Shown here: positions 1 to 64,000 of the stretch, in pieces
How positions within the stretch are numbered: the stretch's first letter is position 1
How the letters are laid out: each line of letters opens with the position of its first letter
NCBI GenBank assembly: GCA_030018915.1
Contig: JASEHE010000001.1
Location: 15,843-79,842 of the forward strand
Direction: 5' to 3'
Source of the DNA: Verrucomicrobiota bacterium
Lineage (GTDB): Bacteria > Verrucomicrobiota > Kiritimatiellia > UBA8416 > SLMC01
Length of the DNA: 64,000 nt
Program-made: the position numbers and the translations under genes
The notes under the pieces: generated by a model
What the model was told of the DNA's origin: nothing
The model's database searches: none
What the model saw: the letters and a program-made list of their open reading frames with translations, nothing else

Positions 1-814
1 ACGCCTCCGAATCAACCCCGAACTGACCGAACAGGTCCGGCCCCAGGATCGGCCGGACCTTCTCCCGGACGCCCTTGACGCGGACGCGGTACGCGCCGGC
101 CTTACCGGCCAGCGCCGCCACCGAGTGGTCCTGGGGAAAGGAGACCGTGACGGTTCTTTCTTCCCCGACGTTTGCGCCCACCAGCGCATTCGTGAACCCC
201 GGCAAAAAGCCCGGTTCGTCCATCAGCATCCAGAAGTCCGTCCCTTTGCCGACTCCCGGCAGCGAGGGCGCCAGGCTCGCGACGCTCCGGCCCTCGATTT
301 GGCCTTCGTAGTCCACCTTCACCAGGTCGCCGGCTTTGACCGCTCGCCCGGTCACGTCTTGAAACCGGGCGCGGCTCTCCAATGACACCTCCAGCGCCTC
401 CGCAACCTGCTTCTCCGTGATTTCCACGGGCCTGCCATTGAGCGCGATTTTTCCGTACTTGGGCAGGCTGAACTCGGGCGGCAGGTCAACGGTGACGCGG
501 ACCTGCATGCCTTGCTGCTTGTCGAACCTCGCGTCGGACACGCCGACGACCGCGACCGGATTGATGCGTTCCTGTTCCAGCGCTTTTCGGTACAGCTCCG
601 GCAGCAGCCGGTCGCGCGTCTCGTCGAGGATTCCGCGGGCGAACTGCCGCTCGACGATGTGCCGTGGCGCCCGGCCCTGCCGGAAGCCCCGCACGTTCGC
701 CCCCTTGACGAACAGGTCCACGACTTGATCGTATTCGCCCAGAACCTCGCTCGCCGGCGCGTCAATCAGGATCGCCTTGCGACAAGGCCCCGCGTCCTCG
801 AAAGAAACCTTCAT
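1..814 (-). CDS. tig: Trigger factor (partial; C-terminal part lies beyond the window start)
   Basis: Reverse-strand translation from ATG at 814 gives [24 protein letters not shown]...[15 protein letters not shown]...[20 protein letters not shown]. This follows the trigger-factor N-terminal ribosome-binding and PPIase pattern (E. coli FRKGKVPMNIVAQRYG, MIPGFEDGIKGHKAGEEF). There is no stop before position 1. It is absent from the ORF track because it runs off the end. Confidence 0.72.
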
Positions 815-822
815 CCGGGCCT

Positions 823-2259
823 TCACTCCTTCATGGACATCAGGAATTCCGCGTTGCTCTTGGTCTTCTTGATCTTGTTCACAAGCATCTCCATGGCCTC
901 GACCGGTGGAACTCCGTTGATGGCGCGCCGCAGAATCCAGATGCGACCGATCTCATCGGGATGGAGCAGCAGTTCCTCCTTTCGAGTGCCGGACCTCTCC
1001 ACGTTGATGGCCGGGAAGATGCGCTTGTCCACCAGCGCGCGGTCGAGACACAGCTCCATGTTGCCGGTGCCCTTGAATTCCTCGAAGATCACGTCGTCCA
1101 TGCGGCTGCCCGTCTCCACGAGCGCCGTTGCGATGATCGTGAGGCTTCCGCCGTTCTCGATGTTCCGCGCCGCGCCGAAGAAGCGTTTCGGCTTGTGCAG
1201 GGCATTAGCATCAACGCCTCCGGATAGAATCTTGCCGCTGTGCGGCTGCAGCGTATTGTAGGCCCGCGCCAGCCGCGTGATGCTGTCAAGCAGGATCACC
1301 ACGTCCTTGCCGCATTCGACCATTCGTTTGGCCATCTCGATCACCAGCTCGGCCACTTGAACGTGCCGCTCCGGCGTTTCGTCGAATGTCGAACTCAAGA
1401 CGTGGGCCTTCGTGCTTCGGACCATGTCCGTGACTTCCTCGGGCCGTTCGTCTATCAGCAGAATGATCAGGTAGATGTCCGGATGGTTTCCGGAGATGCT
1501 GTTGGCGATCTTCTGCAGCAAAACGGTTTTGCCCGTGCGTGGCGCGGCCACAATCAGTCCGCGCTGGCCCATCCCGATCGGCGTGAAGATGTCCATGACC
1601 CGCATGGAGACCTCGTCGGGCGCGGTTTCCAGATGGATGCGCCGATTGGGAAACAGAGGCGTCAGGTTCTCGAACGGTATCTTGTGCCGCGACAGGTCCG
1701 GGTCATTGCAGTTGACCTTGGCCACCCGAAGCAGCGCGAAGAAGCGTTCCTTGTCCTTCGGCTCGCGAATCTCCCCTTCGACGAGATCGCCGGTTCGCAG
1801 CGCAAACCGCCTGATCTGCGACGGAGAGACGTATATGTCTTCCGGACAGGGCAGGTAGTTGCTGTGGGGCGAACGCAAAAAGCCGAAGCCGTCCGGCAGG
1901 ATTTCCAGAACGCCTTTGCTGTGCATTGTGCCCGCCCGCCGGGCGTGCGCCTTGAGAATCTCGAAGATCAGCTCGTGCTTGCGAAGCGCGCCCAGATCCA
2001 CCAGGCCGAGCTTGTCCGCCATGGCGTTCAGGTCCGGCATGGACTTCTCCTGTAGATCGTAGAGACTGAGGACGTCGCCCGCCCGCTGCGAAGCCGCGGC
2101 CAGCTCCGCCAGAATCGCCGTGTCGGCCGAGTTGGGAGAGGAATCCCAGCCGGCCACTCTTCCGGCTTCCCGCGCCTCGGCGCCGTTGCCGTGCTCACGC
2201 CTGTCTCGGTCCATGTTTCGTCCGCGTCCGTCGTAGTTGTGTCTTGGGCGTCTATTCAC
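823..2259 (-). CDS. rho: Transcription termination factor Rho, with an N-terminal R/D/G-rich extension
   Basis: 478 aa. [16 protein letters not shown]-terminal domain, RNA-binding OB region, Walker [12 protein letters not shown] and RecA-like ATPase core typical of Rho. Confidence 0.9.
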
Positions 2260-2879
2260 GATCGCACTCCTGCTCCTGCATGTTTCCGAACCTCCTCAAT
2301 GCGCCGCCAAACCCGGGTCGTCTGTTCCAGCAGCAGTCGCCGGGCGCCGTTGTTGGCGATCACGAAATCGGCGCGCGTCATCTTAGCGTTTCCCGCCATC
2401 TGCGCGTCTATCCGCCGCCTCGCGGCCGACGGGGTCAGCCCGCGCATGCGAAGCCGGGCCATCTGATTGCGCGGGGATGCCCAGACGCAGACGACCACGT
2501 CCCACTCTTTCTCCATTCCGGCCTCGTAGAGCAATGGAACGATCAGCACAGCCACCCCTGTTCGCCGAGGTCTGGACTTGAGCCAGGCCCGCCATGCCTT
2601 TCGCGCATGCGGATGAACCAGCGCATTCAACCGGGCAAGTTCCAGAGGATTCGCGAATACCCGCCGGCCGAGAATCCCGCGGTCAATGGCGCCGGTCCGG
2701 GCATCGAGAATGCCGCGTCCAAACGAACTCGCGATCCCCGCGTATGCCGCGCCGTCCGGCCGCATTACCTCGCGCGCCAGACGGTCTGAATCGCAAACCG
2801 CCGCGCCAAGCTTGGCCATGAAGCTTCCAACCAGGCTCTTGCCACAGGCTATGCCGCCCGTTAGAGCAACCTTCAGCAT
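2256..2879 (-). CDS. coaE: Dephospho-CoA kinase
   Basis: 207 aa. [16 protein letters not shown]-loop at the N-terminus, size and architecture of CoaE. 4-nt overlap with rho. Confidence 0.8.
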
Positions 2880-3092
2880 TGAAAACGAGATGTGCCGGAG
2901 GGCAGCATCTTATGGAGTTGCCGGGATCGGGAAAAGTGGTCTTTGGAAAAGCTCTCCAAGTATCGAACGGAGATCAGTTGAGTTGACCACATCGCCACCG
3001 AATTGTCAACCCCTAAACCCGGATATTTTCGCGCGGGAGTAATATGCGGGCTAAAACGCCCTCAAAACGCCGATCCGGAGATTCCATGACCA

Positions 3093-3995
3093 TCACATTC
3101 CGAGCTGACCCAGCCGCAGTTCCTGTTGACTGGGCATGCGCGCCAGGGATTCGAACTCGAGTTCCCTGAGAAACGGCGCCACCTTTTCCGGCGCCGCAAG
3201 CACGCGCTGAAAGCGCGGCCATTCCATTCCGGTCACGGCGTCGCGGCGCAAAGCAACCAGCCGCAGATTGCGCAGCACCCCATCGCGATGTTCTTGCAGC
3301 GAGCGCCGGAGCCGATCCTTGTCAATCTGCTCCAAGCGGTCCAGCAGCCCTGCCGTCGTCCCAAACCGGGCCAAAAGCCCGGCGGCGGTCTTTGGCCCCA
3401 CTCCTGGCACCCCTGGAATGTTGTCCGACGAATCGCCGGTGAGGGCCAGCCAGTCAGGAATCTGCGCCGGCATCACGCCCGTCTTTTCCGCGACCTCCCG
3501 CGGCCCCATCGGCCGCTCTTCGCCCGCGAGAGGCAGGATGCGGACTCTATCGGTCACCAACTGGTAGAGGTCCTTGTCGCTGGTGGCGATGAGGACTTCC
3601 TCAGTCGCCGGTTCCGCCCAGGCCACAACGGACGCGATCAGATCGTCCGCCTCCTGCCCCTCCTGCCGCAGCATGGGGATATCGGCCCGATCCAGGTATT
3701 CCATTGCCAGGCCCACCTGGCCTCGCAAATCGTCCGGCATGGGAGGTCTCTGCGCCTTGTACTCCGGCAGCAGTTCGGTTCGTTCGATGGGGATTCCAGC
3801 GTCAAATGCCACGGCCCAATGCGTCGGATTCAGAATCTCTTCGATTCGCCGAAGCTTTTTGATGAAGCCGAACACCGCGTTGGTCGGCCGGCCGGCCCGG
3901 GTGGACAAGCCCTTGATGGCATAAAACGAACGGTAGAGCACAGCCGCGCCGTCAACCAGGATGAGCCTGACCTTGCCGGACATTGCGGAACTCAC
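3093..3995 (-). CDS. Stand-alone 5'-3' exonuclease (PolA N-terminal-like, FEN family)
   Basis: 300 aa. VRLILVDGAAVLYRSFYA start, acidic metal-binding clusters and GVPGVGPKTAAGLL helix-hairpin-helix typical of 5'-3' exonuclease/FEN domains. Confidence 0.75.
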   Translation of the reverse strand: MSSAMSGKVRLILVDGAAVLYRSFYAIKGLSTRAGRPTNAVFGFIKKLRRIEEILNPTHWAVAFDAGIPIERTELLPEYKAQRPPMPDDLRGQVGLAMEYLDRADIPMLRQEGQEADDLIASVVAWAEPATEEVLIATSDKDLYQLVTDRVRILPLAGEERPMGPREVAEKTGVMPAQIPDWLALTGDSSDNIPGVPGVGPKTAAGLLARFGTTAGLLDRLEQIDKDRLRRSLQEHRDGVLRNLRLVALRRDAVTGMEWPRFQRVLAAPEKVAPFLRELEFESLARMPSQQELRLGQLGM

Positions 3996-6910
3996 GGCCG
4001 CGCGGCGGCGGCTGCGTCCGGCGCCGCCTTTGAGACGAGCGGCGCCCGTTTCATGATCGGTTTGCCGGCCGGGTCCACAAGCCGCGCGGTCACGAAGATG
4101 AGCAGGTTGCGCTTATCGGCTTTGTCGTAGCGGCTGCGGAACAGCCGGCCGAGCAGCGGAATGTCGCCGAGCACCGGAATCTTGTCGTCAACGCTGCTGC
4201 GGATCTCGGTGATCATGCCGCCCATGACCACCGTGGCCCCATTGTAGATGGAAATCTGTGTGGTCACGGTGCGCGTGTGAAAAAAAGGCTGCTCCATGTT
4301 GAGCACCTGCTCGTTTCCCCACTGGTCCTTGAACACCGAACCGTAGTTGTGCCAGATCGGTTCCGACACCACCTCGGGCGTCATGGTCAGATTGATCATC
4401 TGGCCTTCCGGGCTGACCTCCGGCAGCACGGAAAGAATCACGCCGACTTCCCGGGTCTCGAAGGACCCTGGTTCCACGATGCCGCCGATTGCCACGAGAG
4501 TGCCCCCGGCGGCCGCCGCCAGGATGGGTTGCACTGTGAACTCCGTCGGATAGATGTACTCCGTGACCACCTTGATGGTCGCCTCCAGGCCCGACTTGGT
4601 CGTGACTTTCGGGGCCGAAAGCAGGTCGGCATTGCCTTTCTGCTCGATTGCATGCAACACCATCGAGATTTCCGGGTTCGTCAGAACGGCCGCCAGCGTC
4701 AGAACATCGTCGGGCTGCACGGTCGCGCCGGTGGGAACGGCCATGTCGCGCACAAAGCGCTCGCCCCTGGTGAATCCTCTATCGAGTCCACCCATGTTCC
4801 TCCCCATGATCAGGCGTGGCCGGCTGGACGGCGGCCCGACGGCGCCCGACTTGTATGCCATTTCCCAGTTGTCCGTCAGGCCCCATTCGATTCCGAAGGA
4901 ATTGAGGTCGGTCTGGCCGACTTCGACGAAGCGCGCTTCGATCTCGATCTGGCTGGGCACCACGTTCAGCGCGGCCAGCTTTTCCTCGAAAATTGCCAAG
5001 TTGTTCTCCGTGTTCGCCACCATGAGCTTGCCGATGGCCGGGACGTGCTTGATGAACGAGCCCCCCGGCCACTGCACGCCCATTTCCCCGAACAGATCCT
5101 TCAGATTCGTCTCCCTGGTGGTGGTGGTTCGTTCCAGAGCCGTAAAGTCGCTCTTCCTTGCCGTCGCGCTGAGTTCTTCCCTGGTCCTCTCCGTGACTTC
5201 CACAAAGGACGCCAGCACGTCATACATCCGGTGAATGATCGGGCCATCCGGCGCGTTGAACGGCACAATCATCACGACGCTCCCCTCGATGCGCCACTTC
5301 AAGTTGGCGATGGACGTGACGATCTTGAGCGCCTCCAACACCGTAATGTAGCGGGCGCTGAACGTGAGCAAGGGGACTTCCACCCCGCCCGCCGCCATCG
5401 CCGCCTCGGGGACGGCTTCCGCCGCAAATGGGTCCTGCTGAGCAGCCCAGACGGGCGCCGTCAAGCCGCCACCAGCGGCGCCCACAAGGCCCAGGTTCAA
5501 GATCATGTTCACGCCCCGCTTCTCCTTCGACTCGGAAGACAGCGGATCGTGCTCCACGCTGGACGATTGAAGGAACTGAATGACGTCCTGAATGTTGGCC
5601 TGCCGGAAATCAATGTCCGGGATTTCGATCTTTTCCATCTTGTCCATGATGGCCTTGCGTCTGGGGTCCTCGGTGCTGATCGGTTGTTGCCGGTCGGTGA
5701 CAGGCGCGCTCATCTCGCTTTCCATGAGGGCATAGTCCCGCCGGTTCCAGTCGCGCTGCACGTCCGTCATCATCTGCTTGCGGGTGTACTCGAGTTCCAT
5801 GATGGCGATGTCGCCCTTCCGATTCGCCACCTTCTCCATCATGCGGATGGCCTCGGTGTTGTACGGGTCCAGCTTGACGATCTTTTCGAAGAACTCCTGG
5901 GCTTTGTCCAGTTCTCCCGCCAGGTAGTGCTCGCGGCCTTGGCGCAGCAGGTCGCTGAGTTTCTCCTCGGCTTCCGTCAAATCCTTCTGCTGCCACCGCT
6001 GTGTTGGTTTGGGTGGAGGCGGAGGCGGCTTGGCCTCGCGCCGCGCGATTTCGGCGGCAAGATCCCCGGCCAAAGGATGCCCGATCAGGAGGGCCCTTCG
6101 ACACAGCTTTTTCGCGTCCTCATAGTCGGCCTGCTCCATGAGCCGGAATGCCTCCATATAGGTGCTTTCCATCATGCCTTTTTCGGCCGTCTTTCGGTCC
6201 GCCTCGTTCTCGGCTCTGAACCCGGCGTCCTTGAATGCGTCCACGGCGTCCTTGAAGAGCTTGGTTGACTCGGTGAACTTCCGGGCCTGGAATGCCTTGT
6301 TGGCCTCCACCAGGGCTTCCCGGCCGTGTCGTTCGTAGGCGCGCCGGCGGAGCTCCTCGCTGTCCTTCATGAGGTCTATTTCGGCGGATCGTGGATCCAT
6401 GGCCTTGACCGCAGCGCGCTCGAAATCTGCCGGCGCGGCTTCACCGGCGAGTGGCGCGGGCTCCGCCGCGGCAACTGGAGCTGGAGGAGGAACCGGAACT
6501 GGCTCCTCCTTCTTCACTGACGGTGGCGCCTCCATCGGAACCTTGCTTGCCTCCTCGATCGCCTTGTCAAGATCGTCCGACGCCTCGGGGGCCGCTCTAG
6601 CCGGCTCGGCAGCTGGTGGGGCTTCCGCGGGCTTCTCCGCCGGTTTCTCGGCCGGCGCGGGTTCAGCGGGTTTTTCCACCGGCTTTGCGGTTTCTTTCTT
6701 GGGGGAATCAAGTAGTCCTTCGATTGCCATATCAATCGCCAGGTCCTCGACGATCTCGGCGCCGGACTTCGCGGCCTGTCCGTACGCGGCGGTGGCCCAC
6801 AGTCCAACGCCTACCATGGCAGACAGCATTCCGGAAGCACAAACAAGGAAACACGCCTTTTGTTTCATCGGAAAATTCTCCTCTACCGTTCTACCGCAAA
6901 CCGTAACCAA
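3992..6910 (-). CDS. pilQ: Secretin (type IV pilus / T2SS outer-membrane channel) with N-terminal TPR-containing region and PAEK-rich linker
   Basis: 972 aa, signal peptide MKQKACFLVCASGMLSAMVGVGLWATAAYGQAA. The C-terminus VVMGGMITE...SVDDKIPVLGDIPLLGRLFRSRYDKADKRNLLIFVTARLV is the canonical secretin signature. TPR-like helices and a (PAEK)n low-complexity linker lie upstream. Confidence 0.8.
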   Translation of the reverse strand: MVTVCGRTVEENFPMKQKACFLVCASGMLSAMVGVGLWATAAYGQAAKSGAEIVEDLAIDMAIEGLLDSPKKETAKPVEKPAEPAPAEKPAEKPAEAPPAAEPARAAPEASDDLDKAIEEASKVPMEAPPSVKKEEPVPVPPPAPVAAAEPAPLAGEAAPADFERAAVKAMDPRSAEIDLMKDSEELRRRAYERHGREALVEANKAFQARKFTESTKLFKDAVDAFKDAGFRAENEADRKTAEKGMMESTYMEAFRLMEQADYEDAKKLCRRALLIGHPLAGDLAAEIARREAKPPPPPPKPTQRWQQKDLTEAEEKLSDLLRQGREHYLAGELDKAQEFFEKIVKLDPYNTEAIRMMEKVANRKGDIAIMELEYTRKQMMTDVQRDWNRRDYALMESEMSAPVTDRQQPISTEDPRRKAIMDKMEKIEIPDIDFRQANIQDVIQFLQSSSVEHDPLSSESKEKRGVNMILNLGLVGAAGGGLTAPVWAAQQDPFAAEAVPEAAMAAGGVEVPLLTFSARYITVLEALKIVTSIANLKWRIEGSVVMIVPFNAPDGPIIHRMYDVLASFVEVTERTREELSATARKSDFTALERTTTTRETNLKDLFGEMGVQWPGGSFIKHVPAIGKLMVANTENNLAIFEEKLAALNVVPSQIEIEARFVEVGQTDLNSFGIEWGLTDNWEMAYKSGAVGPPSSRPRLIMGRNMGGLDRGFTRGERFVRDMAVPTGATVQPDDVLTLAAVLTNPEISMVLHAIEQKGNADLLSAPKVTTKSGLEATIKVVTEYIYPTEFTVQPILAAAAGGTLVAIGGIVEPGSFETREVGVILSVLPEVSPEGQMINLTMTPEVVSEPIWHNYGSVFKDQWGNEQVLNMEQPFFHTRTVTTQISIYNGATVVMGGMITEIRSSVDDKIPVLGDIPLLGRLFRSRYDKADKRNLLIFVTARLVDPAGKPIMKRAPLVSKAAPDAAAAARP

Positions 6911-6948
6911 CGACGCCGATCCTAATCGCCCGCCGTCTCGCTTTAGCT

Positions 6949-8022
6949 TTAGTCGTTCCGCTTCGTCAGTTTCTGACCGACCGTGAATTGTTTGCCGTCT
7001 TGCTCGCGTTCTATTGCCACACTTTCAGAATCCCTGTCAATTCGCAACATCTTGTACCGCTCGTCCTGAAGCACGAAAACGTCTCCGGGCTTCGCGGCGA
7101 TCTCTTTACTTCCCACGAGGAAAAACAAATGAACAGTATACTCGAACTGCTCGGCGTCCACGCCCTTCACCAGCACGACGACTTTATCGCCCTGCACCAA
7201 GGTCAGTTCGGACAGGTCAACCCGTTGCGACACCTTGCTGGTCGCCGTCGTCCTCATCTCGTATTTCTCTTCGAACTTGACCAGCTTGAATCCGCACGCT
7301 TCCTGGCCGATCTTCTTGAAGAACGTCATCAGGCTGCCGGCCTGGCTGCGGTTGAGGCCGTAGGTCCGGAAGCCGTCCGGACCGACGACCGTGCTCCTGA
7401 ACTTGAGGATGAATGGACGGACAACGAGCCTATCGACACGCAGTTTAGCCGGCAATTCCGGCCGGCTCCTGGGATCGGCGGGATCGGTCGAAGGCTGCGC
7501 GAGGCATTCCTCGACATTACTGAACCCGTCGTCGTCCTTGTCTTTGTTGGCGTCTGTCGGATCGAGAGGGTTGAGGCCGTGCTTCTTCTCCCATTCGTCT
7601 GGCATCTGGTCCTTATCCGTATCGCGACGGATGTCGATAATTGGCGGTTGTGGCCTCTTGCAGCCTTCGTGCGCGCATTGCATTGCAAGGTATGGGATCG
7701 GCCAGCGGCAATCCACGCACCACACCCGCATCTCGGGGGTGACCAATTGCCGATTGGTCCATGCATTGTAATCGATCTGGAAGGGCGCCCCGATCGCCTT
7801 CCGCGCCTGTTGGAAAACGGATTCGTCCTGGACTTCCGCGTCGAGATGCGCCGGTTTCATGTCGCGAATCTCCTCGTCCCATTCCCGTTGTTTCTCCTGG
7901 ATGCGGCCGATCTGCACGGCCAGATAGAGCAGAGAGAGAATAAGGCACACGAGCATGACAAACGCAATGAGTTTATCATGGTGAGTTCTGAGCGCGTCAA
8001 CGATGTCGTCAAACACCTTCAC
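6949..8022 (-). CDS. Pilus-cluster bitopic membrane protein (PilP position) with CxxC...Cx4C zinc-ribbon-like motif and TSP3/EF-hand-like DxDxDG motif
   Basis: 357 aa, one N-terminal TM (LIAFVMLVCLILSLLYLAVQI), VWCVDCRWPIPYLAMQCAHEGC, DPTDANKDKDDDGFSNVEEC. Translationally coupled (4-nt overlaps) to flanking pilus genes. Positional equivalent of Amuc_1099. Confidence 0.5.
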   Translation of the reverse strand: MKVFDDIVDALRTHHDKLIAFVMLVCLILSLLYLAVQIGRIQEKQREWDEEIRDMKPAHLDAEVQDESVFQQARKAIGAPFQIDYNAWTNRQLVTPEMRVWCVDCRWPIPYLAMQCAHEGCKRPQPPIIDIRRDTDKDQMPDEWEKKHGLNPLDPTDANKDKDDDGFSNVEECLAQPSTDPADPRSRPELPAKLRVDRLVVRPFILKFRSTVVGPDGFRTYGLNRSQAGSLMTFFKKIGQEACGFKLVKFEEKYEMRTTATSKVSQRVDLSELTLVQGDKVVVLVKGVDAEQFEYTVHLFFLVGSKEIAAKPGDVFVLQDERYKMLRIDRDSESVAIEREQDGKQFTVGQKLTKRND

Positions 8023-9035
8023 GGCGTAGTCTCTCCGGCTTTTGCGCGGCCTCGGGCCGGTTCAAACTTGTAGACGGTCACATTCATCCGCGCCTGGAGT
8101 GGTTTCTCGAGGGTCGGGCCGCTGACCACCCGGTCCTCCCGTTGCGGCCAGACCAAGCGGGCAGGAACTTTCTCCTCGGCCTTGTCCGCGCCGTCCGGCT
8201 TCGCGGCCGGCGTCCTGGCACTAGGGCGCCCTGCTGCGGCAACGTCGATCTCTTCCGCCGCCTGGGCCGGCGACGGCTTGACTCCGGTCCACTCGTTCTG
8301 CGCATCCAGGAACGTCACCACGGTGAAGGCGCCGAGTTTCGCGAGGCGATTCAGGATTCTCACGACCGAGGATTCCTTGGCTTTGAAGTCCAGCGCGAAG
8401 GACTGCCTGGTGTAGACGACTTTCTCGGCGGTCTTCGCCTCCGCCTTTGCCGGCTCCCTCGCCGCATGCCGGCGGCCGGAGGTCTCGAGCGCGCCCGGCG
8501 TCTTCTGCTCCTCGAATTCTTCACGGGCAACCCGCGTCAGCGCCGCGGCGCCTTCCTCGAAGACCGCCCGGCACACTGCCTGGACGATCAAGAGCTGCTC
8601 GTTCAGACGCATGACGTCCGTCGGAGACGGCATGATGCCTCCGGCATATTTCTCGAAGCCGAATTCGAAACGGGGCGGCAGCGCCGCGCCATGCTTCTCG
8701 GCTTCCTGGACCAGTTCCTTCTTCGCGTCGCTCAACAGGGTGAGCAGAATGGCCGGGCTGACTTGTACGACCTTGATCTCGCCCTGCCGCAGGTCGTCCG
8801 TGAGCCGCCCACGCCAGTCGGCGCAGACCTGCGCGTTCTTACGCTCGCGCTCGACGTTCTCCAGACTTGGGAACGGCTTGTTCCGATAGAAGTTGCGAAG
8901 GGTCCTCATGGCGGAATCCACGTCGCCCTTTACCGAGTTGAAGCGCTCGATCTCCCCGTAGAGCAGGAAGGCGGCCACGGCGACCAGCACCGCCACGGTC
9001 GCCGCGCCGATGATCACGAAGATGTTGGTTTTCAC
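8019..9035 (-). CDS. Amuc_1100-like / PilO-family pilus-associated membrane protein
   Basis: 338 aa, N-terminal TM (IFVIIGAATVAVLVAVAAFLLY) followed by coiled-coil, C-terminal A/P/K-rich tail. Same position (between secretin/Amuc_1099-like and PilM) and architecture as Akkermansia Amuc_1100. Confidence 0.45.
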   Translation of the reverse strand: MKTNIFVIIGAATVAVLVAVAAFLLYGEIERFNSVKGDVDSAMRTLRNFYRNKPFPSLENVERERKNAQVCADWRGRLTDDLRQGEIKVVQVSPAILLTLLSDAKKELVQEAEKHGAALPPRFEFGFEKYAGGIMPSPTDVMRLNEQLLIVQAVCRAVFEEGAAALTRVAREEFEEQKTPGALETSGRRHAAREPAKAEAKTAEKVVYTRQSFALDFKAKESSVVRILNRLAKLGAFTVVTFLDAQNEWTGVKPSPAQAAEEIDVAAAGRPSARTPAAKPDGADKAEEKVPARLVWPQREDRVVSGPTLEKPLQARMNVTVYKFEPARGRAKAGETTP

Positions 9036-10699
9036 CGGAGCCTGTCTCCGCTGGTTTCAATGGGTTTGTTCAGGCGCGCGCGAATGGTGAACTCCCAGGT
9101 GGAATCAATCAGCAGTTGGCGCTCCAGCTCCGTCTTGTCGGAAAAAAGGCCCGATTCGCGGAGCCGGTCCCGATAGACCACGATCGGCGTCTTGTCCACC
9201 GTGGCCGCCAGCTTGAGCTTATCGTCAAACCCACGCCCGACGATCTCTACCCCTTCCACACGGTCGCCGGCCGGGGCGAGCGGCCGGATCGAGTTGAGCC
9301 ACATTCCGTCCAGCAGGCACGCGTGAATCGCATCAATCATTTGCAGCCATTGCGTCCGCGTCCCGATGACCAGCGCGATCTCGTCCAGGTCCTTCTGGAC
9401 GGCCTGCTTTTCTTGCTGGACGCTCTTGAGGCGGCCTTCGATTTTCCGGAAATCCGCGATCCGTTTTCCCGCGGTTTCGAGCCGGGTTTCCAGCATGGCC
9501 CGCATCCGGTGGAAGTAGACCCACCAGCAGAGCATCGTCAGGATCAGGCCGACCCCGGCCAGGATGAAGAACGGTTGCCGGCGCCGGAGTACCCGCCGGG
9601 CCAGGAGGTCGGGCGGCATGAGGTTGATTTCAACCGGACAAGTCAAGGCCCGCCGCAGGGCCAGGCCGGCCACCTCCCCGAGGAGGTGGAGGTCCCCCTC
9701 AATGCGCTTGGGCTCAATGGACTCGTTGACGGCTATGTTGGCGAACGGGTTGAGGTATTCCACTTCGACCGTGAGCTTCTCCCGGAAGAACGTATCCATG
9801 TGCGGGATGATCGCCGAGCCGCCGGTCAGCAGCACGAGACTCGGCGGTTGACCGCCCTGCTGGCTCCGGTAGAAGTTGATCGAGCGGTTGATTTCGGCGT
9901 GGAGCCGGGTGATGACGTTGCGCGCGATCTTGGACACCCGGTTCGCCGTCTCGTTCTCCGGTCCGGCGTAGACGCCGCCGAAGGCGACGAACGCGTGAGC
10001 CAGCTTCAACTCCTCGGCCTCCTTGAAGGGAATCCCGAACTCCTTCATGAGTTCTGTCGTAATCGCGTTGCCGGCCACAGGAATGCTGCGGCTGAAAATC
10101 CGGCTCTCCTCGATGAAGATCAGGTTCGACGATCGAGCGCCGATGTCCAGAACCATGGCGCAGCCGGGAAGGCCCGGATAGTTGTAGCGGACCGTGTTGT
10201 ACAGGGCCATGGGCGCCGCGTCTATGATTTCCGGCTCGAGGCCGGCCGCCAGCACGCAGTCCGTCAGCCGCGTGATGTTCTCGATCTTGACGGCCACCAG
10301 CATGACGTTCAGGTCGTCCGGTCCTCCGCCGCTGATCAACTGGTAGTCCCAGACCACCTCGTCAATCGGGAACGGGACGTTCTGCTCGGCTTCGTAGCGG
10401 ATGATCTGCACGACCTTGTCTCGGGCCACGGGCGGCAGCTTGACGTACCGCGGGAACACCGCCTGGCCCGACAGGGTCATGAAGAGCGGCGCCGGCTTGA
10501 TGCCGCGCTCGGCCATCAACTGGCGAATGGTGGAGACAATATAGGCGGATGCGTCGGTCTCGCTCTCGGGGTCCACGTCGAGATGCCCGACGGCATAGTT
10601 CAGGAGCTCAGGCGCGCCCGATTTGGCGGCGGAGAACTCCGCCATCACAATCTTACTGGCGCCGACATCCAGGGCGATTATTCGGTCGGTTCGAAACAC
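9032..10699 (-). CDS. pilM: Type IV pilus assembly PilM (actin-like ATPase) fused to PilN-like TM/coiled-coil domain
   Basis: 555 aa. IIALDVGASKIVMAEF actin-like fold start and PilM/FtsA-like core. The C-terminal part carries a TM (FFILAGVGLILTMLCWWVYF) plus coiled-coil, as in PilN. Confidence 0.75.
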   Translation of the reverse strand: MFRTDRIIALDVGASKIVMAEFSAAKSGAPELLNYAVGHLDVDPESETDASAYIVSTIRQLMAERGIKPAPLFMTLSGQAVFPRYVKLPPVARDKVVQIIRYEAEQNVPFPIDEVVWDYQLISGGGPDDLNVMLVAVKIENITRLTDCVLAAGLEPEIIDAAPMALYNTVRYNYPGLPGCAMVLDIGARSSNLIFIEESRIFSRSIPVAGNAITTELMKEFGIPFKEAEELKLAHAFVAFGGVYAGPENETANRVSKIARNVITRLHAEINRSINFYRSQQGGQPPSLVLLTGGSAIIPHMDTFFREKLTVEVEYLNPFANIAVNESIEPKRIEGDLHLLGEVAGLALRRALTCPVEINLMPPDLLARRVLRRRQPFFILAGVGLILTMLCWWVYFHRMRAMLETRLETAGKRIADFRKIEGRLKSVQQEKQAVQKDLDEIALVIGTRTQWLQMIDAIHACLLDGMWLNSIRPLAPAGDRVEGVEIVGRGFDDKLKLAATVDKTPIVVYRDRLRESGLFSDKTELERQLLIDSTWEFTIRARLNKPIETSGDRLR

Positions 10700-10761
10700 C
10701 TTGTCCTCTTCCGCGGATTCCAGTTTCGCGGATTCCGGCGGCGCCGAGTCGAGCCGCCGAC

Positions 10762-11460
10762 CTACTGCCGGATAAACGGATAGTCATCAATGTTGATCAG
10801 GCGAAAAGGCGACTGATCCCGATTCAGGAGATACCCGTCGCGCGGCACAACAATCTTGCTGTCCACCACTTTTTCGTTCCGCCACCACTTTTCCCCGGCC
10901 GGCATTGGGACGTCGGTCTCGCTCATCTCGTCAATGATCTTCCCCCCGCGCAGAACTTCGACGCCGATGGCCACAACCTTGCCGTGCCGCTTGAGGGCGG
11001 TGGGAGTAAGATAGACCGAGCAGACGCGACCGCGGCCCCTCTCGATGTCCCTGTAGGTCACCGTGGTCTTGTAGAGACTGTACATTTTCCCCTTTTCGCC
11101 CTCTTTCGACGTCATGACGTAGAACCGCATCATGAGTTCGTTAATCCAGTCGGGGAACACATCGAAGGTGAGCGTGATCTCCGCCCAGTCTTGCGGCGCC
11201 GTCGTGGGGCTGACGCCGGCGCGGAAGTTCGGCGTCTTGATGTAGCCGCGTTCGGCGAGTCCCGTGAACTTGCGGAGGCGAACGACGTTGCTCGGCCTCT
11301 CGCCCGGCGTCGGTTCCGCCGCGGCTTCGGCGCCGGCGGCCGGGCCTTCCTCTTTTTTTGCGCCAGCCTTCGCCCGTTCAACGGAAACGGCGGTGAGACT
11401 CAACACCAATGCCAGCAGCCCGCCGGCCAGACACAAACGCCGAACGAGGTTCGTCATCAT
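10762..11460 (-). CDS. Secreted pilus-cluster protein (Amuc_1102-like position)
   Basis: Start chosen at MMTNLVRRLCLAGGLLALVLSLTAVSV signal peptide (the longer upstream ORF is R/P-rich and implausible). ~233 aa. First gene of the pilMN–secretin operon, 62 nt upstream of pilM. Confidence 0.5.
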   Translation of the reverse strand: MMTNLVRRLCLAGGLLALVLSLTAVSVERAKAGAKKEEGPAAGAEAAAEPTPGERPSNVVRLRKFTGLAERGYIKTPNFRAGVSPTTAPQDWAEITLTFDVFPDWINELMMRFYVMTSKEGEKGKMYSLYKTTVTYRDIERGRGRVCSVYLTPTALKRHGKVVAIGVEVLRGGKIIDEMSETDVPMPAGEKWWRNEKVVDSKIVVPRDGYLLNRDQSPFRLINIDDYPFIRQ

Positions 11461-11576
11461 AAACCTCCCGTGGGTCAAAAAAACGCGCGGCAATCCCGCA
11501 AACAACGAACGGGGGGACATATAGAAGATATGCCACGACAAAGCAAAGCAAAAATGCCGGAAACTTTTTCGCGGCA

Positions 11577-11586
11577 GGGGGGGGGG
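11577..11586. repeat. Homopolymeric G10 (C10) tract in the divergent promoter region between the pilus operon and the secreted-protein genes
   Basis: Ten consecutive G read directly at 11577-11586. It lies 117 nt upstream of the pilus-operon first gene (minus strand) and 271 nt upstream of the 490-aa secreted-protein gene (plus strand). Confidence 0.6.
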
Positions 11587-11705
11587 CAGTCGCGGGGTGG
11601 CGCCCCGGCGGCTTGCGCGGCCGGAGTTCGATATTTCCGCGTCCCCGCGGCGCAAGGCCGCAGGGACGCCACCCCGGACCACCCCGTTATTTCGCGTTTT
11701 TGCGG

Positions 11706-11747
11706 TTGACTTTGTTCGCGGGGTTGGGTTATTCTGTTCTATATTCT
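11706..11747 (+). promoter_or_regulatory. Possible sigma70-like promoter (TTGACT -35, TATTCT -10-like, 18-nt spacer) for the secreted-protein gene
   Basis: TTGACT at 11706-11711. TATTCT at 11730-11735 is 4/6 to TATAAT. Weak, consensus match only. Confidence 0.2.
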
Positions 11748-11856
11748 ATTAACTCGGTGATGACACATGTGGGTGTCTGCGATTGGCCCGAAGCTGCCGC
11801 AGGGACTGGATAGCAGACGGGCCGCCCGACGAACCGTCAGACCCGGAGGTTGCTCC

Positions 11857-13329
11857 ATGAAAGGCGATTCGAGAAATTCCCGCCGCCCGATCCTGGGACT
11901 TCTTTCCGCGGCCGCGCTCGCCGCCTTGGCAGGACAAGCGACGGCTCAGACCCTCATGCCATACTACGACACCTTCGAAGACCACACGAACAACCAGACG
12001 ATCATCGGCGCCAACGGGTGGCTGGCGTTGACCAACATCTATGCCGTGGGAACCAACACGGGGCCCTACACCTACACCAACGCATGCGGATTGCCCTTCC
12101 CCACCTCGAACCACAACGTCGTGGTCAAGCTGGACACAGAGAACTCCTCCGTCTCTAACTGCTTCAGCTACGGCGCGACGACCCCCACCAACGTGTGGGT
12201 GGACAATATGATCCAGTTCGTGATGTCTCCGGATGAAGACGCCCGGGGCGTGATCACCAACGACAACAAGATCCAGTTGGCGTACTACGTCAACACGAAT
12301 GGAAATCCTGTTTTCCTCCACAGCGCGCGATGGTTTGACACGGAGGAGTGGGAATACAGGGCCACCAACGTTTTCTCCACTGTCTCGGACGTCACGATAC
12401 CGACTGGGGCTTGGGCACGGGTAACCGTGACAATGGACTACAAATCAGACAACGTAAGGAACCACAAGTATTTCCGGATCGCTTTCAACGGTCATACGGT
12501 CACAAGCGACTTGGCGTATGCCCTGCCCCTAAATGCCGACCCCCCTAGCGCGACGGGCACGTATTTTGTCTGCGCGAATTTCCAGACCGCCACCGGTCTC
12601 AAGTTGAATTCGGTGAACTTCTCGGGCACCGGACACCTCGACGACTACAAGGTGGAGGGCGACGCGGCGCCTCAGATCGCCATCATCGCCGCGATATGGT
12701 CCGACGGCGCTTCGGGCGATACGCGGGGCGGGTGGATCACGCCGGGGCTGCTCGTCTACGTGAACTCCGGGGGCGGCACGAACTTCTCGATCGGCGCCAA
12801 TACCTATTGGAGCTACACCAATCTAGTTGTTAACGGCGCGCCGCAAACTCCTACGAACCTCCTCGCCTTCAACAACGTCACGTCCAACCAGTTCTTCGCC
12901 GCCTACTTCGCCGCCGACCGGACCACCAACCGAATCCCGCACTGGTGGCTCGCCGAGCAGAACTCGGGCTGGACCAACGACTTCAACGCGGCTGCATCGG
13001 GTGATCCTGACGGCGACGGCCTGCTGACCTGGGAGGAATACCTCGCGAGCACGGATCCCAACGACAGCAACTCGGTGTTCCGGATTATTGAGTTCACGAC
13101 CCAGGACAACGGCACCAACTACACCATCCGCTGGCCTACGGCGTCCATTGACCCCGTGTTCGGCGGCATTCCGTTCCTCGTACTGCGGACCGACAACCTC
13201 ACCAACGAGTCCTGGCCCGTGGCTGGGACCGTTCCGCGGGCCGTCGGGATTTCCCAGTTCAGCGATGCCCCCCCGCCCGCGAGCAACCCGGTCTTCTACC
13301 GCGTTGCCGTGACCAATACGACGCAATAG
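11857..13329 (+). CDS. Secreted modular protein (~490 aa): N-terminal beta-sandwich/lectin-like module, DPDGDG Ca-binding-like motif, C-terminal FYRV domain shared with the giant neighbour
   Basis: GGAGG RBS 9 nt upstream of ATG. Signal peptide MKGDSRNSRRPILGLLSAAALAALAGQATAQ. PYYDTFEDHTNNQTIIGANGW resembles the repeated module of the downstream giant protein. GDPDGDGLLTWEEY motif. C-terminal ...NPVFYRVAVTNTTQ. Confidence 0.6.
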   Translation: MKGDSRNSRRPILGLLSAAALAALAGQATAQTLMPYYDTFEDHTNNQTIIGANGWLALTNIYAVGTNTGPYTYTNACGLPFPTSNHNVVVKLDTENSSVSNCFSYGATTPTNVWVDNMIQFVMSPDEDARGVITNDNKIQLAYYVNTNGNPVFLHSARWFDTEEWEYRATNVFSTVSDVTIPTGAWARVTVTMDYKSDNVRNHKYFRIAFNGHTVTSDLAYALPLNADPPSATGTYFVCANFQTATGLKLNSVNFSGTGHLDDYKVEGDAAPQIAIIAAIWSDGASGDTRGGWITPGLLVYVNSGGGTNFSIGANTYWSYTNLVVNGAPQTPTNLLAFNNVTSNQFFAAYFAADRTTNRIPHWWLAEQNSGWTNDFNAAASGDPDGDGLLTWEEYLASTDPNDSNSVFRIIEFTTQDNGTNYTIRWPTASIDPVFGGIPFLVLRTDNLTNESWPVAGTVPRAVGISQFSDAPPPASNPVFYRVAVTNTTQ

Positions 13330-13349
13330 ACGCCGGCCACCAATTGTCA

Positions 13350-13375
13350 GGGGCCGGCCGAGAGCGGCCGGCCCC
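13350..13375 (+). terminator. GC-rich perfect hairpin (11-bp stem, AGAG loop) downstream of the 490-aa gene; no U-tract
   Basis: GGGGCCGGCCG-AGAG-CGGCCGGCCCC read directly, 21 nt after the stop codon. Confidence 0.4.
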
Positions 13376-13592
13376 CATCGCGCGCCGGCTCTCCACAGCC
13401 ATCGCTCCGGCAGTGGGAATTCTTCACATTTCCTTGACGCTGTTGTCCTTGCCGTTCCTTTTCCCCCTGTGCTATAATTGCCGAAAACAGGGTGGATTGT
13501 GCCGCTGTCCCACGGGCTGGAACCCGTGCGCCGCAGCCGGGCGATGGCACGGCGGATGCTCCGTGGAATCTGAACGTCAGAGGCGAGGTGTC

Positions 13593-16500
13593 ATGAGGCG
13601 GTCAATTGGAATCTCTTTTCTGCTGCTCGGGGCAATGCTGGCAATGGCCCCTCGATCTCGCGCGGCCTATTACGACCAAGACTTCAACGACTTCGCCTAC
13701 GCCTACTACGGAACCACGGTGACGAATGGCGACGGATGGGCGGTGTCGCATTGTTACGTCAGCAACGCATTCCGGTACTGCCGAATGGGCGCGACCAACT
13801 ATCAGGACGCGACCCGTCTCGCGTATGTGATCTCGCCTCTGTTGACGAATGGGATCGGGAGGATCTCCTGGGAAACCAAGAACCAGCAAGCGGGGAACAA
13901 CGTCTACGACCTCCAGTACTCCACCAACGGAACGGCATGGACATGGGGCGGCGCCTACACGAACAGTGACGTCAATTGGATATCAAACTCCCTCGCCCTG
14001 ATCAGCTATGCGAGCGTCTACGTCCGATTCATCAAGACGGCCGATCCCGGCGGCCCCAACGATCGATTGTACTTCGACAACATCCGGATTATTCCCGCGG
14101 CGTCGTACGTTGTGATCACGAATATCGCGCTCAGCCCGGACCCTCCGCTGACCGACGGCTCCGTTCAGGTTTCCGCGACGATCCTGCCCTGCGCACAAGC
14201 CGGCAACGTCTCGGCGTGGGTGTACTATGCGACGTCCGGCGCCCGGCCGTTCGCGAACTACGCGTCTATGTCCACCACCGGCAACAACTACTACGTCACA
14301 TCCAGCGGGATTCCGGCCCACTCCCAGCCGGGCCTCACGGTAAAATACTACCTCTATGCGACCTTCAGCGGAGTCACCCCGTTGACCCCAACAAGTTCCC
14401 CGCCCGGCTCGGTTGGCTACTATTGGTATTTCTTGCGGGCGGCTTCCAACGAATCCGCCTACCCGAACATGCAAATCACGGGCGCGGCCACCACCAACAT
14501 GCTCCTGGCCGCCGACTACCTGTGGCAGGGCGTCATCACACCGCCCGGGCCTCTGACCAACCCCACGTTCTCGTTCGCCTCCGGAACCAACTCCTGGGGC
14601 GACACCAATCAGCCGGTCACGGCTCTGCCCGTGTATGGCGCCGCCGACCCGGGCGCGAACATCAACGTGAATGAGACCGTCACCAACTACCTGTCGTTCC
14701 TGTTCAACGAGACCAACCTGAGCTACAGCATTCAGAACTCCTCCTGCCTCAACTTCGACGCCTGGACCAACGGCACGACCGCCAGCTACGGCGCCTATAC
14801 CAACGGCGAGGGCTGGGTCATCGCGGGCCGAATCAACACCCTCGGCGCCGGCGAAACCGCCCGCGCTTTCATCAACCGGTACGGAATCCTCCATCCGACT
14901 CTCCCTATCAACGAACCGATCCACTACCTGCAATCCCCCCAGCGCGAGGGCGGAATCGGCTCCGTCTCCTTCTGGTATCGGAACTGGGATGCGGCGCCGA
15001 CCAATCCGGCCACCGATGCCGCCGGCTTCACGGTCCAGAAGTCCACGAACGGCGCGGCCGGGACATGGATGGATATCAGTCCCACCATCTGGCAGACCAA
15101 CATCCTGTCCACGAATTGGCTCTACTTCGCCGCCTCGGTGGCCGACCGCAAGAGCGCCTACGTCCGGATCGTCAACACCAACAACACCTCCTCGCGGTCC
15201 TGGCTGTGTCTGGACGAAGTGGTCGTCACCGACCCTGGCGCCACCGTGGACATCACGGAGAACCCGCGCAACCCAACGACCCCGCTGGCCGGGCAATGGG
15301 TGGACGTCTCGATTAATGTGACGCCATGGGGTGGCGCGACCAATCTCGCCTGCGCCGTCTACCAGCAACCGGAGGGGATGGCCACGGTTCCGTACGCCAT
15401 GACCCGGGTGGCAGGCAACACATTCTCCGTGTCTCTCCCGCCCTCCCCGCCGGGCCGAGTCTACTACTACTACGCATGCAACTACGGGGGATTCAATGCG
15501 ACCCCGATTTATTACCCGGATGGCGCCCCGGGACAAACGCTGGTCTATACCAATCTGACGGACCCCGGGTCAGCCCGGCAGCAGGATTTCCTGCCGTTCA
15601 ATATCGCCAACTACGGCACAACCGTGACAAACAGCGACGGATGGTCGGTGTCGCACTGCTACGTCAGCAACGCTTTTGCCCACTGCCGCATGGGCCCCAC
15701 CAACTATGGCGGAGGCACTCGCTTCGCCTACCTGGCCTCGCCTTTGCTGACGAACGGTTTTGGCAACGTCTCCTGGTCGGTCCGAAACTACCAAGCCGGT
15801 CAAAACACGTACGAGGCGCAGTATTCCACCGACCAGACAAACTGGGTCTCGCTCGGCGCGTATGCCAACGACAGTACCGCATGGGTCACCAACCGTGTGT
15901 GGGGAGGAATTTATGAAGATTCCTGCGTGCGGATTATCAAGACCGGCGACCCTGGCGAGGCCAATGATCGGCTCTACTTCGACGACATTCTCATCAGCCC
16001 GCCGCCGTGCGATGTGGTGATTTCAGAGCCGCCCTTCTTCACGCCGGGCTATCCGGCCAGGAATCAGCCCGTGACCGTCTCGGTGTTCATCACGGACCGG
16101 AGCGCCAACTATCCGGCCTGCAATCGCATCACGACGCTCCACTACACGCATTCCGGCGGAGCCGGCGGCGTGGTGGCCATGACGCAAGGCGGCGGAAACG
16201 CATGGTCCGCGGTGGTCCCGGGATTCCCGGCCGGAGTCGTTTCTTACTACATCCGATGCTGCTTCGACGGCTACTACTACACGAACGGAGCCTTCTCCGA
16301 GAACCAGAGCCCTGCTTTCTCGCCCGACGCGCCGCCGACGGCGCCGGAGCCGAGCGCCCGTCACACCCACACGATCCGCGAGTTCGAGTCCGACTACGAC
16401 TCCATCAAGGTGAACCTGTCCTACACCAACACACCGATCGCAATGCGCCAGTTGAACGACTATGAGTGGCAGGGCATCCTGGACTTCGGCTACGGCACGA

Positions 16501-19500
16501 TGGACCCGGCCCTGAACCTGGCCGGCTTCAGTTGGTTCACCCAGACCAACTACTGGGGCGGCACCAACGAGTGGGGCGATCCGGGCCAGACCCGTTCGAG
16601 CCTCCCATTGACCGGCGTCATGAGCGCTGGCCCCTCGAATATCACGCTGTGCGGCCCGCAGTACGGCCAGGTAGTGATCCGGTTCAACGAGTCCAGCTCG
16701 AACTACACAGTGCAGCGCTGCGCGTACCAGGACTTCAACCGCTGGTCGGCCTCCTCCGACTTCTTCGAGGAAACCTGCAGCAGCGTCGGCGTCACATCGC
16801 GCGTCCAGAACTTCGACACGTGGGCAACCAACCCGCCATACATTCAAAAGGACGACTTCGAAAGCGCATACTGGTGGAATAATATCTACGGCTCCCACTA
16901 CCCGTCGTGGGACACCCGCCTGGTTCAGGGTCCCTCGTTCTGGACGTTCGCGCACTACAAGCTCACCAACAACTTCGAATTGGCGGGCGTCGGCAAGTGC
17001 GCTGTTCTCAAGGATGAGGCCAACTCCGGCCTGTTCTATTCGTCTTACCGCAATCCCATTGCTGACAATGGCCATGGACTCGGCTTCCTGGAGATGGACT
17101 TCCGGTGCCAGGACAACAATTGGAAGCCCACTTTGTACGAGCACAACGTCTGGTCAAATTCAGCCATTGAAGCCGCCGTCACCGCCACCGAACTGCCCAT
17201 CAGCGCGAATGGACTCATGCTGGGTCCCTCCTGGCTCTCTCTGCTTTCCCGCTATACGGCCGAAAACAACTACTATGAGCTCCGGTGGGAACACACCGGC
17301 TTGGGCCCTAGCGGGTTGGGCAAGCGTCGCCTCGGAATCTATCGCCGTTCTCCAGATCCGGTCGGCTTCACGCTTCTGGAATCTTCCGCCGAGTATAACG
17401 GCTTTCTCTCCACTACGAACACGCTGCGCTTTGTCGTGAGCGCGGCGGCCGGCGGAAAGGTCTATCTGCAGGGTCTTCTGGATGGCGCCCGTGTCGTGCA
17501 TGCAATAGACAACACCGGCTATGTCATCACCGATCCCGGCTCCATCGGCATCAACACCAGGGACGCCTCCATCATGGTCACGAACATCACCGCCGGCTGG
17601 GCGCAGGCGGAATCCTTCCGGGGCTGGCCCGACTTCACGGAGGGGTCCGACACCAACTTCGTCACCAACGGTTGGGCGGCAACGCGAATCTGCGACAGCA
17701 ACGGCAGCGGTGACAGCTGGATCCAACTGCGAGCCTGGAGCGCGGCGGGACAGCCCCCTGCGGTGGTCTCTCCCAAACTGCCGCACGGACTCGGCTTTGT
17801 GAACTATCGCTACAAGAAGTTCGAAGGCAACCCGACCTTGTGCAAGACGCAATGGTCCACCAACCTCGCCGACTGGGTAACCGTTGACGCCTGCGAGATT
17901 GGCGGCAGCGACTGGCAGGACCGGTCTTTCACGGTAACCAACGCGCTCCCCGCCAATATCTACGTCCGATTCCTCAACAGCACAAACGCGTCGGGTGTGT
18001 CAACGAACCTGTATCTCGCCCGCATCGCGCTGCACCCTTCGCCGACGCGCGGCTACGCCGAGAACTTTTCGGACAACCAGGCTCAGGGCTGGACCGGCGA
18101 TCCGAACTGGTGGAAGGTCAACACCAACGGGGTGCCACGCTACACCCGAACCGGCTATGCGGCCGCGCCGCTCAAGTTCGTGGTCAGCACGGCCAAGGAG
18201 AGCGACGAGAGCCAGCTGGCCCTGGACTCTCCCTGGGTCTTCAACGCCGCGTACACGGTCAGCAACGTCTCGTTTGTTCACTTGTCCCATCCCATCCGGT
18301 GGGCCGAACATCCCGGCACGCTCGGAGAAGGCGTCTACGTGCGGGTCAAGCACACCGACACGGACGCCAGCCTCGTGGTGGACAACGTCCAGATTGACCG
18401 CTGGCACGGCTACACGGCGAACGTCAACGGCTGGTCCGCCACCGAGTGCTGGACCTCGATGCGCGCCGCGAACGACGACTACACGGCCCACACCAACTGC
18501 CTCGAACTTCGCCATTCCCGGGCCTATACCAACATCTACGAGCGCCCATACTCCATCGGTGGCCAGTATGCGCGCAGCCCCTACCTCACTAACGGGATCG
18601 GCGTTCTCTCCTTCTCTTTCAAGAACGTCGCGCCCGAACCCAACCCGCTCGACACTGGGCAACCGGTATCTTTCGACTACTACCAGGGTGAGTGGACCAA
18701 TCTGCCGGATTTCGCCGGCCTCACCCCCTACATCTCAGGCACAACCAATAATTTCGACACGGCAGTCGCGCTCCGGCCAACCAACTTTGCCATCCGCTTC
18801 ACCGGCTATATCTACATTCCTACCAACGGCGCCTGGCTCTTTTCGACGGAATCCTCGGAGGGCAGCAAACTGTACATTGATGGAACCGAATTGGTGAACA
18901 ACGACGGGATTCACGCCAAGCAGAAGATCTCGGGATCGAACACCTTGAATCTGGGCTGGCACGACATCAAGGTCACGTATTTCAACGGCGCCGGCACTAA
19001 TGCCGCCTCTTTGGAGGTCCGATACGCAGGGCCAGGGGTCTCGGATCAGCCGATCCCCTCTTACGCCATGATTGTCGAGCCGGCCGTAGTCAAGGTGGAA
19101 ACGGCTGCCACCCCATTCCCGAGCACATGGAACACTCGCGCCACATACACAAACAACTGCCCTACCAAATGGACGTCCAAATCTATTTCCATCAACATCC
19201 CCAGTCCCTATATCGCCGCCAGAATCCTCCACGTGTCCACGAACTATCAAACCGGAATCCTCCTGGACAACTTCGAGGTGAATGACTTCGTGGAGCGCGA
19301 TCAGTTCACCTGGGTCGCCTACAACGCCCTGATCACGTCCAACCAGGCCAGCCGGCTCATGGACATCAAGGGCGGGTACCTCAACTACGACACCGTGAAC
19401 CAGACGGCCAAGCCGCCCATGACCAACGATCGGCCATATATTCAGTCCGCCAACCTGACGAACGGCATCGGCGAGATCAGTTTCTGGTATCGCGCCTGGG

Positions 19501-21035
19501 GCGGCGCTCCGCCCGCGGGCAACCCTGGAATCATCCGCATTGTCAAGGCGCCGGTGGAGACGGCGCCGGCCGGCGACTGGCTGCCGCTCCTGACGATCTC
19601 CAACATCACGACCACCACGTTCACCTACTTCACAACCAACTTCTACGACGCCACGAACCACTACGTCAGGCTCTACAGCGACACCACCGGCGTGGGCCGC
19701 GTCTGCCTCGACAACGTCCTGATCACCGCCCCCTTCGGCGCCGACATCTCCATGACCAACCTCTACATCGAGCCGGCCATCCCGCTGAACACCAACGCCG
19801 TGCACGTCTACGTGGACCTGTTCGACTTCTTCCTCAACCCCCAGAACATCGCCGTCAGCCTCCACTACTATGCCGCGCCCAACCAATGGGGCACCCTCCC
19901 TAACGGCACCCGCTTCTACCAGGGCACCAACCAGTGGGGCGCCTGGACCGGCGGATCCACGATCCCCATGACCGTCGTCAGCACGAACGGCTACTACGTG
20001 CGCTACAAGACCACGTCACCCATCCCGGTTCAAGCCATTGACCAGCCCGTCCAGTACTACGCGTCGGTCGCGTTCACCGGCATGTTCAGCGAGGCGGTCA
20101 GCCCCAGGTCCTGCAGGCAGTTCGTGAACGCGGCCCACTACTATCCGATCAACCTGAACGCCGGCCTGACCACGAACCGCATTCCCTACTACATCGTCTT
20201 CTCCTGCCTGCCGGGGCACGTCTGGATCAACGAAATCAACACCAGCGACGACTCCTACTGGCCGACGGCCGCCATGCAGTACGTCGAGCTCTGCGGGCGC
20301 ACGGGCAGCACCGTCAGCAACTGGTGGATCCAGATCTTCAGCCCCGGCTACAGCCAGCTTGCCTGGTATCGTGTGACCAATCCGCCCGCGCTGACCGACG
20401 AGAACAACGGCTACGGCTTCTGGGTGTTCGGCGACTCCCACACTCCGTCCCGCGATCTGACAATGACCGTCGAGGTGGGAAGTCCTCCCCACGAATCGCG
20501 GACGCTCCCGGCCGCCGGCGGAATCCGCCTGCGCCGGAGCATGGGCGCCTACGAGCAGGCGATCTCATACGATGCGCATGAGGGCGGCGGCGGCCGCAAC
20601 CTGGAGCCCTACGGATTCGTCTACGTCGGCCCCGACGACGACTTCCTGGACTCCCCCGTGTCCGCGTACGGGACCGGATCCAACAGCGCCGGCTTCACCT
20701 GGCGCAACGACACGACACCCTTCACACCCGGTGCCGTGAATACCGGCCAAACGCTGCTCGACTGGCGGACCGGCGGGGAACAGAACGCGCCACTCGTGGC
20801 AATCACCGCCTTCTGGATCGAGGGCGGAACCAGCGCGCACGTGACCTGCACCGGCACCAACGGCTGGTCTCCCTGGCTCTACTACTGCACGAACCTCCTC
20901 ACCACGCCCACGAACGGCTGGACTCTGGCCACAACCAACTCCACCTACGCCAACGGCACCAACCAGATCACCTCCACAGTGCTCACCAACCTGCCCGTCA
21001 TCTTCTACCGCGTCGTCGCCACCAACAGCGGCTGA
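13593..21035 (+). CDS. Giant secreted modular protein (~2480 aa) with PA14 domain, five related beta-sandwich-like modules, Ig-like spacers and C-terminal FYRV domain
   Basis: Signal peptide MRRSIGISFLLLGAMLAMAPRSRAA. Near-duplicate ~140-aa modules appear at ~13668-14090 and ~15578-16000 (YGTTVTNGDGW/SVSHCYVSNAF..CRMG.TNY...LTNG(I/F)G..SW). Further LTNGIG..SF(W/S) modules appear later. PA14 signature FAIRFTGYIYIPTNGAWLF...KLYIDG...GWHDIKVTYFNGAG...LEVRYAGPG at ~18786-19060. C-terminal ...LPVIFYRVVATNSG. Confidence 0.7.
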   Translation: MRRSIGISFLLLGAMLAMAPRSRAAYYDQDFNDFAYAYYGTTVTNGDGWAVSHCYVSNAFRYCRMGATNYQDATRLAYVISPLLTNGIGRISWETKNQQAGNNVYDLQYSTNGTAWTWGGAYTNSDVNWISNSLALISYASVYVRFIKTADPGGPNDRLYFDNIRIIPAASYVVITNIALSPDPPLTDGSVQVSATILPCAQAGNVSAWVYYATSGARPFANYASMSTTGNNYYVTSSGIPAHSQPGLTVKYYLYATFSGVTPLTPTSSPPGSVGYYWYFLRAASNESAYPNMQITGAATTNMLLAADYLWQGVITPPGPLTNPTFSFASGTNSWGDTNQPVTALPVYGAADPGANINVNETVTNYLSFLFNETNLSYSIQNSSCLNFDAWTNGTTASYGAYTNGEGWVIAGRINTLGAGETARAFINRYGILHPTLPINEPIHYLQSPQREGGIGSVSFWYRNWDAAPTNPATDAAGFTVQKSTNGAAGTWMDISPTIWQTNILSTNWLYFAASVADRKSAYVRIVNTNNTSSRSWLCLDEVVVTDPGATVDITENPRNPTTPLAGQWVDVSINVTPWGGATNLACAVYQQPEGMATVPYAMTRVAGNTFSVSLPPSPPGRVYYYYACNYGGFNATPIYYPDGAPGQTLVYTNLTDPGSARQQDFLPFNIANYGTTVTNSDGWSVSHCYVSNAFAHCRMGPTNYGGGTRFAYLASPLLTNGFGNVSWSVRNYQAGQNTYEAQYSTDQTNWVSLGAYANDSTAWVTNRVWGGIYEDSCVRIIKTGDPGEANDRLYFDDILISPPPCDVVISEPPFFTPGYPARNQPVTVSVFITDRSANYPACNRITTLHYTHSGGAGGVVAMTQGGGNAWSAVVPGFPAGVVSYYIRCCFDGYYYTNGAFSENQSPAFSPDAPPTAPEPSARHTHTIREFESDYDSIKVNLSYTNTPIAMRQLNDYEWQGILDFGYGTMDPALNLAGFSWFTQTNYWGGTNEWGDPGQTRSSLPLTGVMSAGPSNITLCGPQYGQVVIRFNESSSNYTVQRCAYQDFNRWSASSDFFEETCSSVGVTSRVQNFDTWATNPPYIQKDDFESAYWWNNIYGSHYPSWDTRLVQGPSFWTFAHYKLTNNFELAGVGKCAVLKDEANSGLFYSSYRNPIADNGHGLGFLEMDFRCQDNNWKPTLYEHNVWSNSAIEAAVTATELPISANGLMLGPSWLSLLSRYTAENNYYELRWEHTGLGPSGLGKRRLGIYRRSPDPVGFTLLESSAEYNGFLSTTNTLRFVVSAAAGGKVYLQGLLDGARVVHAIDNTGYVITDPGSIGINTRDASIMVTNITAGWAQAESFRGWPDFTEGSDTNFVTNGWAATRICDSNGSGDSWIQLRAWSAAGQPPAVVSPKLPHGLGFVNYRYKKFEGNPTLCKTQWSTNLADWVTVDACEIGGSDWQDRSFTVTNALPANIYVRFLNSTNASGVSTNLYLARIALHPSPTRGYAENFSDNQAQGWTGDPNWWKVNTNGVPRYTRTGYAAAPLKFVVSTAKESDESQLALDSPWVFNAAYTVSNVSFVHLSHPIRWAEHPGTLGEGVYVRVKHTDTDASLVVDNVQIDRWHGYTANVNGWSATECWTSMRAANDDYTAHTNCLELRHSRAYTNIYERPYSIGGQYARSPYLTNGIGVLSFSFKNVAPEPNPLDTGQPVSFDYYQGEWTNLPDFAGLTPYISGTTNNFDTAVALRPTNFAIRFTGYIYIPTNGAWLFSTESSEGSKLYIDGTELVNNDGIHAKQKISGSNTLNLGWHDIKVTYFNGAGTNAASLEVRYAGPGVSDQPIPSYAMIVEPAVVKVETAATPFPSTWNTRATYTNNCPTKWTSKSISINIPSPYIAARILHVSTNYQTGILLDNFEVNDFVERDQFTWVAYNALITSNQASRLMDIKGGYLNYDTVNQTAKPPMTNDRPYIQSANLTNGIGEISFWYRAWGGAPPAGNPGIIRIVKAPVETAPAGDWLPLLTISNITTTTFTYFTTNFYDATNHYVRLYSDTTGVGRVCLDNVLITAPFGADISMTNLYIEPAIPLNTNAVHVYVDLFDFFLNPQNIAVSLHYYAAPNQWGTLPNGTRFYQGTNQWGAWTGGSTIPMTVVSTNGYYVRYKTTSPIPVQAIDQPVQYYASVAFTGMFSEAVSPRSCRQFVNAAHYYPINLNAGLTTNRIPYYIVFSCLPGHVWINEINTSDDSYWPTAAMQYVELCGRTGSTVSNWWIQIFSPGYSQLAWYRVTNPPALTDENNGYGFWVFGDSHTPSRDLTMTVEVGSPPHESRTLPAAGGIRLRRSMGAYEQAISYDAHEGGGGRNLEPYGFVYVGPDDDFLDSPVSAYGTGSNSAGFTWRNDTTPFTPGAVNTGQTLLDWRTGGEQNAPLVAITAFWIEGGTSAHVTCTGTNGWSPWLYYCTNLLTTPTNGWTLATTNSTYANGTNQITSTVLTNLPVIFYRVVATNSG

Positions 21036-21186
21036 CGGATTTTGCGTCCTCGCTTTTGCGCCTTTTGTGTTCCTCCTGTCTCTTTTTCGGCCGGCTCGAA
21101 GCAGCTCGGACAAACAGTTTCCGGCATGTTTGATCCGCTGGTTGCCGGCGGCGGGGCCGCTGAGCAGCGGCTCGCGAAAAATCCCG

Positions 21187-23547
21187 TCAGTCGCCTGAGC
21201 CGAGCCAGCGGAAGAACTGTACAAAGCATTCATGTCGGCCGTCCTTGTTCAGGAAAGGGTCCCGCCAGATCACGGCCATCGCCCGCTGGTACCCGTGCCA
21301 GTCTCCGCCCAGCAGCCCTTTGGATCCCAAGTGGCCGCTCGTCGGCGAATACGGCCCCGCCACCACGAACACCGTGAAGAGGTTCTGCCGCGCGCCAAGC
21401 AGGCCGCACGAGTATGAGATCATTGACTCCAGCTCAAGATCGCTCTTGTTCGAGAAAGTTCCTCTGAAATCTATCCGCCCGATATCGGCGACGTTCGTGA
21501 AGGCCGATCCGGTTTTCCGCATCTCGATGAACGCGCCGGCCAGCGTCTTGGCTTCCGCTACGGTTATTTTGGTTTCCGACTCCGGATACCCCAGCGGCGC
21601 CTCGACAAAGACGGAGGCCAGCACGTTCGAGTTCATGCTGTTCGGGTTCACCAGCCCGCAGCGCGTCCCGACGCCGGGTGGCGCCGTGGTGAAATACGCA
21701 AGGACATTGTCGTATGGCGTGGTATTCGGGGAATTGGTCCCGTGCGTGAACAGACGAATGGTTCTCAGCGGATCCTTCGAGGCCCGCAGCAGGTTCCCAA
21801 GCTCTCCCGCCGACTTCAGTTGCCCCTGGTTCGACACGTGCATCAACGTATCCAAGTCTATCCCGCGCTGAGGCTGCAGCTCCCCGCGCCTGATGCGTTC
21901 TTGCGTCTTCGTATTGACTCCTCCAATCGTGTGCCCGGCGTTCGTCGTCGTCGTGTCCCAGCACAGCGGGCTCGAGCAGTCCCAGTTGACCCGGGGATCC
22001 GTGGCCTCCAGCGATTTGGGCTGCCAATCGAAGTTGCCCCCGGCCAGGCCCGACACGATGAAGCTGTTGGTCCAGGTCAACGCGATGGCGTTCGTGGGAT
22101 AAGGCACGGCGTCCACCATCGCGTTCGGCGGCCCGCCGCCAATCGCCTCTTTGCAGTACACCACGCAGCGCACCCTCAGCGTCACGGCGATCCGGTTGGT
22201 CGGCCAACAGCCGTCGATCGAGACGTCTCCCACACCCCCCCGCAAGTCCGTCGAACCGTACCAGTTCGCCTCCCCCTTGTACCCCGAATAGCGCGTTTGC
22301 GGGTACGGGGGCATCTTCTTCGTCTCCTCGGCATTCGCGGCGCTCTCGTAAGCGAAGCGGGCAAGCTCGCATTCCGTCGTCGTTTCGATGTCGAACGTCG
22401 TGTTGGTCTGGCCCCGGATGAACGGGTAGAACCACTCCACCCGGATCCGTCGCGGCGGCGTCATCGAAAAGGTCCCCCCCTCCTCGCCCGTGATGTAGTT
22501 CAGAACCACTGTGGTTGGCGCCACCTCGTTGATCATGGGCACGGATTCCGTGCAGCCGGAGTCCAGGCGCCTTGGCACAACGTCCTCGTCCACGTAGTCG
22601 AGCAGGTTCGTAAAGACAAACGGAGCGTCGGCCAAGGCGATACCGCTTTTCACCAACCGGTCAACGATATCCGCCTGCTTGGCCTCCAGCTCCGCCACAG
22701 TCCCGCCGATGTAGAACGGGGTGACGATGATGGGGGCCCCGTTGGAAAGGACCTGATTCCCCTCCGGGAACCTGGAATAGGCGACGAAATTCGATGGGTA
22801 GCAGTCCTTGTTCAACCCTTTGTCTTCCTGCATCCAGTAGAAATCCCGGATTGTCTCGTAGCGCGCGTCGTTGTTCCGGTTGCCGGTGAGCTTCCCCGAA
22901 TCCTTGATCTCGTTCAGGATGGCGTTAGTGAGGACGATCTCATGCGGGTCTGCGCCCGCCGCGCGGTTGGAGCCGCCCACGTAGTTCATGTCGAGGTAGC
23001 CGGAGATATTCGCCACGACGTAGGCCACCCAACCCTGCACGGTCCCTTCTTCTCTATCCGGCCATAGCGACTCGCCGCAGATGAGCCACTGCGAGTTGGT
23101 CTGCGACATCGGTCCCCACAGGTCCCGCGGAATCTGCTCCATGGTTTCGTCGGAAAACACCACCTTCACCCGCGAATTGTCGACGCTTCTGGCGGTCCAG
23201 TCTTCCGAGGTGAAAACCTGGAAATTGGGATAGACATCGTTGGCCAGATAGCCCGTGATCTTACCGAAATCGTTGGTGAACACGTTGGTCTGCGCTACGT
23301 TGACCGTGATGTCTTCAACGGCCCGCGCCAGGCCCACCCAGACCAGTTGCCGCGCTCCGACGCCGAAGCGGTAACTACCGGCCCCCAGGCGCTCGGTCCG
23401 CATGCTGATGGAAAAGGCAACCCCCGCCATCAGGAGAACGGCCAGAACACCCAGCACGATAATCAGCGCCACGCCCTCGCGGTTCCGTCCTTCTCGAAAT
23501 CCGCGCCCGGCAACCGGCGCGCGACAGTCCGGTTTATTTTTTCGCAT
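21187..23547 (-). CDS. Oversized GspK-like minor pseudopilin (786 aa)
   Basis: N-terminus REGVALIIVLGVLAVLLMAGVAFSI matches the GspK-type prepilin-like hydrophobic segment (no Glu+5). Last gene of a gspG-H-I-J-K-ordered operon. C-terminal ~450 aa beyond normal GspK length. Confidence 0.6.
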   Translation of the reverse strand: MRKNKPDCRAPVAGRGFREGRNREGVALIIVLGVLAVLLMAGVAFSISMRTERLGAGSYRFGVGARQLVWVGLARAVEDITVNVAQTNVFTNDFGKITGYLANDVYPNFQVFTSEDWTARSVDNSRVKVVFSDETMEQIPRDLWGPMSQTNSQWLICGESLWPDREEGTVQGWVAYVVANISGYLDMNYVGGSNRAAGADPHEIVLTNAILNEIKDSGKLTGNRNNDARYETIRDFYWMQEDKGLNKDCYPSNFVAYSRFPEGNQVLSNGAPIIVTPFYIGGTVAELEAKQADIVDRLVKSGIALADAPFVFTNLLDYVDEDVVPRRLDSGCTESVPMINEVAPTTVVLNYITGEEGGTFSMTPPRRIRVEWFYPFIRGQTNTTFDIETTTECELARFAYESAANAEETKKMPPYPQTRYSGYKGEANWYGSTDLRGGVGDVSIDGCWPTNRIAVTLRVRCVVYCKEAIGGGPPNAMVDAVPYPTNAIALTWTNSFIVSGLAGGNFDWQPKSLEATDPRVNWDCSSPLCWDTTTTNAGHTIGGVNTKTQERIRRGELQPQRGIDLDTLMHVSNQGQLKSAGELGNLLRASKDPLRTIRLFTHGTNSPNTTPYDNVLAYFTTAPPGVGTRCGLVNPNSMNSNVLASVFVEAPLGYPESETKITVAEAKTLAGAFIEMRKTGSAFTNVADIGRIDFRGTFSNKSDLELESMISYSCGLLGARQNLFTVFVVAGPYSPTSGHLGSKGLLGGDWHGYQRAMAVIWRDPFLNKDGRHECFVQFFRWLGSGD

Positions 23548-23971
23548 ATCGCCTCGCGTTCACCATATAGGCGCGGGTTATATACTGCTGTTCCATTGAC
23601 TTCGGCAACGATTCTGCGGTGCGCTGCACCCTATACGGTTTCTTCCAGGGATCGTTGAAGCCGTTGACCAGTTGCCGATCGGAAAAAGTCATGAACTTGA
23701 TGTTGTTCGTGTTGTTCCACGCCAGGATGGCCACTTGGGCGTAATCCATCTCAACCCACGCATTACCATAGGGCCACAGCTGGTAGGTGTCCCAGTAGCT
23801 CTCCCATGCCTTGGCCAGGTCCGCCGCTTCCGACCTGGCCTTTCGGACTCTGGCCATCCGCTGCGCGTGAACAAGCGCTGGAAACATAAGACCAGCCAAC
23901 ACCAGGATGATCAACACCACTACCAGTATCTCAATGAGCGTGAACGCCCGCCGCGCCGCGGCTTCCACCAT
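23534..23971 (-). CDS. Type IV pilin-like / pseudopilin protein
   Basis: Start chosen at MVEAAARRA-FTLIEILVVVLIILVLAGLMFPAL, a class III prepilin cleavage/methylation N-terminus. Confidence 0.6.
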   Translation of the reverse strand: MVEAAARRAFTLIEILVVVLIILVLAGLMFPALVHAQRMARVRKARSEAADLAKAWESYWDTYQLWPYGNAWVEMDYAQVAILAWNNTNNIKFMTFSDRQLVNGFNDPWKKPYRVQRTAESLPKSMEQQYITRAYMVNARRYAKK

Positions 23972-24063
23972 TTTGTGGCACTCATGGCCAGGCTCTTTAT
24001 TCGGCAATCGGCAATCGGCAATCGGCATTCCGTTGTGGCCCTGCCGCTCTGTGTTCATCGAGT

Positions 24064-24726
24064 TCATTGGTCCGTCCGGATGTTGTCGTCTTCCGCATCC
24101 CAGTTGCCGTCCGGCCCGCCCGATCCCGCCACGATTCGGGAGACTTGGTACGAAGAACCCATCTTAATCTTGATGTCCACGAACTGCGGGAGGTTGCTCC
24201 TGTTCATGGAATACTCCTCATCGGAGGGGCAAAATATCAGCTCATTAACGTGTTTCGCCAGGGTCCCCGATTTCTTCGGCAACTCCGTCCCTGGGTATCC
24301 CCCGCTAAGTTCGTGCCGAACCATCTCTCGCACAATCGTCTCATCCTGGTGGAAGTAACGAATCCGGTAGATCGCGCGATTAGTGTCCGTGGCATCCTCA
24401 ATCAAGTAGAAAGCGATTTTATCCGGCTCGATCGTGAACGGGAGCAGTTCGTTTGCCACGGCCTGGCACAGTTCCCGGCCCATGAAGGTCGCGGCAGCTC
24501 TCCCCTCCACGTTCAACTTCGATCTCCGCATCCCAACGTCCCAGGCCACGCGCATCTGATTGAACACGCTGCCAATCATCATCACGATCATCATCAGGAT
24601 CACTGCGGCAACGAGAATCTCCAAAAGAGTGAATCCGTTTTCCCTCAACACGCCGGCGTCCGCCGTTTTGCCCGCAAAACGGACAGTTCGAATCTCAGAT
24701 CGACTTCGTATTTCGCGCTTCAACAT
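24064..24726 (-). CDS. Pseudopilin (GspJ position)
   Basis: Start chosen at MLKREIRSRSEIRTVRFAGKTADAGVLRENG-FTLLEILVAAVILMMIV prepilin-type N-terminus. The longer ORF start would overlap the upstream gene by 40 nt. Confidence 0.55.
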   Translation of the reverse strand: MLKREIRSRSEIRTVRFAGKTADAGVLRENGFTLLEILVAAVILMMIVMMIGSVFNQMRVAWDVGMRRSKLNVEGRAAATFMGRELCQAVANELLPFTIEPDKIAFYLIEDATDTNRAIYRIRYFHQDETIVREMVRHELSGGYPGTELPKKSGTLAKHVNELIFCPSDEEYSMNRSNLPQFVDIKIKMGSSYQVSRIVAGSGGPDGNWDAEDDNIRTDQ

Positions 24727-24730
24727 AACC

Positions 24731-24756
24731 GCCCACCGACTACCGACCACCGATAC
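24731..24756. repeat. ACCGAC heptad repeat (x3) copy between two pseudopilin genes
   Basis: CCCACCGACTACCGACCACCGATACT in the 30-nt gap between the GspI-position and GspJ-position genes. Confidence 0.45.
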
Positions 24757-25319
24757 TACGGCATTCCGCCGTAGAAGAACTCCGTGTAGAACCATTGCGC
24801 CTCATTCGTGACGAAATGGTTCCCAAAACACACCCTGAGATCCGCGACCCGCACATGCTTGTACCGATCTTTGCCGAACGGCTCCCCCTGCATGTCCACG
24901 ATCACGTTGGTGACCGCCAGGATGTAACACATCCCCACTCCTTGCTTGAGGAAATTGGCGATCTTCTGCTGCCGGCCGTCCCCGATCAAGTACGTGGAAC
25001 CTGGCTGGTAGTAAATCGGAACCTTGTCCACCACCTGCTGCTGGAAATCGTCCTGATTGGTCCACACCTGGAAGTCCGACACCTTCATCGCTTCGGCGCG
25101 CAGTCCGGTCAATGCCTGCTCGGCGAACAGGCCGATGTGCGTGTCCTCCACCGCGAGGTCGGCTTGCTTGAGCCCAGCCGGAAACAGGGCAAAAAGCGTC
25201 AGAACTCCAGCGCCGACGAGCAGCACGGCCAGACTGACCTCGACCAGGCTGAATCCTCCATTCGACCGAGGCAGCGCCGGTCGTCCGATCGTCGCGTTGA
25301 GATGCGGTTCGTTCGCCAT
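24756..25319 (-). CDS. Pseudopilin (GspI position)
   Basis: MANEPHLNATIGRPALPRSNGG-FSLVEVSLAVLLVGAGVLTLFALFPAGL prepilin-type N-terminus. 187 aa. Confidence 0.6.
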   Translation of the reverse strand: MANEPHLNATIGRPALPRSNGGFSLVEVSLAVLLVGAGVLTLFALFPAGLKQADLAVEDTHIGLFAEQALTGLRAEAMKVSDFQVWTNQDDFQQQVVDKVPIYYQPGSTYLIGDGRQQKIANFLKQGVGMCYILAVTNVIVDMQGEPFGKDRYKHVRVADLRVCFGNHFVTNEAQWFYTEFFYGGMP

Positions 25320-25358
25320 GGTTGCGCCCCCGCGCCGTCAATGTTCGGTTTCTTACGG

Positions 25359-26069
25359 CTATTCCGAGATTTCCACAAGGCCCGTCAGCCCCAGTACGCG
25401 GATTTCCCGGCGCCCTGCTCCATTCTTCTCCTTGATCGTGATTACGTAATTGGCGGCGCCCGACTTCGGCGTGGCGCCGTCCGGAAAGAATATAATCCCC
25501 TCCGGCGCATTGTTCTCTTCCGCATTGTCGAACTTCAAGGTGGACGGCAGGAACTGAATCTCGTGGGCCAGCCATCCGAACTTGTCGCCTCTGTTCCAAA
25601 AATCCCTCTTGCCGCCGGTCAACTTCCCACCCACGACAGTGAGCGTTTGGGGGCTGTTGTCGGCCACCACGCCCCAACTCCCGGCCGTCAGGTTATAGAT
25701 TGTGCCGCCTTTCAGAGTGTCGTTCCACCGGGGATATCCTGAGTCCAACTGCGCGACGCCATCCTCTCCGTAATGGCGCCCGGCTTCCGAACAAACCCAG
25801 TAGCGGGCATTGAGCCCGTCGGTATTATCCTGCCGGAAGAACACGTATGTGCTCGCCCCGTGCGTCATGGCATGCTGCCGAGCCAGGCTGATGACGCGGT
25901 GCAGGTTCGAGAGCCCCCCCCGGATCGCGGAACCTCGTACGATTCCGAACCAGGCCGCCATCGCCATCCCCATCACAATGAATATGATGGACATGACGAT
26001 GAGCAGCTCAAGCAGGGTGAACCCTGCCCGATGCTTCCCGGCTGCCCGCCGAATTCCAGCCCGCGTCAT
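25359..26069 (-). CDS. Pseudopilin (GspH position)
   Basis: Start chosen at MTRAGIRRAAGKHRAG-FTLLELLIVMSIIFIVMGMAMAAW prepilin-type N-terminus. Confidence 0.6.
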   Translation of the reverse strand: MTRAGIRRAAGKHRAGFTLLELLIVMSIIFIVMGMAMAAWFGIVRGSAIRGGLSNLHRVISLARQHAMTHGASTYVFFRQDNTDGLNARYWVCSEAGRHYGEDGVAQLDSGYPRWNDTLKGGTIYNLTAGSWGVVADNSPQTLTVVGGKLTGGKRDFWNRGDKFGWLAHEIQFLPSTLKFDNAEENNAPEGIIFFPDGATPKSGAANYVITIKEKNGAGRREIRVLGLTGLVEISE

Positions 26070-26085
26070 TGCGGCTTGCCTCCTG

Positions 26086-26511
26086 TCAGTCTTTTGCCGA
26101 CTGGTCGTTGACCACTGCGTTCGTTTCGGACACCGTGATACTGTAATACACGCCATAGGGGTCCTTCACGGAGCCCTGGCTGTCGCGATTGAACGTGCCC
26201 TTGTTCAGGTATCGCATGTTCGCGGAATTGGCGCCTTCCAATAGTTTGACCACCAGGCAGTTGTCTTCCTCGTATGTCTTCCAGCCCTCCGGCGACGGCT
26301 TGGGCCATGTCATCTCCTCCAACTTGTAGGCTTTCAGGGCAGCGATGAGCGCCTTCTCCTCCAGTTCCTTTTGCCTGCGCTTCGCGCTTTCTTTGGACGG
26401 CTGCAACACGGGCAGCAGCAGGCCGATCAGGATCGTAATCACCACGATCACCATGAGCAGCTCGATCAGCGTGAAGCCCCGCCGCGCCGCGAATCGAAAC
26501 GTCCGGGTCAC
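26086..26511 (-). CDS. GspG-like major pseudopilin / type IV pilin
   Basis: 141 aa. MTRTFRFAARRG-FTLIELLMVIVVITILIGLLLPVL, the canonical prepilin leader + Phe+1/Glu+5 + hydrophobic helix. Size typical of GspG. Confidence 0.7.
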   Translation of the reverse strand: MTRTFRFAARRGFTLIELLMVIVVITILIGLLLPVLQPSKESAKRRQKELEEKALIAALKAYKLEEMTWPKPSPEGWKTYEEDNCLVVKLLEGANSANMRYLNKGTFNRDSQGSVKDPYGVYYSITVSETNAVVNDQSAKD

Positions 26512-26517
26512 GAGTCG

Positions 26518-27033
26518 TCACTCCTTCCAACTGCAGATGTCGTCGGCCGTGTGCGAAACCCCGTCCGGCCCGTCCGACCAGACTGCCACGTTGACGCCGA
26601 TCCACGGCCCACCCCCATTCAATTGCACTCGATTGTCCATGTCCGTGTCGAGCGCCACTTTGTAGACGCCCTTGGTGGTGTTTGGAACGCCCCAGGGATC
26701 GCAATAGTAAATTGTGTTGGTCCTCACGTCGAGGAACGGGATGTTCCACGGATTATTGGGGTGGGCGTTCGTGGAATCAGCGGTGACGCCTCTCAGAATG
26801 GACAGGGCGTTCGAATCCATCATGGCGATCGGCATTGGCGGAAAGGTTTTGTAGCTCAGCAGATAGGCTTTCCACGCTTCGTCGAGTTCCTTCACTTCCC
26901 GTTTGGCACGGGCGACTCTAGCCTTCTTCCGCGAATGCATGACGACCGGCAGCATCAAGCCCAGCAGGACGCCGATGATCGCGATGACCACCAGCATCTC
27001 GATCAAGGTAAAGGCTTCGATTCGCCTACCCAT
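26518..27033 (-). CDS. Type IV pilin-like protein
   Basis: Start chosen at MGRRIEA-FTLIEMLVVIAIIGVLLGLMLPVV. The upstream part of the longer ORF is R/G/A-rich and non-protein-like. Confidence 0.55.
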   Translation of the reverse strand: MGRRIEAFTLIEMLVVIAIIGVLLGLMLPVVMHSRKKARVARAKREVKELDEAWKAYLLSYKTFPPMPIAMMDSNALSILRGVTADSTNAHPNNPWNIPFLDVRTNTIYYCDPWGVPNTTKGVYKVALDTDMDNRVQLNGGGPWIGVNVAVWSDGPDGVSHTADDICSWKE

Positions 27034-27128
27034 CACACTGTTCCTTTCCGAAGCCCGCGCGGCGCCTCGTATCCCGCAACTTCGCTCCGCCGCCTTGCTG
27101 GAGACTGTGGAAAGGGCCGCCGGACTCT

Positions 27129-27917
27129 CTACTCCGACCAGGAACCTCCCGAAGGCCCGCAAGAAACGTCGTCCGATGTGTTGGCCACACCGTCCGGCCC
27201 ATTTGACCACAGCCGGTACGAACGGTGCGGAGGCGGACACTCGTATATGTATTCGCGGTCCCAAGGATCCATGACGGTTGCAACCGTGTTGCTGTATTGC
27301 AGGTCCATGCCGGATGACTGCGGGGTACTGCAGCTCCGAAGGCTGCGGCCCAGCGAAACGTGCCGCAAGAAATTAGCTATGCGTCCCTTGACTGCCTTGT
27401 CCCGGTCGGTGTCCTTGTCGTAGGGATGCTTTTGGGGCTTTGGTTCCTTCTCTCCCATGTCGCGCGGCCAGAGAAAGGCCACTAGCCCGTAGCTGTAGCC
27501 CAGGCCCCCCTTAATTTCGCTGCTGAAATAGCCCTTGTAACCATCGTCGAACCTGTCCAGATCCCCGTCCAGGAAGAACGTCCCGCGGTTCGACGGATCG
27601 TTGTGAGCATCGAGCCACTGCCGCCACGCCGGCGGCTGATTTGTCAGGCACTCATATTCGTACCCCATACTGCTTTTGTTTTCCCCAACCTTCACTATGG
27701 GATAGGTCCCGTAGGCCGTGTAGTACTCGTTTAAGGCGTTCTTGAGCGCCTGAAGGTCTGCCACGCACTTTTTTCGCCTCGCCTCCTCGCCGAAATGCGC
27801 CACGCTCTTCAGAAGAACGGCCGACAGGAGGAGAATAACGATGACCACCACCAGCATCTCGACAAGAGTGAACCCCCTCGTCTTGACGGCCGGCGCGAGA
27901 CTGCCGCGCTTCGTCAT
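27129..27917 (-). CDS. Type IV pilin-like protein (first gene of pseudopilin operon)
   Basis: MTKRGSLAPAVKTRG-FTLVEMLVVVIVILLLSAVLL prepilin N-terminus. 262 aa. Confidence 0.65.
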   Translation of the reverse strand: MTKRGSLAPAVKTRGFTLVEMLVVVIVILLLSAVLLKSVAHFGEEARRKKCVADLQALKNALNEYYTAYGTYPIVKVGENKSSMGYEYECLTNQPPAWRQWLDAHNDPSNRGTFFLDGDLDRFDDGYKGYFSSEIKGGLGYSYGLVAFLWPRDMGEKEPKPQKHPYDKDTDRDKAVKGRIANFLRHVSLGRSLRSCSTPQSSGMDLQYSNTVATVMDPWDREYIYECPPPHRSYRLWSNGPDGVANTSDDVSCGPSGGSWSE

Positions 27918-28249
27918 AACCCACCCCCTAACTTCTTCGATCTAAAGGTACCAGACCGCGCGTTTTTCCACAACATTTTTTTGCGTTTCTGCGATTCACG
28001 CGAACTTCACGCCCTATCGTAGAGCAATAAGGCGGTGGCACATGGCGGGCAAGCCGGACGGGCGTTGAGAGTGAACACGGCGCGGCGAAGCCGCGCAACT
28101 GGTTCCCGAACACGGCGCGTCCCGGTTCGAGGGTCACGGGTCGCTTGCCTTTTACACGGGGCGGCGGTATCATAGTCTGGTGTTCGGTTGACCCGGACCG
28201 GCGGCCGGTTGCCTGTCGGATCGCCGGAATACTGGGCAAGGTGGATTCG

Positions 28250-29419
28250 ATGCCCATGATCGAGAAGAAGAAGCTCTCGCAAACGATGCGGATCGATCTG
28301 ATCCCGGACGTCCCCGCAAGGCCCGTGCCGGGCAAAAAGAAGCGCTACATCGTGTCGTCCCTCGCGCCCGGGGCTACGGTCATTCGGCCGCGCGCGCCAG
28401 AGGAGACGGCGAAGGGCACGGAGTACGAGGAGTTGCTGCAGAGTCTGTACGACGCCGCCTTGATCACGGACATGGCAGGCAAAATTGTTGACGTCAATTT
28501 CCGGGCGCGGGAATTCCTGCTCTACAACCGGCATGATCTCCGAGGCATGGCTGTTTTCGACGTGATTTCCGGCGCCGACGAGTCGCTCATCCGGACTCTG
28601 GCGGCCAACCTGGCGAACGAGCGTTATACGCTCATCCAGGCGTACTGTATCCGAAAGGACGGCTCCTGCTTCCCCTCGGAAATCGCGGTTAATCGGCTTC
28701 GACTGGCGGATGCGCGGCTGTGTTTCTTTATCCGCGACACGACGTTGCGGCGTCAGGCGGACGAAATGCTTAGAACCGAGCACAACGCGATTCAGAACTC
28801 GGGCGACGGGATCGCGATCGCCGATACGAACAATCAACTGGAATACGTCAATCCGGCCGCAGCCCGGATGTGGGGATACGACGAAACGGACGAATTGCTC
28901 GCGCTCCCGGTGGCCGATCTGTGGGCCGACCACGAGGCGGCTGAGGCGATGATGAACGCTGTCACGAGCGATCGGCAGTTTTGGAAGGGCGAACTAATGG
29001 CAAAACGCAAGGACGGTTCGCTGTTCGACACGCAGGTGTCCGCCGCCTTGAACAGGAACTCGGACGGCGAGCCGGTTGGCGCAATTTTTTCCTTTGTTGA
29101 CGTGAGCGACCGCAAGCGCGCGGAAGAGGCGGAGCGCGAGGCGGAGCGCCGGCGAGTAATGCTGGAGAGTCTCGGCGCCGCCTGCCATCACCTGGGGCAG
29201 CCGGCCACGGTTCTTCTGGCCAATCTGGGCATCATGAAGAGGAAACTGGAGGGTTCTTCCACCGATACGACTGTAAAGTCGCTCCTGGACGACAGCATTT
29301 GCGCCATGGAGACATTGGGGAAGATTCTGCACAAGCTGAACGCGGTGAACGAGTACAAGACGACCAAGTACATCGAGGACACGGACGGCGCGGCATTCAG
29401 CCGGATATTGGATATCTGA
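28250..29419 (+). CDS. PAS–PAS–DHp sensor protein lacking a catalytic ATPase (HATPase_c) domain (PilS position)
   Basis: Start at MPMIEKKKLSQTMRIDLIPD. The first PAS (YEELLQSLYDAALITDMAGKIVDVNFRAREFLL...CFFIRDTTLRRQADEMLRTE) is a close paralogue of the PAS of the hybrid kinase at 59891-61561. The C-terminal AACHHLGQPATVL aligns with the HisKA H-box (SHELRTPL). No G1/G2 ATP-binding boxes follow. Confidence 0.65.
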   Translation: MPMIEKKKLSQTMRIDLIPDVPARPVPGKKKRYIVSSLAPGATVIRPRAPEETAKGTEYEELLQSLYDAALITDMAGKIVDVNFRAREFLLYNRHDLRGMAVFDVISGADESLIRTLAANLANERYTLIQAYCIRKDGSCFPSEIAVNRLRLADARLCFFIRDTTLRRQADEMLRTEHNAIQNSGDGIAIADTNNQLEYVNPAAARMWGYDETDELLALPVADLWADHEAAEAMMNAVTSDRQFWKGELMAKRKDGSLFDTQVSAALNRNSDGEPVGAIFSFVDVSDRKRAEEAEREAERRRVMLESLGAACHHLGQPATVLLANLGIMKRKLEGSSTDTTVKSLLDDSICAMETLGKILHKLNAVNEYKTTKYIEDTDGAAFSRILDI

Positions 29420-29448
29420 CTGAGCCTTTTGAAAAAGCCTGAAAACGG

Positions 29449-29480
29449 AAAGACAACCTCGCGACGAGGTTGTCTTTCTC
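29449..29480. terminator. Bidirectional intrinsic terminator hairpin between convergent PAS-sensor and pilA genes
   Basis: AAAGACAACCTCG-CGA-CGAGGTTGTCTTT, a perfect 12-13-bp stem flanked by an A-run (5') and TTTCTCC (3'). 30 nt after the PAS gene stop and 50 nt after the pilA stop. Confidence 0.5.
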
Positions 29481-29530
29481 CACCTTCTTGCTGAGAAAGC
29501 CTCAGCAAGAACCCAGGACCGTCAACGCTA

Positions 29531-29926
29531 CTAGTCGATGTAGACGTGTTCCGGGAAAGAACCTACCACCGGGCACGTAGGCGTTTCGTCAACGCGGTTA
29601 ACGTAGTAGTATTGAACAGTCGCTTGGCCGGCCCCAGCTTCGAGACACTCCAGAACGTGGGTGCCATCTATGTAGGGGTCCAAGTTCGACCAGGCGGTTG
29701 CGTCGTTCGCGCCGGCTGATTGACCAATAATCTGCCCGTTTGTCCAATCGAGCTTGATGGCCAGCACTTCCTTGGCGTGGTCAATCAAGCGCAGGTTATT
29801 GACGCACAGTCCCCGACGCGCATCCTTGCGATACTGCAGAAAGGCGGGGATGGCGATCGCGGTCAGCAATGCAATAATCGCCACCACGATCATAATCTCC
29901 ACCAACGTGAAACCTCTTTTCTTCAT
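29531..29926 (-). CDS. pilA: Type IVa major pilin
   Basis: 131 aa. MKKRG-FTLVEIMIVVAIIALLTAIAIPAF (short leader, Phe+1, Glu+5). GGAGGAG RBS directly upstream. Sigma54 -24/-12 promoter ~100 nt upstream. Confidence 0.75.
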   Translation of the reverse strand: MKKRGFTLVEIMIVVAIIALLTAIAIPAFLQYRKDARRGLCVNNLRLIDHAKEVLAIKLDWTNGQIIGQSAGANDATAWSNLDPYIDGTHVLECLEAGAGQATVQYYYVNRVDETPTCPVVGSFPEHVYID

Positions 29927-30021
29927 CGCACTCCTCCTTCCGTGAGGGGTTATAGGCCGCGACCTTGCCCGTGTTTTACCTGACACTGGACTGACGGAGG
30001 TCAACACGCCAAACCTGCCGA

Positions 30022-30036
30022 ACGGGAACGAGCAAT
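30022..30036 (-). promoter_or_regulatory. Sigma54 (RpoN) -24/-12 promoter for pilA
   Basis: Plus strand reads GCAA-TACTT-GTGCCA, i.e. TGGCAC-N5-TTGC on the minus strand, an exact match to the GG-N10-GC consensus. It lies ~96 nt upstream of the pilA ATG, next to a PilR-like sigma54 activator gene. Confidence 0.55.
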
Positions 30037-30316
30037 ACTTGTGCCAAGCACAAGACGAAAACGCCAAGCCGGCATCACAACGCTCAACAATTTAGAATTC
30101 GCAAGGAATGTTACTTTATGCGAACAAGATCAATCTCGACAATGAGAACACAATGGATCAATAATGAGAGTCGTTTTTCGCAAAAATGAACCCGGTTCTG
30201 CTCGGAAATAACAAGAATGTGCGCCAGCCTGAACTGAGATACGGCTAATCCCGCATGCTGGACTGATCGGATTCAGACTCAAAGCCACCCCCACCCCGAA
30301 CCCTGAACCCTCACTC

Positions 30317-31711
30317 CTATTCTCCTTCCACCGGGTGCTTTGCCTCTTCGCCATCAGGAAGCTTGCGGTAGAGAGTGGCCAGACTGATCTTGAGCGCTTT
30401 TGCGGCCTTCTCCTTGTCGCCATTCGCGACGGAGAGGACCTGCTTGAGGTACTCCTTCTCCTTGGTTCGAAGGAAGGCCTTCAGGGACTTCGCTTTCGTT
30501 GAATCAATGTCTTCCGCCCCAAGAGGTTTTGAAGTTTGTATCGGCGTGACGGCTATCTTCGGAGGAAGCACATCCTTGGTGATCTTGTTGTCCCGCGCAA
30601 AGGTGATGGCATGCTTGATGGCGTTTTCCAGCTCTCGGACGTTCCCCGGCCAGGGATAGGATTCGAAGATTGCCGATATTTCCGGATCGATCAAGGGAGG
30701 GGGCTGCCCCTGCGGAGTCTCGGTGCGTAGAAAATGAGAAACAAGCAGCAGAATATCCTCGCGTCGTTCCCGTAGTGGCTTGATCTCGATGGGGATAACG
30801 TTCAGCCGATAGAAGAGGTCCTCGCGGAACTTGCCTTCCTGGATCATCTTCTCGATGTTGGTATTGGTGGCGGCAATGACGCGCACGTCAATGGGGACAT
30901 CCTTGTTACTGCCGACTCTGCGGACTTCCTTCTCCTGAAGCACGCGCAGGAACTTGCCCTGGATACTGAGCGGCATGGAGGAAACCTCGTCAAGGAAGAC
31001 GGTGCCGCCGACCGCGGCTTCCAGAAGGCCTTCTTTGTTGGCCGTGGCCCCGGTAAAGGATCCCTTTACGTGCCCGAACATCTCCGATTCCAGGAGGGGC
31101 TCCGGGAGCGCCGCGCAACTGACCGCCAGGAAGCGCTTGTCGCGGCGCTGGCTGTGCGCATGAATGGCCTTGGCAACCAGTTCCTTACCTGTTCCGCTCT
31201 CGCCGTAGATCAGCACAGCCGTGTTTGTGGGCGCGACTTTCTTGATCATTTCGCAGACATTCTGCATGGCCTTGCTCTCGGCCACGATGTTATTCAAGTG
31301 GTATCGCGCCCCGAGCTGGGCCTTGAGGTAGACGTTCTGGACCCGCAACTTGCTGTACTCCAGGGCGCGCTGGACGGTGATGAGGAGTTCGTCCACTTTA
31401 AAGGGCTTGGTGACGTAGTCGAACGCGCCGAGCTTCAGAGCCTCGATCGCGGTCTCCACGGAACCGTAGGCGGTAAGCATGACGACCGGCAGGGCGGGTT
31501 TTTCGTCATGGACGCATCGGAGCAGTTCCATGCCGCTGATGGGCGCCATGCGGATGTCAGAAAGCATGAGGTCGAATTCCTGGCTCGCCAGCAATTCCTT
31601 GGCCTTCTCGCCGCCGAGAGCAGGAACAACATCATGCCCCTCTGCCTTGAGAAGAGTGCTGAGAACGCTCAGGATACTGGGCTCGTCGTCAATAAGGAGT
31701 ATTTGGGCCAT
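30317..31711 (-). CDS. pilR: Sigma54-dependent response regulator (NtrC family; PilR-like)
   Basis: 464 aa. REC domain (ILLIDDEPSI...D54-like), AAA+ sigma54-interaction domain (GESGTGKE, GAFTGA-like ESEMFGHVKGSFTGA), C-terminal HTH. Confidence 0.85.
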   Translation of the reverse strand: MAQILLIDDEPSILSVLSTLLKAEGHDVVPALGGEKAKELLASQEFDLMLSDIRMAPISGMELLRCVHDEKPALPVVMLTAYGSVETAIEALKLGAFDYVTKPFKVDELLITVQRALEYSKLRVQNVYLKAQLGARYHLNNIVAESKAMQNVCEMIKKVAPTNTAVLIYGESGTGKELVAKAIHAHSQRRDKRFLAVSCAALPEPLLESEMFGHVKGSFTGATANKEGLLEAAVGGTVFLDEVSSMPLSIQGKFLRVLQEKEVRRVGSNKDVPIDVRVIAATNTNIEKMIQEGKFREDLFYRLNVIPIEIKPLRERREDILLLVSHFLRTETPQGQPPPLIDPEISAIFESYPWPGNVRELENAIKHAITFARDNKITKDVLPPKIAVTPIQTSKPLGAEDIDSTKAKSLKAFLRTKEKEYLKQVLSVANGDKEKAAKALKISLATLYRKLPDGEEAKHPVEGE

Positions 31712-31862
31712 GGCAACTACCGAGGCGGTCTCTCACCGCGGGGGGAGACCACCTCATGGAATTGGCGTCAACCAATCCCGCCTCCATAGAAAAGAGCCTA
31801 TCCCCCGCGCGCAACGAACACAACAGAAAAATGCTCATCTTTGCGGCCGTCTTGAAAGCGGC

Positions 31863-33083
31863 TCAGCCCTTCTGCACTATTTCGCCGATCTTGAAGATGG
31901 GGAGAAACAGGCAGACGACAATTCCGCCGATGAGCACGCCGAGGATCACCATAAGCAGCGGTTCGAGCAGGGAGGTGAGGCCAGCCAGGGTGGTTTCAAC
32001 TTCGTCGTCGTAGAAGTTGGCGATGTTGTCCATCATCTCGTCGATTTTCCCCGTCTTTTCGCCGGCCTGCAGCATGCGCACGAGCATGATTGGAAAGACG
32101 GTCTGAGTCAGCATGGCGTTGGAAAGCGGCTCTCCCTTTTCCAGGCAGCCTCTGGCGCTCAGGACGATATTGCCCGCCACCTTGTTGCCGGTGGCGCCGG
32201 CGACGATGTCGATGGCGGTGAGGATCGGGACGCCGCTGCGAATGAGCTGTCCGAACATGCGGGCAAAGCGGGAAGACGCCACTTTCTTGTTCAAGTCGCC
32301 GAACACGGGCAGTCGGAGCGCCAGCCGGTCCAGAATGAATCCGCCCGTCGGCGTGGCCTTCCATTTTTTGAAGGCGATCACAAGCCCCGCGATGAGCAGA
32401 ACGACCACCAGCCCGTTGTGGCGGATGAGATTGCTGAGGTTCATGAGGGCCCGCGTCGGCCCTGGGAGTTCCCCGCCGAGTCCCGCGAACATGTCGGCGA
32501 AGATCGGGACCACGAAAACAACGAGGGCGGTGGCAATGGTGAGGGCCAGGCACATGACGATCGCGGGATACATCATGGCGGACTTGACTTTGCGGCGGAG
32601 TTTGGCGCTGGATTCCAGAAAACCGGCGAGTCGCGCAATGGTTTCCGGCAGTTGCCCGCCGGATTCGCCGCCCTTGACCATGTTGCGGTACAGGTCGTCG
32701 AACACCGATGGGAACTGACGCAGCGCGTCCGAGAAGGCGGCCCCGTTTTCGATGTTGCGCTTGATCTGGCCGATTGCGTATTTGAAGTTGGGGTTGTCGG
32801 CCTGTTCCTCCATGGCTTCGAGGGACGCGAGGATCGGCATGCCGGCGGACAACATGGCGGAGAGCTGGCGGGAAAAACCCGGCAGCGTCTTCTGCACGAT
32901 CTTCTTGGCGCCCGGCACTTTTTTCTTGGCGCCCGCCCTGGCGGCGGCTGGCGCGCCCGTCTTTTGCGTGGCCGCTGATGTGGAAGTGGAGACGGCAGGG
33001 CGAACCCCGGCCGCTCGCGACACGACAGGACTCATGGCGCATGTCTCCTTTAAGCAGTCGGCGCGTTTCCCAGGCAGAGCCAA
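31863..33083 (-). CDS. pilC: Type IV pilus / T2SS inner-membrane platform protein (PilC/GspF family)
   Basis: 406 aa. Duplicated GspF-type domains with three TM segments (YPAIVMCLALTIATALVVFVV, LVVVLLIAGLVIAF, LLMVILGVLIGGIVVCLFLPI). Confidence 0.8.
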   Translation of the reverse strand: MALPGKRADCLKETCAMSPVVSRAAGVRPAVSTSTSAATQKTGAPAAARAGAKKKVPGAKKIVQKTLPGFSRQLSAMLSAGMPILASLEAMEEQADNPNFKYAIGQIKRNIENGAAFSDALRQFPSVFDDLYRNMVKGGESGGQLPETIARLAGFLESSAKLRRKVKSAMMYPAIVMCLALTIATALVVFVVPIFADMFAGLGGELPGPTRALMNLSNLIRHNGLVVVLLIAGLVIAFKKWKATPTGGFILDRLALRLPVFGDLNKKVASSRFARMFGQLIRSGVPILTAIDIVAGATGNKVAGNIVLSARGCLEKGEPLSNAMLTQTVFPIMLVRMLQAGEKTGKIDEMMDNIANFYDDEVETTLAGLTSLLEPLLMVILGVLIGGIVVCLFLPIFKIGEIVQKG

Positions 33084-33098
33084 TGGGACGGGCGCCGG

Positions 33099-34874
33099 TT
33101 ACCGCGAACTCACGATCTTGAGGGCAGCTTCAAAACTGGTCTCGCCGAGCTTGACTTTCTCCAGGGCGCTCACCGAGAGCGTCTTCATGCCTTTTTGCGC
33201 CGCCCTGTCGCGCAAGGCGTCGGCGGGCGCCCGCCGCATCATCAGCAGGCGGATATCTTCCTCAATGGGGAGGACTTCCATCACGGCGGCGCGGCCGCTG
33301 TAGCCGATGCTGTGGCACTTCGGGCATCCGGAGGGCCCGTATATCTTGCAGCCTTGGAACAGCGCGGGGTCCACGTGGTGAAGCTTGAGCAGTTCCTCGG
33401 GCATGGGCGCCTCCTTCTTGCAGATCGGGCACAACTTTCGGTAGAGGCGCTGGGCCTGAGTCAGGATGATGGACGAGGCGAGCAGGAAGGGCTCAATGCC
33501 CATGTCCAGCAGGCGGGTGATCGTGCTGCAGGCATCGTTCGCGTGGATGGTGCTGAGCACCAGATGGCCCGTGAGGGCAGCCTTGATGGCGATGTCCGCC
33601 GTGTCCCCGTCGCGAATCTCGCCGATCAGCACGATGTCGGGATCCTGCCGAAGGATGGCGCGAAGCGCGTCGCCGAACGTGCAGCCGGCGGTCTTCTTGC
33701 CCGCCGTGGCGGCGTTATGGTCGCCGTGAGCGCCGGATGCGGACGAGGCCGCAGTGATTTTCACCTGGATCACGCCGGGAATCTGGTATTCCACCGGCTC
33801 CTCGCAGGTGACGACGTTCACGTCAATCTTGTTCAGCTCGCGGAGGCAGGAGTACAGGGTGGTCGTCTTGCCGCTGCCGGTCGGCCCAGTAACCAGGATG
33901 ATGCCGTGCGGCTGATTGATGGCGTAGTTCATGGCAGCAAGGGCGCGTTCGTCCAGGTTCAGGTAGGACAGGCCTGGAAAGAGCGAGTTCTTGTCCAGCA
34001 GGCGCATGACCACCCGGCCGCCGAAGATGGTGGGCAACACGCTCACGCGGACGTCAATGCTCTTGTTCAGCGTCGTGATCCGGAAACGGCCGTCCTGCGG
34101 GTGGCGCTGTTCGCCGATGTCAATGTCAGCCAGAATCTTGACGCGGGAGACGACGGCCGACTGCAAGGTCTTGGGCAGACTGGGCCGTTCGACCAGGACG
34201 CCATCAATCCTGTAGCGAAGACGCAGGAAATTCTCCTGTGGCTCGATATGGATGTCGTTGGCTCCCAGGCGCACGGCTTCGATCAGGATCATGTTGACCA
34301 TTCGGATGACGGGCTGATCGCCGGCGCTTTCCATCATCTTCTCCAGGCTCTCCGCTTCGGTCTCTTCGACGGCGCCCACTTCCATTTCGACTTCGGGGGA
34401 TTTCATGAGCGTCTCCAGGTCTACCGCGGCGCCCCGGTCGGCCATCGCGCGCCTGATGGCGTTGACGATGTCCGGTTCGCTGGCCACGAGGGGAACGATC
34501 GCCAGGTCGGTGAGCGTATGCAGCTCGTCCATCGCGACGATGTTGAATGGGTCTCCCATGGCCACCGTGAGCGTCTTGCCGATCTTGGCGACTGGGATAA
34601 GTTTGTGCCTCGCCATGATCTCCTTGGGGACGCGTTCCAGGACCTGCGCGTCGGCGGTGAAGTGAGCCAGCGATATGGGCGGGATGCCCAAATACTCGGA
34701 AATGGCGAGCGCCAAGTCTTCCTGAGAGAGCAGGCGCTTGTCGAGAAGCTCTTTCTCGATCGTGACGCCGCTGTTCAGCGCCTCCTGCTCCGTCTGCCGC
34801 AGGACATCGGGCTCCACCATGTTCCTGCGGATCAGGATGTCGGTCAGTTTGATTGGGCCGGTCTTTTTGTCCAT
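33099..34874 (-). CDS. pilB: Type IV pilus / T2SS assembly ATPase (PilB/GspE family), paralogue 1, with A/S/G-rich insertion
   Basis: N-terminal T2SSE_N domain, Walker A GPTGSGKTTT, Asp box, tetracysteine motif CPxC...CxxC. Carries an ~20-aa insertion VKITAASSASGAHGDHNAATAGKK not present in the adjacent paralogue. Confidence 0.85.
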   Translation of the reverse strand: MDKKTGPIKLTDILIRRNMVEPDVLRQTEQEALNSGVTIEKELLDKRLLSQEDLALAISEYLGIPPISLAHFTADAQVLERVPKEIMARHKLIPVAKIGKTLTVAMGDPFNIVAMDELHTLTDLAIVPLVASEPDIVNAIRRAMADRGAAVDLETLMKSPEVEMEVGAVEETEAESLEKMMESAGDQPVIRMVNMILIEAVRLGANDIHIEPQENFLRLRYRIDGVLVERPSLPKTLQSAVVSRVKILADIDIGEQRHPQDGRFRITTLNKSIDVRVSVLPTIFGGRVVMRLLDKNSLFPGLSYLNLDERALAAMNYAINQPHGIILVTGPTGSGKTTTLYSCLRELNKIDVNVVTCEEPVEYQIPGVIQVKITAASSASGAHGDHNAATAGKKTAGCTFGDALRAILRQDPDIVLIGEIRDGDTADIAIKAALTGHLVLSTIHANDACSTITRLLDMGIEPFLLASSIILTQAQRLYRKLCPICKKEAPMPEELLKLHHVDPALFQGCKIYGPSGCPKCHSIGYSGRAAVMEVLPIEEDIRLLMMRRAPADALRDRAAQKGMKTLSVSALEKVKLGETSFEAALKIVSSR

Positions 34875-34881
34875 GTCTCGA

Positions 34882-36606
34882 CTACTCGCCCCCGCCCGTG
34901 ATGCTGAGCGCGGCATCCAGACTGGTGATGCCGTCGCGGACTTTGTTGAGTCCGATCTCCTTCAGGCTGAGCATGCCCTTCTTCTTGGCGTGGGCCGCGA
35001 GGTCCTTGGAGCTCAGGCCGTTGAGGATGTCCGCGCGCAATTCCCGGTCCACGGGGAGCGCCTCCATGATGGCCATGCGACCCTTATACCCGCTGTTGCG
35101 GCATTTCATGCAGCTGCCGGCCTCGTAGGTGGTCACACCATCGAACAACTCCGGAGAAATGTTGTACCCCCGGAGCAACTTTGTCTGGAGTTCTTTGGCG
35201 GGTTTCTTGCAGGATGGGCATAGTTTGCGGAGCAGGCGCTGGGCCTGGGCCAGGATCAGCGCCGAGGAGAGGAGCGAAGGCTCCACGCCCATGTCCACCA
35301 TGCGGGTGATCGCGCTCGGGGCGTCGTTCGTGTGCAGGGTGCTGAGCACCAGGTGCCCGGTCAGCGCCGCCTTGATGGCGATGTCCGCCGTCTCGTTGTC
35401 GCGAATCTCTCCCACGAGGATGATGTCGGGGCTCTGCCGGAGCACCGACCGTAGCGCCGCGGCAAACGTCAACCCAATGAACGAATTGATCTGCACCTGA
35501 TTGACGCCCGGCAGTTGATACTCCACGGGGTCTTCGCACGTGACGATGTTCACGTCCGGTTGGTTGAGTTCCATGAGGCAGGAGTAGAGCGTCGTCGTCT
35601 TGCCGCTGCCAGTGGGCCCTGTGACGAGCAGAATGCCGTTTGGCTCCGAGATGGCCCTTCGCATGGCGACATAGGCCGCCTCGTCCAGCCCGAGCGCGGA
35701 CAGGCTCGGGAAAAGCGCCGCCCTGTCGAGAATCCGCATGACCGTTTTCTCGCCGAAAATCGTCGGCAGCATGTTGACGCGCAGGTCCACCTCCTTGCCC
35801 AGGGCTCGGAGTTTGATCCGGCCGTCCTGAGGCACGCGGTGTTCGGCGATATCCATATTGGACATCAGCTTCATGCGCGAGACAACGGCGCCCTGGAGGC
35901 TCTTCGGAGGCCCGGGAACTTCCATGAGCGCTCCGTCAATCCGGTAGCGCAGGCGCAGCGTCTTCTCCTGCGGCTCAAGGTGAATGTCGCTGGCGCTCTG
36001 GCGCAAGGCTTCCACGAGAACCATGCTGACTATGCGGACGACCGTGCTGCCTCCGGACCGTTCGATGATGGCCTCGATAGATTCGTCTTCCTCATCCCGG
36101 ACTTTCTGATGGGTGATCTCCTGGTCGGAATCGGCCTCCTTGAGGATTTCCTCCATGTTCATCCCTTCCATCTGGTCCGGGAAGGCCCGTTCGAAGGTTT
36201 CGGTGATCTCTTTCTCCGCGGCGACCAGGGGTGTGATCTCCAGCCCCGTCATCACATGCAGCTCGTCGCGGGCGATCAGGTCGAACGGATCGGCCAGCGC
36301 CACGGTCAGCGTGTTACCCATCTTGGCGATCGGGATGACCCGGCGCCGGATGAGCATCTCGCGCGACACGGAGTCAAGCAGATGGGCCGGCGGCGCAAAG
36401 TGGGAGAGCGCGATCGGAACGATGCCGAGATACTCGGCGAGGGTCAGCGTCATGTCGGATGCGCTCACCAAGTTCTTTTCCAGCAGGTGCTTCTCGATCC
36501 GGATGCCCTGGGAGAAAGCCTCATGCTCGGCCGCCGCGAGCGCGGCGGGATCGATCAACCCGCGCTTGACCAGAATGTCGGTAATTTTGCCGAGGGCCAT
36601 GGCCAT
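34882..36606 (-). CDS. pilB: Type IV pilus / T2SS assembly ATPase (PilB/GspE family), paralogue 2
   Basis: 574 aa. MALGKITDILVKRGLIDPAAL N-terminus, Walker A LVTGPTGSGKTTTLYS, GVNQVQINSFIGLTFAAALRSVLRQSPDIILVGEIRD, CPSCKK...CMKC. Confidence 0.85.
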   Translation of the reverse strand: MAMALGKITDILVKRGLIDPAALAAAEHEAFSQGIRIEKHLLEKNLVSASDMTLTLAEYLGIVPIALSHFAPPAHLLDSVSREMLIRRRVIPIAKMGNTLTVALADPFDLIARDELHVMTGLEITPLVAAEKEITETFERAFPDQMEGMNMEEILKEADSDQEITHQKVRDEEDESIEAIIERSGGSTVVRIVSMVLVEALRQSASDIHLEPQEKTLRLRYRIDGALMEVPGPPKSLQGAVVSRMKLMSNMDIAEHRVPQDGRIKLRALGKEVDLRVNMLPTIFGEKTVMRILDRAALFPSLSALGLDEAAYVAMRRAISEPNGILLVTGPTGSGKTTTLYSCLMELNQPDVNIVTCEDPVEYQLPGVNQVQINSFIGLTFAAALRSVLRQSPDIILVGEIRDNETADIAIKAALTGHLVLSTLHTNDAPSAITRMVDMGVEPSLLSSALILAQAQRLLRKLCPSCKKPAKELQTKLLRGYNISPELFDGVTTYEAGSCMKCRNSGYKGRMAIMEALPVDRELRADILNGLSSKDLAAHAKKKGMLSLKEIGLNKVRDGITSLDAALSITGGGE

Positions 36607-36722
36607 GTAGACCTCTCAAGTTTTCAACGCTATTGTGCCACAGCCCGCAACGAGTGGCAATGCCGAGTGTTTTGAGCTTGTCAAGGGAGGCGCAGTCTAT
36701 ATCATGTTACCGATCTTCTCTC

Positions 36723-36799
36723 GGGGACGTGGCGCAATTGGTTAGCGCATCAGATTGTCGATCTGAGGGTTGCGAGTTCGAGCCTCGTCGTCCCCGCCA
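36723..36799 (+). tRNA. tRNA-Asp (anticodon GTC)
   Basis: Hand-folded cloverleaf: acceptor GGGGACG/CGTCCCC, D-stem GCGC/GCGC, anticodon stem TCAGA/TCTGA with loop TTGTCGA (GTC), T-arm GCGAG-TTCGAGC-CTCGT, discriminator G, CCA encoded. Confidence 0.88.
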
Positions 36800-36849
36800 G
36801 TCTTCGTTCGGAGCGTAGCCGCCTTCGCCAAAGACAGACGCGCCCGGGA

Positions 36850-37785
36850 TCACAGAATCTTGAACTTGGGCAAGTCCTGGATGTCAACGGCGCCAACGAG
36901 GCGGTTCTGCCCGTCCACGACCAGCAGATCGTCAATCTTGTGCTCCTCGAAGGTCTTGAGCACGTCAATCGCGAGCTGGTCGCTCGCCACCGTAACGGGC
37001 GAACGAGTCATCACCTTTCCAAGCGGCATGTCCAGCAGCCGCTCGCGCGTGGGCAGTCTCCGCCGCAGATCGCCGTCCGTGAAGATTCCGAGCAGGCGGT
37101 TTTCGCCGTCCACGATTCCCGCCGATCCGGAGCGCGCCCGTGTCATGGCCAGCAGCGCGTCTTTGACCGTCGCGGTCTCGGAGAGACTGGCAAGCCGGTC
37201 GGCGGTTCGCATGATGTCGGACACGCGGAGGAGCAGGGCGCGGCCGATCACTCCGCCGGGGTGGAGTTTGGCGTAGTCTTCCCTGCGGAACCCCTGGGCT
37301 TCCAGCAGCACCATCGCCAGCGCGTCGCCCATGGCAAGCGTAGCCGTCGTGCTGGCGGTCGGGGCGAGATTGAAAGGACAGGCCTCGCGGTCAACCGCCA
37401 CGGTGAGGGCGATATCTCCGGATTTGGCCAGCGTGCTGCCGAGGTCTCCCGTCAGCGCAATGATCCGGACCCCGATCCGTTTGACGACGGGCAGAAGAGC
37501 GACGAGTTCCTCCGATTCGCCGCTGTAGCTCAGGGCGAGCAGCGCGTCGCCGGCGCACAGGATACCCAGGTCCCCGTGGATGGCCTGGGCGGGGCTGAGG
37601 AAGACGCTGGTTGATCCCGTGCTAGCGAGGGTGGCCGAAATTTTCTGGGCGACATGCAGATTCTTGCCGATGCCGGTGACGACGATCTTCTTCCCGGCCC
37701 GGAGGCACTCGAGCAGGATGTCCACGGCGCGGTCAAAGGCGGGACCGATGTTGTCGCGGACTTTCCGCAAGCCCTCGATCTCCAT
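36850..37785 (-). CDS. kpsF: Arabinose-5-phosphate isomerase (KpsF/GutQ family; SIS + tandem CBS domains)
   Basis: SIS domain (GKKIVVTGIGKNLHVAQKISATLASTGS...) followed by CBS pair. Start chosen at MEIEGLRKV. Confidence 0.75.
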   Translation of the reverse strand: MEIEGLRKVRDNIGPAFDRAVDILLECLRAGKKIVVTGIGKNLHVAQKISATLASTGSTSVFLSPAQAIHGDLGILCAGDALLALSYSGESEELVALLPVVKRIGVRIIALTGDLGSTLAKSGDIALTVAVDREACPFNLAPTASTTATLAMGDALAMVLLEAQGFRREDYAKLHPGGVIGRALLLRVSDIMRTADRLASLSETATVKDALLAMTRARSGSAGIVDGENRLLGIFTDGDLRRRLPTRERLLDMPLGKVMTRSPVTVASDQLAIDVLKTFEEHKIDDLLVVDGQNRLVGAVDIQDLPKFKIL

Positions 37786-38057
37786 CGTGACGACGTCCCG
37801 GCCTTTTCCCGTATAGTTCACTCGGCCTCCCGGCGCCGGAGCTCCGGTTTCCGGTCCGCGCCTTTCCGGTCCACTCACGGCAGAATGAGAGCAGGCTACA
37901 AGGTTCGGAAAAAAAACGCAACCGGAAGATTATGCGCCCACAGTTTCGGCTATGCAACGCCCCGCCGATTTCGTACAAGATGGCCTGGTCTTGACCGATC
38001 GGCGCCGTGCGGCCGGCGACTGGAACGACTAGCCCACGACACAAAGAGCGTTCGGCT

Positions 38058-39230
38058 ATGGCTCGAGAACTGGCATTTGTCCTCATCAATCCCTACACGA
38101 TTGCCAAGTCCAGAACGGGCGGGGTGATCGCCCGGTACATGTGCCGCACGGACCTGGAGTTCGTGGCGGCGCGGATGTTCGGGCCGAGCCGGGAATTGGT
38201 TGCGCGCTACGCGAAGCACGTCCGGCGCGCGGACCCGGAACATGAGCAGACCTGCGCGCTGATCGCCGACTACATCCAGCGCGCCTACGCGCCGGACCCG
38301 GCGACAGGCATGCCCCGGCGGGTCATGCTGCTGCTCTTCGAGGGAGAGGACGCCATCGCGAAAATCTGGGAGGTGACGGGCAGCGCGACGTTGAAATACG
38401 GCAGCGGTGAAACCATTCGGGACACCTACGGGGACTATGTCTTGGACGACAAGGGCAGCGTGCTGTACTTCGAGCCGGCGGTGCTGGTGGCGCCCGGCCG
38501 GGCGCGCGCCGCGGCCACCCTGAACATCTGGGCGGAGCGCTCGGCGACGGACGGAGGCCTGGTCGAAGGGGCCGGAGACGTGCCGCGCGGCGCGGAGATT
38601 CAGCGCACACTCGTGCTGCTGAAGCCGGACAATTTTCGTTTTCCAAGCGCCCGGCCAGGCGGCATCATAGACATTCTCTCTTCGTCCGGTCTCCGCATCG
38701 TGGGGGCGAAGAAGTTCTGCATGACAGTCGCGCAGGCGGAGGCGTTCTACGCGCCGGTTCTGGAGAGCTTTCGCGCGCGGTTCGCGAAGACGATCCCGGC
38801 TCGCGCGGCTCAGGCGCTGTCCCGAGAATTCGAGCTGCCTGTGCCGGAGAGCATGGTGATCGACGCATGCGAACAAGTGGCGTCCACCTTCGCGCAGCAG
38901 CAGTTCGAGGGCATTGTGGAGTTCATGACGGGCTATCGGCCCTCCAAAGTCTCGGAGGCGGAGAAGAAGGCCCTCGGGCATGAAGGATGCCTTGCCCTGG
39001 TGTACGAGGGCGTGGATGCGGTGCGGAAGATTCGCGCGATCATTGGAACCACCGATCCCAACAATGCTCGGCCGGGATCGGTTCGGCGGGAATTCGGCAC
39101 GAACATCATGGTCAACGCCGTTCACGCGTCGGATTCCGCCGAGAGCGCGGAACGCGAGCTGGCCATCGTCAATCTGGCCGAGGACACGGTTAAGGCGTGG
39201 ATCGAGAAGTACTATGGGACGGCGCCGTAA
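38058..39230 (+). CDS. ndk: Tandem-domain nucleoside-diphosphate kinase-like protein (degenerate N-terminal NDK domain + catalytic C-terminal NDK domain)
   Basis: The C-terminal half carries ERTLVLLKPD and NIMVNAVHASDSAESAEREL (NDK catalytic His motif N-x-x-H-G/A-S-D-S). The N-terminal half (ELAFVLINPYTIAKSRTGGVIARYM) is NDK-like but lacks the catalytic His motif. Confidence 0.65.
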   Translation: MARELAFVLINPYTIAKSRTGGVIARYMCRTDLEFVAARMFGPSRELVARYAKHVRRADPEHEQTCALIADYIQRAYAPDPATGMPRRVMLLLFEGEDAIAKIWEVTGSATLKYGSGETIRDTYGDYVLDDKGSVLYFEPAVLVAPGRARAAATLNIWAERSATDGGLVEGAGDVPRGAEIQRTLVLLKPDNFRFPSARPGGIIDILSSSGLRIVGAKKFCMTVAQAEAFYAPVLESFRARFAKTIPARAAQALSREFELPVPESMVIDACEQVASTFAQQQFEGIVEFMTGYRPSKVSEAEKKALGHEGCLALVYEGVDAVRKIRAIIGTTDPNNARPGSVRREFGTNIMVNAVHASDSAESAERELAIVNLAEDTVKAWIEKYYGTAP

Positions 39231-39282
39231 CCGGCGCTGGGAACGTTCGTCGTTGTTCGCGCGAGAATAGAAAGGTTGCCCC

Positions 39283-40458
39283 ATGGGCAAGAGAAATCTC
39301 TTGAATCCGAGGATCGCCGGCATTCCGCCGTCCGAGACGCTCGGAATTGCCGCCCTGGCGAAGAAACTGGCGGCCGAGGGCCGAAAGGTGTGCGACTTTT
39401 CAGCCGGCGAACCCGACTTCGACACGCCCGACCACATCAAGGAATCGGCAGTCAATGCGCTAAAGAACGGAAAAACCAAGTACACGCCCGCCGCCGGCCT
39501 TCCCGAACTGCGCTCAGCCATCGCAAAGAAGCTGAAGAAAGACAACGACCTGACCTACGAGCCGCGCCAGATCGTCGTCAGCAACGGGGCCAAACATTCC
39601 CTCTTCAACGTCATCCTCACGATCTGCCGGGAAGGCGATGAGGTGATCATCCCTGGGCCATGGTGGCTGAGCTACCCGGAAATGGTCAAGATCGCCGGCG
39701 CCAGGCCGGTCTATGTGTACGCGCCGGAGTCGAAAGGCTTCAAGCCGGAGTCGGGGGACTTCGAGAGAGCGGTGACGTCCAGGACGAAGGCGATCATTCT
39801 CAACAGCCCCTGCAACCCGAGCGGGATCGTCTACACGCGCGACGAGTTGAAGGCGATTGCCGCCATCGCCGTCCGCCACGATCTGTTTGTCGTTGCCGAC
39901 GAAATCTACGAGAGCCTCGTCTATGACGGAGCCACGCACGTGAGTCTGGCGAGCTTCGGCCGGAAAATCTATGACCGCACCATCACGGTGAACGGGTTCA
40001 GCAAGGCATGGTCCATGACCGGATGGCGGATGGGCTACCTGGCGGCCGCGCCGGCGGTTGCCGACGCGGTCACAGCGTTCCAGAGCCACAGCACGTCGGC
40101 GCCCAACACGTTTGCCCAGTACGGCGCGGTGGCTGCGATCGAGGGGACGGGGTCGGACGTGGCGGGCATGGTGAGCGCGTTTGCGGAACGGCGGGCCGTC
40201 ATGTACCGGCGGCTGACCTCGATTGAGGGCATCACGTGCGTGAAACCCATGGGAGCGTTCTACATGTTCCCCAACGTTTCCGGTTTCGGCATTTCAGCGG
40301 CGGAATTCGCGAAGCGGCTCCTCGAGCAGCAGGCCGTGGCCGTGGTGCCTGGCGGCGCCTTCGGCGGCGAAGGAAATATCCGTCTCTCCTATGCCTGCGG
40401 CATGGACGATATTCGCGAAGGCATGGACCGGCTCGAGAAGTTCGTGAAGTCCCTATGA
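39283..40458 (+). CDS. aspC: Aspartate/aromatic aminotransferase (class I PLP-dependent aminotransferase)
   Basis: 391 aa. SAGEPDFDTPDHIKESA, NSPCNPSGIVY, PLP-Lys region GFSKAWSMTGWRMGY. Confidence 0.75.
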   Translation: MGKRNLLNPRIAGIPPSETLGIAALAKKLAAEGRKVCDFSAGEPDFDTPDHIKESAVNALKNGKTKYTPAAGLPELRSAIAKKLKKDNDLTYEPRQIVVSNGAKHSLFNVILTICREGDEVIIPGPWWLSYPEMVKIAGARPVYVYAPESKGFKPESGDFERAVTSRTKAIILNSPCNPSGIVYTRDELKAIAAIAVRHDLFVVADEIYESLVYDGATHVSLASFGRKIYDRTITVNGFSKAWSMTGWRMGYLAAAPAVADAVTAFQSHSTSAPNTFAQYGAVAAIEGTGSDVAGMVSAFAERRAVMYRRLTSIEGITCVKPMGAFYMFPNVSGFGISAAEFAKRLLEQQAVAVVPGGAFGGEGNIRLSYACGMDDIREGMDRLEKFVKSL

Positions 40459-40520
40459 TCCCGGCGGCAGGGCAGGCCGCTATCCCCATCCCTGAGTGTC
40501 CGTGTTCCTGCTCACAGCCT

Positions 40521-40602
40521 GGGCGAGTGGCGGAACTGGCAGACGCGCAAGACTTAGGATCTTGTGCCGAAAGGCATCCGGGTTCGAATCCCGGCTCGCC
40601 CA
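40521..40602 (+). tRNA. tRNA-Leu (anticodon TAG), type II with long variable arm; CCA not encoded
   Basis: Acceptor GGGCGAG/CTCGCCC, anticodon stem CAAGA/TCTTG with loop CTTAGGA (TAG), variable arm TGCCGAAAGGCAT, T-arm CCGGG-TTCGAAT-CCCGG, discriminator A. Confidence 0.85.
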
Positions 40603-40604
40603 CT

Positions 40605-40626
40605 TTTCGACTTTCCAGTTTCACGT
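40605..40626. repeat. GAAAC heptad-repeat element copy downstream of rlmI and tRNA-Leu
   Basis: Plus strand TTTTCGACTTTCCAGTTTCACG = minus strand CGTGAAACTGGAAAGTCGAAAA, directly 3' of the rlmI stop. Confidence 0.45.
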
Positions 40627-40629
40627 CGT

Positions 40630-41820
40630 TCAGTCCACTCGGCAGATCAAGCCCTTGAGGTAATGGCCTTCCGGAAAGCTCAGAAGCACTGGGTGATCCG
40701 GGGACTGGCCGAGAAAACGGAGAATGGAGGCCGGCCGCTTGGCGTCCAGGGCAGCGTCGGCCACGATTTTCTGGAACAGCGGCGGAGGAATCCGTCCGGA
40801 GCAGGAGAAGGTGAACAGGAAACCGCCAGGCTTGAGCAACTGGAACGCCAGCATGTTGATGTCTTTGTAGCCCCGGCTCGCCCACATGACCTGTGCTGCC
40901 GAAGCGGCGAATTTCGGCGGGTCGAGAACGACAACGTCGAATTGCCGCTTCGCTTCGCGAAACCGGCGGAGGACTTGGAAGGCGTCGTGCGCCACATTCT
41001 CCGCGGCGGCCGCTGGAAACCCATTGAGATCGGCATTCCGTTGCGCCAGCGAGAGCGCTTCCGCGGACGTGTCCACGTTGACCACGCTTTTCGCCCCGCC
41101 TTTCAGGGCCCACAAACCGAATCCGCCCGTGTAGGCAAACGCGTTGAGCACGTCAGCGCCGGCGCAAAACTCGGGCAGCATGGCCCGGTTCACCCGCTGG
41201 TCGAGATAGAATCCGGTCTTGTGGCCCTTGCGGATGTCCGCCAGAATGCGGACGTCGCCTTCTCGGATTTCGATGAGCGCCGGCGGTTCGCGTCCGGCCA
41301 GGACGCCGGTTGCTGGTTGGAGACCCTCCCTTGACCGCGCCTCGGTTTCGGATCGCTCGAAAATTCCGGCCGCTGGAAATGCCGCCTGCAGTTGCTCGAC
41401 AATCTCATTCTTGCAGCGCTCTACGCCGGCAAAGAGGAACTGGCACACGAGAAAGCCGGCATAGTGATCCACGATGAGGCCCGGCAGTCCGTCCGACTCC
41501 GCGTTGACAAGGCGGCAGGCGAACTGGGGCGCGATCAGATTCATGGCAGCCCGCGTCGCGATCGCGCGCTTCAGGCGGTCGGCGAAGAAGGCCGGCCCGA
41601 TCTCTTCGTCCAGGGCGAACGTCCAGGTCCGAACCCGGATTTGCGAGGCGGGCGAACAGGCGCCGCGCGCCAGTCGGCGTCCGTCGCTCGCCGCGATGTC
41701 CACGGTCTCCCCGGCCGCGCCCACGTCCATATCCTCGCGGCGCAACGCGCCGGAAAAGACCCAGGGGTGCCGGCGGAGCAACGACTCATCGCGGCCGGAT
41801 TTGAGCGTCAGCGTGGTCAT
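40630..41820 (-). CDS. rlmI: 23S rRNA m5C methyltransferase (RlmI-like; PUA + class I SAM MTase)
   Basis: Start at MTTLTLKSGRDESLLRRHPWVFSGAL (PUA-like N-terminus). SAM-binding VLNAFAYTGGFGLWA and VVLDPPKF motif. The longer ORF prefix is R/G/P-rich junk overlapping lpxB. Confidence 0.65.
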   Translation of the reverse strand: MTTLTLKSGRDESLLRRHPWVFSGALRREDMDVGAAGETVDIAASDGRRLARGACSPASQIRVRTWTFALDEEIGPAFFADRLKRAIATRAAMNLIAPQFACRLVNAESDGLPGLIVDHYAGFLVCQFLFAGVERCKNEIVEQLQAAFPAAGIFERSETEARSREGLQPATGVLAGREPPALIEIREGDVRILADIRKGHKTGFYLDQRVNRAMLPEFCAGADVLNAFAYTGGFGLWALKGGAKSVVNVDTSAEALSLAQRNADLNGFPAAAAENVAHDAFQVLRRFREAKRQFDVVVLDPPKFAASAAQVMWASRGYKDINMLAFQLLKPGGFLFTFSCSGRIPPPLFQKIVADAALDAKRPASILRFLGQSPDHPVLLSFPEGHYLKGLICRVD

Positions 41821-42965
41821 GACCGGGACTTCGCGTTCAGGGTGGCGAGCGCCAGGTCGGCCGCCCGCTCGGCGGCGCCGCCTGGACCGAGCGCCGCGTT
41901 GGCGCGGCATAGTCCCTCGATCATGGCGCGACGTTCCGGCGTGTCGGCGAGCAGGGATGAGAGAGCCCCGGCCAGGGCGTCCGGCGTGGCCGCAGCCTGG
42001 ATGAATTCCGGGCAGACCCGGCGGCCTGCCACGATATTGACCATGCCGATGCTGTCCACGCTCACGAGCCGCCTGGCGAGCAGGTAGTTCAGCCACGGCA
42101 TGCGGTAGACGATGATCATGGGACATTCCATGAGCGACGCCTCAATTGTGGCCGTGCCGGATGCGACCATGGCGGCATCGGCCTGGCGCAGGACCTGCCG
42201 CGTGTTGCCCGTCACCACGGCCCAGCGCAGGGGGCCGGCAGGCAGCGCCCGGATGCGCTCACGCAGGAACTCCTCGACCCGCGCGGTCGGCGCGGCCAGA
42301 ATGAAGGCGGCGCCCTCGTGTTCCCGCTCCACCCGCAGGGCAGCGGCCCACATCACCGGCAAAACGTGTCCGATCACGTGCAGGCGGCTGCCCGGCAGCA
42401 GCGCGACGCGCGGCGCGCCCGACCAGGGCAGTTCCGGTTTCGGCGCCGCCCGGGCCGCCCGGGACTCGTCCACCAGCGGGTGCCCCGCGAAATCCACGCG
42501 CAGGCCGGTGTCGCGGAAATGTTCGGCTTCAAACGGGAAGATCGCAATCAGCCGGTCCACCACGCGGGCCATCTTCGGAATGCGCGAGCGGCGCCAGGCC
42601 CAGATCTGCGGGCACACGTAATAGATGACCTTCATGCCCAGCGCGCGCGCCTCCTTGGCGAAGCGGAGGTTGAAGCCCGGATAGTCCACCAGGATCACCG
42701 CCTCCGGCCGTCTCGCGCGGGCCAGCCGGAGCAGGTCACGGAACACGCGCCGGAAGAAGAACAGACGCCGCGCCACCTCCACGAAGCCCATCACGGCCAT
42801 GTCCTTGATGTCGTAGAGCGTCTCCATGCCGGCGGCGCGCAGTTCCGGCCCGCCTACTCCGAAGAACCGCAACGAAGGATCGCGCTGCCCGAGCGCGCGA
42901 GCGAGCTGGGCGGCGTGCATGTCGCCCGAGACTTCGCCGGCAATAACCATGATCAATCGCTGAGA
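41817..42965 (-). CDS. lpxB: Lipid-A-disaccharide synthase
   Basis: Start at MSQRLIMVIAGEVSGDMHAAQLARAL, the canonical LpxB N-terminus (GE(A/V)SGD). ~382 aa GT-B fold. Confidence 0.8.
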   Translation of the reverse strand, partial: SQRLIMVIAGEVSGDMHAAQLARALGQRDPSLRFFGVGGPELRAAGMETLYDIKDMAVMGFVEVARRLFFFRRVFRDLLRLARARRPEAVILVDYPGFNLRFAKEARALGMKVIYYVCPQIWAWRRSRIPKMARVVDRLIAIFPFEAEHFRDTGLRVDFAGHPLVDESRAARAAPKPELPWSGAPRVALLPGSRLHVIGHVLPVMWAAALRVEREHEGAAFILAAPTARVEEFLRERIRALPAGPLRWAVVTGNTRQVLRQADAAMVASGTATIEASLMECPMIIVYRMPWLNYLLARRLVSVDSIGMVNIVAGRRVCPEFIQAAATPDALAGALSSLLADTPERRAMIEGLCRANAALGPGGAAERAADLALATLNAKSRS

Positions 42966-43603
42966 CATGAGGCTAAGCCTGGACTGACGCTCCTTGCGGC
43001 GCGTGATAGAAGCAGCATAGAACACTGACAGCGGATTTGCGCGGTGCAGTTATATTATTGGCAGCGGAATGCTTTCCGCAAACCCGCCGCAATGTCACAA
43101 TATGGCGGAACAAAGTCAACAGAATCAATGGGGCGGGATCACCCGGCGTATCGCTTTGCGAAGGGAGCCGGAGACGTGTTTGTGGCGCGAAGCGCGCTGG
43201 GGGTGGAAGTGGAAGTGAGTCGGGAGGGGATGCGGCTGCGGAAGGGAACGGAGGATTGGGTCATAAGCGCCGTTGGGCTGGGCGGTCAGCCCGAGTGCGT
43301 GGGGGCGAATCGTGTGGAGGTGGATCGGGGCTGGGCGCGGGAATGGGTTGTAAACGGTCCGAAGGGGTTGGAGCAGGGCTGGAACGCGCCCAGGCGGCCG
43401 GAGGCGTTGGCGTCGGGCAATGGTTGGCGCGTGGCCTTGAGACAGGGCGGCGCGTTGCGGGCCAAGACGGTATCGGAAGACGGGTTGTCCGTGACCGTGG
43501 CGGATCGGGCGGGCGCCGTTGTTTTCCGGTGCTGTGGCCTGAATGCGCGCGACCGGAGACAATGATGCCCTGACATCAACAGTCATGATGCTACTATGCC
43601 ACC

Positions 43604-43851
43604 ATGAGAACAACACTGACGATAGACGACGATGTTCTAGACAAGGCCAGGTCGCTTGCCGGCCGACTGCGCAGTCCCTTCCCCGGCGCGTGGTCAATGA
43701 GGCGCTTCGCGCCGGTTTGGAGGCGGTGGAGGAACCCGCCCGCGCCCGACCGTACCGCGCGCGGTCCCGCAAGCTGGGACTGAAAGACGGAAGGAGTCCG
43801 GACAACATCCAGGAGTTGATCGCGCAGATAGATGGGGAGGAGCGCCGGTGA
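43604..43851 (+). pseudogene. vapB: VapB-family antitoxin, interrupted by a frameshift in a C-homopolymer (43677-43685)
   Basis: Frame 2 reads MRTTLTIDDDVLDKARSLAGRLRSPF then runs out of frame. Frame 1 continues ...RRVVNEALRAGLEAVEEPARARPYRARSRKLGLKDGRSPDNIQELIAQIDGEERR and ends in ATGA overlap with vapC. Adding one C in the cccttcccc run restores a single ORF. Confidence 0.5.
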
Positions 43852-44276
43852 TTCTGGTGGATGCCAACATCCTGCTCTACGCGGAAGACCAACTCAGTCC
43901 GCGCCACGTGAAGGCGCGAACATGGTGGGACGCTTCCCTGTCCGGGAGTTCCCCCGTATGTCTGTGCTGGATTGTCCTGGGAGCGTTCATCCGCATCGGC
44001 GCCAACCCGCGCGTCTTCGGGCATCCCATCGTTCTCGATCAAGCGATCTCCCGCATCCAGAGCTGGATGGATCAGCCATGCGCGCGGATCGTGAATCCGA
44101 CTGAGCGGCATTGGACGGTCTTTCAGCGGATGCTTCGCGAAGGGCAGGCTGTGGCCAACCTTGTCCTCGACGCGCACCTGGCCGCGCTGGCGCTCGAGCA
44201 CGGCTGCGAACTCATCTCCACGGACTCCGGTTTTTCCCGCTTCTCCGGTATCCGGTGGCGCAATCCGCTGACCTGA
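43848..44276 (+). CDS. vapC: PIN-domain toxin (VapC family)
   Basis: 142 aa. MILVDANILLYAED start (first PIN acidic residue), conserved D/E later (LVLDAHLAALALEHGCELISTD). Start overlaps vapB stop. Confidence 0.7.
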   Translation: MILVDANILLYAEDQLSPRHVKARTWWDASLSGSSPVCLCWIVLGAFIRIGANPRVFGHPIVLDQAISRIQSWMDQPCARIVNPTERHWTVFQRMLREGQAVANLVLDAHLAALALEHGCELISTDSGFSRFSGIRWRNPLT

Positions 44277-44363
44277 GAGAAACTGCGGCGAACCGGGCGG
44301 TGGAACGCTACGCCGCGAAGCGCGGAGAGGTTCACCGCCGCCGTTCGGAGAAAGGAGAACGAT

Positions 44364-44618
44364 ATGGAACTGAAAGAGCTAGATCAAAAGATGATTGCCG
44401 GACTTCGGAAGCAGCAACGCACATGGCCCGCACTCCGTGTTCTCATGGTCGTCGTCGGGATTCTGTTGATGGCGTGGGGGGTGTGCGCGGACGACGCGGT
44501 GTATGTGTTTCCTGGGACGGCGTTTCTCTGCTGCGTCGGTTCGCAATGGCGAGGCGATCCCAAGGCGCATCTTATCTTGCGACTTACCGAGGATTCCATC
44601 ATCGGAAATCCGCAATAG
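44364..44618 (+). CDS. Small hypothetical membrane protein
   Basis: 84-aa ORF with one hydrophobic segment (ALRVLMVVVGILLMAWGV). No recognisable family, weak support. Confidence 0.25.
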   Translation: MELKELDQKMIAGLRKQQRTWPALRVLMVVVGILLMAWGVCADDAVYVFPGTAFLCCVGSQWRGDPKAHLILRLTEDSIIGNPQ

Positions 44619-45566
44619 CTACGACGGGGTATGCCGGAGCGCCTGGCTGATTCGGACCGCCAGTTTCAGAGCCTCCGAGGCATGCTGGCCGCTCACCACG
44701 GGATCGTTTCGGGTCAGCACGCAGTTCACAAATGAGGCGAGTTCAGCCTTCAGCGGTTCGTCCTTCTCGATCGGCACCTTCGCGGTTTCGATGCCTGACC
44801 GGGATTTTCGGCACAACTGGCCGGACTGGTCCATGTAGTCGAGCGACAGATAGGTGTCTTCTTGAAATACGCGGATTTGCCGCAGTTTCTTGAGGCTGAT
44901 GCGGCTGGCCGTGACATTTGCGATACAGCCGTTCTCGAAGCCCAGGCGCACATTGGCGATGTCCTCGCCGGCGGTCAGGACCGGCACGCCCACGGCGTTG
45001 ATGGACTTCACCGGCGAGCGAACCAGGTGCAGGATGATCTCCAGATCGTGGATCATCAGGTCCAGCACAACGCTCACCTCGGCGCCGCGGGGCAGAGCGC
45101 CTTCCCTCGGCGGCGGGAACGGCGCCAGGCGAATTGCCTCGATGAAGCGCGGGCGAGCGAGGCGCTCCTCCAGGAACTTCATGACCGGGTTGAACCGTTC
45201 CACGTGGCCCACCTGAAGGATCAGCCCTTTCTCTCGCGCGAGCGCCGCCATCCGCTCGGCCTGCTCGGTTGACGAGGCGATCGGTTTCTCGACGAGTTGG
45301 TGCAGCCCGCTGGCCGCCAGTTCGTTGAACACTTCGAAATGCCTGTCCGTAGGCGTCACAACGCTGGCAGCCTCGATTGCGGCGGCCAATTCCCGGAGCG
45401 ACGGGAAGGCCTGCGTTCCATACCGGGCCGCGATTTCCTCCGCGCGCGCGCGGTTGGTGTCGTAGACGCCGACCAGTTCCGTGCTGTCGAGCCCGGAGTA
45501 GATTCGGGCGTGCCACTGTCCCAGGCTTCCCACTCCGACGACGCCCACTCTCAGCTTGTTTGCCAT
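44619..45566 (-). CDS. Gfo/Idh/MocA-family NAD(P)-dependent oxidoreductase
   Basis: 315 aa. MANKLRVGVVGVGSLGQWHARIY Rossmann N-terminus, EKP motif (LVEKPIASS), C-terminal alpha/beta domain. Confidence 0.75.
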   Translation of the reverse strand: MANKLRVGVVGVGSLGQWHARIYSGLDSTELVGVYDTNRARAEEIAARYGTQAFPSLRELAAAIEAASVVTPTDRHFEVFNELAASGLHQLVEKPIASSTEQAERMAALAREKGLILQVGHVERFNPVMKFLEERLARPRFIEAIRLAPFPPPREGALPRGAEVSVVLDLMIHDLEIILHLVRSPVKSINAVGVPVLTAGEDIANVRLGFENGCIANVTASRISLKKLRQIRVFQEDTYLSLDYMDQSGQLCRKSRSGIETAKVPIEKDEPLKAELASFVNCVLTRNDPVVSGQHASEALKLAVRISQALRHTPS

Positions 45567-45614
45567 GTTCCAGGCTTCCTCGTTTGCGCGCCAGGGTTGT
45601 CTGCTGGAAGAGAT

Positions 45615-45705
45615 GCTGGATGTCAGGTGTCAGGGAAGACGAGGCTGAAACTGGAAGGAGTCCGAACATGTTCTTCCCCAGTTTCCAGTTTCATGCAGAC
45701 ACCTG
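45615..45705. repeat. Long imperfect hairpin (~90 nt) in the Gfo/Idh–lpxI intergenic region, containing one copy of the GAAAC heptad motif
   Basis: Outer stem GTCAGGTGTC/GACACCTGAC, inner stem GAAACTGGAA/TTCCAGTTTC, read directly. Confidence 0.4.
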
Positions 45706-45709
45706 ACAC

Positions 45710-46540
45710 CTACCCTTTGCCGGCCTCGACGGCGACAATCGCGACGCCGATCTGGTCTGCTTCCGCGACGACCTTTTCGCGCTCCAGGATAATGGCCCGG
45801 CCGGCCTGAATGGCAAGAACTGCCGCCTTCGCTTTCTTCAGTATCTTCACCGTATGCAGGCCGATGACCGGGATGTCGAACCGCATGTCATGGCCGCGTT
45901 TTGCCACCTTGACCACCACCGAACCGGCGCCGCCCAGCGCGCCGGCTCGCTTGATCGTTTCGTCGGTGCCCTCGAAGGCCTCCACGGCCAGGATCGTTCC
46001 ATGCTTGACTACCACGGTTTGTCCGATGTCGATCCCGCTGGTCGCATCGGCAACCTTGAGGCCGAGTTCGATGTCGTGCCGCTCGGTTTCCACGGGCGCC
46101 CGCCGGGTGAGCGCGCCCGGTTCCGGCATGTGGTCTTCCATGAAGGCAGAGGCGGGGAGCAATTCGATGCCCAGCGCCTTCATCTCGTCGGCCACGGCGC
46201 CGAAGATCGTTTCGGCGTTCCGCGCGCGGAGCCGCTTCAGCAGCGCGAGCATTCGGGCGTCCAACCGGACGCGGAACAGGTGGGTGGGCGTGATCTGGCC
46301 GGCCATGACGGCGCGCCGAATTCCGCTTCTGCCAAGCGCGTCCAGCATGCCGCCCAACTGGCCCATGTGTATCCAGGCGACGTCGTCCGCGCACTTCTCG
46401 ATGACAGGGTCGGTCTCCTTCCGAAAGGCGACGGCAAAAATCCTGAAGACGCCCTGTTTCCTGGCGGACTCGGCCAGCAGACGCGGGTAGACGCCCTTCC
46501 CCGCGATGATAGCCAGGCTGGGTGGAAGCGGCGTTTTCAT
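45710..46540 (-). CDS. lpxI: UDP-2,3-diacylglucosamine hydrolase LpxI-like (DUF1009 family)
   Basis: 276 aa. N-terminal LAIIAGKGVYPRLLAE and C-terminal GTDETIKRAGALGG...VVVKVAKRGHDMRFDIPVIG pattern typical of LpxI. Adjacent to the lpxB region. Confidence 0.65.
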   Translation of the reverse strand: MKTPLPPSLAIIAGKGVYPRLLAESARKQGVFRIFAVAFRKETDPVIEKCADDVAWIHMGQLGGMLDALGRSGIRRAVMAGQITPTHLFRVRLDARMLALLKRLRARNAETIFGAVADEMKALGIELLPASAFMEDHMPEPGALTRRAPVETERHDIELGLKVADATSGIDIGQTVVVKHGTILAVEAFEGTDETIKRAGALGGAGSVVVKVAKRGHDMRFDIPVIGLHTVKILKKAKAAVLAIQAGRAIILEREKVVAEADQIGVAIVAVEAGKG

Positions 46541-46661
46541 CGGACAAGACTATAGGGATCGCAGGTCTCCGATGAAAGATCAAATTTGGTGAAGGGGCCG
46601 GACCATATGCACGACCTGCTGAGCCGTCTGAACCTGAGCGCGCACGGCATCCGTCATAGCC

Positions 46662-47840
46662 TCACTTCGTCATGAGGTCGCGGAACCGCTTGAAAAGGTA
46701 GCGCGGGTCGTGCGGGCCCGGCCCGGCCTCGGGATGGTGCTGCACGCAGAACATCGGCTCCTTCCTGTGCCGGAGCCCCTCGACCGTGTTGTCGTTGAGG
46801 TTGATGTGCGTGACCTCGATGCAAGCCTTGTTCAGCGTCGCGACATCCACCGCGAAGTTGTGGTTCTGCGATGTGATCTCGACCTTGCCGCTCGCCAGCT
46901 CTTTCACCGGATGGTTGCAGCCGTGGTGCCCGAACTTCAACCGGTAGGTCCGCCCGCTCATTGCCAGCCCCAATATCTGATGGCCAAGGCAAATGCCCAT
47001 GATCGGCGCTTTCCCCAGCAACTGCCGCGCCGCCTCGATCGCGTACCGCGCCGCCGCCGGGTCCGCCGGCCCGTTCGACAGGAACACGCCGTCCGGCTTC
47101 AGGGCAAGCGCCTCCCTGGCCGTCGTCCGCGCCGGCACGATGGTGACGTTCATGCCGTTGAGCCGCAGGCAGCGCAGGATGTTCCATTTGATCCCGAAAT
47201 CGTACGCCACCACCTTCAGATCCGCCGGCGGCAGTTCATTCGCCACACCCCAGGAGCGTGTGAGCTTGCCGTTCGGGTCCCACTGGTGCGCTTTGGCGCA
47301 GCTCACCTTGGACGCGTAGTCCTGCCCGTCCAACCCAGCCCACGCCAGCGCGCGGCCCACCGCCTCCTTCTCGCCCACCTTGCCCGTTACAGACAGAAAC
47401 CCCTTCTGCGTCCCCTTGTCGCGCAGCAGGGAGGTCAGCGCCCGCGTGTCTATTCCGGCGATTCCGGGGATGCCGTGGCGCCGGAGGCTCCGCGCCAGCG
47501 ACTCCCGGCAGCGCCAGTTGCTGGGTTCATTCATCTCGCGCATGATGAATCCGCTGTCGAATAGCCGCCGCGACTCCATGTCTTCCGGGTTCAATCCGAC
47601 GTTCCCGATCTCGGGACAGGTCATGGTCACGAACTGGCCGCTGTAGGAAGGATCGCTCAGAATCTCCTGGTAGCCGCTCATGCCGGTGTTGAACACCACC
47701 TCGCCCACGGCATCCACCGACGCGCCCACGGAATAGCCGCGCCACACCGAGCCGTCGGCGAGCGCGAGGAAAGCCGGCTTCTCCCGCTGCTCTTTCCAGT
47801 TCCACGCCCCTGTCTTCGTCGTTGTCGCTTTCTTCGGCAT
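46662..47840 (-). CDS. carA: Carbamoyl-phosphate synthase small (glutaminase) subunit
   Basis: Start at MPKKATTT. Class I GATase catalytic triad region [10 protein letters not shown] ... HHGCNHPV. Confidence 0.85.
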
Positions 47841-47843
47841 GAC

Positions 47844-47873
47844 CGGTTTCGAGTTTCCAGTTTCGAGTTTCAA
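47844..47873. repeat. GAAAC heptad-repeat element (4 units) just downstream of carB
   Basis: Plus strand GGTTTCGAGTTTCCAGTTTCGAGTTTCAAG = minus strand CTTGAAACTCGAAACTGGAAACTCGAAACC. Confidence 0.5.
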
Positions 47874-47884
47874 GCCGCGGTCTC

Positions 47885-51166
<3,282 letters not shown>

Positions 51167-51349
51167 TTTCGGCCCCACTGGCGCCGCGTCAGGCCCGGCC
51201 CGGATTCAAGGCGTTCAACGCGCAAACACTCAACGGTATTCCGTGGGTCCTGCGCCGATGTTTCAGGCCCGAAGTCTACCGCGCCGTCAGCAGAAGGCGC
51301 GTGACATGCCAGCCCACCACTTCGGCAGGCTTGTCGGCCGAAAGGCGTC

Positions 51350-51369
51350 CAATTTCCAGTTTCCATCTC
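51350..51369. repeat. GAAAC heptad-repeat element downstream of pyrG
   Basis: Plus strand AATTTCCAGTTTCCATCTCC = minus strand GGAGATGGAAACTGGAAATT, immediately 3' of the pyrG stop codon. Confidence 0.45.
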
Positions 51370-54410
<3,041 letters not shown>

Positions 54411-54631
54411 GGCTATTCGCTCGCCGGCTTACAGCCGGTTCCATGAACTCGAAATCCGTCGTGTAGTGGAAACAGCGGGCAAGCTATCAGATACAAAGGC
54501 GCGGGAGAAACATTTTTTGAGCGGGGTTCAAAACCCCAATTTCACCTTGAACCCGGACAGGTCGGCTGGCCGGCCTGAGCGGGAATTCCGTGTTGCGACC
54601 GTCGAACGGTCTGCTATGATATTCCGTCCCT

Positions 54632-55285
54632 TTGACCATGCCAACCGCAGCCTTATACGCTTCATGCCTGCTCGCCTCGTATCTACTGGGCGCCATCCCT
54701 TTTGCCTTCCTGCTCGCCCAGGTCAAGGGAATTGACATCCGCGCGGTCGGCAGCGGAAACATCGGCGCCACCAACGCGTTCCGATGCGTGAGCAAACCGC
54801 TGGGCATTCTCTGTTTCTTCTGCGATGTCGCCAAAGGATTCGCGCCGGCCTTCTTCTTTCCCATGCTCGTCCGGCAATTCGCGGCGCTCCCGAACGAGGA
54901 CCCGCTGAAAGTCCTTTGCGCCGCTGGCGCTATTGCCGGGCACAACTGGCCGGTCTATCTCCGGTTCAAGGGCGGTAAGGGCGTGGCCACGAGCGCGGGC
55001 GCGCTGCTCGGCATTTCGTGGCTGCCGGTGACGATCGGGATCGCTGCGTGGGTTCTCGTGTTCTTGCTCAGCCGCTACGTCTCGGTCGCGTCGCTCCTGG
55101 CCGCCGCGGTCGTCGCCGCCTGCGCGTGGATTTTACCGACCGCCCCGGACGCGCTCCTGATCCCCATTGCCTTCACGCTTCTCGCCATCCTCGCCATCTG
55201 GCGGCATAAGAGCAACATCCGGCGCCTGGTCAACGGCGCCGAGCATCGGTTCGAGTCCGTGACGAAGAAGAGAAAAGACAATTGA
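54632..55285 (+). CDS. plsY: Glycerol-3-phosphate acyltransferase PlsY
   Basis: 217 aa, polytopic. LLGAIPFAFLLA, SGNIGATNAFR, GGKGVATSAGALLG motifs characteristic of PlsY. Confidence 0.8.
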   Translation: MTMPTAALYASCLLASYLLGAIPFAFLLAQVKGIDIRAVGSGNIGATNAFRCVSKPLGILCFFCDVAKGFAPAFFFPMLVRQFAALPNEDPLKVLCAAGAIAGHNWPVYLRFKGGKGVATSAGALLGISWLPVTIGIAAWVLVFLLSRYVSVASLLAAAVVAACAWILPTAPDALLIPIAFTLLAILAIWRHKSNIRRLVNGAEHRFESVTKKRKDN

Positions 55286-55324
55286 ACAGGAGACCGTAGT
55301 TACACCCAGGAAACAACGCGCGAC

Positions 55325-56551
55325 ATGAACACGCAACAACTTTTCGCCGAGCGAATCGGCGGCGCATCGTTCGGCGCGTCGCCCCAAATCTACAAATTTC
55401 AGAAGATCAAGCTGGCCAGGGCGGAAGCGAAAAAGACCCATCCCAACGTCGAACTCCTCGACTTCGGGGTCGGCGAGCCGGACGGAATGGCCCCACCGGT
55501 GATCCGCGAAGCGCTCAAACGCGCCGTGGATCGCCCCGAGAACCGCGGCTACGCCGACAACGGCATCCCGGAGTTCCGGGCCGCAGCCGCGGATTACATG
55601 AAGAAGTTCTTTGGGGTGGCCGATCTCGACCCGGACACCGAAATCAACCACAGCATCGGGTCCAAGCCGGCGCTGGCCATGCTGCCACTTTGTTTTATAA
55701 ACCCGGACGATGCGGCTCTCGTGACAGTCCCCGGCTACCCAGTCCTGGCCACGCACACCCGCTACCTCGGCGGAGATGTCGTCGAAGTCCCGCTGCTCCG
55801 GGAAAACGGCTTCTACCCCGACCTGGATCGCATCGCTCCGGCAGCGCTCAAGCGGGCCAAGCTCTTCTACGTCAACTACCCCAACAATCCGACCGGGGCT
55901 GCGCCATCTGAGGAGTTCTTCGACCGGCTGATCCATTTTGCGGACCGGCACAACATCCTGATCGTTCAAGACGCCGCCTATGCGACGCTGGTCTACGATC
56001 GCGCGCCGCTCTCCATCCTAAGCCGCCCAGGCGGCAAAGAAACCGCCGTCGAACTGCACTCGATGAGCAAGAGCTACAACATGACCGGCTGGCGCCTGGG
56101 TTTTGTGGCCGGATCGCGCCGTGTGATCCGGGCCTACGCCGAGACCAAGGACAACATTGACTCCGGCCAGTTCAAGGCCATCCAGCGCGCCGCGTGCGCC
56201 GGCATCGCCGACAAAAGTCTGTCGGACGGCATCCGCAAACACTACCGGCTCCGCCTGGAGAAAATGGCGCAAGCCCTTTGCTCAGTGGGTTTCGATGCCC
56301 GCATGCCCGGCGGAACGTTCTACCTCTACGCGCCCGCGCCGACGCGAGCCGGAAAGACCGTCTTTGCCACCGCTGAGGAATCCGCCCGGCATCTGATCGC
56401 GAATAAACTCGTCTCCACGGCGCCCTGGGACGATGCCGGCCGTTTCCTCCGATTCTCTGCCACGTTCGAGTCCGCGGGCGACTCAGACGACGACCGCGTG
56501 ATTGGGGAACTTGCCCGGCGTCTCCGCTCCGCGGATTTGGGCTGGGAGTAG
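55325..56551 (+). CDS. dapL: Class I aminotransferase, LL-diaminopimelate aminotransferase-like
   Basis: 408 aa. FQKIKLARAEAKKTHPNVELLDFGVGEPDGMAPP resembles the DapL N-terminal pattern. PLP-Lys region SMSKSYNMTGWRLGF. Family assignment within class I is tentative. Confidence 0.5.
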   Translation: MNTQQLFAERIGGASFGASPQIYKFQKIKLARAEAKKTHPNVELLDFGVGEPDGMAPPVIREALKRAVDRPENRGYADNGIPEFRAAAADYMKKFFGVADLDPDTEINHSIGSKPALAMLPLCFINPDDAALVTVPGYPVLATHTRYLGGDVVEVPLLRENGFYPDLDRIAPAALKRAKLFYVNYPNNPTGAAPSEEFFDRLIHFADRHNILIVQDAAYATLVYDRAPLSILSRPGGKETAVELHSMSKSYNMTGWRLGFVAGSRRVIRAYAETKDNIDSGQFKAIQRAACAGIADKSLSDGIRKHYRLRLEKMAQALCSVGFDARMPGGTFYLYAPAPTRAGKTVFATAEESARHLIANKLVSTAPWDDAGRFLRFSATFESAGDSDDDRVIGELARRLRSADLGWE

Positions 56552-56565
56552 CAAGGGGTCGGTTG

Positions 56566-56579
56566 TCGGTGATTGGTTC
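56566..56579. repeat. Left terminal inverted repeat GGTCGGTTGTCGGT (partner at 56836-56849)
   Basis: Exact reverse complement of ACCGACAACCGACC at 56836-56849, 257 nt away, in the dapL–purC convergent intergenic region. Confidence 0.5.
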
Positions 56580-56835
56580 GCCCCATTCCGTCTCGGAGTG
56601 GCGATTCGACCCGCGGAACAGATTCGCGCCTTCGGCACTATTGAAAGCATCTCCCCGATTGTCTCCAGTTTGTCGGTGAGTTCGGCGCGATCTTTCTCGC
56701 CGACGTAGCCGCATAAATGCCGCATCACCCCAATGCTGAGCCTCCAACTGTTCCGGAAACGGTAAACGCCATCTGGCAGACATCCAACTCCTTGAAGCTC
56801 TTCGTATGAGCCACACGGAGCCTCCTCTCCTCTTC

Positions 56836-56861
56836 TACCGACAACCGACCACCGATTTGCC
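56836..56861. repeat. ACCGAC heptad repeat (x3): CTACCGACAACCGACCACCGATTTGC; right inverted-repeat partner; a near-identical copy lies at 24731-24756
   Basis: TACCGACnACCGACCACCGAT is shared with the 24731-24756 copy (1 mismatch), read directly. Confidence 0.5.
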
Positions 56862-56868
56862 GGCCCTG

Positions 56869-57828
56869 CTACTTCCGATAGGGAGCAAGGGCGTTGCCGA
56901 TGCGCTTGCGGACGGGCGTGTCGCTTGCGATAAAGTCGCGGCCCGTAATCAGCTCGTATATCCGGATGTACCGCCGGGCGGCCTCCACCCGGAGTTCGTC
57001 CGGCAGGGCCGGAGGGGCGCCCTCACCACGGAACCCCCGGCTGACGAGCCATTCGCGGACATACTCCTTGTCTAACTTCTGCTGTTCCAGCCCTTTCGCA
57101 AATCGCTCCGCGTATGTGTCCGCAAACCAGTAGCGGGACGAGTCCGGCGTGTGGATTTCGTCGGTGACGACCAGTTTCCCATTCAAGCGCCCGATTTCGT
57201 ATTTGGTGTCCACCAGAATCAGTCCGCGCGCCGCGGCTTGCCGGACACCGCGCGCGTAAAGGCGAAAGCAAAGCGCCGCCGCTTGATCGAACGTCCTGGC
57301 GTCAATCAGCCCTTCGGCGATCGCCTCGGCGCGCGAGATGGGCCGGTCGCGCTTTTCATGCTTGGTGGTGGGCGTGAGAATGGGACGCTCGAATTTCTGG
57401 TCTTTCCGCAGCCCTTCAGGGAGCCGGTTTCCGCAAAAATTCCGCGCGCCACGCTCGTAGTTTGTCCACGCCGAAGTCTGGGTCACTCCGGTGATGTATC
57501 CACGGACGACGAACTCGAGCGGAAGCTGCTCGCATTCCTTGACCACCATCACGTTCGGATCGGGCACAGCGACAACGTGATTCATGGCGATGTCCCGCGT
57601 GATCTCGAACCAATAGGCGGCGATCTGATTGAGCGCCTGCCCTTTCAACGGGATCGTTCCCAGGACGCAGTCGAAAGCGGAGATTCGGTCGGTCGTGACC
57701 AGAATCCGTTGCCCCGGTCGGACGTAGCTATCGCGCACCTTGCCCTGTTCGCGCTTTCCCAGACCCCTGAACCGCGTGCTTTCCAGCACATTCCCGACGA
57801 CCGCGCGAATCCTATCTTCTGATATCAT
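56869..57828 (-). CDS. purC: Phosphoribosylaminoimidazole-succinocarboxamide synthase (long eukaryote-like form)
   Basis: Start at MISEDRIR. GKVRDSY, LVTTDRISAFD and LILVDTKYEIG motifs of SAICAR synthetase. Confidence 0.8.
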   Translation of the reverse strand: MISEDRIRAVVGNVLESTRFRGLGKREQGKVRDSYVRPGQRILVTTDRISAFDCVLGTIPLKGQALNQIAAYWFEITRDIAMNHVVAVPDPNVMVVKECEQLPLEFVVRGYITGVTQTSAWTNYERGARNFCGNRLPEGLRKDQKFERPILTPTTKHEKRDRPISRAEAIAEGLIDARTFDQAAALCFRLYARGVRQAAARGLILVDTKYEIGRLNGKLVVTDEIHTPDSSRYWFADTYAERFAKGLEQQKLDKEYVREWLVSRGFRGEGAPPALPDELRVEAARRYIRIYELITGRDFIASDTPVRKRIGNALAPYRK

Positions 57829-57988
57829 GACCAGTGAACCCCTTTCTTGAAAAACACCGCGCCGCGCGAGGCAAGCCACAAACCAGCCCGGCCTTGGGCT
57901 GGGAGGCGCAAAACGCGCGCCGCAGGCTTCACGCGCAACCCGACTTTGTGCCACAAAAGGCGCCTGCCTGCGCCATGTTCTTTCGTGG

Positions 57989-58612
57989 CTATGCCAAATC
58001 GAGGTTCATCACGTCTGGCACGTGTCGCCAGCGCCGCGCCGCGCCGATGCGGGCGAGCTTGTCCCGGCAGGCGGCCATAATCTCCCCGGCCAGCGCTTCC
58101 GAGTTCTTGCCCTGGCGCTCGGCGCCAAGGAGCGCGCGAGCGGCCGCGCACACATGCCGCAGGCCGAGCGTGCCCCGGCCGCTCGCGCCGTCCCACAATT
58201 CGCCCGCGCACTCCAGCACCATGTCCAGGGCGGCGAAGAACACGAGTTCCAGGGCCGCGTCCGCGCGAACCGTCATCCGCTTGAGATCCAGCACCCAGGC
58301 CGACGCTTCGCCGATCACCGTCCATTCCGACGGCCGGACCAGGCCGGTCCCGAGAACGACCAGCCGCCTGGCAGCCTGTTTCTCCCCCAGAGCCGCCAGC
58401 GCCTGGGAGGCCATCAGGATCAGGTGGTCCGCCTCGACAAATTTGCCCGGCCGCCGGCGCAGGAAGTCGTCCACCGCCGCAGCCAGTTCCCCGATGTTCT
58501 GGGCGTTGCCCAGCACCTGCTCGCCGCACACCGAGCCGATTGCGGCGGACAGATGCGAGACCAGCGCCGAACACCGCTCAGCGGCGCGCCATCTATGCGC
58601 GTCGTAGATCAT
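57989..58612 (-). CDS. Hypothetical protein co-transcribed with nrdR
   Basis: 207-aa ORF with balanced composition. ATGA start/stop overlap with nrdR. No recognisable motif. Confidence 0.4.
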   Translation of the reverse strand: MIYDAHRWRAAERCSALVSHLSAAIGSVCGEQVLGNAQNIGELAAAVDDFLRRRPGKFVEADHLILMASQALAALGEKQAARRLVVLGTGLVRPSEWTVIGEASAWVLDLKRMTVRADAALELVFFAALDMVLECAGELWDGASGRGTLGLRHVCAAARALLGAERQGKNSEALAGEIMAACRDKLARIGAARRWRHVPDVMNLDLA

Positions 58613-59001
58613 TCTTTCTTCAGCAACTCCCCGATGGCGCCCAGGAACTGGTTGACGTCCCGGAACCGGCGATACACGGAGGCAAACCGGACGAACGCCA
58701 CCTCGTCCAGTTTTTCGAGCTTGTCCATGACCTTCTTGCCGATGTCCTGGCTCGACACCTCGTGCTCGTATTCGCTCTCGAGTTCCTCGACGATTTTATC
58801 CGCGAGTTCTTGGATGTGTTCCGTCGTAATCGGCCGTTTTTCGCAGGCCCACTGGATGCCGTTGAAGAGCTTCCGCTCGTCCAGGTCCTCGTGGCGCCCG
58901 CACCGCAGGCAGGACCGCCTCCGCCGTATCACGGAATCGTTCCGGGCCGAGCGGCTGTCAATCACCTTGTCTTCCAGATGCCCGCATTTTGGACAGCGCA
59001 T
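58609..59001 (-). CDS. nrdR: Transcriptional repressor NrdR
   Basis: Start at MRCPKCGHLEDKVIDSR (zinc ribbon CxxC...CxxC). ATP-cone domain follows. Confidence 0.8.
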   Translation of the reverse strand: MRCPKCGHLEDKVIDSRSARNDSVIRRRRSCLRCGRHEDLDERKLFNGIQWACEKRPITTEHIQELADKIVEELESEYEHEVSSQDIGKKVMDKLEKLDEVAFVRFASVYRRFRDVNQFLGAIGELLKKE

Positions 59002-59084
59002 GTCCGACTCCGTTTTGACGATCGAGCTTCCCGCGGAAATCCGGACCGACCGCCGATTACGGATTGCCGATTTGCGATTGCCGA

Positions 59085-59870
59085 TCACGCGCTGATCGCT
59101 TCATTGACGGCGGCGAGGATCGAGACCGAGTTGTTGTCGTAGACCGCTTTCTTGATCGTCGTTTCCGTCCGCGCCGGGTCGAAGTCCGGGGCCAGCGAAT
59201 TCGTCTCGTCATAGAGCACAATGGGAATCCGCCGCGTGTTCGGCATCTTCCAGAGCATTTCCGCCACGCTGTCGCCGTTCATCTCGGACAGGACGTACTT
59301 CACCACGATCGCGTTGGGCTTCTGGACAATCGCCTTCTCGAGCACCTCCGGACCGCTTGCGGCGCTGTCAACCAAGAAGCCGGCGTCGGAAAACGCGTTC
59401 ACCAAGTTCTCGCGGACCATGCCGTTGTCCTCGCCGATCAGCACCTTCTTGCGAGCCGTGGCGCCCGATCCGCAGGCCGGCATTTCGGCGCCGCTGCGCA
59501 GGAAGATGATGCGCCCGACCTCCATCAGAAGATCGGCGGGATTGCACGGCTTGGCCACGAAACCGTCTACGCTCACGTTTGCGAAGAACTCCGCCATATT
59601 GGCCCGCGCCGTCAGGACCAGCACCGGGTGTTCGAGCGACCCGTCGGGTTTCGAAATCCGCTTGAGAAACCCGACTCCGCCCATTCCGGGCATGCTCATG
59701 TCCAGGATGATCAGGTCCGGCGCCATGCGCTCGAGCCGCTTTACGCCCTGCTCGCCGCTGTCCGCCGTCGCCACTTCATACCCCTCGAAGCGCAGAAAGT
59801 CGCTCAGCGTGACCAACAGGCTCGTATCGTCGTCTATCAACAGTATCTTCCGTTTTCCCTGGCCAGTCAT
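59085..59870 (-). CDS. Response regulator with two receiver domains, no output domain
   Basis: Start at MTGQGKRKILLIDDD. First REC (DLIILDMSMPGMGG) and second REC (KVLIGEDNGMVRENL...). Confidence 0.7.
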   Translation of the reverse strand: MTGQGKRKILLIDDDTSLLVTLSDFLRFEGYEVATADSGEQGVKRLERMAPDLIILDMSMPGMGGVGFLKRISKPDGSLEHPVLVLTARANMAEFFANVSVDGFVAKPCNPADLLMEVGRIIFLRSGAEMPACGSGATARKKVLIGEDNGMVRENLVNAFSDAGFLVDSAASGPEVLEKAIVQKPNAIVVKYVLSEMNGDSVAEMLWKMPNTRRIPIVLYDETNSLAPDFDPARTETTIKKAVYDNNSVSILAAVNEAISA

Positions 59871-59890
59871 GGGCTCTCCTTTTCGTTGTT

Positions 59891-61561
59891 CTAAATGCGG
59901 TCTTCCTCCGGTTCGGACTCGGTCGCGGTTTCGTTCTCGGTCTTGCTCTCGATTCGGGCCCGTTTGTTGAAAGCCGCCGCGCCCAGGAACGCTTCCTCCA
60001 GACTGTCCAAGAGGTCCGGCTCCTGCCACGGCTTGCGCAGCGCCGGGATCGAAAAGTTCCGCAGAATCTCGGCGCTCGCCCGGCTTATATGCGCCCCGGT
60101 GATCACGATCACGGGGATTCCCATCGTGCTCTTCTCGCTCTTCAGTTTCAAGATTACCTTGGCGCCGTCCATGACCGGCATCACGAGGTCGAGCAGGACG
60201 AGGTCCGGGCAGTTGCGCTTGACGCTCTCCAGCGCCTCGATGCCGTTGTCCGCGGTGATTACACGGTAGCCGCGCGCCGTCGTCTGCTTGACCAGAAGGT
60301 TGAGCACGCCCTTCTCGTCGTCCACGATCAGCAGCCGCGGCGGCTCCGCGGAGGGAAGGGACGCGTAGACTCCAGTCCCCTTCTCCCGGCCCGGCGGCGG
60401 GCTTTTGACCGAGAGCGCTCCGCCGTGAAGATCAATGATCTCCTTTGAAATCGAGAGGCCCAAGCCGGTCCCGCTCGTCTGTTCGCCCACCGTGAAATAC
60501 CGTTCCGTGACACGGTCTATCGCCTCGGGCGGAATGCCGATCCCGGTGTCTTCGACTCCAAGCTGCGTCCAGCCCGGCTGCTCCGCATGTTGCCGGACGA
60601 ACACATCAATCCGTCCGCCTTCCGGCGTGAATTTGATCGCGTTGCCGACAACGTTGATGATTACGCGCTCCATCTTGTGCGCGTCGCACTCGACGAACAC
60701 GTCGGTCGCCGGGCACGCCGTCTCCAGGGCAAGCCCTTTCTGCTCCGCCTGGACACGGAGCGAGTCCACGCTACGGCGCGCGAACCGGGAAAACGGAATC
60801 CGGACCTTGGAGAGCGCCAGAGTCCGGCTCTCGATTTTTCGCATGTCAAGGATGTCGTTCACCGTGGCCAGCAGGCGGTGACAGTCCCCGTTGAGCAGTT
60901 TGAGGTAACGCCGAACCACGTTCGGGACCGGCCCGATCACCCCGCGCAGCATGTTGTCCACCGCGTAGATCATGGAGGTCAGCGGGGTTCTCAGCTCGTG
61001 CGAGACGTTGGAAACGAACTGCGAACGGGCCTTGTCGTGCTCCTCCAGCCGGTCCACCGCCTCCTCCAGCGCCTCCTGAGCCCGGCGGCGGACCGTGACG
61101 TCGCGGACAAAAAAGCAGAGCTGGCTCTCGTCGTCCAGGTTGATCCTGTTGACGGCGATTTCCGCGGCAAATATCGAGTTGTCCCGCCGGACGCACTGGG
61201 CTTCGATCAGGGTGTAACGATGCTGCTCCAGGTTCTTGCGAATGGACTCCAGCAGACCGTCGTTGGCTCCCGAGATCAGATCAATGACCCGCCTGCCGTA
61301 GAGCTCAGTCTCGTTGCACAGGAAGAAATCCGCCGCGCGGGAGTTGAAATCGATGATCCGCCCCTTGGCGTCCGCGACCAGCACGCCGTCGTAGATGCTT
61401 TGGAGCAGTTTCTCGTAGTCCGGCGAACGCTTGAATTTCTTCCACTTCCGCGCCAGGAACGACGTGTCGTCGGCCTTGGGCATGATGTGTGTTTCCGCCT
61501 TCTTCCTTGTCAGGGACTCGCCCAGGAAGTCGGGGTGAATATCGATCCGCATTGTCCGCGC
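59891..61561 (-). CDS. Hybrid sensor histidine kinase (PAS–HisKA–HATPase_c–REC)
   Basis: Start at MARTMRIDIHPDF (paralogous to the N-terminus of the 28250 protein). H-box FVSNVSHELRTPLTSM, G-boxes DTGIGIP / GTGLGLSISK, C-terminal REC (LLIVDDEKGV...DLVLLDLVMPVMDG). Confidence 0.8.
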   Translation of the reverse strand, partial: ARTMRIDIHPDFLGESLTRKKAETHIMPKADDTSFLARKWKKFKRSPDYEKLLQSIYDGVLVADAKGRIIDFNSRAADFFLCNETELYGRRVIDLISGANDGLLESIRKNLEQHRYTLIEAQCVRRDNSIFAAEIAVNRINLDDESQLCFFVRDVTVRRRAQEALEEAVDRLEEHDKARSQFVSNVSHELRTPLTSMIYAVDNMLRGVIGPVPNVVRRYLKLLNGDCHRLLATVNDILDMRKIESRTLALSKVRIPFSRFARRSVDSLRVQAEQKGLALETACPATDVFVECDAHKMERVIINVVGNAIKFTPEGGRIDVFVRQHAEQPGWTQLGVEDTGIGIPPEAIDRVTERYFTVGEQTSGTGLGLSISKEIIDLHGGALSVKSPPPGREKGTGVYASLPSAEPPRLLIVDDEKGVLNLLVKQTTARGYRVITADNGIEALESVKRNCPDLVLLDLVMPVMDGAKVILKLKSEKSTMGIPVIVITGAHISRASAEILRNFSIPALRKPWQEPDLLDSLEEAFLGAAAFNKRARIESKTENETATESEPEEDRI

Positions 61562-61591
61562 CATTCGGTCCGGGTTATCCATAGATGTCGT

Positions 61592-63262
61592 TCACGCCTT
61601 TTCTTTCGACGCGTAGAGCAACGCCTGGATGCCCGCGTCCGGCGACCGCGTTTCCGGCACCCCGGCGATCTCGATGAAATTATCGATCAGGACCTTCAGT
61701 TTCCGCCCGCTTTCCGCGGCCAGCTTGAGCATGTCCTGCTGGGAGACCGTGACTGTCCCCAGGGCGCCGGCGGCCAATATATCGATCGAGCAACTGATGA
61801 CGGCCAGAGGCTGGCACAACTCCTGGCCGATTTCCGCCAGGATTTCGAAGAACCGCTTGCGCGATATCTGGGGCGCCTTCCCGGCGCGCGCGGCCGCCTG
61901 TTCGGCGGCGTCCGCCGCATCGCGGTCCGCCTTGAGGACCTCGACCAGGCCCTGGATTTTTGACGTGGTCTTCTGGACCAGGGTCTTGACCTCCGTGTCA
62001 ATGCTGGCGACCAGTTGCCCCACTTGCTCCTTCCGCGCGTCGGGCCCGGCCTGCGCGGCCTTGCTCGCGCTCTCCCGGATCGTCGAAATCAGCTCGGCTA
62101 GGCGCTCTCCCGCCGGCGCGGCGTCAGATTCCCCCCGGGATATCAGGCCGCTCTTGACAAGCAGATTCCGCCAGTCTTCCGCCGTGAGGCCCGAGGCCGC
62201 CAGCCGGGCCTCCAACTCCGTGTCGCTCAGCCGGTCGATCCCTTTGCCCTTCATAAAGCGCAGAAGCCGCTGCTCGTTCTTGTCGAGCGCTTCCCGCTTC
62301 TTCATGTACTCGTCCGCGAGCGCGTCAATCCGCAGCTCGTCGACCATGCTTTCCACGGCGTTGGAGAGCTTCAGTGTGTCCTCATCGCTGATCCGGCCGG
62401 ATATCTCCATGATCCGGCGTTTGACCGATCCCTCGAGCATCACCAGCGTTTTCTCCAGTTCCCTCTTCCCTTTCTGGGTCTTGACAGACGGATCCTGGGC
62501 CATCTCCTTGAACACGCGTTGGAGCGACTTCACGGCCATGCCGGTCAGGGTTTCCTCGACGGGAAGCCCCTTCTCCTCCTTCCCGGTTTCTGCGATGTCC
62601 ACGATCAACCGGCCCATCAGGCCGGAATCGGCGGTAATCTTCTTCAGATTCGCCGCGACTTCCTTGTCGCCCTCCGGCGGGTCGCCTTTCAGGAAGGACA
62701 CCAAGACGTCAACGTCGCCTTGGCCGGCCGCGACGATCTGGGCCATCTTTTCCTGTGACAAGACAACGTCGCCTTCATCAATTCGCTTGTAGATCATTTT
62801 CTTGGCTCTGACGTGCTCGATGTTGGCTGAGACGAGCGCGCTGCTCACCCCGCCGAGCTGCCTCAGTTCCTCCAGCTTGGCGTTGAGGACTCCCATAAAC
62901 CTGGCAAACCGCTCTGGGGCCAGGCCCCGCTCCATCGAAAAGCTAGGCGACTCGATCTTGACGAGATGCCGCACAAACGAGTCGGTCATTGGGTTTCCGG
63001 TGTCAATGGCGGTCCCGTTGACCATCAGGACGTCGTCCATAACGCTGAAATCGACCTCGCTGCAGGTCTCCAGGGCCTTGCCGACCTTGGCGAAAGCGTC
63101 GTCCACTGACTTCCGGGTGACATTGTGGCTCAGCCCATAGAGCAAGGCGTTGGAACGGACGAGCGCCAGCGAGCGCACGATGGCTTCCGCCTCCTCGGGC
63201 GCCGGGGCGTTGACGGGCGCGTCGGCATCAGAAGCCGACGACGGTTCGGTCTTCTCGCTCAT
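61592..63262 (-). CDS. Coiled-coil signalling protein with C-terminal degenerate DHp-like domain (His replaced by Gln)
   Basis: Start chosen at MSEKTEP. C-terminal FFEILAEIGQELCQPLAVISCSIDIL aligns with the HisKA H-box FVSNVSHELRTPLTSM, with Q at the His position. No ATPase domain. Confidence 0.45.
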   Translation of the reverse strand: MSEKTEPSSASDADAPVNAPAPEEAEAIVRSLALVRSNALLYGLSHNVTRKSVDDAFAKVGKALETCSEVDFSVMDDVLMVNGTAIDTGNPMTDSFVRHLVKIESPSFSMERGLAPERFARFMGVLNAKLEELRQLGGVSSALVSANIEHVRAKKMIYKRIDEGDVVLSQEKMAQIVAAGQGDVDVLVSFLKGDPPEGDKEVAANLKKITADSGLMGRLIVDIAETGKEEKGLPVEETLTGMAVKSLQRVFKEMAQDPSVKTQKGKRELEKTLVMLEGSVKRRIMEISGRISDEDTLKLSNAVESMVDELRIDALADEYMKKREALDKNEQRLLRFMKGKGIDRLSDTELEARLAASGLTAEDWRNLLVKSGLISRGESDAAPAGERLAELISTIRESASKAAQAGPDARKEQVGQLVASIDTEVKTLVQKTTSKIQGLVEVLKADRDAADAAEQAAARAGKAPQISRKRFFEILAEIGQELCQPLAVISCSIDILAAGALGTVTVSQQDMLKLAAESGRKLKVLIDNFIEIAGVPETRSPDAGIQALLYASKEKA

Positions 63263-63417
63263 GGCTCTCTCCTGGAACACGAATGGCGGGCCGGCGGCAT
63301 GGCCGTACGGCCTCCACGACACAGGATCATAGCCACCCTGCCCCGGCAAAGACAATACCAAAGGCGCTAAGTTTCCAATTGCCCATCCGCTCTCCGGCGA
63401 CTATCTTGCCCACTCAG

Positions 63418-64000
63418 ATGATCTACCTCGTCTCGCACTTCTACCTGCCGCTCGGCAATCCGCCGGCCAGCCGGATGGGCCACCTGGCCCGCATCCTCGT
63501 GGAGCGCTACGGGCGGGACAACGCGCGGGTGGTCACGGGCCGGCCCAACTACCCGGAAGGCCGGCTCCCGCCGGAATACCGGTGGCGGCTGTTCCGCCGA
63601 ACCGTAGGGCCGGCGGGTGAAGACATCGCGCACCTCTACGAAATCGCCACCCCGTTCCAGGGGTTCCGGCGCAAGACCGTCGGCTACCTCTCCTTCGCCG
63701 TCAGCGTGTTCTTCTATTTTCTCTTCCGCCGGCTCGCTCCGTCCGACCTCATCCTGGTCACCTCCGGCCCCGTCTTCCCCGCATATGCCGTCTATTTTCT
63801 GTCCAGGCTCAAGCGGCATCTGCGCTACGCCGTGGACGTCCGCGACCTCTCGCCCCAGACCGTGCCGGGCATGGGCTTCATGAACCGGGAGTCGGCCCTG
63901 TATCGGGCGCTCAAGCGCCTCTCGGACCGGACCTACCGGCGGGCGGTCAAGACCGTCGGTGTCGTCCCGGGAATCTGCGAGTACCTGAACGCCGTGGCCG
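63418..64000 (+). CDS. Glycosyltransferase family 4 (WbuB-like), N-terminal part; continues beyond window end
   Basis: ATG at 63418. MIYLVSHFYLPLGNPPASRMGHLARILVERYGRDNARVVTGRPNYPEGRLPPEYRW (GT4 N-terminal PNYP.G motif). Open to the window end, so absent from the ORF track. Confidence 0.6.
   Translation, partial: MIYLVSHFYLPLGNPPASRMGHLARILVERYGRDNARVVTGRPNYPEGRLPPEYRWRLFRRTVGPAGEDIAHLYEIATPFQGFRRKTVGYLSFAVSVFFYFLFRRLAPSDLILVTSGPVFPAYAVYFLSRLKRHLRYAVDVRDLSPQTVPGMGFMNRESALYRALKRLSDRTYRRAVKTVGVVPGICEYLNAVA

Follow-up and report, generated by a model that had tools for sequence, protein, structure and literature searches.

A pilMNOPQ-type secretin and alignment operon of the Amuc_1098-1102 family, encoded near type IV pilus motor and pilin genes in a member of the Verrucomicrobiota

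Amuc_1100, among the most studied probiotic effector proteins, is commonly presented as a pilus protein of the outer membrane. The MUL genes of Akkermansia, to whose MUL2 cluster (Amuc_1098-1102) it belongs, encode pili and periplasmic complexes required for mucin acquisition (PMC12418764; preprint 10.64898/2025.12.30.696933). Further pilus genes lie elsewhere in the Akkermansia genome (preprint 10.64898/2025.12.30.696933), and the cluster there is unlikely to be a minimal machine sufficient in itself. A published survey covers the locus in three Verrucomicrobiota orders only, the Verrucomicrobiales, Chthoniobacterales and Methylacidiphilales, and in Akkermansiaceae the cluster was reported to be followed by coaE and rho (ISME J; PMC13174399). 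The remaining points of comparison are T4aP systems with their PilM-PilN-PilO-PilP-PilQ genes, known from Pseudomonas and Myxococcus, the T2SS (GspC-GspD-GspL-GspM, GspG-K), and the Verru_Chthon cassette (TIGR02596, TIGR02598, TIGR02599), which resembles pseudopilin genes and is known from Verrucomicrobium and Chthoniobacter. In T4aP systems, the minor pilins FimU-PilV-PilW-PilX are homologous to GspH-I-J-K and come in identical order.

Here, we analysed a 64-kb stretch of DNA (the window) whose host falls on the Kiritimatiellia/Lentisphaeria side of the phylum, as opposed to the three orders of the published survey (PMC13174399). Five co-oriented genes occupy positions 3992-11460 of its minus strand in the order 1102-1101-1100-1099-1098.

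10762..11460, minus strand: Amuc_1102-family secreted protein, 232 aa (Amuc_1102_rel, 58.1 bits), first gene of the cluster
9032..10699, minus strand: PilM-PilN fusion of the Amuc_1101 family, 555 aa (PilM_2, PF11104, E=1.9e-39)
8019..9035, minus strand: Amuc_1100-family protein, 338 aa, predicted PilO/GspM equivalent with an N-terminal TM helix, long helices and a ferredoxin-like domain
6949..8022, minus strand: Amuc_1099-family protein, 357 aa, with a TM anchor, Cys4, TSP3-type Ca-binding repeats and C-terminal beta domains including a predicted PilP/GspC HR domain
3992..6871, minus strand: TPR-extended secretin of the Amuc_1098 family, about 959 aa (Pfam Secretin, E=3.5e-35; TPR_2 at residues 321-351); the ORF spans 3992-6910, with a likely ATG at 6871

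For all five products, the top NCBIfam match was the corresponding Amuc model (E=1.5e-123, 2.8e-18, 1.1e-25, 1.4e-147 and 8.5e-16 for 1098, 1099, 1100, 1101 and 1102, respectively). The curated equivalog cutoff was exceeded by 1099 (66.6 versus 50 bits) and 1102 (58.1 versus 55) and missed by 1098 (413.6 versus 750), 1100 (90.8 versus 180) and 1101 (493.1 versus 650). A preliminary description of this DNA had proposed homology and a common gene order with Akkermansia Amuc_1102-1098, and the matches to all five families (NF042912, NF042425, NF038287, NF045709, NF042424; PF28028, PF28178) bear this out; judged by sequence, the cluster is the orthologue of Amuc_1098-1102 (MUL2) in a Kiritimatiellia/Lentisphaeria-type PVC member. 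The gene family was known and annotated beforehand through NCBIfam and Pfam models, the NCBI record of an identical 1100-like protein already being named "Amuc_1100 family pilus-like protein", and no new kind of system is involved. The same description had all genes coupled by 4-nt overlaps, which is correct for two of the four junctions, where GTGA joins 1101 to 1100 (9032-9035) and 1100 to 1099 (8019-8022), but the other two are gaps of 62 nt (1102 to 1101) and 77 nt (1099 to the secretin gene). A third GTGA overlap connects the secretin gene with a downstream 5'-3' exonuclease gene, and this translationally coupled insertion distinguishes the window from the Akkermansia cluster, as do the strong divergence of the proteins (structural alignments with Amuc_1100 show 11-16% identity) and the presence of ATPase, platform and pilin genes within 25 kb. 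The coaE-rho neighbourhood downstream is common to both (PMC13174399).

Product by product, the cluster is a pilMNOPQ secretin/alignment operon plus a leading extra Amuc_1102 gene. The Amuc_1101-like protein is PilM fused to PilN, a GspL architecture, in which a cytoplasmic actin-like PilM (TIGR01175 pilM, 159 bits versus a cutoff of 133; Amuc_1101_fam, 493 bits) is followed by the PilN motif 'EINLMPP', a TM helix, a coiled coil and a periplasmic domain. The Pfam scan gave no PilN match for this fusion; a profile built on the last 200 aa of 63 homologues matched Myxococcus xanthus PilN (3JC8_Na, E=1.8e-6), the alignment starting at the INLLP-type 'EINLMPP'. The 8019-9035 product is predicted to adopt the Amuc_1100 fold with a PilO-type ferredoxin-like periplasmic domain, its family profile matching the Amuc_1100 crystal chains (E ~4e-9) in line with the likeness first proposed, and is modelled as an inner-membrane-anchored PilO/GspM partner. 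The resemblance of Amuc_1100 to PilO/PilN has been published before; our literature search found no paper that links Amuc_1099 to PilP. Modelling of the Amuc_1099-like product points to a PilP HR domain, the type that binds secretin N0, and hence to an equivalent of PilP/GspC that is TM-anchored and would dock through its HR domain onto the N0 of the secretin. Its earlier characterization as a Zn-ribbon/Ca-motif membrane protein fits the TSP3-type Asp repeats and four conserved cysteines, which are either invariant or kept in at least 90% of 60 homologues. Visual inspection showed no canonical lipobox, and an N-terminal TM helix is present instead. The Secretin and TPR_2 matches likewise agree with the TPR-fused secretin proposed before, and the Amuc_1098-like protein, which scores 145 bits with GspD and 135 bits with PilQ beside its Amuc_1098_fam match, is the secretin pore with a TPR extension. 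Pfam gave no AMIN match in it, the N-terminus carrying TPR. Finally, the Amuc_1102-like product is a Sec-exported accessory subunit, having a Sec-type signal peptide without a class III prepilin signal. Its proposed kinship with Amuc_1102 was recovered by phmmer as a match to PDB 7DSZ (E=1.2e-8) over residues 158-304 (about 150 residues) of the queried 306-aa ORF (10765-11682), in which the 232-aa product begins 74 residues in. In sum, the cluster encodes the part of a type IV filament machine that spans the envelope, comprising its alignment and outer-membrane components.

With the T4aP genes, the window shares gene order and four structural modules, PilM lying above its curated cutoff and the PilN motif and TM segment being profile-detected (E=1.8e-6). 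It departs from them in the fusion of PilM and PilN, in a PilP equivalent that is TM-anchored with Cys4 and TSP3 inserts where PilP of T4aP is a lipoprotein, in a secretin with TPR and undetected AMIN where T4aP PilQ carries AMIN, in the extra Amuc_1102 gene heading the operon, and in that PilT was not seen in the 64 kb.

This arrangement is widely kept. We compared 69 loci in genomes of Kiritimatiellia, Lentisphaeria and Verrucomicrobiia, and the cluster order agrees in 68 (45 with all five genes, 23 cut by contig ends yet consistent), so the gene order stands up to comparison among relatives. The Amuc_1102 gene always heads the operon. coaE and rho come after the cluster in 29 of 36 loci; in the loci L034 and L039, the context is a ribosomal/rpoA operon.

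Upstream, an opposite-strand block of 9.7 kb, encoding two secreted proteins, parts the cluster from a set of motor and pilin genes, and the remainder of the window consists of housekeeping genes only.

11767..13329, plus strand: 520-aa secreted protein (P520), divergent from the cluster, with a TSP3-like repeat and C-terminal FYRVAVTN
13344..21035, plus strand: giant secreted protein, about 2480 aa when counted from a Met codon at 13593 (Pfam PA14, E=2.5e-11; PDB 6QDI PA14)
21187..23547, minus strand: 786-aa GspK/PilX-position protein, named for its position and prepilin-like N-terminus G/VALIIVLGVLAV, without Glu5
23534..23971, minus strand: extra GspG-like pseudopilin (N_methyl, E=5e-5; TIGR01710 GspG, 41 bits, under cutoff)
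24064..24726, minus strand: GspJ/PilW-position pseudopilin (N_methyl; weak gspJ and Verru_Chthon cassette protein C)
24756..25319, minus strand: GspI/PilV-position pseudopilin (G/FSLVE; weak TIGR02523 PilV and Verru_Chthon cassette protein B, below cutoff)
25359..26069, minus strand: GspH/FimU-position pseudopilin (N_methyl, E=8e-8; weak Pfam GspH and TIGR01708)
26086..26511, minus strand: GspG-like pseudopilin 3 (N_methyl; TIGR01710, 47.5 bits, under cutoff)
26518..27033, minus strand: GspG-like pseudopilin 2 (N_methyl; TIGR01710, 50 bits; Pfam T2SSG weak)
27129..27917, minus strand: GspG-like pseudopilin 1 (ppG1), 262 aa (Pfam T2SSG, 44.6 bits versus a cutoff of 21; N_methyl)
28145..29419, plus strand: PAS-PAS protein with a DHp-like H-box (PAS_9, E=1.3e-23)
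29531..29926, minus strand: short-leader type IV pilin, 131 aa, MKKRG/FTLVE (N_methyl, E=4e-8)
30046-30031, minus strand: sigma-54 promoter TGGCACaagtaTTGCT, preceding the pilin ATG (29926) by about 105 nt
30317..31711, minus strand: NtrC-family sigma-54 activator with REC, AAA+ and HTH_8 (Sigma54_activat, E=5.8e-72; Response_reg; HTH_8)
31863..33035 (ORF to 33083), minus strand: PilC/GspF platform (two Pfam T2SSF matches, E=2.9e-64)
33099..34874 (ORF to 34916), minus strand: PilB-type assembly ATPase 2 (T2SSE, E=6.7e-123; MshEN)
34882..36606, minus strand: PilB-type assembly ATPase 1 (T2SSE, E=5e-132; MshEN)

The preliminary description had noted PilC and two PilB ATPases nearby, a major pilin with a sigma-54 promoter, and no PilT or PilD in the window, all of which we can corroborate. 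The platform has both T2SSF domains and scores 353 and 342 bits with PilC models versus 322 with GspF (cutoff 424). Both T2SSE genes stay below cutoff on PilB and GspE models alike, with 614 versus 562 bits for PilB1 and 571 versus 521 for PilB2 (GspE cutoff 630 in each case); Walker A, Walker B, His box and Cys4 motifs are intact in both tandem paralogues, and PilB2 carries an inserted stretch of about 20 aa that PilB1 lacks. The top NCBIfam matches of the 131-aa pilin are T4 pilin N-termini, its ATG (29926) is accompanied by a visible RBS, and its promoter TGGCACaagtaTTGCT is a perfect-consensus site, and TGGCAC-N5-TTGCW has no other exact match across the 64 kb. Neither PilT nor PilD was found in the window by a scan that took in ORFs of at least about 150 aa outside the locus and gave no match to a prepilin peptidase family, nor did a six-frame phmmer search of the window reveal a third T2SSE ATPase, a second secretin, a second PilM or a second PilC. 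A complete T4aP set is therefore not seen in the window, where PilA, two PilB, PilC and minor-pilin-position genes are present and PilT and PilD were not found. As for the "PilR-like" activator, a REC-sigma54-HTH protein is indeed encoded, but it is a generic NtrC/AtoC-family member (top NCBIfam matches AtoC and NtrC, both under cutoff) and the name PilR came from context. The PAS-PAS protein is a possible sensory partner of this activator; it has no HATPase_c match in Pfam, and its histidine-kinase matches are partial, ending at the H-box.

The pseudopilin operon was initially read as ordered gspG-H-I-J-K. An operon of this kind is present, but it has eight genes rather than five, encoding three GspG-like proteins, H-like, I/PilV-like and J-like proteins, an extra G-like protein, and a 786-aa K-position protein without GspK similarity. 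TIGR01710 stays below cutoff in all G-like proteins, and the H, I and J matches are weak and N-terminal only. Because the 786-aa protein gave no T2SSK, Pfam, NCBIfam or PDB sequence match, even at E<=5, its K assignment comes from position and N-terminal motif only; a weak homologue occupies the same position in the relative locus L027. H, I and J weakly match Verru_Chthon cassette proteins D, B and C, respectively, and as in that cassette the D, B, C sequence is followed by a large protein, but the scores are 22-30 bits versus cutoffs of 51-256 and cover the prepilin N-terminus alone. Likeness to the T2SS is seen in the GspL architecture of the fused PilM-PilN and in ppG1, which passes Pfam T2SSG. 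In contrast with a T2SS, the cluster order is pilMNOPQ and not gspC-D...L-M, the ATPases and platform fit PilB/PilC models better with GspE and GspF equivalog cutoffs unmet, no GspK, GspI or GspJ match above threshold was found in the window, and a pilin of the short-leader type is encoded downstream of a sigma-54 promoter.

Most simply, these data describe one type IV filament machine. We consider it probable that the Amuc-type pilMNOPQ module and the nearby motor and pilin genes belong together in this way, and count the single secretin, PilM and PilC in the window in support. The parts absent from the module would be supplied by same-strand genes 10-25 kb away, namely the two PilB-type ATPases, the PilC platform, the pilin and the eight-gene pseudopilin/minor-pilin operon. 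Pilins would be pulled from the inner membrane and polymerised by PilB/PilC, with the filament tip primed by the H-I-J-K-position proteins and the secretin serving as exit route, and pilin transcription would start at the sigma-54 promoter under control of the adjacent NtrC-type regulator. Going by Akkermansia MUL2, the machine would likely serve in attaching to complex glycans or acquiring them, and the giant PA14-domain protein encoded next to the cluster may act as adhesin or cargo.

As the second option of the preliminary description has it, two filament systems might instead share the alignment/secretin module: a sigma-54-regulated T4a-like pilus composed of PilA and one PilB, and a T2SS-like pseudopilus composed of the GspG-like and H-I-J-K-position proteins and the second PilB, which would secrete, for instance, the 520-aa and 2480-aa proteins encoded nearby. 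The tandem PilB paralogues with their intact motifs, four G-like or major-type pilins beyond the H/I/J set, the ppG1 score over the Pfam T2SSG threshold and the T2SS-like alignment architecture (a fused L-like and a TM-anchored C-like protein) are consistent with such a division of labour. So are the two large secreted proteins, of which the giant ends in FYRVVATN, the same kind of C-terminal motif as in P520, and which recur beside the cluster: among the 32 relatives with enough upstream sequence, P520 homologues adjoin it in 10, with the C-terminal motif conserved, and giant-protein homologues come after P520 in 6. We nonetheless regard two systems as unlikely. The window has a single PilC platform, both ATPases favour PilB over GspE models (each cutoff being missed), GspK similarity was not found there, and the secretion substrates are speculative. 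Nor is an H-I-J-K-ordered operon a sign of a T2SS, because T4aP minor pilins share that order; with ATPases and platform scoring slightly higher on PilB/PilC, the "T2SS/T4P hybrid" reading of the preliminary description was over-interpreted.

Its further view of the locus as "expanded to a full machinery" is not supported as a property of the locus. Near the cluster in 32 relatives having at least 8 kb of upstream sequence, a pseudopilin operon was found in one, PilB in one and PilC in two (PilB or PilC in three), and ATPase, platform and pilin genes were not linked within 8-10 kb in about 28. Given how rare this linkage is, the proximity of motor and pilin genes is peculiar to this genome, and we infer, rather than demonstrate, that they function with the cluster. 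The same counts, the 9.7-kb opposite-strand block and the position of the cluster among housekeeping genes (5'-3' exonuclease, coaE and rho; ribosomal/rpoA in L034 and L039), which are the conserved part of its context, would suit a coincidental nearness, with the cluster as a self-contained envelope module and PilB, PilC, pilins and pseudopilins serving a different system, with secretin and alignment genes located outside the window. We hold this to be quite improbable, since relatives put differing parts of the machinery beside the cluster: PilC immediately upstream (L034, L039), PilC plus PilB 6-9 kb upstream (L022), the same pseudopilin operon, divergent, 2.6 kb upstream (L027), and a prepilin gene directly preceding the Amuc_1102 gene (L005, L026, L028, L033, L036). 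In addition, no second secretin or PilM was found in the 64 kb, and we know of no activity of a pilMNOPQ-type module without ATPase, platform and pilins.

A non-classical product, i.e., an Amuc_1102-based fibre or a glycan uptake channel with an inward-working secretin as proposed for Akkermansia mucin, is very unlikely in our estimate, even though Amuc_1102 reportedly resembles an archaeal type IV pilin and models as a homotrimer (PMC13174399), its gene is invariably first in the operon, and cells reportedly need the MUL genes to accumulate mucin products internally (PMC12418764), since the Sec-type signal peptide of the window protein, in place of a class III prepilin signal, precludes assembly by the usual PilC/PilB route, and the sequence gives no evidence on transport direction.

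Returning to the single filament machine, the resolution of the cluster into PilM-N, PilO, PilP/GspC and secretin, together with its wide conservation, argues that the Amuc_1100 family are alignment-complex parts of an ancient type IV machine. Cluster order and neighbourhood are kept across Kiritimatiellia and Lentisphaeria, beyond the three Verrucomicrobiota orders of the survey (PMC13174399). A far more encompassing reading, which we rate as improbable when taken jointly, would make the Amuc/MUL2 pilM(N)OPQ genes ancestral and vertically inherited in Verrucomicrobiota sensu lato, a core system of Verrucomicrobiia, Kiritimatiellia and Lentisphaeria fixed beside rho and coaE, and would add a dual-mode machine in this lineage. 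That machine, in which two PilB motors work with a single platform and a single secretin, would extend the sigma-54-regulated pilus and would also export giant glycan-binding proteins of PA14 type or display them, recognising these via the shared C-terminal motif (F/Y)YR(V/I)xATN. If true, the 'outer-membrane' Amuc_1100 would become an inner-membrane PilO-type alignment protein phylum-wide. For the bacteria themselves, the findings allow sharper hypotheses on how they attach to or take up complex glycans, and point out cultured relatives such as Victivallis for experiments.

The window has a GC content of ~62% and carries five co-oriented minus-strand genes spanning 3992-11460. Pfam recognized two of their products, the TPR-plus-secretin and PilM-domain proteins, and the copy used gave no match for the remaining three. 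NCBIfam resolved all five, each best-matching its corresponding Akkermansia family.

Genes of the cluster, with best-matching NCBIfam family
3992-6910, minus strand: TPR-plus-secretin protein (Pfam Secretin, E=3.5e-35); Amuc_1098_fam, E=1.5e-123, 413.6 bits, curated cutoff 750
6949-8022, minus strand: Amuc_1099-like protein; Amuc_1099_fam, E=2.8e-18, 66.6 bits, curated cutoff 50
8019-9035, minus strand: Amuc_1100-like protein; Amuc_1100_fam, E=1.1e-25, 90.8 bits, curated cutoff 180
9032-10699, minus strand: PilM-domain protein (Pfam PilM_2, E=1.9e-39); Amuc_1101_fam, E=1.4e-147, 493.1 bits, curated cutoff 650
10762-11460, minus strand: Amuc_1102-like protein; Amuc_1102_rel, E=8.5e-16, 58.1 bits, curated cutoff 55

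Two of the five products (1099 and 1102) pass the curated cutoff and three miss it. The Amuc_1102-like product additionally matches the sequence of the Amuc_1102 crystal structure, 7DSZ (E=1.2e-8). NCBI already holds the exact 8019-9035 product, tagged Pfam PF28028; against the PDB, neither single-sequence phmmer nor a 3-sequence profile retrieved anything for it, and the Amuc_1100 chains were reached only with a 138-sequence profile of its family. The depth of search mattered for this family, a word-indexed search returning 3-4 relatives and an exhaustive one 1288 cluster representatives. The homology to the Akkermansia genes put forward in the preliminary description is thus upheld by the NCBIfam matches and 7DSZ, including the similarity of the 8019-9035, 6949-8022 and 10762-11460 products to Amuc_1100, Amuc_1099 and Amuc_1102.

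For the last 200 residues of the PilM-domain protein, a 63-homologue profile matches Myxococcus PilN (3JC8_Na, E=1.8e-6) in an alignment that begins at the signature motif EINLMPP and spans the TM helix and coiled coil. On model-based comparison, the Amuc_1099-like protein appears to match PilP (4AV2_M, 7.8; 2Y4X, 7.7; 2IVW, 7.2; 3JC8_Pa, 7.1) as well as DotF (7.7) and OutC (7.1). It carries an N-terminal TM helix, Asp-rich TSP3-type repeats and four conserved cysteines (C119 occurs in at least 90% of 60 homologues, and C102, C105 and C116 in all of them), features that fit its initial description as a Zn-ribbon/Ca-motif membrane protein. Many of its homologues have PF18884 on record, which we take to be a bacterial TSP3-repeat family. 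Taken together, the PilN and PilP matches lead us to read the cluster as Amuc_1102, a fused PilM-PilN, a PilO-like protein, a PilP/GspC-like protein and the secretin, an identity we hold with high confidence. This gene order is the pilMNOPQ of type IVa pili, whereas the fused GspL-like protein and the TM-anchored GspC-like protein recall T2SS. The resemblance of Amuc_1100 to PilO/PilN was noted earlier in a preprint (10.64898/2025.12.30.696933); for a link between Amuc_1099 and PilP, we found no paper in the searchable literature.

The genes had been described as all coupled by 4-nt overlaps, which is correct for the 1101/1100 and 1100/1099 junctions (GTGA in both) but not for 1102-1101 and 1099-secretin, where gaps of 62 nt and 77 nt intervene. 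A further GTGA overlap links the secretin stop to the 5'-3' exonuclease gene that comes next. Scans for sigma-70 promoters and for terminators gave results not above shuffles.

Scanning the PilM-N alignment over one genome per species yielded 69 loci, nearly all from MAGs labelled Kiritimatiellia, Lentisphaeria (Victivallales, Lentisphaerales) or "Verrucomicrobiota"; they include a Victivallis vadensis MAG and one Verrucomicrobiia locus at 37% identity. When the window proteins were mapped onto these loci, the full set of five, in unchanged order, was present in 45 of the 69; another 23 stop at contig ends, with identical order as far as the sequence runs, and one is unrelated. Downstream of the cluster, coaE and rho are found in 29/36 loci and the exonuclease gene in 26/36, usually ahead of coaE-rho. 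The MUL2 locus of Akkermansiaceae is reported to have the same neighbourhood of secretin, dephospho-CoA kinase and rho; by the same account, Verrucomicrobiales often conserve the locus, Chthoniobacterales do so less, and Methylacidiphilales lack it (2026 ISME J, PMC13174399). The synteny with coaE-rho now reaches the Kiritimatiellia/Lentisphaeria part of the phylum as well, which implies an old, vertically inherited system. In two related loci of other genomes, L034 (1-6100) and L039 (1-8600), rpsM-rpsK-rpsD-rpoA-rplQ are followed on the same strand by PilC and then the Amuc_1102 cluster, L039 having SecY too; such a core housekeeping neighbourhood, like the coaE-rho that follows the cluster in most loci, is unusual for an envelope machine. 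In both loci a 376-aa ORF ahead of PilC, considered as a PilT candidate, proved to be RpoA.

Turning to the motor and pilin genes, the window indeed holds the two PilB ATPases, PilC and major pilin with a sigma-54 promoter reported initially. The tandem PilB-type ATPases (T2SSE, E=5e-132 and 6.7e-123) both contain an MshEN domain and score 614 and 571 bits with the PilB model versus 562 and 521 with GspE, all below curated cutoffs; the PilC/GspF platform protein reaches 353 and 342 bits with PilC models versus 322 with GspF. The pilin is 131 aa long with a short leader (MKKRG|FTLVE), and TGGCACaagtaTTGCT, the one place in the 64 kb that matches the sigma-54 consensus exactly, lies ~105 nt upstream of its ATG. 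The "PilR-like" activator is present as an NtrC-family REC-AAA+-HTH protein, but since its best matches are AtoC and NtrC, the PilR label comes from context. No complete sensor kinase adjoins it. The gene at 28145-29419 (+), opposite in strand to the pseudopilin operon and the pilin gene that flank it, encodes a PAS-PAS protein with a histidine-kinase-like DHp/H-box segment (…CHHLGQP…) and without HATPase_c. PilB2 (33099-34916) differs from PilB1 by a ~20-residue insertion (…ITAASSASGAHGDHNAATAGKKTAGCTF…) ~40 residues past Walker A, and keeps all catalytic and Cys4 motifs; PilB1 weakly matches the MshE-type c-di-GMP-binding motif (21.6 bits, cutoff 38).

A pseudopilin operon of gspG-H-I-J-K order likewise exists (21187-27917), albeit with eight genes rather than five and a K-position protein without GspK similarity.

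Genes of the pseudopilin operon
27129-27917: GspG-like
26518-27033: GspG-like
26086-26511: GspG-like
25359-26069: H-like
24756-25319: I/PilV-like
24064-24726: J-like
23534-23971: further G-like gene
21187-23547: 786-aa protein in the K position

The N-terminus of this last protein is of GspK style, without Glu5; the protein resembles nothing in Pfam, NCBIfam or PDB sequences, even at E<=5, and a metagenome scan returned no relatives. The H-, I- and J-position pseudopilins show weak, N-terminus-only matches to Verru_Chthon cassette proteins D, B and C, respectively, which hints that this TIGRFAM cassette may be the same kind of minor-pilin operon. Two short spacers of the operon contain heptanucleotide tandem repeats: a perfect TCGGCAA x3.9 (24001-24027) after the J-position stop and before the likely start of the next gene, and ACCGACC x3.7 (24728-24753) in the spacer that separates the I- and J-position genes. 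As the repeat unit is not a multiple of three and both lie at gene starts, slippage could shift expression. An ORF at 26066-26749 was rejected as a gene, being out of frame and overlapping two genuine pseudopilin genes.

Is this machinery part of the locus? The preliminary description saw a cluster expanded to a full machinery; the genes are present, but few relatives share the linkage. Among 32 relatives whose sequence extends >=8 kb beyond the Amuc_1102 gene on its upstream side (L034, with ~6 kb, is outside this sample), the pseudopilin operon occurs upstream in 1/32 (L027; divergent, 2.6 kb off, with the same internal order), PilB in 1/32 (L022), PilC in 2/32, a homologue of P520, the 520-aa secreted protein at 11767-13329 (+), in 10/32, and a homologue of the giant PA14 protein in 6/32. 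These counts cover 10-kb flanks, so that any pseudopilin operon beyond P520 and the giant protein, where this window has its own, would fall outside. A prepilin gene immediately precedes the Amuc_1102 gene in five loci. From the low counts, tight linkage of motor and pilin genes to the cluster is not conserved. That varied pieces of the same machinery class stand beside the cluster in different genomes supports co-function, short of proving it.

The H-I-J-K order had also been taken as a T2SS feature. FimU, PilV, PilW and PilX, the minor pilins of type IVa pili, correspond by homology to GspH, I, J and K and follow the same order, and the operon is therefore no sign of T2SS. The genuine mixed signal is that of GspL- and GspC-like architectures in pilMNOPQ order, together with a pair of PilB paralogues and four pilins of major type. 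An arrangement of two filaments served by a shared secretin is not required by the data, and we consider it improbable. For assembly of all parts into one machine, judged by itself, we have a slight preference; cluster identity and the single machine, put forward as a joint statement, we regard as reasonably probable.

On the plus strand between the cluster and the motor/pilin genes lie P520 and the ~2480-aa PA14-containing protein, which end in a shared motif (…PVFYRVAVTN…, 13230-13329, and …VIFYRVVATN…, 20940-21035). In other genomes, 13/16 cluster-adjacent P520 homologues carry the C-terminal (F/Y)YR, ~8 of the 13 extending to ATN; homologues were found in loci L003, L005, L008, L012-L014, L020, L028, L033 and L036. 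The motif may serve in sorting or anchoring, or be just the last strand of a common domain. The other 27 kb are housekeeping: KpsF-like (SIS plus CBS), NDK, aminotransferases, LpxB, LpxI, CarAB, PyrG, PurF, PlsY, PurC, NrdR and two-component proteins. Bacterial NDK usually has one domain of ~140 aa; the 407-aa protein at 38007-39230 (+) has three matched stretches of it. At the far end of the window, the two-component run at 59085-63361 (-) comprises a double-REC protein, a PAS-HisKA-HATPase-REC hybrid kinase and a 589-aa protein with a weak HisKA match only. Searching the window with its own proteins (phmmer) revealed no third T2SSE-family ATPase, second secretin, or second PilM or PilC. The missing third ATPase and the housekeeping remainder agree with the earlier observation that PilT and PilD are absent from the window.

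Building on the domain and fold identities documented here and, for the individual steps, on what is established for type IV filament machines, we propose that the PilB-type ATPases on the PilC platform would pull out and polymerize prepilins first processed by a PilD encoded outside the window, with the H/I/J/K-position proteins as a putative priming tip complex. The PilM-N, PilO-like and PilP-like proteins would join the motor to the secretin through an HR-N0 contact, and the secretin would be the exit passage of the filament. Pilin expression would need sigma-54 together with the neighbouring response regulator; the latter may receive input from the PAS protein, which has a DHp-like H-box but lacks an ATPase domain. 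Mucin acquisition by Akkermansia is reported to require MUL genes for pili and periplasmic complexes (PMC12418764; PMC13174399). By analogy, the likely function is to attach to complex glycans or to acquire them.

The preliminary observation stands, with corrections: its Akkermansia homology is supported, its expanded/hybrid reading only in part. The family is already known, covered by models in NCBIfam and Pfam and by a growing number of papers, and the cluster does not amount to a new type of system. What is new here is a divergent member from another class of the phylum, which helps the interpretation of Amuc_1099 and Amuc_1100.

Follow-up and report, generated by a model that had tools for sequence, protein, structure and literature searches.

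The 64-kb window that we analysed (the whole 64,000-nt stretch of DNA) holds a homopolymer of exactly ten G at 11577–11586 of the plus strand (G10; C10 on the strand of the pilus operon), which, as far as promoters can be predicted, is located outside both core promoters, their spacers and the leaders of the two divergent operons that surround it. We prefer, at about even chances, the explanation that G10 came about as a by-product of a palindromic insertion and is prone to slippage, that its regulatory effect is small or at most graded, and that it is not a classical on/off switch. A sequence-only reading had proposed the tract as a candidate phase-variation switch for pili and adhesins. Direct reading confirmed that the ten-G run is perfect, and domain and signal-peptide evidence bore out the description of its divergent neighbours as a pilus-like assembly operon on the minus strand and a secreted-protein operon on the plus strand.

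Uninterrupted G/C repeats of about 8–9 nt or more are long enough to slip, and G10 is such a tract. It lies 120–129 nt upstream of the minus-strand ATG at 11457, and 271 nt separate its end from the plus-strand ATG at 11857. The region had also been described as otherwise free of long homopolymers. This held insofar as G10 is the longest homopolymer of the window, the runners-up being a C8 at 25914–25921 and an A8 at 37909–37916, but the rarity of the tract proved to be unusual, not extraordinary. At the window G+C of 62%, 0.83 G/C runs of ten or more are expected per 64-kb window under an iid model and 0.32 under a first-order Markov model, and by such composition-only models alone G10 is not significant. 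Observed G/C runs of at least 6, 7 and 8 numbered 15, 5 and 2 in the window against 50, 14 and 4 expected by the Markov model, and 36, 9 and 3 in 155 kb of related loci, where no G/C run of 9 or more was found. Runs of 6–8 are 3–5 times rarer than the composition models predict, both in the window and in the 155 kb of related loci. Extrapolating the observed decay of G/C runs (~0.3 per added base) to length 10 suggests about 0.1 runs of ten or more per window, which, because of this depletion, is a fairer expectation than 0.32–0.83; several such tracts could exist in a genome of a few Mb. That the two longest G/C tracts both fall in pilus-related DNA was judged not significant, because such DNA makes up about one third to one half of the window. 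An in-frame ORF of 306 codons that runs through G10 (10762–11682) was rejected as a gene, as homologues, ribosome-binding site and signal peptide begin at 11457/11460.

The tract is flanked by a type IV pilus-like operon and by giant secreted proteins, the surface-exposed kind of gene associated with contingency loci (Table 1). In Akkermansia muciniphila, Amuc_1098–Amuc_1102 form a type IV pilus-like cluster (PMC5332112, PMC10688800). Judged by homology, the minus-strand operon of the window has the same gene set and order, running from Amuc_1102 through a PilM/FtsA-like protein, Amuc_1100 and a fourth gene to the secretin. Its first gene belongs to the Amuc_1102 family, according to PF28178 on the identical NCBI protein and to the match with PDB 7dsz, and the PilM/FtsA-like, Amuc_1100-family and secretin genes follow in order, the Amuc_1100 assignment being indirect, with no direct PDB match for the protein encoded at 8019–9035. 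The two systems differ in that the window comes from an uncultured Verrucomicrobiota MAG and its Amuc_1102 match is a distant one (E=7.8e-9). The predicted 5' leader of the pilus operon contains a terminator-like hairpin followed by T7 at 11477–11500 (minus strand), about 20 nt before the ribosome-binding site. This hairpin could be an attenuator; it is not conserved in the corresponding loci of two relatives, L001 and L037.

Table 1. Features of the divergent region and its flanking operons, by position in the window
Feature	Coordinates	Strand	Evidence or remark
Secretin with TPR repeats, PilQ/Amuc_1098 equivalent	3992..6910	-	PF00263 Secretin, E=3.5e-35
Conserved fourth operon gene, 357 aa, Amuc_1099 equivalent by position	6949..8022	-	57% identity to the syntenic L001 gene
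Amuc_1100-family protein, 338 aa	8019..9035	-	44% identity (E=1e-83) to L001 protein with PF28028 Amuc_1100; assignment indirect
PilM/FtsA-like protein, 555 aa, Amuc_1101 equivalent	9032..10699	-	PF11104 PilM_2, E=1.9e-39
Amuc_1102-family protein, 231 aa, signal peptide, first gene of pilus-like operon	10762..11457	-	100% identical to NCBI MDI6773792.1 (Verrucomicrobiota MAG; Pfam PF28178); PDB 7dsz (Amuc_1102), E=7.8e-9
Predicted sigma-70-type core promoter of pilus operon	11518..11546	-	-35 TTGCTT 11546-11541, 17-nt spacer, -10 TATATG 11523-11518
A/T-rich UP-element-like block, GAAAAAGTTTCCGGCATTTTTGC on minus strand	11547..11569	-	Between -35 and G10; a T-rich block precedes the -35 across the family
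Left TTTCGCG direct repeat (7 nt)	11567..11573	+	Flanks G10 and palindrome block
GC-rich imperfect palindrome adjoining G10	11589..11686		Core arms 11593-11612 / 11657-11676, 20 nt, 90% complementary
Right TTTCGCG direct repeat	11690..11696	+	123 nt from left copy
Predicted sigma-70-type promoter of secreted-protein operon, TTGACT-18-TATTCT	11706..11735	+	Promoter scan; conserved in relatives
Secreted protein, 490 aa, first gene of divergent operon	11857..13329	+	GGAGG ribosome-binding site, signal peptide; orthologues with 61% and 49% identity
Giant secreted PA14-domain protein, ~2,480 aa	13593..21035	+	PF07691 PA14, E=2.5e-11; ORF opens at 13344, likely start MRRSIG at 13593

On the plus strand, the NCBI annotation of the first gene (MDI6773793.1, 457 aa) starts 33 codons later, at 11956 (MPYYD), and leaves out the signal peptide. 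Starting instead at the ATG at 11857, which follows a GGAGG ribosome-binding site, yields a protein with a signal peptide, in line with orthologues of 489 and 484 aa. The GenBank entries for the two flanking genes, MDI6773792.1 and MDI6773793.1, bear the locus tags QME60_00110 and QME60_00115. The giant PA14 protein shares 61% identity with its orthologue in locus L035, in an alignment that begins at residue 84 of the ORF. L035 and L036 come from two assemblies of a relative (GCA_900174565.1 and GCA_900175145.1) that differ by 2 SNPs in 11.5 kb; one of them, at 8924, changes TGG to the stop codon TGA, which breaks up the giant secreted-protein gene of L036. Beyond the plus-strand operon, the remaining type IV pilus/type II secretion-like genes of the window occupy 21187–36606 and comprise prepilin-type genes, a PilC/GspF-like gene, two PilB/GspE-like ATPases and a PilR-like sigma-54 activator. 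A large type IV pilus/type II secretion-like locus (3992–36606) thus surrounds the genes for the secreted and the giant PA14 protein. At least three lineages (the window, L037 and L038) have the secreted-protein operon arranged divergently beside the Amuc_1102 operon. Taken together, this location and the recurrent pairing suggest a functional link, for instance as cargo of the pilus machinery or as a pilus-associated adhesin.

To place the tract relative to its neighbours, we compared the predicted promoters with 38 loci gathered from relatives via Amuc_1102-like and 490-aa proteins. The block ATTTTTGCTTTGCTTTGT at the pilus promoter recurs without a mismatch for 18 nt in L037 and for 15 nt in L001, although the adjoining proteins are only 49–60% identical, with TATATG, TATATT or TATATA at a constant spacing after it. 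Of 23 non-redundant family loci, 14 show the arrangement of a T-rich block, TTGnnn, a 17–18-nt spacer and TAnnnT, where shuffled sequences would give 0.67. Transcription of the pilus operon would begin near 11511, and that of the secreted-protein operon near 11742. The plus-strand promoter has counterparts in L037 (TTGACT-18-TATGCT) and in L035 (TTGACC-18-TAAAGT). Measured against these elements, 30 bp separate G10 from the pilus -35, which puts it upstream, beyond the A/T-rich block and roughly between -66 and -75 of the predicted start. The plus-strand -35 is 119 bp away, with G10 again on its upstream side. The two divergent -35 elements are 159 bp apart, and the promoters do not overlap. 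The placement of the tract in promoter or leader sequence was therefore not upheld: relative to either predicted promoter it sits upstream, where it touches no spacer and no leader, and the classical change of -35/-10 spacing cannot apply. Because a change of one G in this position can alter neither that spacing nor a reading frame, changes in tract length would be expected to have little or at most a graded effect.

We found no sigma-54 promoter candidate that combines the required GG-N10-GC spacing with a good score in the intergenic region, and for this reason a reading of the palindrome as a binding site for an enhancer-binding protein was dropped. The sole candidate there, read by eye at 11783–11797, is off by one. 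Upstream of the orthologues of the 490-aa gene, a sigma-54-like promoter TTGGCACGTTCCGTGCT occurs in L035 (4780–4796) and a weaker one, TGGCCTTCCGCATGCT, in L037 (~464–480, read by eye). Elsewhere in the window, a near-consensus sigma-54 promoter TGGCACAAGTATTGCT is found at 30032–30047 (minus strand), ~105 nt upstream of a gene whose product starts with MKKRGFTLV, a classic type IV prepilin leader, and just downstream of the PilR-like activator gene (30317–31711). A 17-nt resemblance of the pilus promoter block to 21116–21132 was judged to be chance (E=0.31).

The position of G10 also sets it apart from repeat switches that have been described. Poly-G/C switches occur at Neisseria porA, opc and fetA, at Bordetella pertussis fim2/fim3 and at Moraxella catarrhalis uspA1; these are G/C tracts of about 9–15 nt at surface-protein or fimbrial genes that vary by slippage, and they lie in or overlap the -35/-10 spacer, separate an activator site from the -10, or fall in the 5' untranslated region. 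G10 shares with them a G/C homopolymer linked to surface or fimbrial genes and occupies none of those positions; relative to the predicted starts it falls in no spacer, core element, leader or 5' coding sequence. In Haemophilus influenzae, fimbrial phase variation depends on a (TA)n repeat between the divergent pilus genes hifA and hifB (van Ham 1993, summarised in PMC2651432), and some hif strains carry instead a homopolymer, A12 or A17, 63–93 bp upstream of hifA (PMC2651432). A simple repeat between divergently transcribed pilus genes is common to hif and the window, whereas the hif repeat is a dinucleotide or an A-tract that lies between -10 and -35 and sets the spacer length, and the window tract consists of G and lies outside both core promoters. 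By the published definition (PMC2651432), in which the repeat sets the divergent -35/-10 spacing, G10 is not of the hifA/hifB type. The T-tract of Helicobacter pylori sabA, described as a 'rheostat' (PMC4081817), is likewise a homopolymer upstream of a -35 that could tune output through the alignment of upstream DNA with the core promoter. The sabA tract, however, consists of T/A and lies between UP-like A-boxes and the core promoter, right beside the -35, whereas G10 is G/C, 30 bp away from the -35 and distal to the A/T-rich block, which places it outside the sabA-type rheostat as defined in PMC4081817.

In several relatives the sabA-like position is filled by T7–T10 tracts and not by a G-run. 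T9–T10 tracts lie in the T-rich block upstream of a -35-like TTG hexamer in L038 (2427–2436), L003 (3802–3810) and L021 (3734–3742), and the T10 of L038 is directly upstream of that hexamer, where the H. pylori sabA rheostat tract is located; T-runs of 6–7 are common in the T-rich block upstream of the pilus -35 across the family. Homopolymers also occur within genes. L001 carries a T10 (5018–5027) in the signal-peptide codons (GFFFL) of its Amuc_1102 orthologue (60% identity), 17 nt past the start codon. In the window, the C8 at 25914–25921 (G8 on the gene strand) lies in the Arg-Gly-Gly codons of a prepilin-type (N_methyl) pseudopilin gene, ~50 codons past a likely start near 26069, and a one-base slip there would truncate the protein.

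Comparison with relatives indicated where the tract may have come from. In the other 22 family loci, no G/C run longer than 6 was present from -300 to +60 relative to the gene start, and the intergenic region is 399 bp long in the window against 263 bp in L037, 248 bp in L038 and 250 bp in L039. A homologous secreted-protein operon still diverges from the pilus operon in L037 and L038, while the upstream neighbour in L039 is a different gene; in the closest relative the two operons are on separate contigs (L001 and L035), and the pairing is therefore frequent and not obligatory. When the intergenic regions were aligned, the tract was missing from L037 between recognisable flanks, CTTTTCTCGAC|CTGTCCCG compared with CTTTTTCGCGGCA-G10-CAGTCGCG in the window, and L037, L001 and L038 all carry the pilus promoter with neither tract nor palindrome. 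By these comparisons G10 appears to be lineage-specific and part of an insert of ~120 bp; deletion of 11574–11696 in silico leaves an intergenic region of 276 bp, against 248–263 bp in relatives.

The same comparisons bear on the possibility that G10 is a sequencing or assembly artefact of the MAG, arising from spurious poly-G or from a chimeric join at this point, which we regard as extremely unlikely. The MAG is known from a single assembly, and since homopolymer lengths are prone to error, the true count may differ by one. However, the tract is internal to a 102.6-kb contig, both of its flanks align to the homologous intergenic region of L037, and the gene order across it agrees with that of L037 and L038. 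Long ORFs are intact (2,563 codons, for example), which argues against systematic homopolymer errors. In a separate search for strains in which tract length could be compared, exact-protein look-ups of both flanking proteins, with our own and with the NCBI starts, returned no second strain, and a metagenome scan with the flanking protein gave no close match. Both flanking proteins are singletons in a collection of 15 billion proteins (90%-identity clusters with one member each), and no near-identical DNA was found in the collections searched. Family-profile scans of genomes and metagenomes recovered distant relatives only, at identities of at most 60%, which served to gauge promoter conservation, and no Akkermansia protein was among the matches.

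Our preferred reading, an insertion followed by slippage, would run as follows. A GC-rich palindromic insert of ~116–123 bp (roughly 11574–11696), flanked by TTTCGCG, would have come to lie between older, conserved divergent promoters, with G10 as its outer end. The tract itself most likely arose from a GGGGTGG motif of the palindrome through a T-to-G change and subsequent expansion by slippage. The opposite arm of the palindrome retains GGGGTGG at the matching position; when the arms were aligned, the G-run fell opposite GGGGTG of the other arm. A run of ten G would be expected to slip in replication, and its length probably varies within the population.

Small palindromic intergenic repeats and MITEs include the Correia elements of Neisseria and REP/BIME. 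The insert resembles these in being a ~120-bp block in a promoter region with inverted-repeat ends and short direct repeats, and it has the inverted-repeat ends and flanking direct repeats of a MITE, although a 7-nt direct repeat could be chance. It differs from them in being known from a single copy, as no second copy of the palindrome was found in the window, the fetched loci or the viral contigs, and its membership of a repeat family is unproven. As the insert is known from one copy, a mobile-element origin is likewise unproven.

The palindrome raises a further alternative, namely that it acts together with the G-run as a cis element whose effect would be independent of tract length, whether as a regulator site (with three copies of CGGGGTGG), as an insulating cruciform or G-rich structure, or as a small structured RNA. 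We consider this quite unlikely. The fold exceeds shuffled sequences, with z=-5.5 for the minus-strand RNA, -2.9 for the plus-strand RNA and -2.5 for DNA, but at most 4 of the 10 G pair in it, and the palindrome is not framed by a promoter or a terminator as a transcription unit would be. Rfam gave no family at the gathering threshold, and a permissive scan of 11400–11900 returned only a spurious miRNA-hairpin (E=0.39). Three of the seven copies of CGGGGTGG in the window fall in the 94 bp of the palindrome at 11593–11686, yet the motif is not significantly enriched across the whole window (7 against 4.4 expected); another copy lies at 30291–30298, between the PilR-like gene and the sigma-54 pilin promoter. 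A GGGGTGG-like motif is also present upstream of the promoter in L037 and L001, but its distance is not conserved, and relatives have the same promoters without the palindrome.

A more serious alternative, tentative and in our view rather unlikely, is that G10 works as a simple sequence repeat (SSR) modulator, in which slippage would change the length of the G-tract and give graded or phase-like variation of the pilus operon, possibly with an opposite change in the secreted-protein operon. Such length changes would rotate and displace, with respect to the pilus promoter and the UP-like block before it, whatever lies upstream: the palindrome, a possible regulator site and the other promoter. 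This is consistent with a tract that is slippable, exceptional in the window and placed at about -66 to -75 of a surface-structure operon. Compared with L037, the extra DNA at the tract amounts to 11 nt (A+G10) between conserved flanks, about one helical turn, and changes of one base would therefore shift the helical phase. Repeats that lie outside the spacer have a precedent, as have repeats between divergently transcribed pilus genes (PMC4081817; PMC2651432). Relatives carry other homopolymers at the same operon, and the perfect G10 has persisted. In Akkermansia, homopolymer-based phase variation has been proposed (PMC3048395) and Amuc_1100 labelling was noted as heterogeneous (PMC5332112), both of which point in the same direction. 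Against a modulator, the tract falls outside both spacers and does not adjoin a -35, the A/T-rich block lying between it and the promoter, and no relative conserves it. Moreover, the same promoter in L037, L001 and L038 lacks tract and palindrome, and there is therefore no ancestral upstream activator site that would need phasing.

The claim of a phase-variation switch was thus only partly sustained. The tract, the divergent operons and the types of gene speak for it, while the position outside both promoters and the absence of such a tract from 22 related loci speak against it, and phase variation at this locus is possible but on balance unlikely. G10 may be regarded as a candidate member of the known class of SSR phase-variation tracts, with the switch reading weakened by position and non-conservation. 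The stronger proposal that a hypermutable G-tract, brought into a shared control region by a small and possibly mobile palindromic insert, tunes or inversely couples the Amuc_1100-type pilus and giant-adhesin-like operons of a free-living Verrucomicrobiota is very unlikely.

Several points also count against a by-product of insertion with little regulatory effect, which is the reading that we prefer. An uninterrupted and mutationally unstable G10 could mean that selection maintains the tract. Its neighbours, pilus genes and giant surface proteins, are by analogy the kind of genes that vary in phase elsewhere, and slippage-prone tracts touch the same machinery in the pseudopilin G8, the T10 of L001 and the T10 of L038. 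Transcription can be modulated by repeats that precede a -35, the T-tract of H. pylori sabA being an example (PMC4081817), and by analogy this might apply here. Finally, the transcription starts used throughout are predictions, and the insert is known from one copy.

Repeat-driven phase variation is known mainly from host-adapted pathogens. If the tract varies and changes expression, phase variation would extend to environmental Verrucomicrobiota and to an Amuc_1098–1102-type pilus cluster, whose counterpart in Akkermansia is under study for host signalling, and the tract would be acting from outside the core promoter. If, in addition, the two operons were tuned or inversely coupled through it, this would be the first SSR contingency switch shown in Verrucomicrobiota, on a cluster homologous to the medically studied Akkermansia pili. 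If there is no variation or no effect, G10 would be an ordinary by-product of palindromic insertion. Three results are more lasting: a conserved, predicted promoter map for this family of pilus-like operons across the PVC group, the frequent divergent pairing of the operon with a secreted-protein operon that also encodes a giant protein, and the recurrence in the family of long T-tracts beside the -35 and of homopolymers within pilus genes.

Follow-up and report, generated by a model that had tools for sequence, protein, structure and literature searches.

A candidate sorting domain of fibronectin type III descent at the C-terminus of exported Verrucomicrobiota proteins, with a conserved pair of bearers in a secretion/pilus-like locus

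Introduction

The recognition of folded cargo by type II secretion systems (T2SS) is a long-standing open question, and we know of no general linear or modular cargo signal for these systems. In Bacteroidota with T9SS genes, the T9SS C-terminal domain is cut off by the PorU sortase. Fibronectin type III (FN3) domains often serve as passive spacers in secreted enzymes. The Verrucomicrobiota, Kiritimatiellia and Lentisphaeria are major polysaccharide and mucin degraders, and the Amuc_1098-1102 cluster is of medical interest in Akkermansia.

In the PEP-CTERM/exosortase and GlyGly-CTERM/rhombosortase systems, the C-terminal element consists of a short motif, a transmembrane helix and a basic tail (PMC3237569). 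The published description of the Amuc_1098-1102 cluster mentions neither proteins with the C-terminal domain reported here (hereafter CTD), nor a giant neighbour, nor a pseudopilin cassette (PMC5332112).

The window (the whole stretch of 64,000 nucleotides that was analysed, from a Verrucomicrobiota bacterium) contains two adjacent genes, encoding secreted proteins of 490 and 2480 aa (the small and the giant protein), that both end in a CTD. The initial annotation likened this tail to a sorting or anchoring signal and read the small protein as a minimal paralogue of its giant neighbour.

Results

Two CTD proteins lie in a conserved secretion/pilus-like locus

The secretion and pilus gene context claimed for the pair is real, as judged by Pfam and NCBIfam matches. 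The small and giant genes sit between a divergent operon, which holds a secretin together with proteins that belong or are related to the Amuc_1099, 1100, 1101 and 1102 families of Akkermansia muciniphila, and a convergent operon of (pseudo)pilin genes, in which N_methyl and T2SSG matches were found along with sub-threshold matches to GspG/H/J, PilV and Verru_Chthon cassette A-D. A platform protein and two ATPases together occupy 31863..36606 on the minus strand. The features are as follows:

3992..11682, minus strand: divergent operon, like the Akkermansia Amuc_1098-1102 'pili-like' cluster
3992-6910, minus strand: secretin with TPR (Pfam Secretin)
6949-8022, minus strand: Amuc_1099 family (NCBIfam Amuc_1099_fam, 66.6 bits, cutoff 50, positions 106-319)
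8019-9035, minus strand: Amuc_1100-like (Amuc_1100_fam, 90.8 bits, below the cutoff of 180)
9032-10699, minus strand: PilM/Amuc_1101-like (Pfam PilM_2)
10762-11682, minus strand: Amuc_1102 family (Amuc_1102_rel, 58.1 bits, cutoff 55)
11857..13329, plus strand: small-protein gene, 490 aa (GC3 0.81 in frame; translation; 100% match to P0001)
11857..11946, plus strand: predicted Sec-type signal peptide of the small protein, MKGDSRNSRRPILGLLSAAALAALAGQATA (read from sequence)
12934..13071, plus strand: linker with 'PHWWL' and a DxDxDG calcium-binding-type (TSP3-like) motif, GDPDGDGLLTWEEYLASTDPNDSN (kept in most CTD-bearing proteins)
13072..13326, plus strand: small-protein CTD, linker-type subfamily (predicted six-strand, FN3-derived; ends FYRVAVTNTTQ-stop)
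13593..21035, plus strand: giant-protein gene, 2480 aa (GC3 0.83; translation; representative P0020 identical, 2480 aa)
13593..13664, plus strand: predicted Sec-type signal peptide of the giant protein, MRRSIGISFLLLGAMLAMAPRSRA (read from sequence)
18777..19049, plus strand: PA14 domain, giant aa 1729-1819 (Pfam PF07691, E 2.3e-11, 44 bits, cutoff 24)
20043..20789, plus strand: conserved module before the giant's CTD (motifs VWINEIN, YVELCG, NGYGFWV, RSMGAYE)
20790..21032, plus strand: giant-protein CTD, giant-type subfamily, …TGTNGWSPWLYYCTNLL…FYRVVATNSG-stop
21187..27917, minus strand: convergent operon, 786-aa protein and seven prepilin-type (pseudo)pilin genes, GspG/H/I/J-like
21187-23547, minus strand: 786-aa protein, GspK-like
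31863-33083, minus strand: platform protein T2SSF (Pfam)
33099-34916 and 34882-36606, minus strand: two secretion ATPases, T2SSE with MshEN domain (Pfam)

The small protein probably starts at ATG 11857, with GGAGG 8 nt upstream, and N-termini equivalent to its signal peptide were found in the relatives P0002, P0003 and P0005. The NCBI record for this protein, QME60_00115, begins downstream, at MPYYD. The probable start of the giant protein is ATG 13593, in a reading frame open from 13344. Substrates of type II secretion carry a Sec or Tat signal peptide and need a T2SS to be released. Signal peptides, read from sequence, are visible on both window proteins and on many of their CTD relatives, and the two genes are embedded in a T2SS-like locus. 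The CTD proper spans aa 406-490 of 490 in the small protein (SVFRIIEF...FYRVAVTNTTQ) and aa 2400-2480 in the giant one (PLVAITAF...FYRVVATNSG); both tails are present where they had been annotated, save that the reading frame of the small gene begins at 13069 and not 13068.

Each tail is preceded by a conserved element. The linker of the small protein, in which a Pfam scan detected nothing significant, is the only part of that protein that aligns to the NCBIfam Amuc_1099_fam model (NF042425; 27.1 bits, cutoff 50), at positions 101-157 of the 321 in the profile; a sub-threshold resemblance of the pre-CTD linker to this stretch of Amuc_1099 was seen in 17/17 sequences, and the CTD itself is part of none of the Amuc family models. 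The 'WINE…YVELCG' module before the giant's CTD is kept in P0009-P0012 (35-38% identity) and in 35 metagenome loci; it may resemble a lamin-tail-type domain, though a Pfam scan gave no match.

The T2SS/type-IV-pilus-like locus that holds the pair is conserved, and the arrangement is found again in metagenomes and in other classes. The gene immediately upstream of the giant one is of the small type in the window and in five further loci (L001, L010, L089, L101 and L120), and the giant gene is convergent with the cassette of 786-aa protein, pseudopilins and T2SSF in 17 of the 21 informative metagenome loci. A placement like that in the window, with the pair between an Amuc_1098-1102-like operon and a pseudopilin operon, is seen in a Victivallaceae MAG (L010) and in L101; L001, the nearest orthologous locus, has Tol-Pal and Tad-like genes beside the pair in place of an Amuc-like cluster. 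Chaperone/usher families were not found in the window's locus. All-against-all ORF clustering of 80 genome loci brought up no conserved neighbour (sortase-like gene or processing enzyme) of dispersed CTD genes, the next-best family being an ABC-F ATPase in only 6 of the 80. The co-occurrence of CTD and machine was seen only at the level of the phylum and in the synteny of this one gene pair.

The CTD is a family of obligate protein ends

The initial annotation proposed a scan for further proteins ending in this domain, and an exhaustive profile search among 1.84 billion sequences returned 891 cluster representatives at E<=1e-3, 77 of them at E<=1e-10. The names of their cluster members were uninformative. 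A word-indexed search of 5.8 billion sequences with a 12-sequence CTD alignment gave no match, as the profile is too short for an E-value at that database size. The terminal position held up as well: the CTD lay at the extreme C-terminus (<=12 aa from the end) in 139 of the best 151 proteins, and among six-frame ORFs from 1.1 Mb of genome loci (searched with alignment A8, the full-length alignment A7 being too divergent) 49/49 stopped <=5 residues past it. The tail that follows FYR measures a median of 7 aa (range 4-13). The CTD is always single at the protein end.

The upstream architectures do differ greatly, as had been claimed from the window's two proteins. Among 71 full-length proteins, the passengers included Flg_new_2, Big_7, Laminin_G_3, Peptidase_C25, Peptidase_C1, Beta_helix, Calx-beta, FGE-sulfatase, RCC1, CE2/GDSL, CBM_4_9 and PA14 domains, that is, proteases, lectin-like and beta-helix proteins, esterases and sulfatase-maturase-like proteins. 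Several CTD loci can occur in one genome (three came from a single Victivallales MAG), and a single linker pattern led to 299 confirmed stretches. Two subfamilies were distinguished, one (that of the small protein) in which the CTD follows a 'WWL…DxDxDG…W-E-Y-x-A-G-T-D-P' calcium-binding-type linker, and one (that of the giant) in which it follows the 'WINE…YVELCG' module. The signature of the CTD comprises S-x-F-x-I, S-T-N-L and G-T-N-x-W, with constraint on TNL, W, GTN and FYR.

Bearers were found in Verrucomicrobiae, Opitutales, Akkermansia, Kiritimatiellia and Lentisphaeria; in the lone exception, from Dongiaceae, the linker was matched and the CTD was not. As judged from these sequences, the family is confined to the Verrucomicrobiota in the broad sense and to the end of proteins with predicted Sec export. 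Pfam and NCBIfam scans of the CTD sets matched no family, a PDB sequence search with a 72-sequence CTD profile gave only chance-level antibody light chains (best E 0.11), and we found no description of the CTD in open-access papers. We are nearly certain that this C-terminal-specific family is real, and it merits a database model even if its role is merely structural; in all members examined, these ~80 residues currently lack annotation.

The CTD is FN3-derived and probably without its last strand

The CTD derives from FN3. An hhalign comparison of the CTD alignment A6 with 19 Pfam-positive FN3 repeats gave a probability of 96% (E 1.4e-9), and Pfam fn3 repeats were the only non-terminal matches of the CTD profile. 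Common ancestry is detectable with the bacterial FN3 subtype 'W-T-D…G-F-x-I-E-R-S…W…Y-F-Y-R-V-R-A-x-N': in the same residue order, both have a Trp in strand B, R-S/T after strand C, a Trp in C' and then an F/Y-Y-R-V-x-A-x-N F strand. Unlike FN3, the CTD is without an FG loop and G strand, obligately C-terminal and limited to one phylum, and it has a signature of its own. Since Pfam fn3 (PF00041) recognised 0 of 72 members even at E<=10 (and neither window CTD at E<=1), the CTD constitutes a clade distinct from Pfam fn3, under its own constraint. The terminal FYRV-x-x-TN motif, which had been called distinctive, is thus a generic FN3 F-strand/tyrosine-corner signature; what is particular to the clade is that it is strictly C-terminal and stops after that strand. 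The concern that the domain might be a common Ig/FN3 fold at random positions was accordingly borne out as to its FN3 ancestry and not as to its position.

In the hhalign comparison, the last residue of the CTD aligned at position 79 of the 94-aa FN3 unit, which solved FN3 domains span to positions 88-93. Since F-Y-R-[VIP], the motif of the FN3 F strand, is followed by just 4-13 further residues, strand G, the seventh, is probably absent, the seven-strand set A, B, C, C', E, F, G incomplete, and one sheet edge should be open. This deduction stands mainly on the alignment, the structure models being of low confidence: the AF2 models of the small and giant proteins were built from shallow alignments (8 and 5 sequences; mean pLDDT 51 and 39), and all that could be used of them was the number of strands in the CTD of the small one, at low confidence (six strands, aa 412-484, pLDDT about 60-75). 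In an FYRP subgroup a proline occupies a core F-strand position, and the fold may therefore end differently there from a textbook FN3.

Discussion

The CTD as a handle on exported cargo

Its constant place at the terminus of exported proteins that have no other kinship makes the CTD a plausible and good candidate for a secretion or surface-docking tag. The sorting or anchoring signal of the initial annotation stands in so far as the domain is terminal, has diverse passengers and lies in a conserved locus; the T9SS CTD and PEP-CTERM, cited there as analogies, are families to which the domain does not belong. The T9SS domain (Por_Secre_tail, PF18962 / TIGR04183) is formally alike, being a beta-sandwich of ~80 aa with which many unrelated enzymes and adhesins exported through Sec end, with several such proteins in a genome and all within one phylum. 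However, its models matched neither the window CTDs nor the 72 members, and the T9SS-bearing proteins that the CTD profile did match were hit through internal fn3 repeats and not through their own CTD. The genes around the CTD are of secretin/pseudopilin (T2SS/T4P) type, its bearers belong to Verrucomicrobiota, Kiritimatiellia and Lentisphaeria rather than Bacteroidota, and no link to a PorU-like sortase was seen. PEP-CTERM and GlyGly-CTERM share with it the many-to-one arrangement, in which a C-terminal element is common to diverse exported proteins, but the CTD is a predicted folded beta domain with no hydrophobic helix; both window CTDs end in a polar beta-strand motif (…FYRVAVTNTTQ and …FYRVVATNSG), and NCBIfam signals of the PEP-CTERM/GlyGly-CTERM type did not match them.

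In the reading that we prefer, the CTD would be a common handle on folded periplasmic cargo, which would couple the cargo to the T2SS/type-IV-pilus-like machine (secretin, Amuc_1099-1102-like proteins, GspG-K-like pseudopilins and GspF/E-like proteins) and/or keep it at the cell surface afterwards. We assign to this reading as a whole, that is, coupling to the local machine and/or surface retention, a probability of roughly 0.45. Several findings count against it: the dispersed CTD genes have no conserved neighbour, the L001 pair lies beside Tol-Pal/Tad-like genes, the CTD is undetectable at E<1e-4 in 13 of the 35 giant-module homologues, and passive FN3 spacers are common. That the CTD has some role in sorting, anchoring or docking is probable; that it is recognised by this particular machine is a tentative suggestion, with the odds somewhat against it.

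The handle might also, speculatively, accept a beta-strand from a partner in place of the absent G strand. Chaperone-usher pilins, with their donor-strand complementation, offer a likeness, in that by sequence the CTD too is without its last (G) strand and is found in a fibre/secretin locus; unlike them, it is a tag on large multidomain proteins and not a pilin, and complementation is hypothetical here. The strand might be donated, for example, by the 786-aa GspK-like protein, by one of the minor pseudopilins or by a protein of the Amuc_1099-1102 group, and cargo taken up in this manner could then be pushed through the secretin or displayed on a fibre. We regard strand complementation as speculative and distinctly unlikely, and the stronger proposition, of a dedicated phylum-wide T2SS/type-IV-filament secretion signal whose G strand is supplied by a machine component, as quite improbable; were it true, a T2SS-type system would for the first time have a modular cargo tag that can be recognised and transferred.

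In any case, hundreds of exported proteins from one phylum, though unrelated in other respects, bear a single recognisable module, and two of the tagged proteins are conserved inside a secretin/pseudopilin locus that is a relative of the Amuc_1098-1102 cluster. Should the tag direct export or display, the proteins that Verrucomicrobiota, Kiritimatiellia and Lentisphaeria secrete or carry on their surface would become predictable from sequence, and the CTD would provide a portable engineering tag as well as a tractable system in which to study how type-IV-filament machines recognise cargo.

Alternative readings

The CTD could instead act only after export, as a surface anchor that binds a component of the outer membrane or cell envelope (protein, LPS or glycan) and has no part in transport. 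The strict C-terminal position, the diversity of exported passengers and the restriction to one phylum would all be expected of such an anchor, as would the calcium-binding-type linker before most CTD copies, if it forms an extended stalk, and the dispersal of CTD genes without a conserved machine gene alongside. It leaves unexplained, however, why two CTD proteins are conserved inside a pilus/T2SS-like locus across classes, and we give this alternative a minor, though real, chance.

It is likewise unlikely, in our estimation, that the CTD is an ordinary FN3 spacer or stability module, brought to gene ends by the shuffling of a 'linker + FN3' cassette. Its FN3 descent, the generic FN3 nature of its most conserved motif and the abundance of FN3 modules in secreted bacterial enzymes agree with such an origin, and neither a processing enzyme nor a partner emerged among the neighbours in the 80 genome loci. 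Yet ordinary FN3 modules are internal and in tandem, whereas this clade is terminal in 49/49 ORFs and 139/151 proteins, always single, stops before the G strand, escapes Pfam fn3 in all 72 members and is limited to one phylum.

Relation of the two window proteins

A closer kinship of the small and giant proteins, with the former a minimal paralogue of the latter sharing both an N-terminal module and the tail, is highly improbable. A loosely alike 'YYD…F…(T)NG(D)GW' string does open both mature N-termini, but full-length BLASTP gave no significant match (best E 0.5), no part of the giant scored above 0.8 bits against an N-domain profile of the small protein that drew on about 38 relatives, and the small-type architecture is a widespread family of its own; this part of the initial annotation was not upheld.

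The tails themselves are homologous beta-rich domains of ~80 aa, as had been described. Within each protein's own family, the tail and its terminal F-Y-[RK]-[VI]-x-x-T-N motif are conserved. Between the two families, hhalign gave a probability of 86% (E 4.9e-6) for two small seed alignments and of 98% (E 2e-13, 73 columns) for a 50-sequence against a 22-sequence subfamily alignment. Reciprocal cross-family HMMs, run over 625 window ORFs, each had the other protein's C-terminus as top non-self match (E 5e-6 and 1e-3), and no window ORF besides the small and giant ones carried a CTD. The giant's tail (P0020) was recovered in the exhaustive search at E 2.9e-15 over aa 2400-2479. It is thus negligibly probable that the resemblance is compositional, with a coincidental terminal motif in Thr/Asn-rich beta sequence: the two proteins are alike Thr/Asn/Gly-rich, direct BLASTP of the tails was marginal (18/56 identities, E 0.007 for one comparison) and the giant's tail escaped a narrow HMM made from seven close relatives of the small protein, but the broader subfamily profiles resolved that miss, other window ORFs do not score, and the exhaustive search, which recovers both tails at full length, together with the profile comparison over the full domain refutes chance.

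A Foldseek search of the PDB with the model of the small protein gave no match at E<=0.001; the best of the weak matches were to LamG/lectin-like jelly rolls and fell on the N-terminal half of the protein.

The two proteins share a homologous C-terminal domain

Real genes around the two tails were picked by third-position GC content and are listed with the C-terminal domains (CTDs).

Genes and tails
823-11682, minus strand: operon upstream of the small gene
11857-13329, plus strand: small gene (490 aa)
13072-13326, plus strand: CTD of the small protein (the frame of the small gene segment begins at 13069)
13593-21035, plus strand: giant gene (2480 aa)
20790-21032, plus strand: CTD of the giant protein, as in the initial annotation
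21187-27917, minus strand: convergent operon downstream of the giant gene

Sec-type signal peptides were read at the N-termini of both proteins. The NCBI entry QME60_00115, from a Verrucomicrobiota MAG, matches the small protein at 100% identity; its annotated start (457 aa, from MPYYD) sits 33 codons downstream of our ATG, and so the signal peptide is missing from that record. Starting at the ATG at 11857, which GGAGG precedes at a distance of 8 nt, gives the protein a typical signal peptide, and the orthologues P0002, P0003 and P0005 have one too; the public start (region 11767-11970, plus strand) is probably wrong.

A single BLASTP comparison of the tails gave an E of 0.007, barely above chance on two sequences alone; BLASTP of the full-length proteins found nothing, and an HMM built from the small protein's close relatives missed the giant. 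The tail and its terminal F-Y-[RK]-[VI]-x-x-T-N are nevertheless kept both in relatives of the small protein (P0002-P0008) and in relatives of the giant's last 330 residues (P0009-P0012), and profile-profile comparison of these two small seed alignments gave 86% probability (E 4.9e-6). We then divided 72 tails from an exhaustive search into 50 linker-type (small) and 22 giant-type sequences. Each profile found the other protein's C-terminus as its top non-self match among 625 window ORFs (linker-type to giant, E 5e-6; giant-type to small, E 1e-3), and hhalign matched the two over the whole domain (98%, E 2e-13). Homologue profiles, rather than the two sequences alone, thus settle the homology of the tails: the shared domain proposed in the initial annotation is real, and chance similarity is refuted by the profile-profile and reciprocal profile matches. 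The further proposal that the small protein is a minimal paralogue of the giant was dropped, as the full-length comparison lends whole-protein paralogy no support. The CTD profiles matched no third ORF in the window.

Upstream of the tails, a single PA14 domain is all that Pfam and NCBIfam recognise in the giant (13593-20042, plus strand), which leaves about 2200 residues unmatched; a ~600-aa unit occurs at least twice, at aa ~25 and ~665, starting '…F…Y G T T V T N [GS] D G W [AS] V S H C Y V S N A F…'. No family matches the N-terminal domain of the small protein (11947-12900, plus strand; 'PY-x-D-[ST]-F-E-x-Y…G-T-N-G-W'), and its low-confidence model shows a weak likeness to LamG/lectin-like jelly rolls (Foldseek best E 2e-3).

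The domain is a truncated FN3 derivative

The CTD matched nothing in Pfam, NCBIfam or PDB sequences, but its profile cross-matches true fn3 repeats, and hhalign against 19 such repeats gave 96% (E 1.4e-9).

CTD motifs and the FN3 strands to which hhalign aligns them
x-[IV]-x-W: B strand, 'I-R-L-N-W'
P-F-x-V-x-R-S-T-N-L: C strand, 'G-F-x-I-D-R-S'
W-x-x-V: C' strand
G-T-N-x-W-x-D: E strand
F-Y-R-V-x-A-T-N: F strand, 'Y-F-Y-R-V-R-A-x-N'

The terminal FYRV-[AV]-[VA]-TN shared by the two proteins, initially described as distinctive, is by this alignment the tyrosine-corner strand common to FN3 domains in general. Unusual, by contrast, is where the CTD stops: its final residue falls on position 79 of the 94-residue FN3 unit, whereas solved FN3 domains reach positions 88-93; the FG loop and G strand are therefore not encoded, and the domain is truncated after strand F. 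AlphaFold modelled the small protein poorly overall (mean pLDDT 51); in this model the CTD has six strands, exactly at the FN3-aligned positions (pLDDT about 60-75), and lacks a seventh. The clade conserves positions of its own: S-x-F-x-I at the start, followed by T-N-L, W, G-T-N and F-Y-R.

A large, phylum-restricted family with an obligately C-terminal domain

Among 1.84 billion cluster representatives, a 12-sequence CTD profile picked out 891 at E<=1e-3 (77 at E<=1e-10). In 139 of the 151 best representatives the CTD ends within 12 residues of the protein end; each of the other 12 has several low-scoring copies, and among the seven of these that were scanned (P0013, P0014, P0016, P0017, P0025, P0074, P0109) five are ordinary Pfam fn3 repeat proteins and three (P0014, P0016, P0109) also have a T9SS tail. 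Independently of annotation, six-frame ORFs in 82 genome loci (1.1 Mb total) placed a stop codon within 5 residues of the CTD end in 49 of 49 cases. Family members have 4-13 residues (median 7) after the F-Y-R motif. The initial annotation had named a common Ig/FN3 fold at random positions as a refuting outcome; the CTD is FN3-derived, but its position is terminal.

A single linker pattern, run over GTDB at one genome per species, yielded 299 stretches that were confirmed; the best 80 lie in Verrucomicrobiae, Opitutales, Akkermansia, Luteolibacter, Roseibacillus, Kiritimatiellia/Pontiella and Lentisphaeria/Victivallales, with two or three loci each from several genomes; in one outsider, Dongiaceae, the match is confined to the linker.

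The proteins bearing the CTD are diverse and Sec-exported. Pfam domains in 71 full-length members include Flg_new_2, Big_7, Laminin_G_3, Peptidase_C25, Peptidase_C1, beta-helix/NosD, DUF2341, Calx-beta, FGE-sulfatase, PKD, RCC1, CE2_N+GDSL, CBM_4_9, purple-acid-phosphatase N, PA14 and cadherin-like. The small protein's N-terminal domain recurs in ~38 of 150 representatives, about a quarter of the top ones, making its architecture a widespread family in itself. Most linker-type members carry 'P-x-W-W-L … D-x-D-x-D-G … W-[EQ]-E-Y-x-A-G-T-D-P-T-N-x-x-S' directly before the CTD. For this linker the sole database echo is that 17 of 17 sequences match part of NCBIfam Amuc_1099_fam below threshold; a few members also match TSP3 weakly.

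In L001, the closest orthologous locus, a 2930-aa protein (1-5157, plus strand; TSP3_bac, Laminin_G_3, Peptidase_M10) lies five genes upstream of the small and giant orthologues and ends '…FVLRWEGKDGVVYGVQYSDDLSVWQTV…RRYYRVIVR-stop'. This tail is a truncated terminal domain of the same kind, but closer to FN3; the CTD profile matches it weakly (E 0.007), and the family is thus probably broader than the 891 representatives counted.

The pair lies in a conserved T2SS/type-IV-pilus-like locus

Secretion and regulatory genes flanking the pair
3992-11682, minus strand, upstream and divergent: secretin with TPR (Pfam Secretin); Amuc_1099-family protein (66.6 bits, cutoff 50); Amuc_1100-like protein (90.8 bits, below the cutoff of 180); PilM/Amuc_1101-like protein (Pfam PilM_2); Amuc_1102-family protein (58.1 bits, cutoff 55)
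21187-27917, minus strand, downstream and convergent with the giant gene: 786-aa protein and seven prepilin-type genes
28145-29419, plus strand: PAS sensor protein
30317-31711, minus strand: sigma-54 response-regulator activator

The upstream operon is a full counterpart, in a non-Akkermansia Verrucomicrobiota MAG, of the published 'pili-like' cluster Amuc_1098-1102 of Akkermansia muciniphila (PMC5332112). Downstream, four pseudopilin genes and the 786-aa protein follow a GspH-I-J-K-like order, with a GspG-like pilin gene between the GspJ-like gene and the 786-aa protein, which may be a very large GspK-like tip pseudopilin; similarity to the Verru_Chthon cassette D-B-C-A is weak, every score being below cutoff. 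Beyond this operon and the two regulatory genes lie a T2SSF gene and two distinct T2SSE/MshEN ATPase genes, possibly for extension and retraction; the sensor and activator within 28145-36606 suggest sigma-54-dependent regulation of the system.

The layout recurs in L010, a Victivallaceae MAG, where secretin-Amuc_1099-1100-1101-1102-pilin diverges from a small-type CTD gene with a giant homologue behind it, indicating that the cluster long predates Akkermansia, where it is studied. L101 has the proximal part only, up to the contig end (PilM/Amuc_1101-like, Amuc_1102-like, pilin), divergent from the same two genes. In six loci (window, L001, L010, L089, L101, L120) the giant has a small-type gene immediately upstream, and the CTD could be detected in 22 of the 35 metagenome loci that carry the C-terminal module of the giant. 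The giant gene's most consistently conserved neighbour is the 786-aa/pseudopilin cassette, present and convergent in 17 of the 21 loci with >=2.5 kb downstream of the giant-module gene, with T2SSF too where the contig reaches. Two CTD members are thus conserved inside this locus. Against locus conservation count the dispersed CTD genes, for which the genome loci compared gave no conserved neighbour, and L001, where the pair sits between Tol-Pal and Tad-like genes.

Arrangements vary: in the metagenome loci L087 (2-10963, plus strand) and L100 the pseudopilin cassette is preceded by a tandem pair of giant-type genes, both of which carry a CTD; in L104 (3345-13750, plus strand) the cassette and 786-aa homologue lie directly upstream of the giant-type gene in the same direction; in L109 and L119 the gene just before a giant-module gene without detectable CTD encodes a GspG-like pilin.

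A candidate handle for export, docking or surface retention

The sorting or anchoring signal proposed in the initial annotation is a reasonable but unproven reading, strengthened by terminal position, diverse passengers and locus. From these sequence features we infer that the CTD would act as a common handle for export through the T2SS/type-IV-pilus-like machine, docking to it and/or surface retention; more speculatively, its open F edge could be completed by a partner's strand. A rival reading makes it a pure post-export anchor. That it is a passive FN3 spacer is argued against by its strict terminal position, truncation and clade-specific conservation.

By analogy, the Verrucomicrobiota-type CTD would work like the T9SS CTD in every formal respect, but it fails the T9SS HMM, taxon and machinery tests and so is not a member. 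PEP-CTERM and GlyGly-CTERM signals have a transmembrane helix and the CTD has none, which sets it apart from both. We found no description of it in the searchable, open-access literature. Remote homology places this candidate C-terminal beta-sandwich tag in the FN3 superfamily, although the Pfam model does not recognise it and the seventh strand is missing.

Follow-up and report, generated by a model that had tools for sequence, protein, structure and literature searches.

A giant lectin-type protein encoded beside a type IV filament machine in uncultured Verrucomicrobiota: a candidate glycan-binding adhesin

What does a very large exported protein do when its gene lies between a pseudopilin operon and a locus like the MUL2 locus of Akkermansia? 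Such a gene occurs in the window analyzed here (the whole stretch of DNA, 64,000 nucleotides from a Verrucomicrobiota bacterium; Table 1). The evidence establishes the domain content of the protein (hereafter, the giant), its synteny, a C-terminal domain (CTD) that it has in common with a second protein, and its promoter motifs. Most likely, the giant serves as the glycan-grabbing adhesin of the adjacent machine, a role that we infer.

Table 1. Features of the giant gene, its product and the neighboring genes in the window
Feature	Position	Strand	Basis or remark
Giant protein CDS, 2,480 aa	13593..21035	+	ATG 13593, stop 21035
Sec-type signal peptide of giant, aa 1-24		+	MRRSIGISFLLLGAMLAMAPRSRA, followed by AYYDQ; A-x-A-like site
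Module copy 1, aa 42-194	13716..14174	+	galactose-binding-domain-like jelly roll; BLAST similarity to copy 3 from aa 29
Spacer repeat 1, aa 216-400	14238..14792	+	all-beta, presumed Ig-like; recurs at aa 911-1053 and in every homolog
Module copy 2, aa 401-573	14793..15311	+	BLAST and HMM
Module copy 3, aa 677-830	15621..16082	+	BLAST and HMM
Conserved central region, aa 1040-1345	16710..17627	+	no recognizable family
Module copy 4, aa 1352-1493	17646..18071	+	HMM
Partial module copy, aa ~1533-1604	18189..18404	+	HMM positions 56-132, E = 1e-6
Module copy 5, N-terminal half, aa 1606-1694	18408..18674	+	HMM
PA14 domain, aa 1695-1827, in loop of module 5	18675..19073	+	PF07691 and excision test
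Module copy 5, C-terminal half, aa 1828-1906	19074..19310	+	HMM
Module copy 6, aa 1902-2073	19296..19811	+	HMM
Conserved Ig-like and lamin-tail-like region, aa 2100-2393	19890..20771	+	
Family-specific CTD, aa 2394-2480	20772..21032	+	ends FYRVVATNSG
Partner protein, 490 aa, signal peptide	11857..13329	+	carries the CTD of the giant; same strand, 5' of giant
Perfect 11-bp GC hairpin after partner stop codon	13350..13375	+	without T-run
Sigma-70-like promoter match TTGCCG-18-TATAAT, extended -10	13449..13478	+	consensus match alone
Sigma-54-type promoter TGGCACGGCGGATGCT	13545..13560	+	-24 GG and -12 GC intact; 32 nt 5' of giant ATG
MUL2-like operon: secretin (TPR), Amuc_1099-like, Amuc_1100-like, PilM, Amuc_1102-like	3992..11682	-	7DSZ, E = 1e-8; PMC13174399
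786-aa protein at GspK position of pseudopilin operon, N-terminal hydrophobic segment	21187..23547	-	convergent with giant
Four minor pseudopilin genes	23534..26156	-	N_methyl, one GspH-like
GspG-like pseudopilin	27129..27917	-	T2SSG and N_methyl
Type IV pilin gene, 132 aa	29531..29926	-	MKKRG, then FTLVEIM...
Perfect sigma-54 promoter TGGCACAAGTATTGCT	30031..30046	-	104 nt 5' of pilin gene
Sigma-54-dependent response regulator, PilR-like	30317..31711	-	
GspF/PilC-type platform protein and two GspE/PilB-type ATPases	31863..36606	-	MshEN

Export and repeated modules

The giant is 100% identical to an NCBI protein from a metagenome-assembled genome (MAG), ‘PA14 domain-containing protein [Verrucomicrobiota bacterium]’. 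The initial annotation described a secreted PA14-domain ORF of ~2480 residues; this is confirmed by the ORF itself, its Sec-type leader, and a PF07691 match. Full-length homologs carry a similar Sec-type leader. The protein contains 31 cysteines and lacks a long hydrophobic segment. The type IV pilin or pseudopilin signature is absent: the leader is of the Sec type and not class III (G, then F/M and xxxE), and there is no N_methyl match. Searches of the whole protein and of the CTD against Pfam and NCBIfam returned no match for PEP-CTERM, T9SS, LPXTG, or autotransporter signals. The best explanation is that the giant is exported by Sec and folds as a string of beta-sandwich domains. Its N-terminal three-quarters carry the lectin-type modules: CBM/MAM-like jelly rolls, six and a half in number, together with a single nested PA14 domain.

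The jelly rolls are copies of a ~160-aa module, and an HMM built from them resolves six as complete and one as partial, recovering the copies at E = 1e-15 to 1e-41. Copies 1 and 3 share 56% identity over 158 aa (E = 3e-56), and the remaining pairs align at E = 1e-6 to 1e-13. At the sequence level, the repetition is far above chance; the five copies first proposed thus hold as a repeat, and their number is corrected by the HMM. By fold, the predicted module structure (pLDDT 91.6) belongs to the galactose-binding-domain-like/CBM-MAM jelly-roll superfamily, as a beta-jelly-roll sandwich that superposes on domains of the CBM, MAM, or Reelin type. Identity to solved structures of this group is 9-18%. 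By eye, the motif layout SPxL..G.G..SFwYR ... W ... YVRI ... lxlDdi is like that of CBM4/22/35/36, MAM, Reelin subrepeat B, the gingipain cleaved-adhesin domain, and choice-of-anchor J; unlike its galactose-binding-domain-like relatives, however, the module forms a super-repeat in which a ~185-aa spacer invariably follows in alternation.

Neither the whole giant nor copy 1 matched MAM (PF00629), F5_F8_type_C (PF00754), or Reelin_subrepeat-B at E ≤ 1. Among 49 modules from the family, weak matches were obtained to MAM in nine (best E = 8e-5), to F5_F8_type_C in three (best E = 2e-4), and to Reelin_subrepeat-B in three (best E = 4e-3). The NCBIfam model for choice-of-anchor J (NF038128) matched 11 of the 49 weakly (best E = 3.2e-7), and returned no match with copy 1 of the window or with the whole giant. 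By these profile comparisons, choice-of-anchor J is probably the nearest named sequence family. An early suggestion that the module may be of an undescribed kind is not upheld, as homologous copies match choice-of-anchor J, F5/8-C, and MAM weakly; the converse, that it maps to a known family, holds in part at the level of fold and fails at that of sequence family, as copy 1, scanned individually, matches no curated model at E ≤ 1. The modules and the PA14 domain probably bind polysaccharide or glycoprotein multivalently, glycan binding being suggested solely by fold class. CBM/MAM-type folds also serve protein-protein contacts, as in MAM and Reelin. Interchangeable domains inserted in homologs (labeled F5/8-C, MAM, or LamG) were considered and rejected; these labels probably reflect faint matches of the modules themselves.

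The PF07691 match spans aa 1729-1819 (E = 2.3e-11; 44.1 bits against a cut-off of 24). When aa 1695-1827 are removed, copy 5 again gives one match over the full length of the module, and PA14 is therefore nested within that copy; among family members it is confined to the giant of the window. The spacers had been called Ig-like: their repetition (aa 216-400 against aa 911-1053) is recovered, and the Ig-like fold is presumed, with no relatives in Pfam or the PDB. The central region (aa 1040-1345) shows 42% mean column identity and aligns in 7 of 28 homologs at E < 1e-5; Pfam, NCBIfam, and PDB profile searches with it returned neither a catalytic family nor a relative. Its consensus carries, by eye, a module-like GLGxxxFxYRC motif. 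A by-eye assignment of this region to LamG was dropped, as there is no Pfam or PDB relative and the module match is not significant.

The C-terminal domain and the partner protein

Conservation is highest in the C-terminal 380 aa of the giant (39% mean column identity vs. 25% for the modules), for which the predicted structure consists of Ig/LTD-like sandwiches, the likeness to the lamin tail domain (LTD, PF00932) being tentative. The CTD itself, ~85 aa ending in FY[RK][VI]xxTN, includes terminal positions that are among the most conserved. Every one of the 35 giants carries it within 10 aa of the C-terminus, as do the partners, and the 134 database representatives listed include just two exceptions. 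No Pfam or NCBIfam model matches the CTD, and its profile has no PDB relative. The partner protein, which ends in the same domain, likewise has no Pfam or PDB relatives; a TSP3-like DPDGDG motif can be seen in it by eye.

Within ~0.7 Mb of fetched PVC DNA, the CTD occurs only in giants and partners. The HMMER scan missed one locus (L001) with default filters and found it with --max. A database search with the CTD gave 543 representative clusters in all, and the 134 new CTD proteins listed are mostly giants (2-9 module matches) or short sequences lacking modules, probably fragments, with eight partner-like. Given so few clusters and such carriers, the CTD was rejected as a general PVC sorting tag on unrelated proteins. 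The conserved C-terminal quarter probably attaches the giant to the neighboring type IV filament machine.

Gene neighborhood and promoters

The giant gene had been placed between the secretin and pseudopilin operons; the placement is correct, and the partner gene lies there as well. The 786-aa protein convergent with it has no Pfam or PDB relatives and can be termed GspK-like only by gene position and its N-terminal hydrophobic segment. The window shows no retraction ATPase, a point against a tip adhesin.

The giant family is confined, in the genome scan, to PVC metagenome genomes (Kiritimatiellia, Victivallales/Lentisphaerae, and unclassified Verrucomicrobiota MAGs). Among the 29 GTDB loci with enough downstream DNA, 17 have the 786-aa homolog, pseudopilins, and usually GspF directly after the giant gene, counts that are inflated because the members, all from one related group of phyla, share ancestry; L001 and L005 show the same downstream arrangement. 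In the other 12 of the 29, no pilus genes lie within 10 kb, which counts against a tip adhesin. Where the arrangement is convergent, the gene ends are ~20-275 nt apart. Adjacency to pilus genes holds at 27-42% protein identity and across several class- or order-level MAG labels, and MUL2-like genes lie upstream of the giant in the window and in L001, L006, L023, L029, and L033.

Sigma-54 sites comparable to that of the giant occur 28-47 nt 5' of the start in 5 of 20 ortholog loci, against a background of 1.5%. Across the window, matches with at most one mismatch are not enriched (2 vs. 1.66 expected by chance), and it is their positions alone that are telling. Additionally, unlinked giant paralogs have a sigma-54 regulator directly upstream (L003, L039, L040, L043). 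As the giant and the pilin gene have sigma-54-type promoters in common and synteny is conserved in 17 of the 29 informative genomes, the giant is linked to the machine, with which it is probably co-regulated. The initial annotation's adhesin or glycan-binding role by way of the adjacent machinery is supported in part: export, a lectin- or adhesin-like character, and linkage to that machinery are borne out. The proposed hairpin-delimited transcription unit is retained only at its upstream end, where the hairpin is strong; the inverted repeat on the downstream side (21132-21173) reaches just 72% complementarity, and no intrinsic terminators were found flanking the gene.

Possible roles of the giant protein

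Our tentative preference is for a multivalent glycan-binding adhesin of the type IV filament machine, with the CTD docked on the minor-pseudopilin tip; glycan binding, export route, and docking are parts that we infer. The CTD or its terminal strand would dock on a tip complex of the 786-aa protein and the four pseudopilins, and the filament would carry the giant through the secretin and display it outside the cell. The partner would use the same docking site through the common CTD, and expression would be coupled to that of the pilin via sigma-54 and the PilR-like regulator. There are precedents: the last ~10 residues of PilC/PilY1 complete the beta-sheet of PilK-family pilins, and the same C-terminal docking is predicted for the ~1,200-aa MshQ, encoded beside pilIJK homologs (PMC13533445). 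The giant resembles these proteins in Sec export, large size, and non-pilin nature, in adjoining genes for PilI/J/K-type minor pilins, and in combining a variable N-terminal binding region with a conserved extreme C-terminus. However, it is about twice their size, its whole 85-aa CTD is conserved and found also in a second protein, and its gene is convergent to the pseudopilin operon instead of part of it, which counts against a tip adhesin. It lacks the beta-propeller of PilY1/PilC (no Pfam match) and is therefore not a PilY1 homolog. More speculatively, and with greater doubt, the giant and its partner might represent a new class among the tip proteins of type IV filaments, one without a propeller (Kiritimatiellia, Lentisphaeria, Verrucomicrobiota), in which the CTD strand would complete the fold of the oversized minor pilin at the GspK position and a MUL2-type filament under sigma-54 control would take the multivalent lectin array of 270 kDa out through the secretin as a glycan ‘harpoon’ for polysaccharide capture.

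It is possible, if on balance unlikely, that the giant is instead a dedicated T2SS-like cargo, as PulA is in Klebsiella, which folds in the periplasm and is pushed through the secretin by the pseudopilus. It would then be a released or loosely surface-held glycan-binding scavenger or adhesin, and the CTD a recognition or retention element and not a docking strand. There are known cases of substrates encoded beside their own T2SS (PulA; 10.1101/2022.09.21.508927), giant genes of Omnitrophota are reported beside T2SS-like loci (10.1101/2023.11.21.568195), and the synteny data fit cargo equally well. Like PulA-type substrates, the giant is large, presumably carbohydrate-directed, and exported by a Sec leader, and it adjoins GspG/H/.../K, GspE, GspF, and secretin genes: the locus includes a GspG-like T2SSG pseudopilin, a GspH-like protein, the large GspK-position protein, GspF, GspE-type ATPases, and a secretin. 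Unlike them, it has neither a catalytic domain nor a lipobox. The ~85-aa domain holds the extreme C-terminal position throughout the family and in the partner, which argues against cargo, since to our knowledge T2SS substrates have no conserved terminal signal. Linkage specifically to the minor-pseudopilin operon also speaks against it, and a separate small type IV pilin with PilR/sigma-54, PilM, and Amuc_1102 (archaeal-pilin-like) points to a true filament.

Less probable still is a surface or envelope glycan-binding protein independent of the pilus (in a surface layer, matrix, or polysaccharide capture) that is exported otherwise and whose synteny is inherited gene order. The 12 loci without pilus genes, as well as L002-L004, agree with such a protein, as do the restriction to one related phylum group and the several giant copies in some MAGs (L007 and L010; L008 and L009). 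Retained adjacency at such low identity with tight convergent spacing, sigma-54 sites of the pilin promoter type, and sigma-54 regulators adjoining the unlinked copies argue against it, and no other export or anchoring signal appears in Pfam or NCBIfam. We consider it highly improbable that the giant is a polysaccharide-degrading enzyme, with the central region as a novel catalytic domain and the modules as its CBMs. CBM-like modules are usually found with glycoside hydrolases or lyases, and the central region is conserved and unassigned; however, the profile searches gave no catalytic family, the region aligns in a minority of homologs, and its consensus motif is module-like.

Were the giant no more than a secreted cargo or an ordinary lectin of the surface, it would simply join the other large CBM-type adhesins. 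The window has the same arrangement of rho, dephospho-CoA kinase, secretin, Amuc_1099, Amuc_1100, PilM, and Amuc_1102 as the MUL2/Amuc_1098-1102 locus of Akkermansia muciniphila (PMC13174399), but adds the giant and partner genes, none of which is described at the Akkermansia locus in the literature found. That system is reported to be needed for intracellular accumulation of mucin degradation products, and glycan engagement by filaments of this type is not described in the literature found. The locus places a lectin-rich giant and its CTD-sharing partner between MUL2-like and minor-pseudopilin genes, in an arrangement conserved across many uncultured PVC genomes, and thereby names the giant as a concrete candidate for the machine's glycan-binding end. 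If it is a tip protein, it would be the substrate-binding component that is missing from the pilus-mediated foraging on glycans proposed for Akkermansia; the locus also offers a concrete test case for the recent model of tip docking by beta-strand addition in a system without PilY1.

Giant genes of Omnitrophota, compared here by description, are likewise from the PVC supergroup, encode surface-type proteins of great length that carry attachment or carbohydrate domains, and occur beside type II/IV-like secretion loci; however, their products measure 10-80 kaa, have other domain sets, and are proposed to act in predation (10.1101/2023.11.21.568195).

Modules and PA14 domain of the giant protein

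The 2,480-aa protein (hereafter the giant) is an exported protein with lectin-type modules and a PA14 domain. It is encoded by a single ORF of 2,480 codons and shares its entire sequence with an NCBI MAG protein, 'PA14 domain-containing protein [Verrucomicrobiota bacterium]'; it is already deposited, named there for PA14 alone. The signal peptide and PA14 signature recognized in the initial annotation were both recovered: a Sec-type leader (MRRSIGISFLLLGAMLAMAPRSRA, followed by AYYDQ) opens the protein, as a leader of equal kind opens its full-length homologs, and PA14 (aa 1729–1819, E = 2e-11) is the sole Pfam domain above threshold. Scanning the giant against NCBIfam returned no match.

The repeated unit of ~160 aa, or module, is evident from tile-against-tile BLAST, in which copies 1 and 3 show 56% identity across 158 aa (E = 3e-56) and other pairs give E = 1e-6 to 1e-13. 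The original count of five copies was too low, since an HMM derived from the copies, after iteration across the 29 giant homologs, places six full copies in the protein (aa 42–194, 401–573, 677–830, 1352–1493, 1606–1906, and 1902–2073) and a partial one at about aa 1533–1604. Every giant homolog, without exception, contains five to ten matches to this HMM. A further repeat, some 185 aa long, follows the modules (aa 216–400 versus 911–1053), and of the 24 homologs with a match to it, most contain it two or three times; the N-terminal half is therefore a super-repeat of module plus spacer. PA14, carried by one of 29 giants (the window's own), interrupts module 5 within a loop, because the HMM splits copy 5 of the intact protein into two pieces (1606–1764 and 1828–1906) and excision of aa 1695–1827 restores a single near-full-length match (HMM 3–139, 77 bits, E = 3e-25).

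An AlphaFold2 model of aa 25–215, built with 49 diverse module copies, was confident (pLDDT 91.6, pTM 0.83). Structural relatives of this model include the Reelin N-terminal region and repeats (scores of 14.0, 13.4, and 13.1), the Lys-gingipain K1 'cleaved adhesin' (13.6), CBM4-2 (12.7), pectate-lyase CBMs (12.6 and 12.3), RPTPmu MAM (12.5), and CBM36, CBM35, CBM22, and CBM29 (10.4–12.2). Against PDB sequences, the module profile returned weak matches only (CBM4, CBM32, a sialidase CBM, enteropeptidase MAM, and neuropilin). When the 49 modules were scanned one by one against Pfam and NCBIfam families, matches were obtained to NCBIfam choice-of-anchor J (11 modules, best E = 3e-7), F5_F8_type_C (9, 8e-5), F5_F8_type_C_2 (6, 3e-5), MAM (3, 2e-4), and Reelin_subrepeat-B (3, 4e-3); copy 1 of the window, scanned alone, matched none of these. 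Together, the model relatives and weak family matches identify the module as a divergent sequence family within the well-known galactose-binding-domain-like jelly-roll superfamily. Its fold is an ordinary one, not a new one, and the earlier suggestion of an undescribed kind of domain was not upheld; modeling, as then proposed, placed the module in a known superfamily at the level of fold, and copy 1 matched no curated sequence family.

A terminal domain shared with the partner protein

The central region of the giant (aa 1040–1345) is conserved in seven homologs at 42% mean column identity, with invariant F/W/E/G/R/Y positions; searches of Pfam and PDB gave no relative for it, and it does not match the module significantly. 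The best-conserved part is the last ~380 aa, which is collinear in most homologs and contains 23 invariant columns (mean column identity of 39%, versus 25% for the modules). The apparent order here is Ig-like, lamin-tail-like, and terminal beta-sandwich. The last ~85 aa (the terminal domain, CTD) follow a pattern common to all giants (I10, YSTNL, W46, and a terminal FY[RK][VI]xxTN), with no relative in Pfam or PDB.

The protein encoded directly upstream on the same strand (the partner) ends in this domain as well (...NPVFYRVAVTNTTQ), as do its counterparts at other loci. It also contains a motif, DPDGDG...EY..TDP, that is TSP type 3-like as judged by eye; Pfam and PDB relatives of the partner were not found. 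A CTD HMM, run with filters off on every ORF in the window and in 46 loci, matched only the 35 giants and the partner proteins, always within six residues of the end. HMMER, run exhaustively against 1.84 billion representatives, returned 543 clusters at E ≤ 1e-3. The 134 new CTD proteins listed carry the match, with two exceptions, no more than 10 residues from the C-terminus; they are mostly giants (2–9 modules) or short sequences lacking modules, probably fragments, and eight are partner-like. By these scans, the CTD is private to the two families. A role as a general sorting tag was rejected, the carriers being giants, partners, and probable fragments. The top match to the CTD profile, a 3,485-aa database protein (P0032), is reached through 55 short partial matches to positions 34–51 (the YSTNL..W core) and appears to be a repetitive protein of another kind.

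Genomic neighborhood and promoter sites

Placement of the giant between a secretin operon and a pseudopilin operon, as initially annotated, is borne out by MUL2-like genes upstream and pseudopilins downstream. The upstream genes, rho and dephospho-CoA kinase included, are ordered as in the pilus-like Akkermansia Amuc_1098–1102 locus, or MUL2 (PMC10688800, PMC13174399), which is reported to be necessary for mucin uptake (PMC12418764). Two of them are homologous to genes on related contigs annotated as Amuc_1100 and as its neighbor, and the Amuc_1102 homolog has a PDB match, 7DSZ, at E = 1e-8. The downstream genes are convergent with the giant, beginning 152 nt past its stop, and encode a 786-aa protein (no Pfam match at E ≤ 1), four N-methyl pseudopilins, a GspG-like pseudopilin, a PAS protein, a small type IV pilin, a sigma-54 response regulator, GspF, and two GspE/PilB-type ATPases. 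The MshEN domain found in both ATPases is of a c-di-GMP-binding type. Scanned window ORFs revealed no PilT-type retraction ATPase.

Features of the giant locus (window coordinates)
Feature	Position	Strand	Details
rho, dephospho-CoA kinase, 5'-3' exonuclease, TPR-secretin, Amuc_1099-like, Amuc_1100-like, PilM, Amuc_1102-like	823–11682	-	Order of genes upstream of giant
Partner	11857–13329	+	490 aa, secreted
Sigma-70-like match	13449–13478		
Giant	13593–21035	+	GAGG/AGGTG 5' of ATG at 13593
Central region of giant	16710–17627	+	aa 1040–1345
786-aa protein	21187–23547	-	GspK position; N-terminal hydrophobic segment
Type IV pilin and its perfect sigma-54 site	29531–30046	-	132 aa, MKKRG|FTLVEIM...
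Sigma-54 response regulator	30317–31711		Pilin gene directly downstream
Two tandem GspE/PilB-type ATPase genes	33099–36606	-	35-nt overlap; MshEN N-domain in both

The same layout is present in three of six homologs with readable contigs (P0011 at locus L001, P0026 at L005, and P0009 at L006, the last for the upstream side only). A GTDB scan with one genome per species, queried with the C-terminal alignment, identified 40 loci, all in MAGs labeled Kiritimatiellia, Victivallales/Lentisphaerae, Verrucomicrobiota, or PVC. In a tblastn search with the window's neighbors, 29 loci were informative (~3 kb or more of downstream DNA, or a partial match): in 17, a homolog of the 786-aa protein, pseudopilins, and usually GspF directly follow the giant, and in the other 12 no pilus genes were seen. 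The gap between giant and 786-aa homolog is about 20–275 nt in convergent loci, and operon orientation is inverted in two loci. The partner and MUL2-like genes lie upstream of the giant in the window, L001, L006, L023, L029, and L033; a partner homolog also precedes it in L005, and L004 has one about 4 kb upstream. Adjacency is kept at 27–42% protein identity, which argues for a functional link between the giant and the pseudopilin operon, and the synteny counts partly reflect shared ancestry, as every member belongs to a single related group of phyla. Some MAGs contain two or more giant genes (L007 and L010 on contigs SLKS01...; L008 and L009 on contigs CAZYAW01...), so that one genome may hold a pilus-linked copy together with unlinked copies.

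Searching all 64 kb for the sigma-54 consensus TGGCAC-N5-TTGCW returned two sites with at most one mismatch against 1.66 expected, a number not above chance; the positions of both sites are informative. The perfect site, TGGCACAAGTATTGCT, is located 104 nt upstream of the small pilin gene and right after the sigma-54 regulator, an arrangement like that of classical PilR/pilA. The one-mismatch site, with GG and GC intact, lies 32 nt before the giant's ATG. Orthologs at L006, L026, L029, and L033 have sigma-54-like sites (≤2 mismatches, GG/GC intact) 28–47 nt before the start, and sites of this kind precede the giant at 5 of 20 loci, compared with a rate of 1.5% in random 150-nt windows. After the partner gene there is a hairpin with a perfect 11-bp GC stem. 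Directly upstream of the giant paralog, a sigma-54 response regulator is encoded in three of the 12 unlinked loci (L039, L040, and L043) and in L003, where a histidine kinase also lies beside it (7083–9807 of that locus).

Possible roles of the giant

We infer that the giant would bind glycans multivalently, displayed by the neighboring type IV filament machine. The mechanism we favor, if tentatively, is one in which the CTD, or the terminal strand of the giant, would dock onto the minor-pseudopilin tip complex. In PilC/PilY1 and MshQ, the last ~10 residues complete a beta-sheet in a PilK/GspK-family pilin, and MshQ was proposed as such a tip protein purely from its place beside pilIJK homologs (PMC13533445). 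The giant resembles these proteins in its putative C-terminal docking but is without a propeller, and was for this reason rejected as a PilY1 homolog; the Sec leader likewise rules out a pilin. Somewhat less probable than tip docking is that the giant is a dedicated, PulA-like cargo of a T2SS. That it is a surface lectin unrelated to the filament machine we consider improbable, and that it is an enzyme with a novel catalytic center very unlikely. The giant is a candidate, specific enough to be tested, for the part of these filaments that would bind glycans.

A limited literature search found no description of the giant family with its private terminal domain, of the partner protein, or of the conserved position of the giant at the minor-pseudopilin operon of a MUL2-type locus. 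The theme has a precedent in Omnitrophota, in which giant genes adjoin T2SS-like loci (10.1101/2023.11.21.568195).
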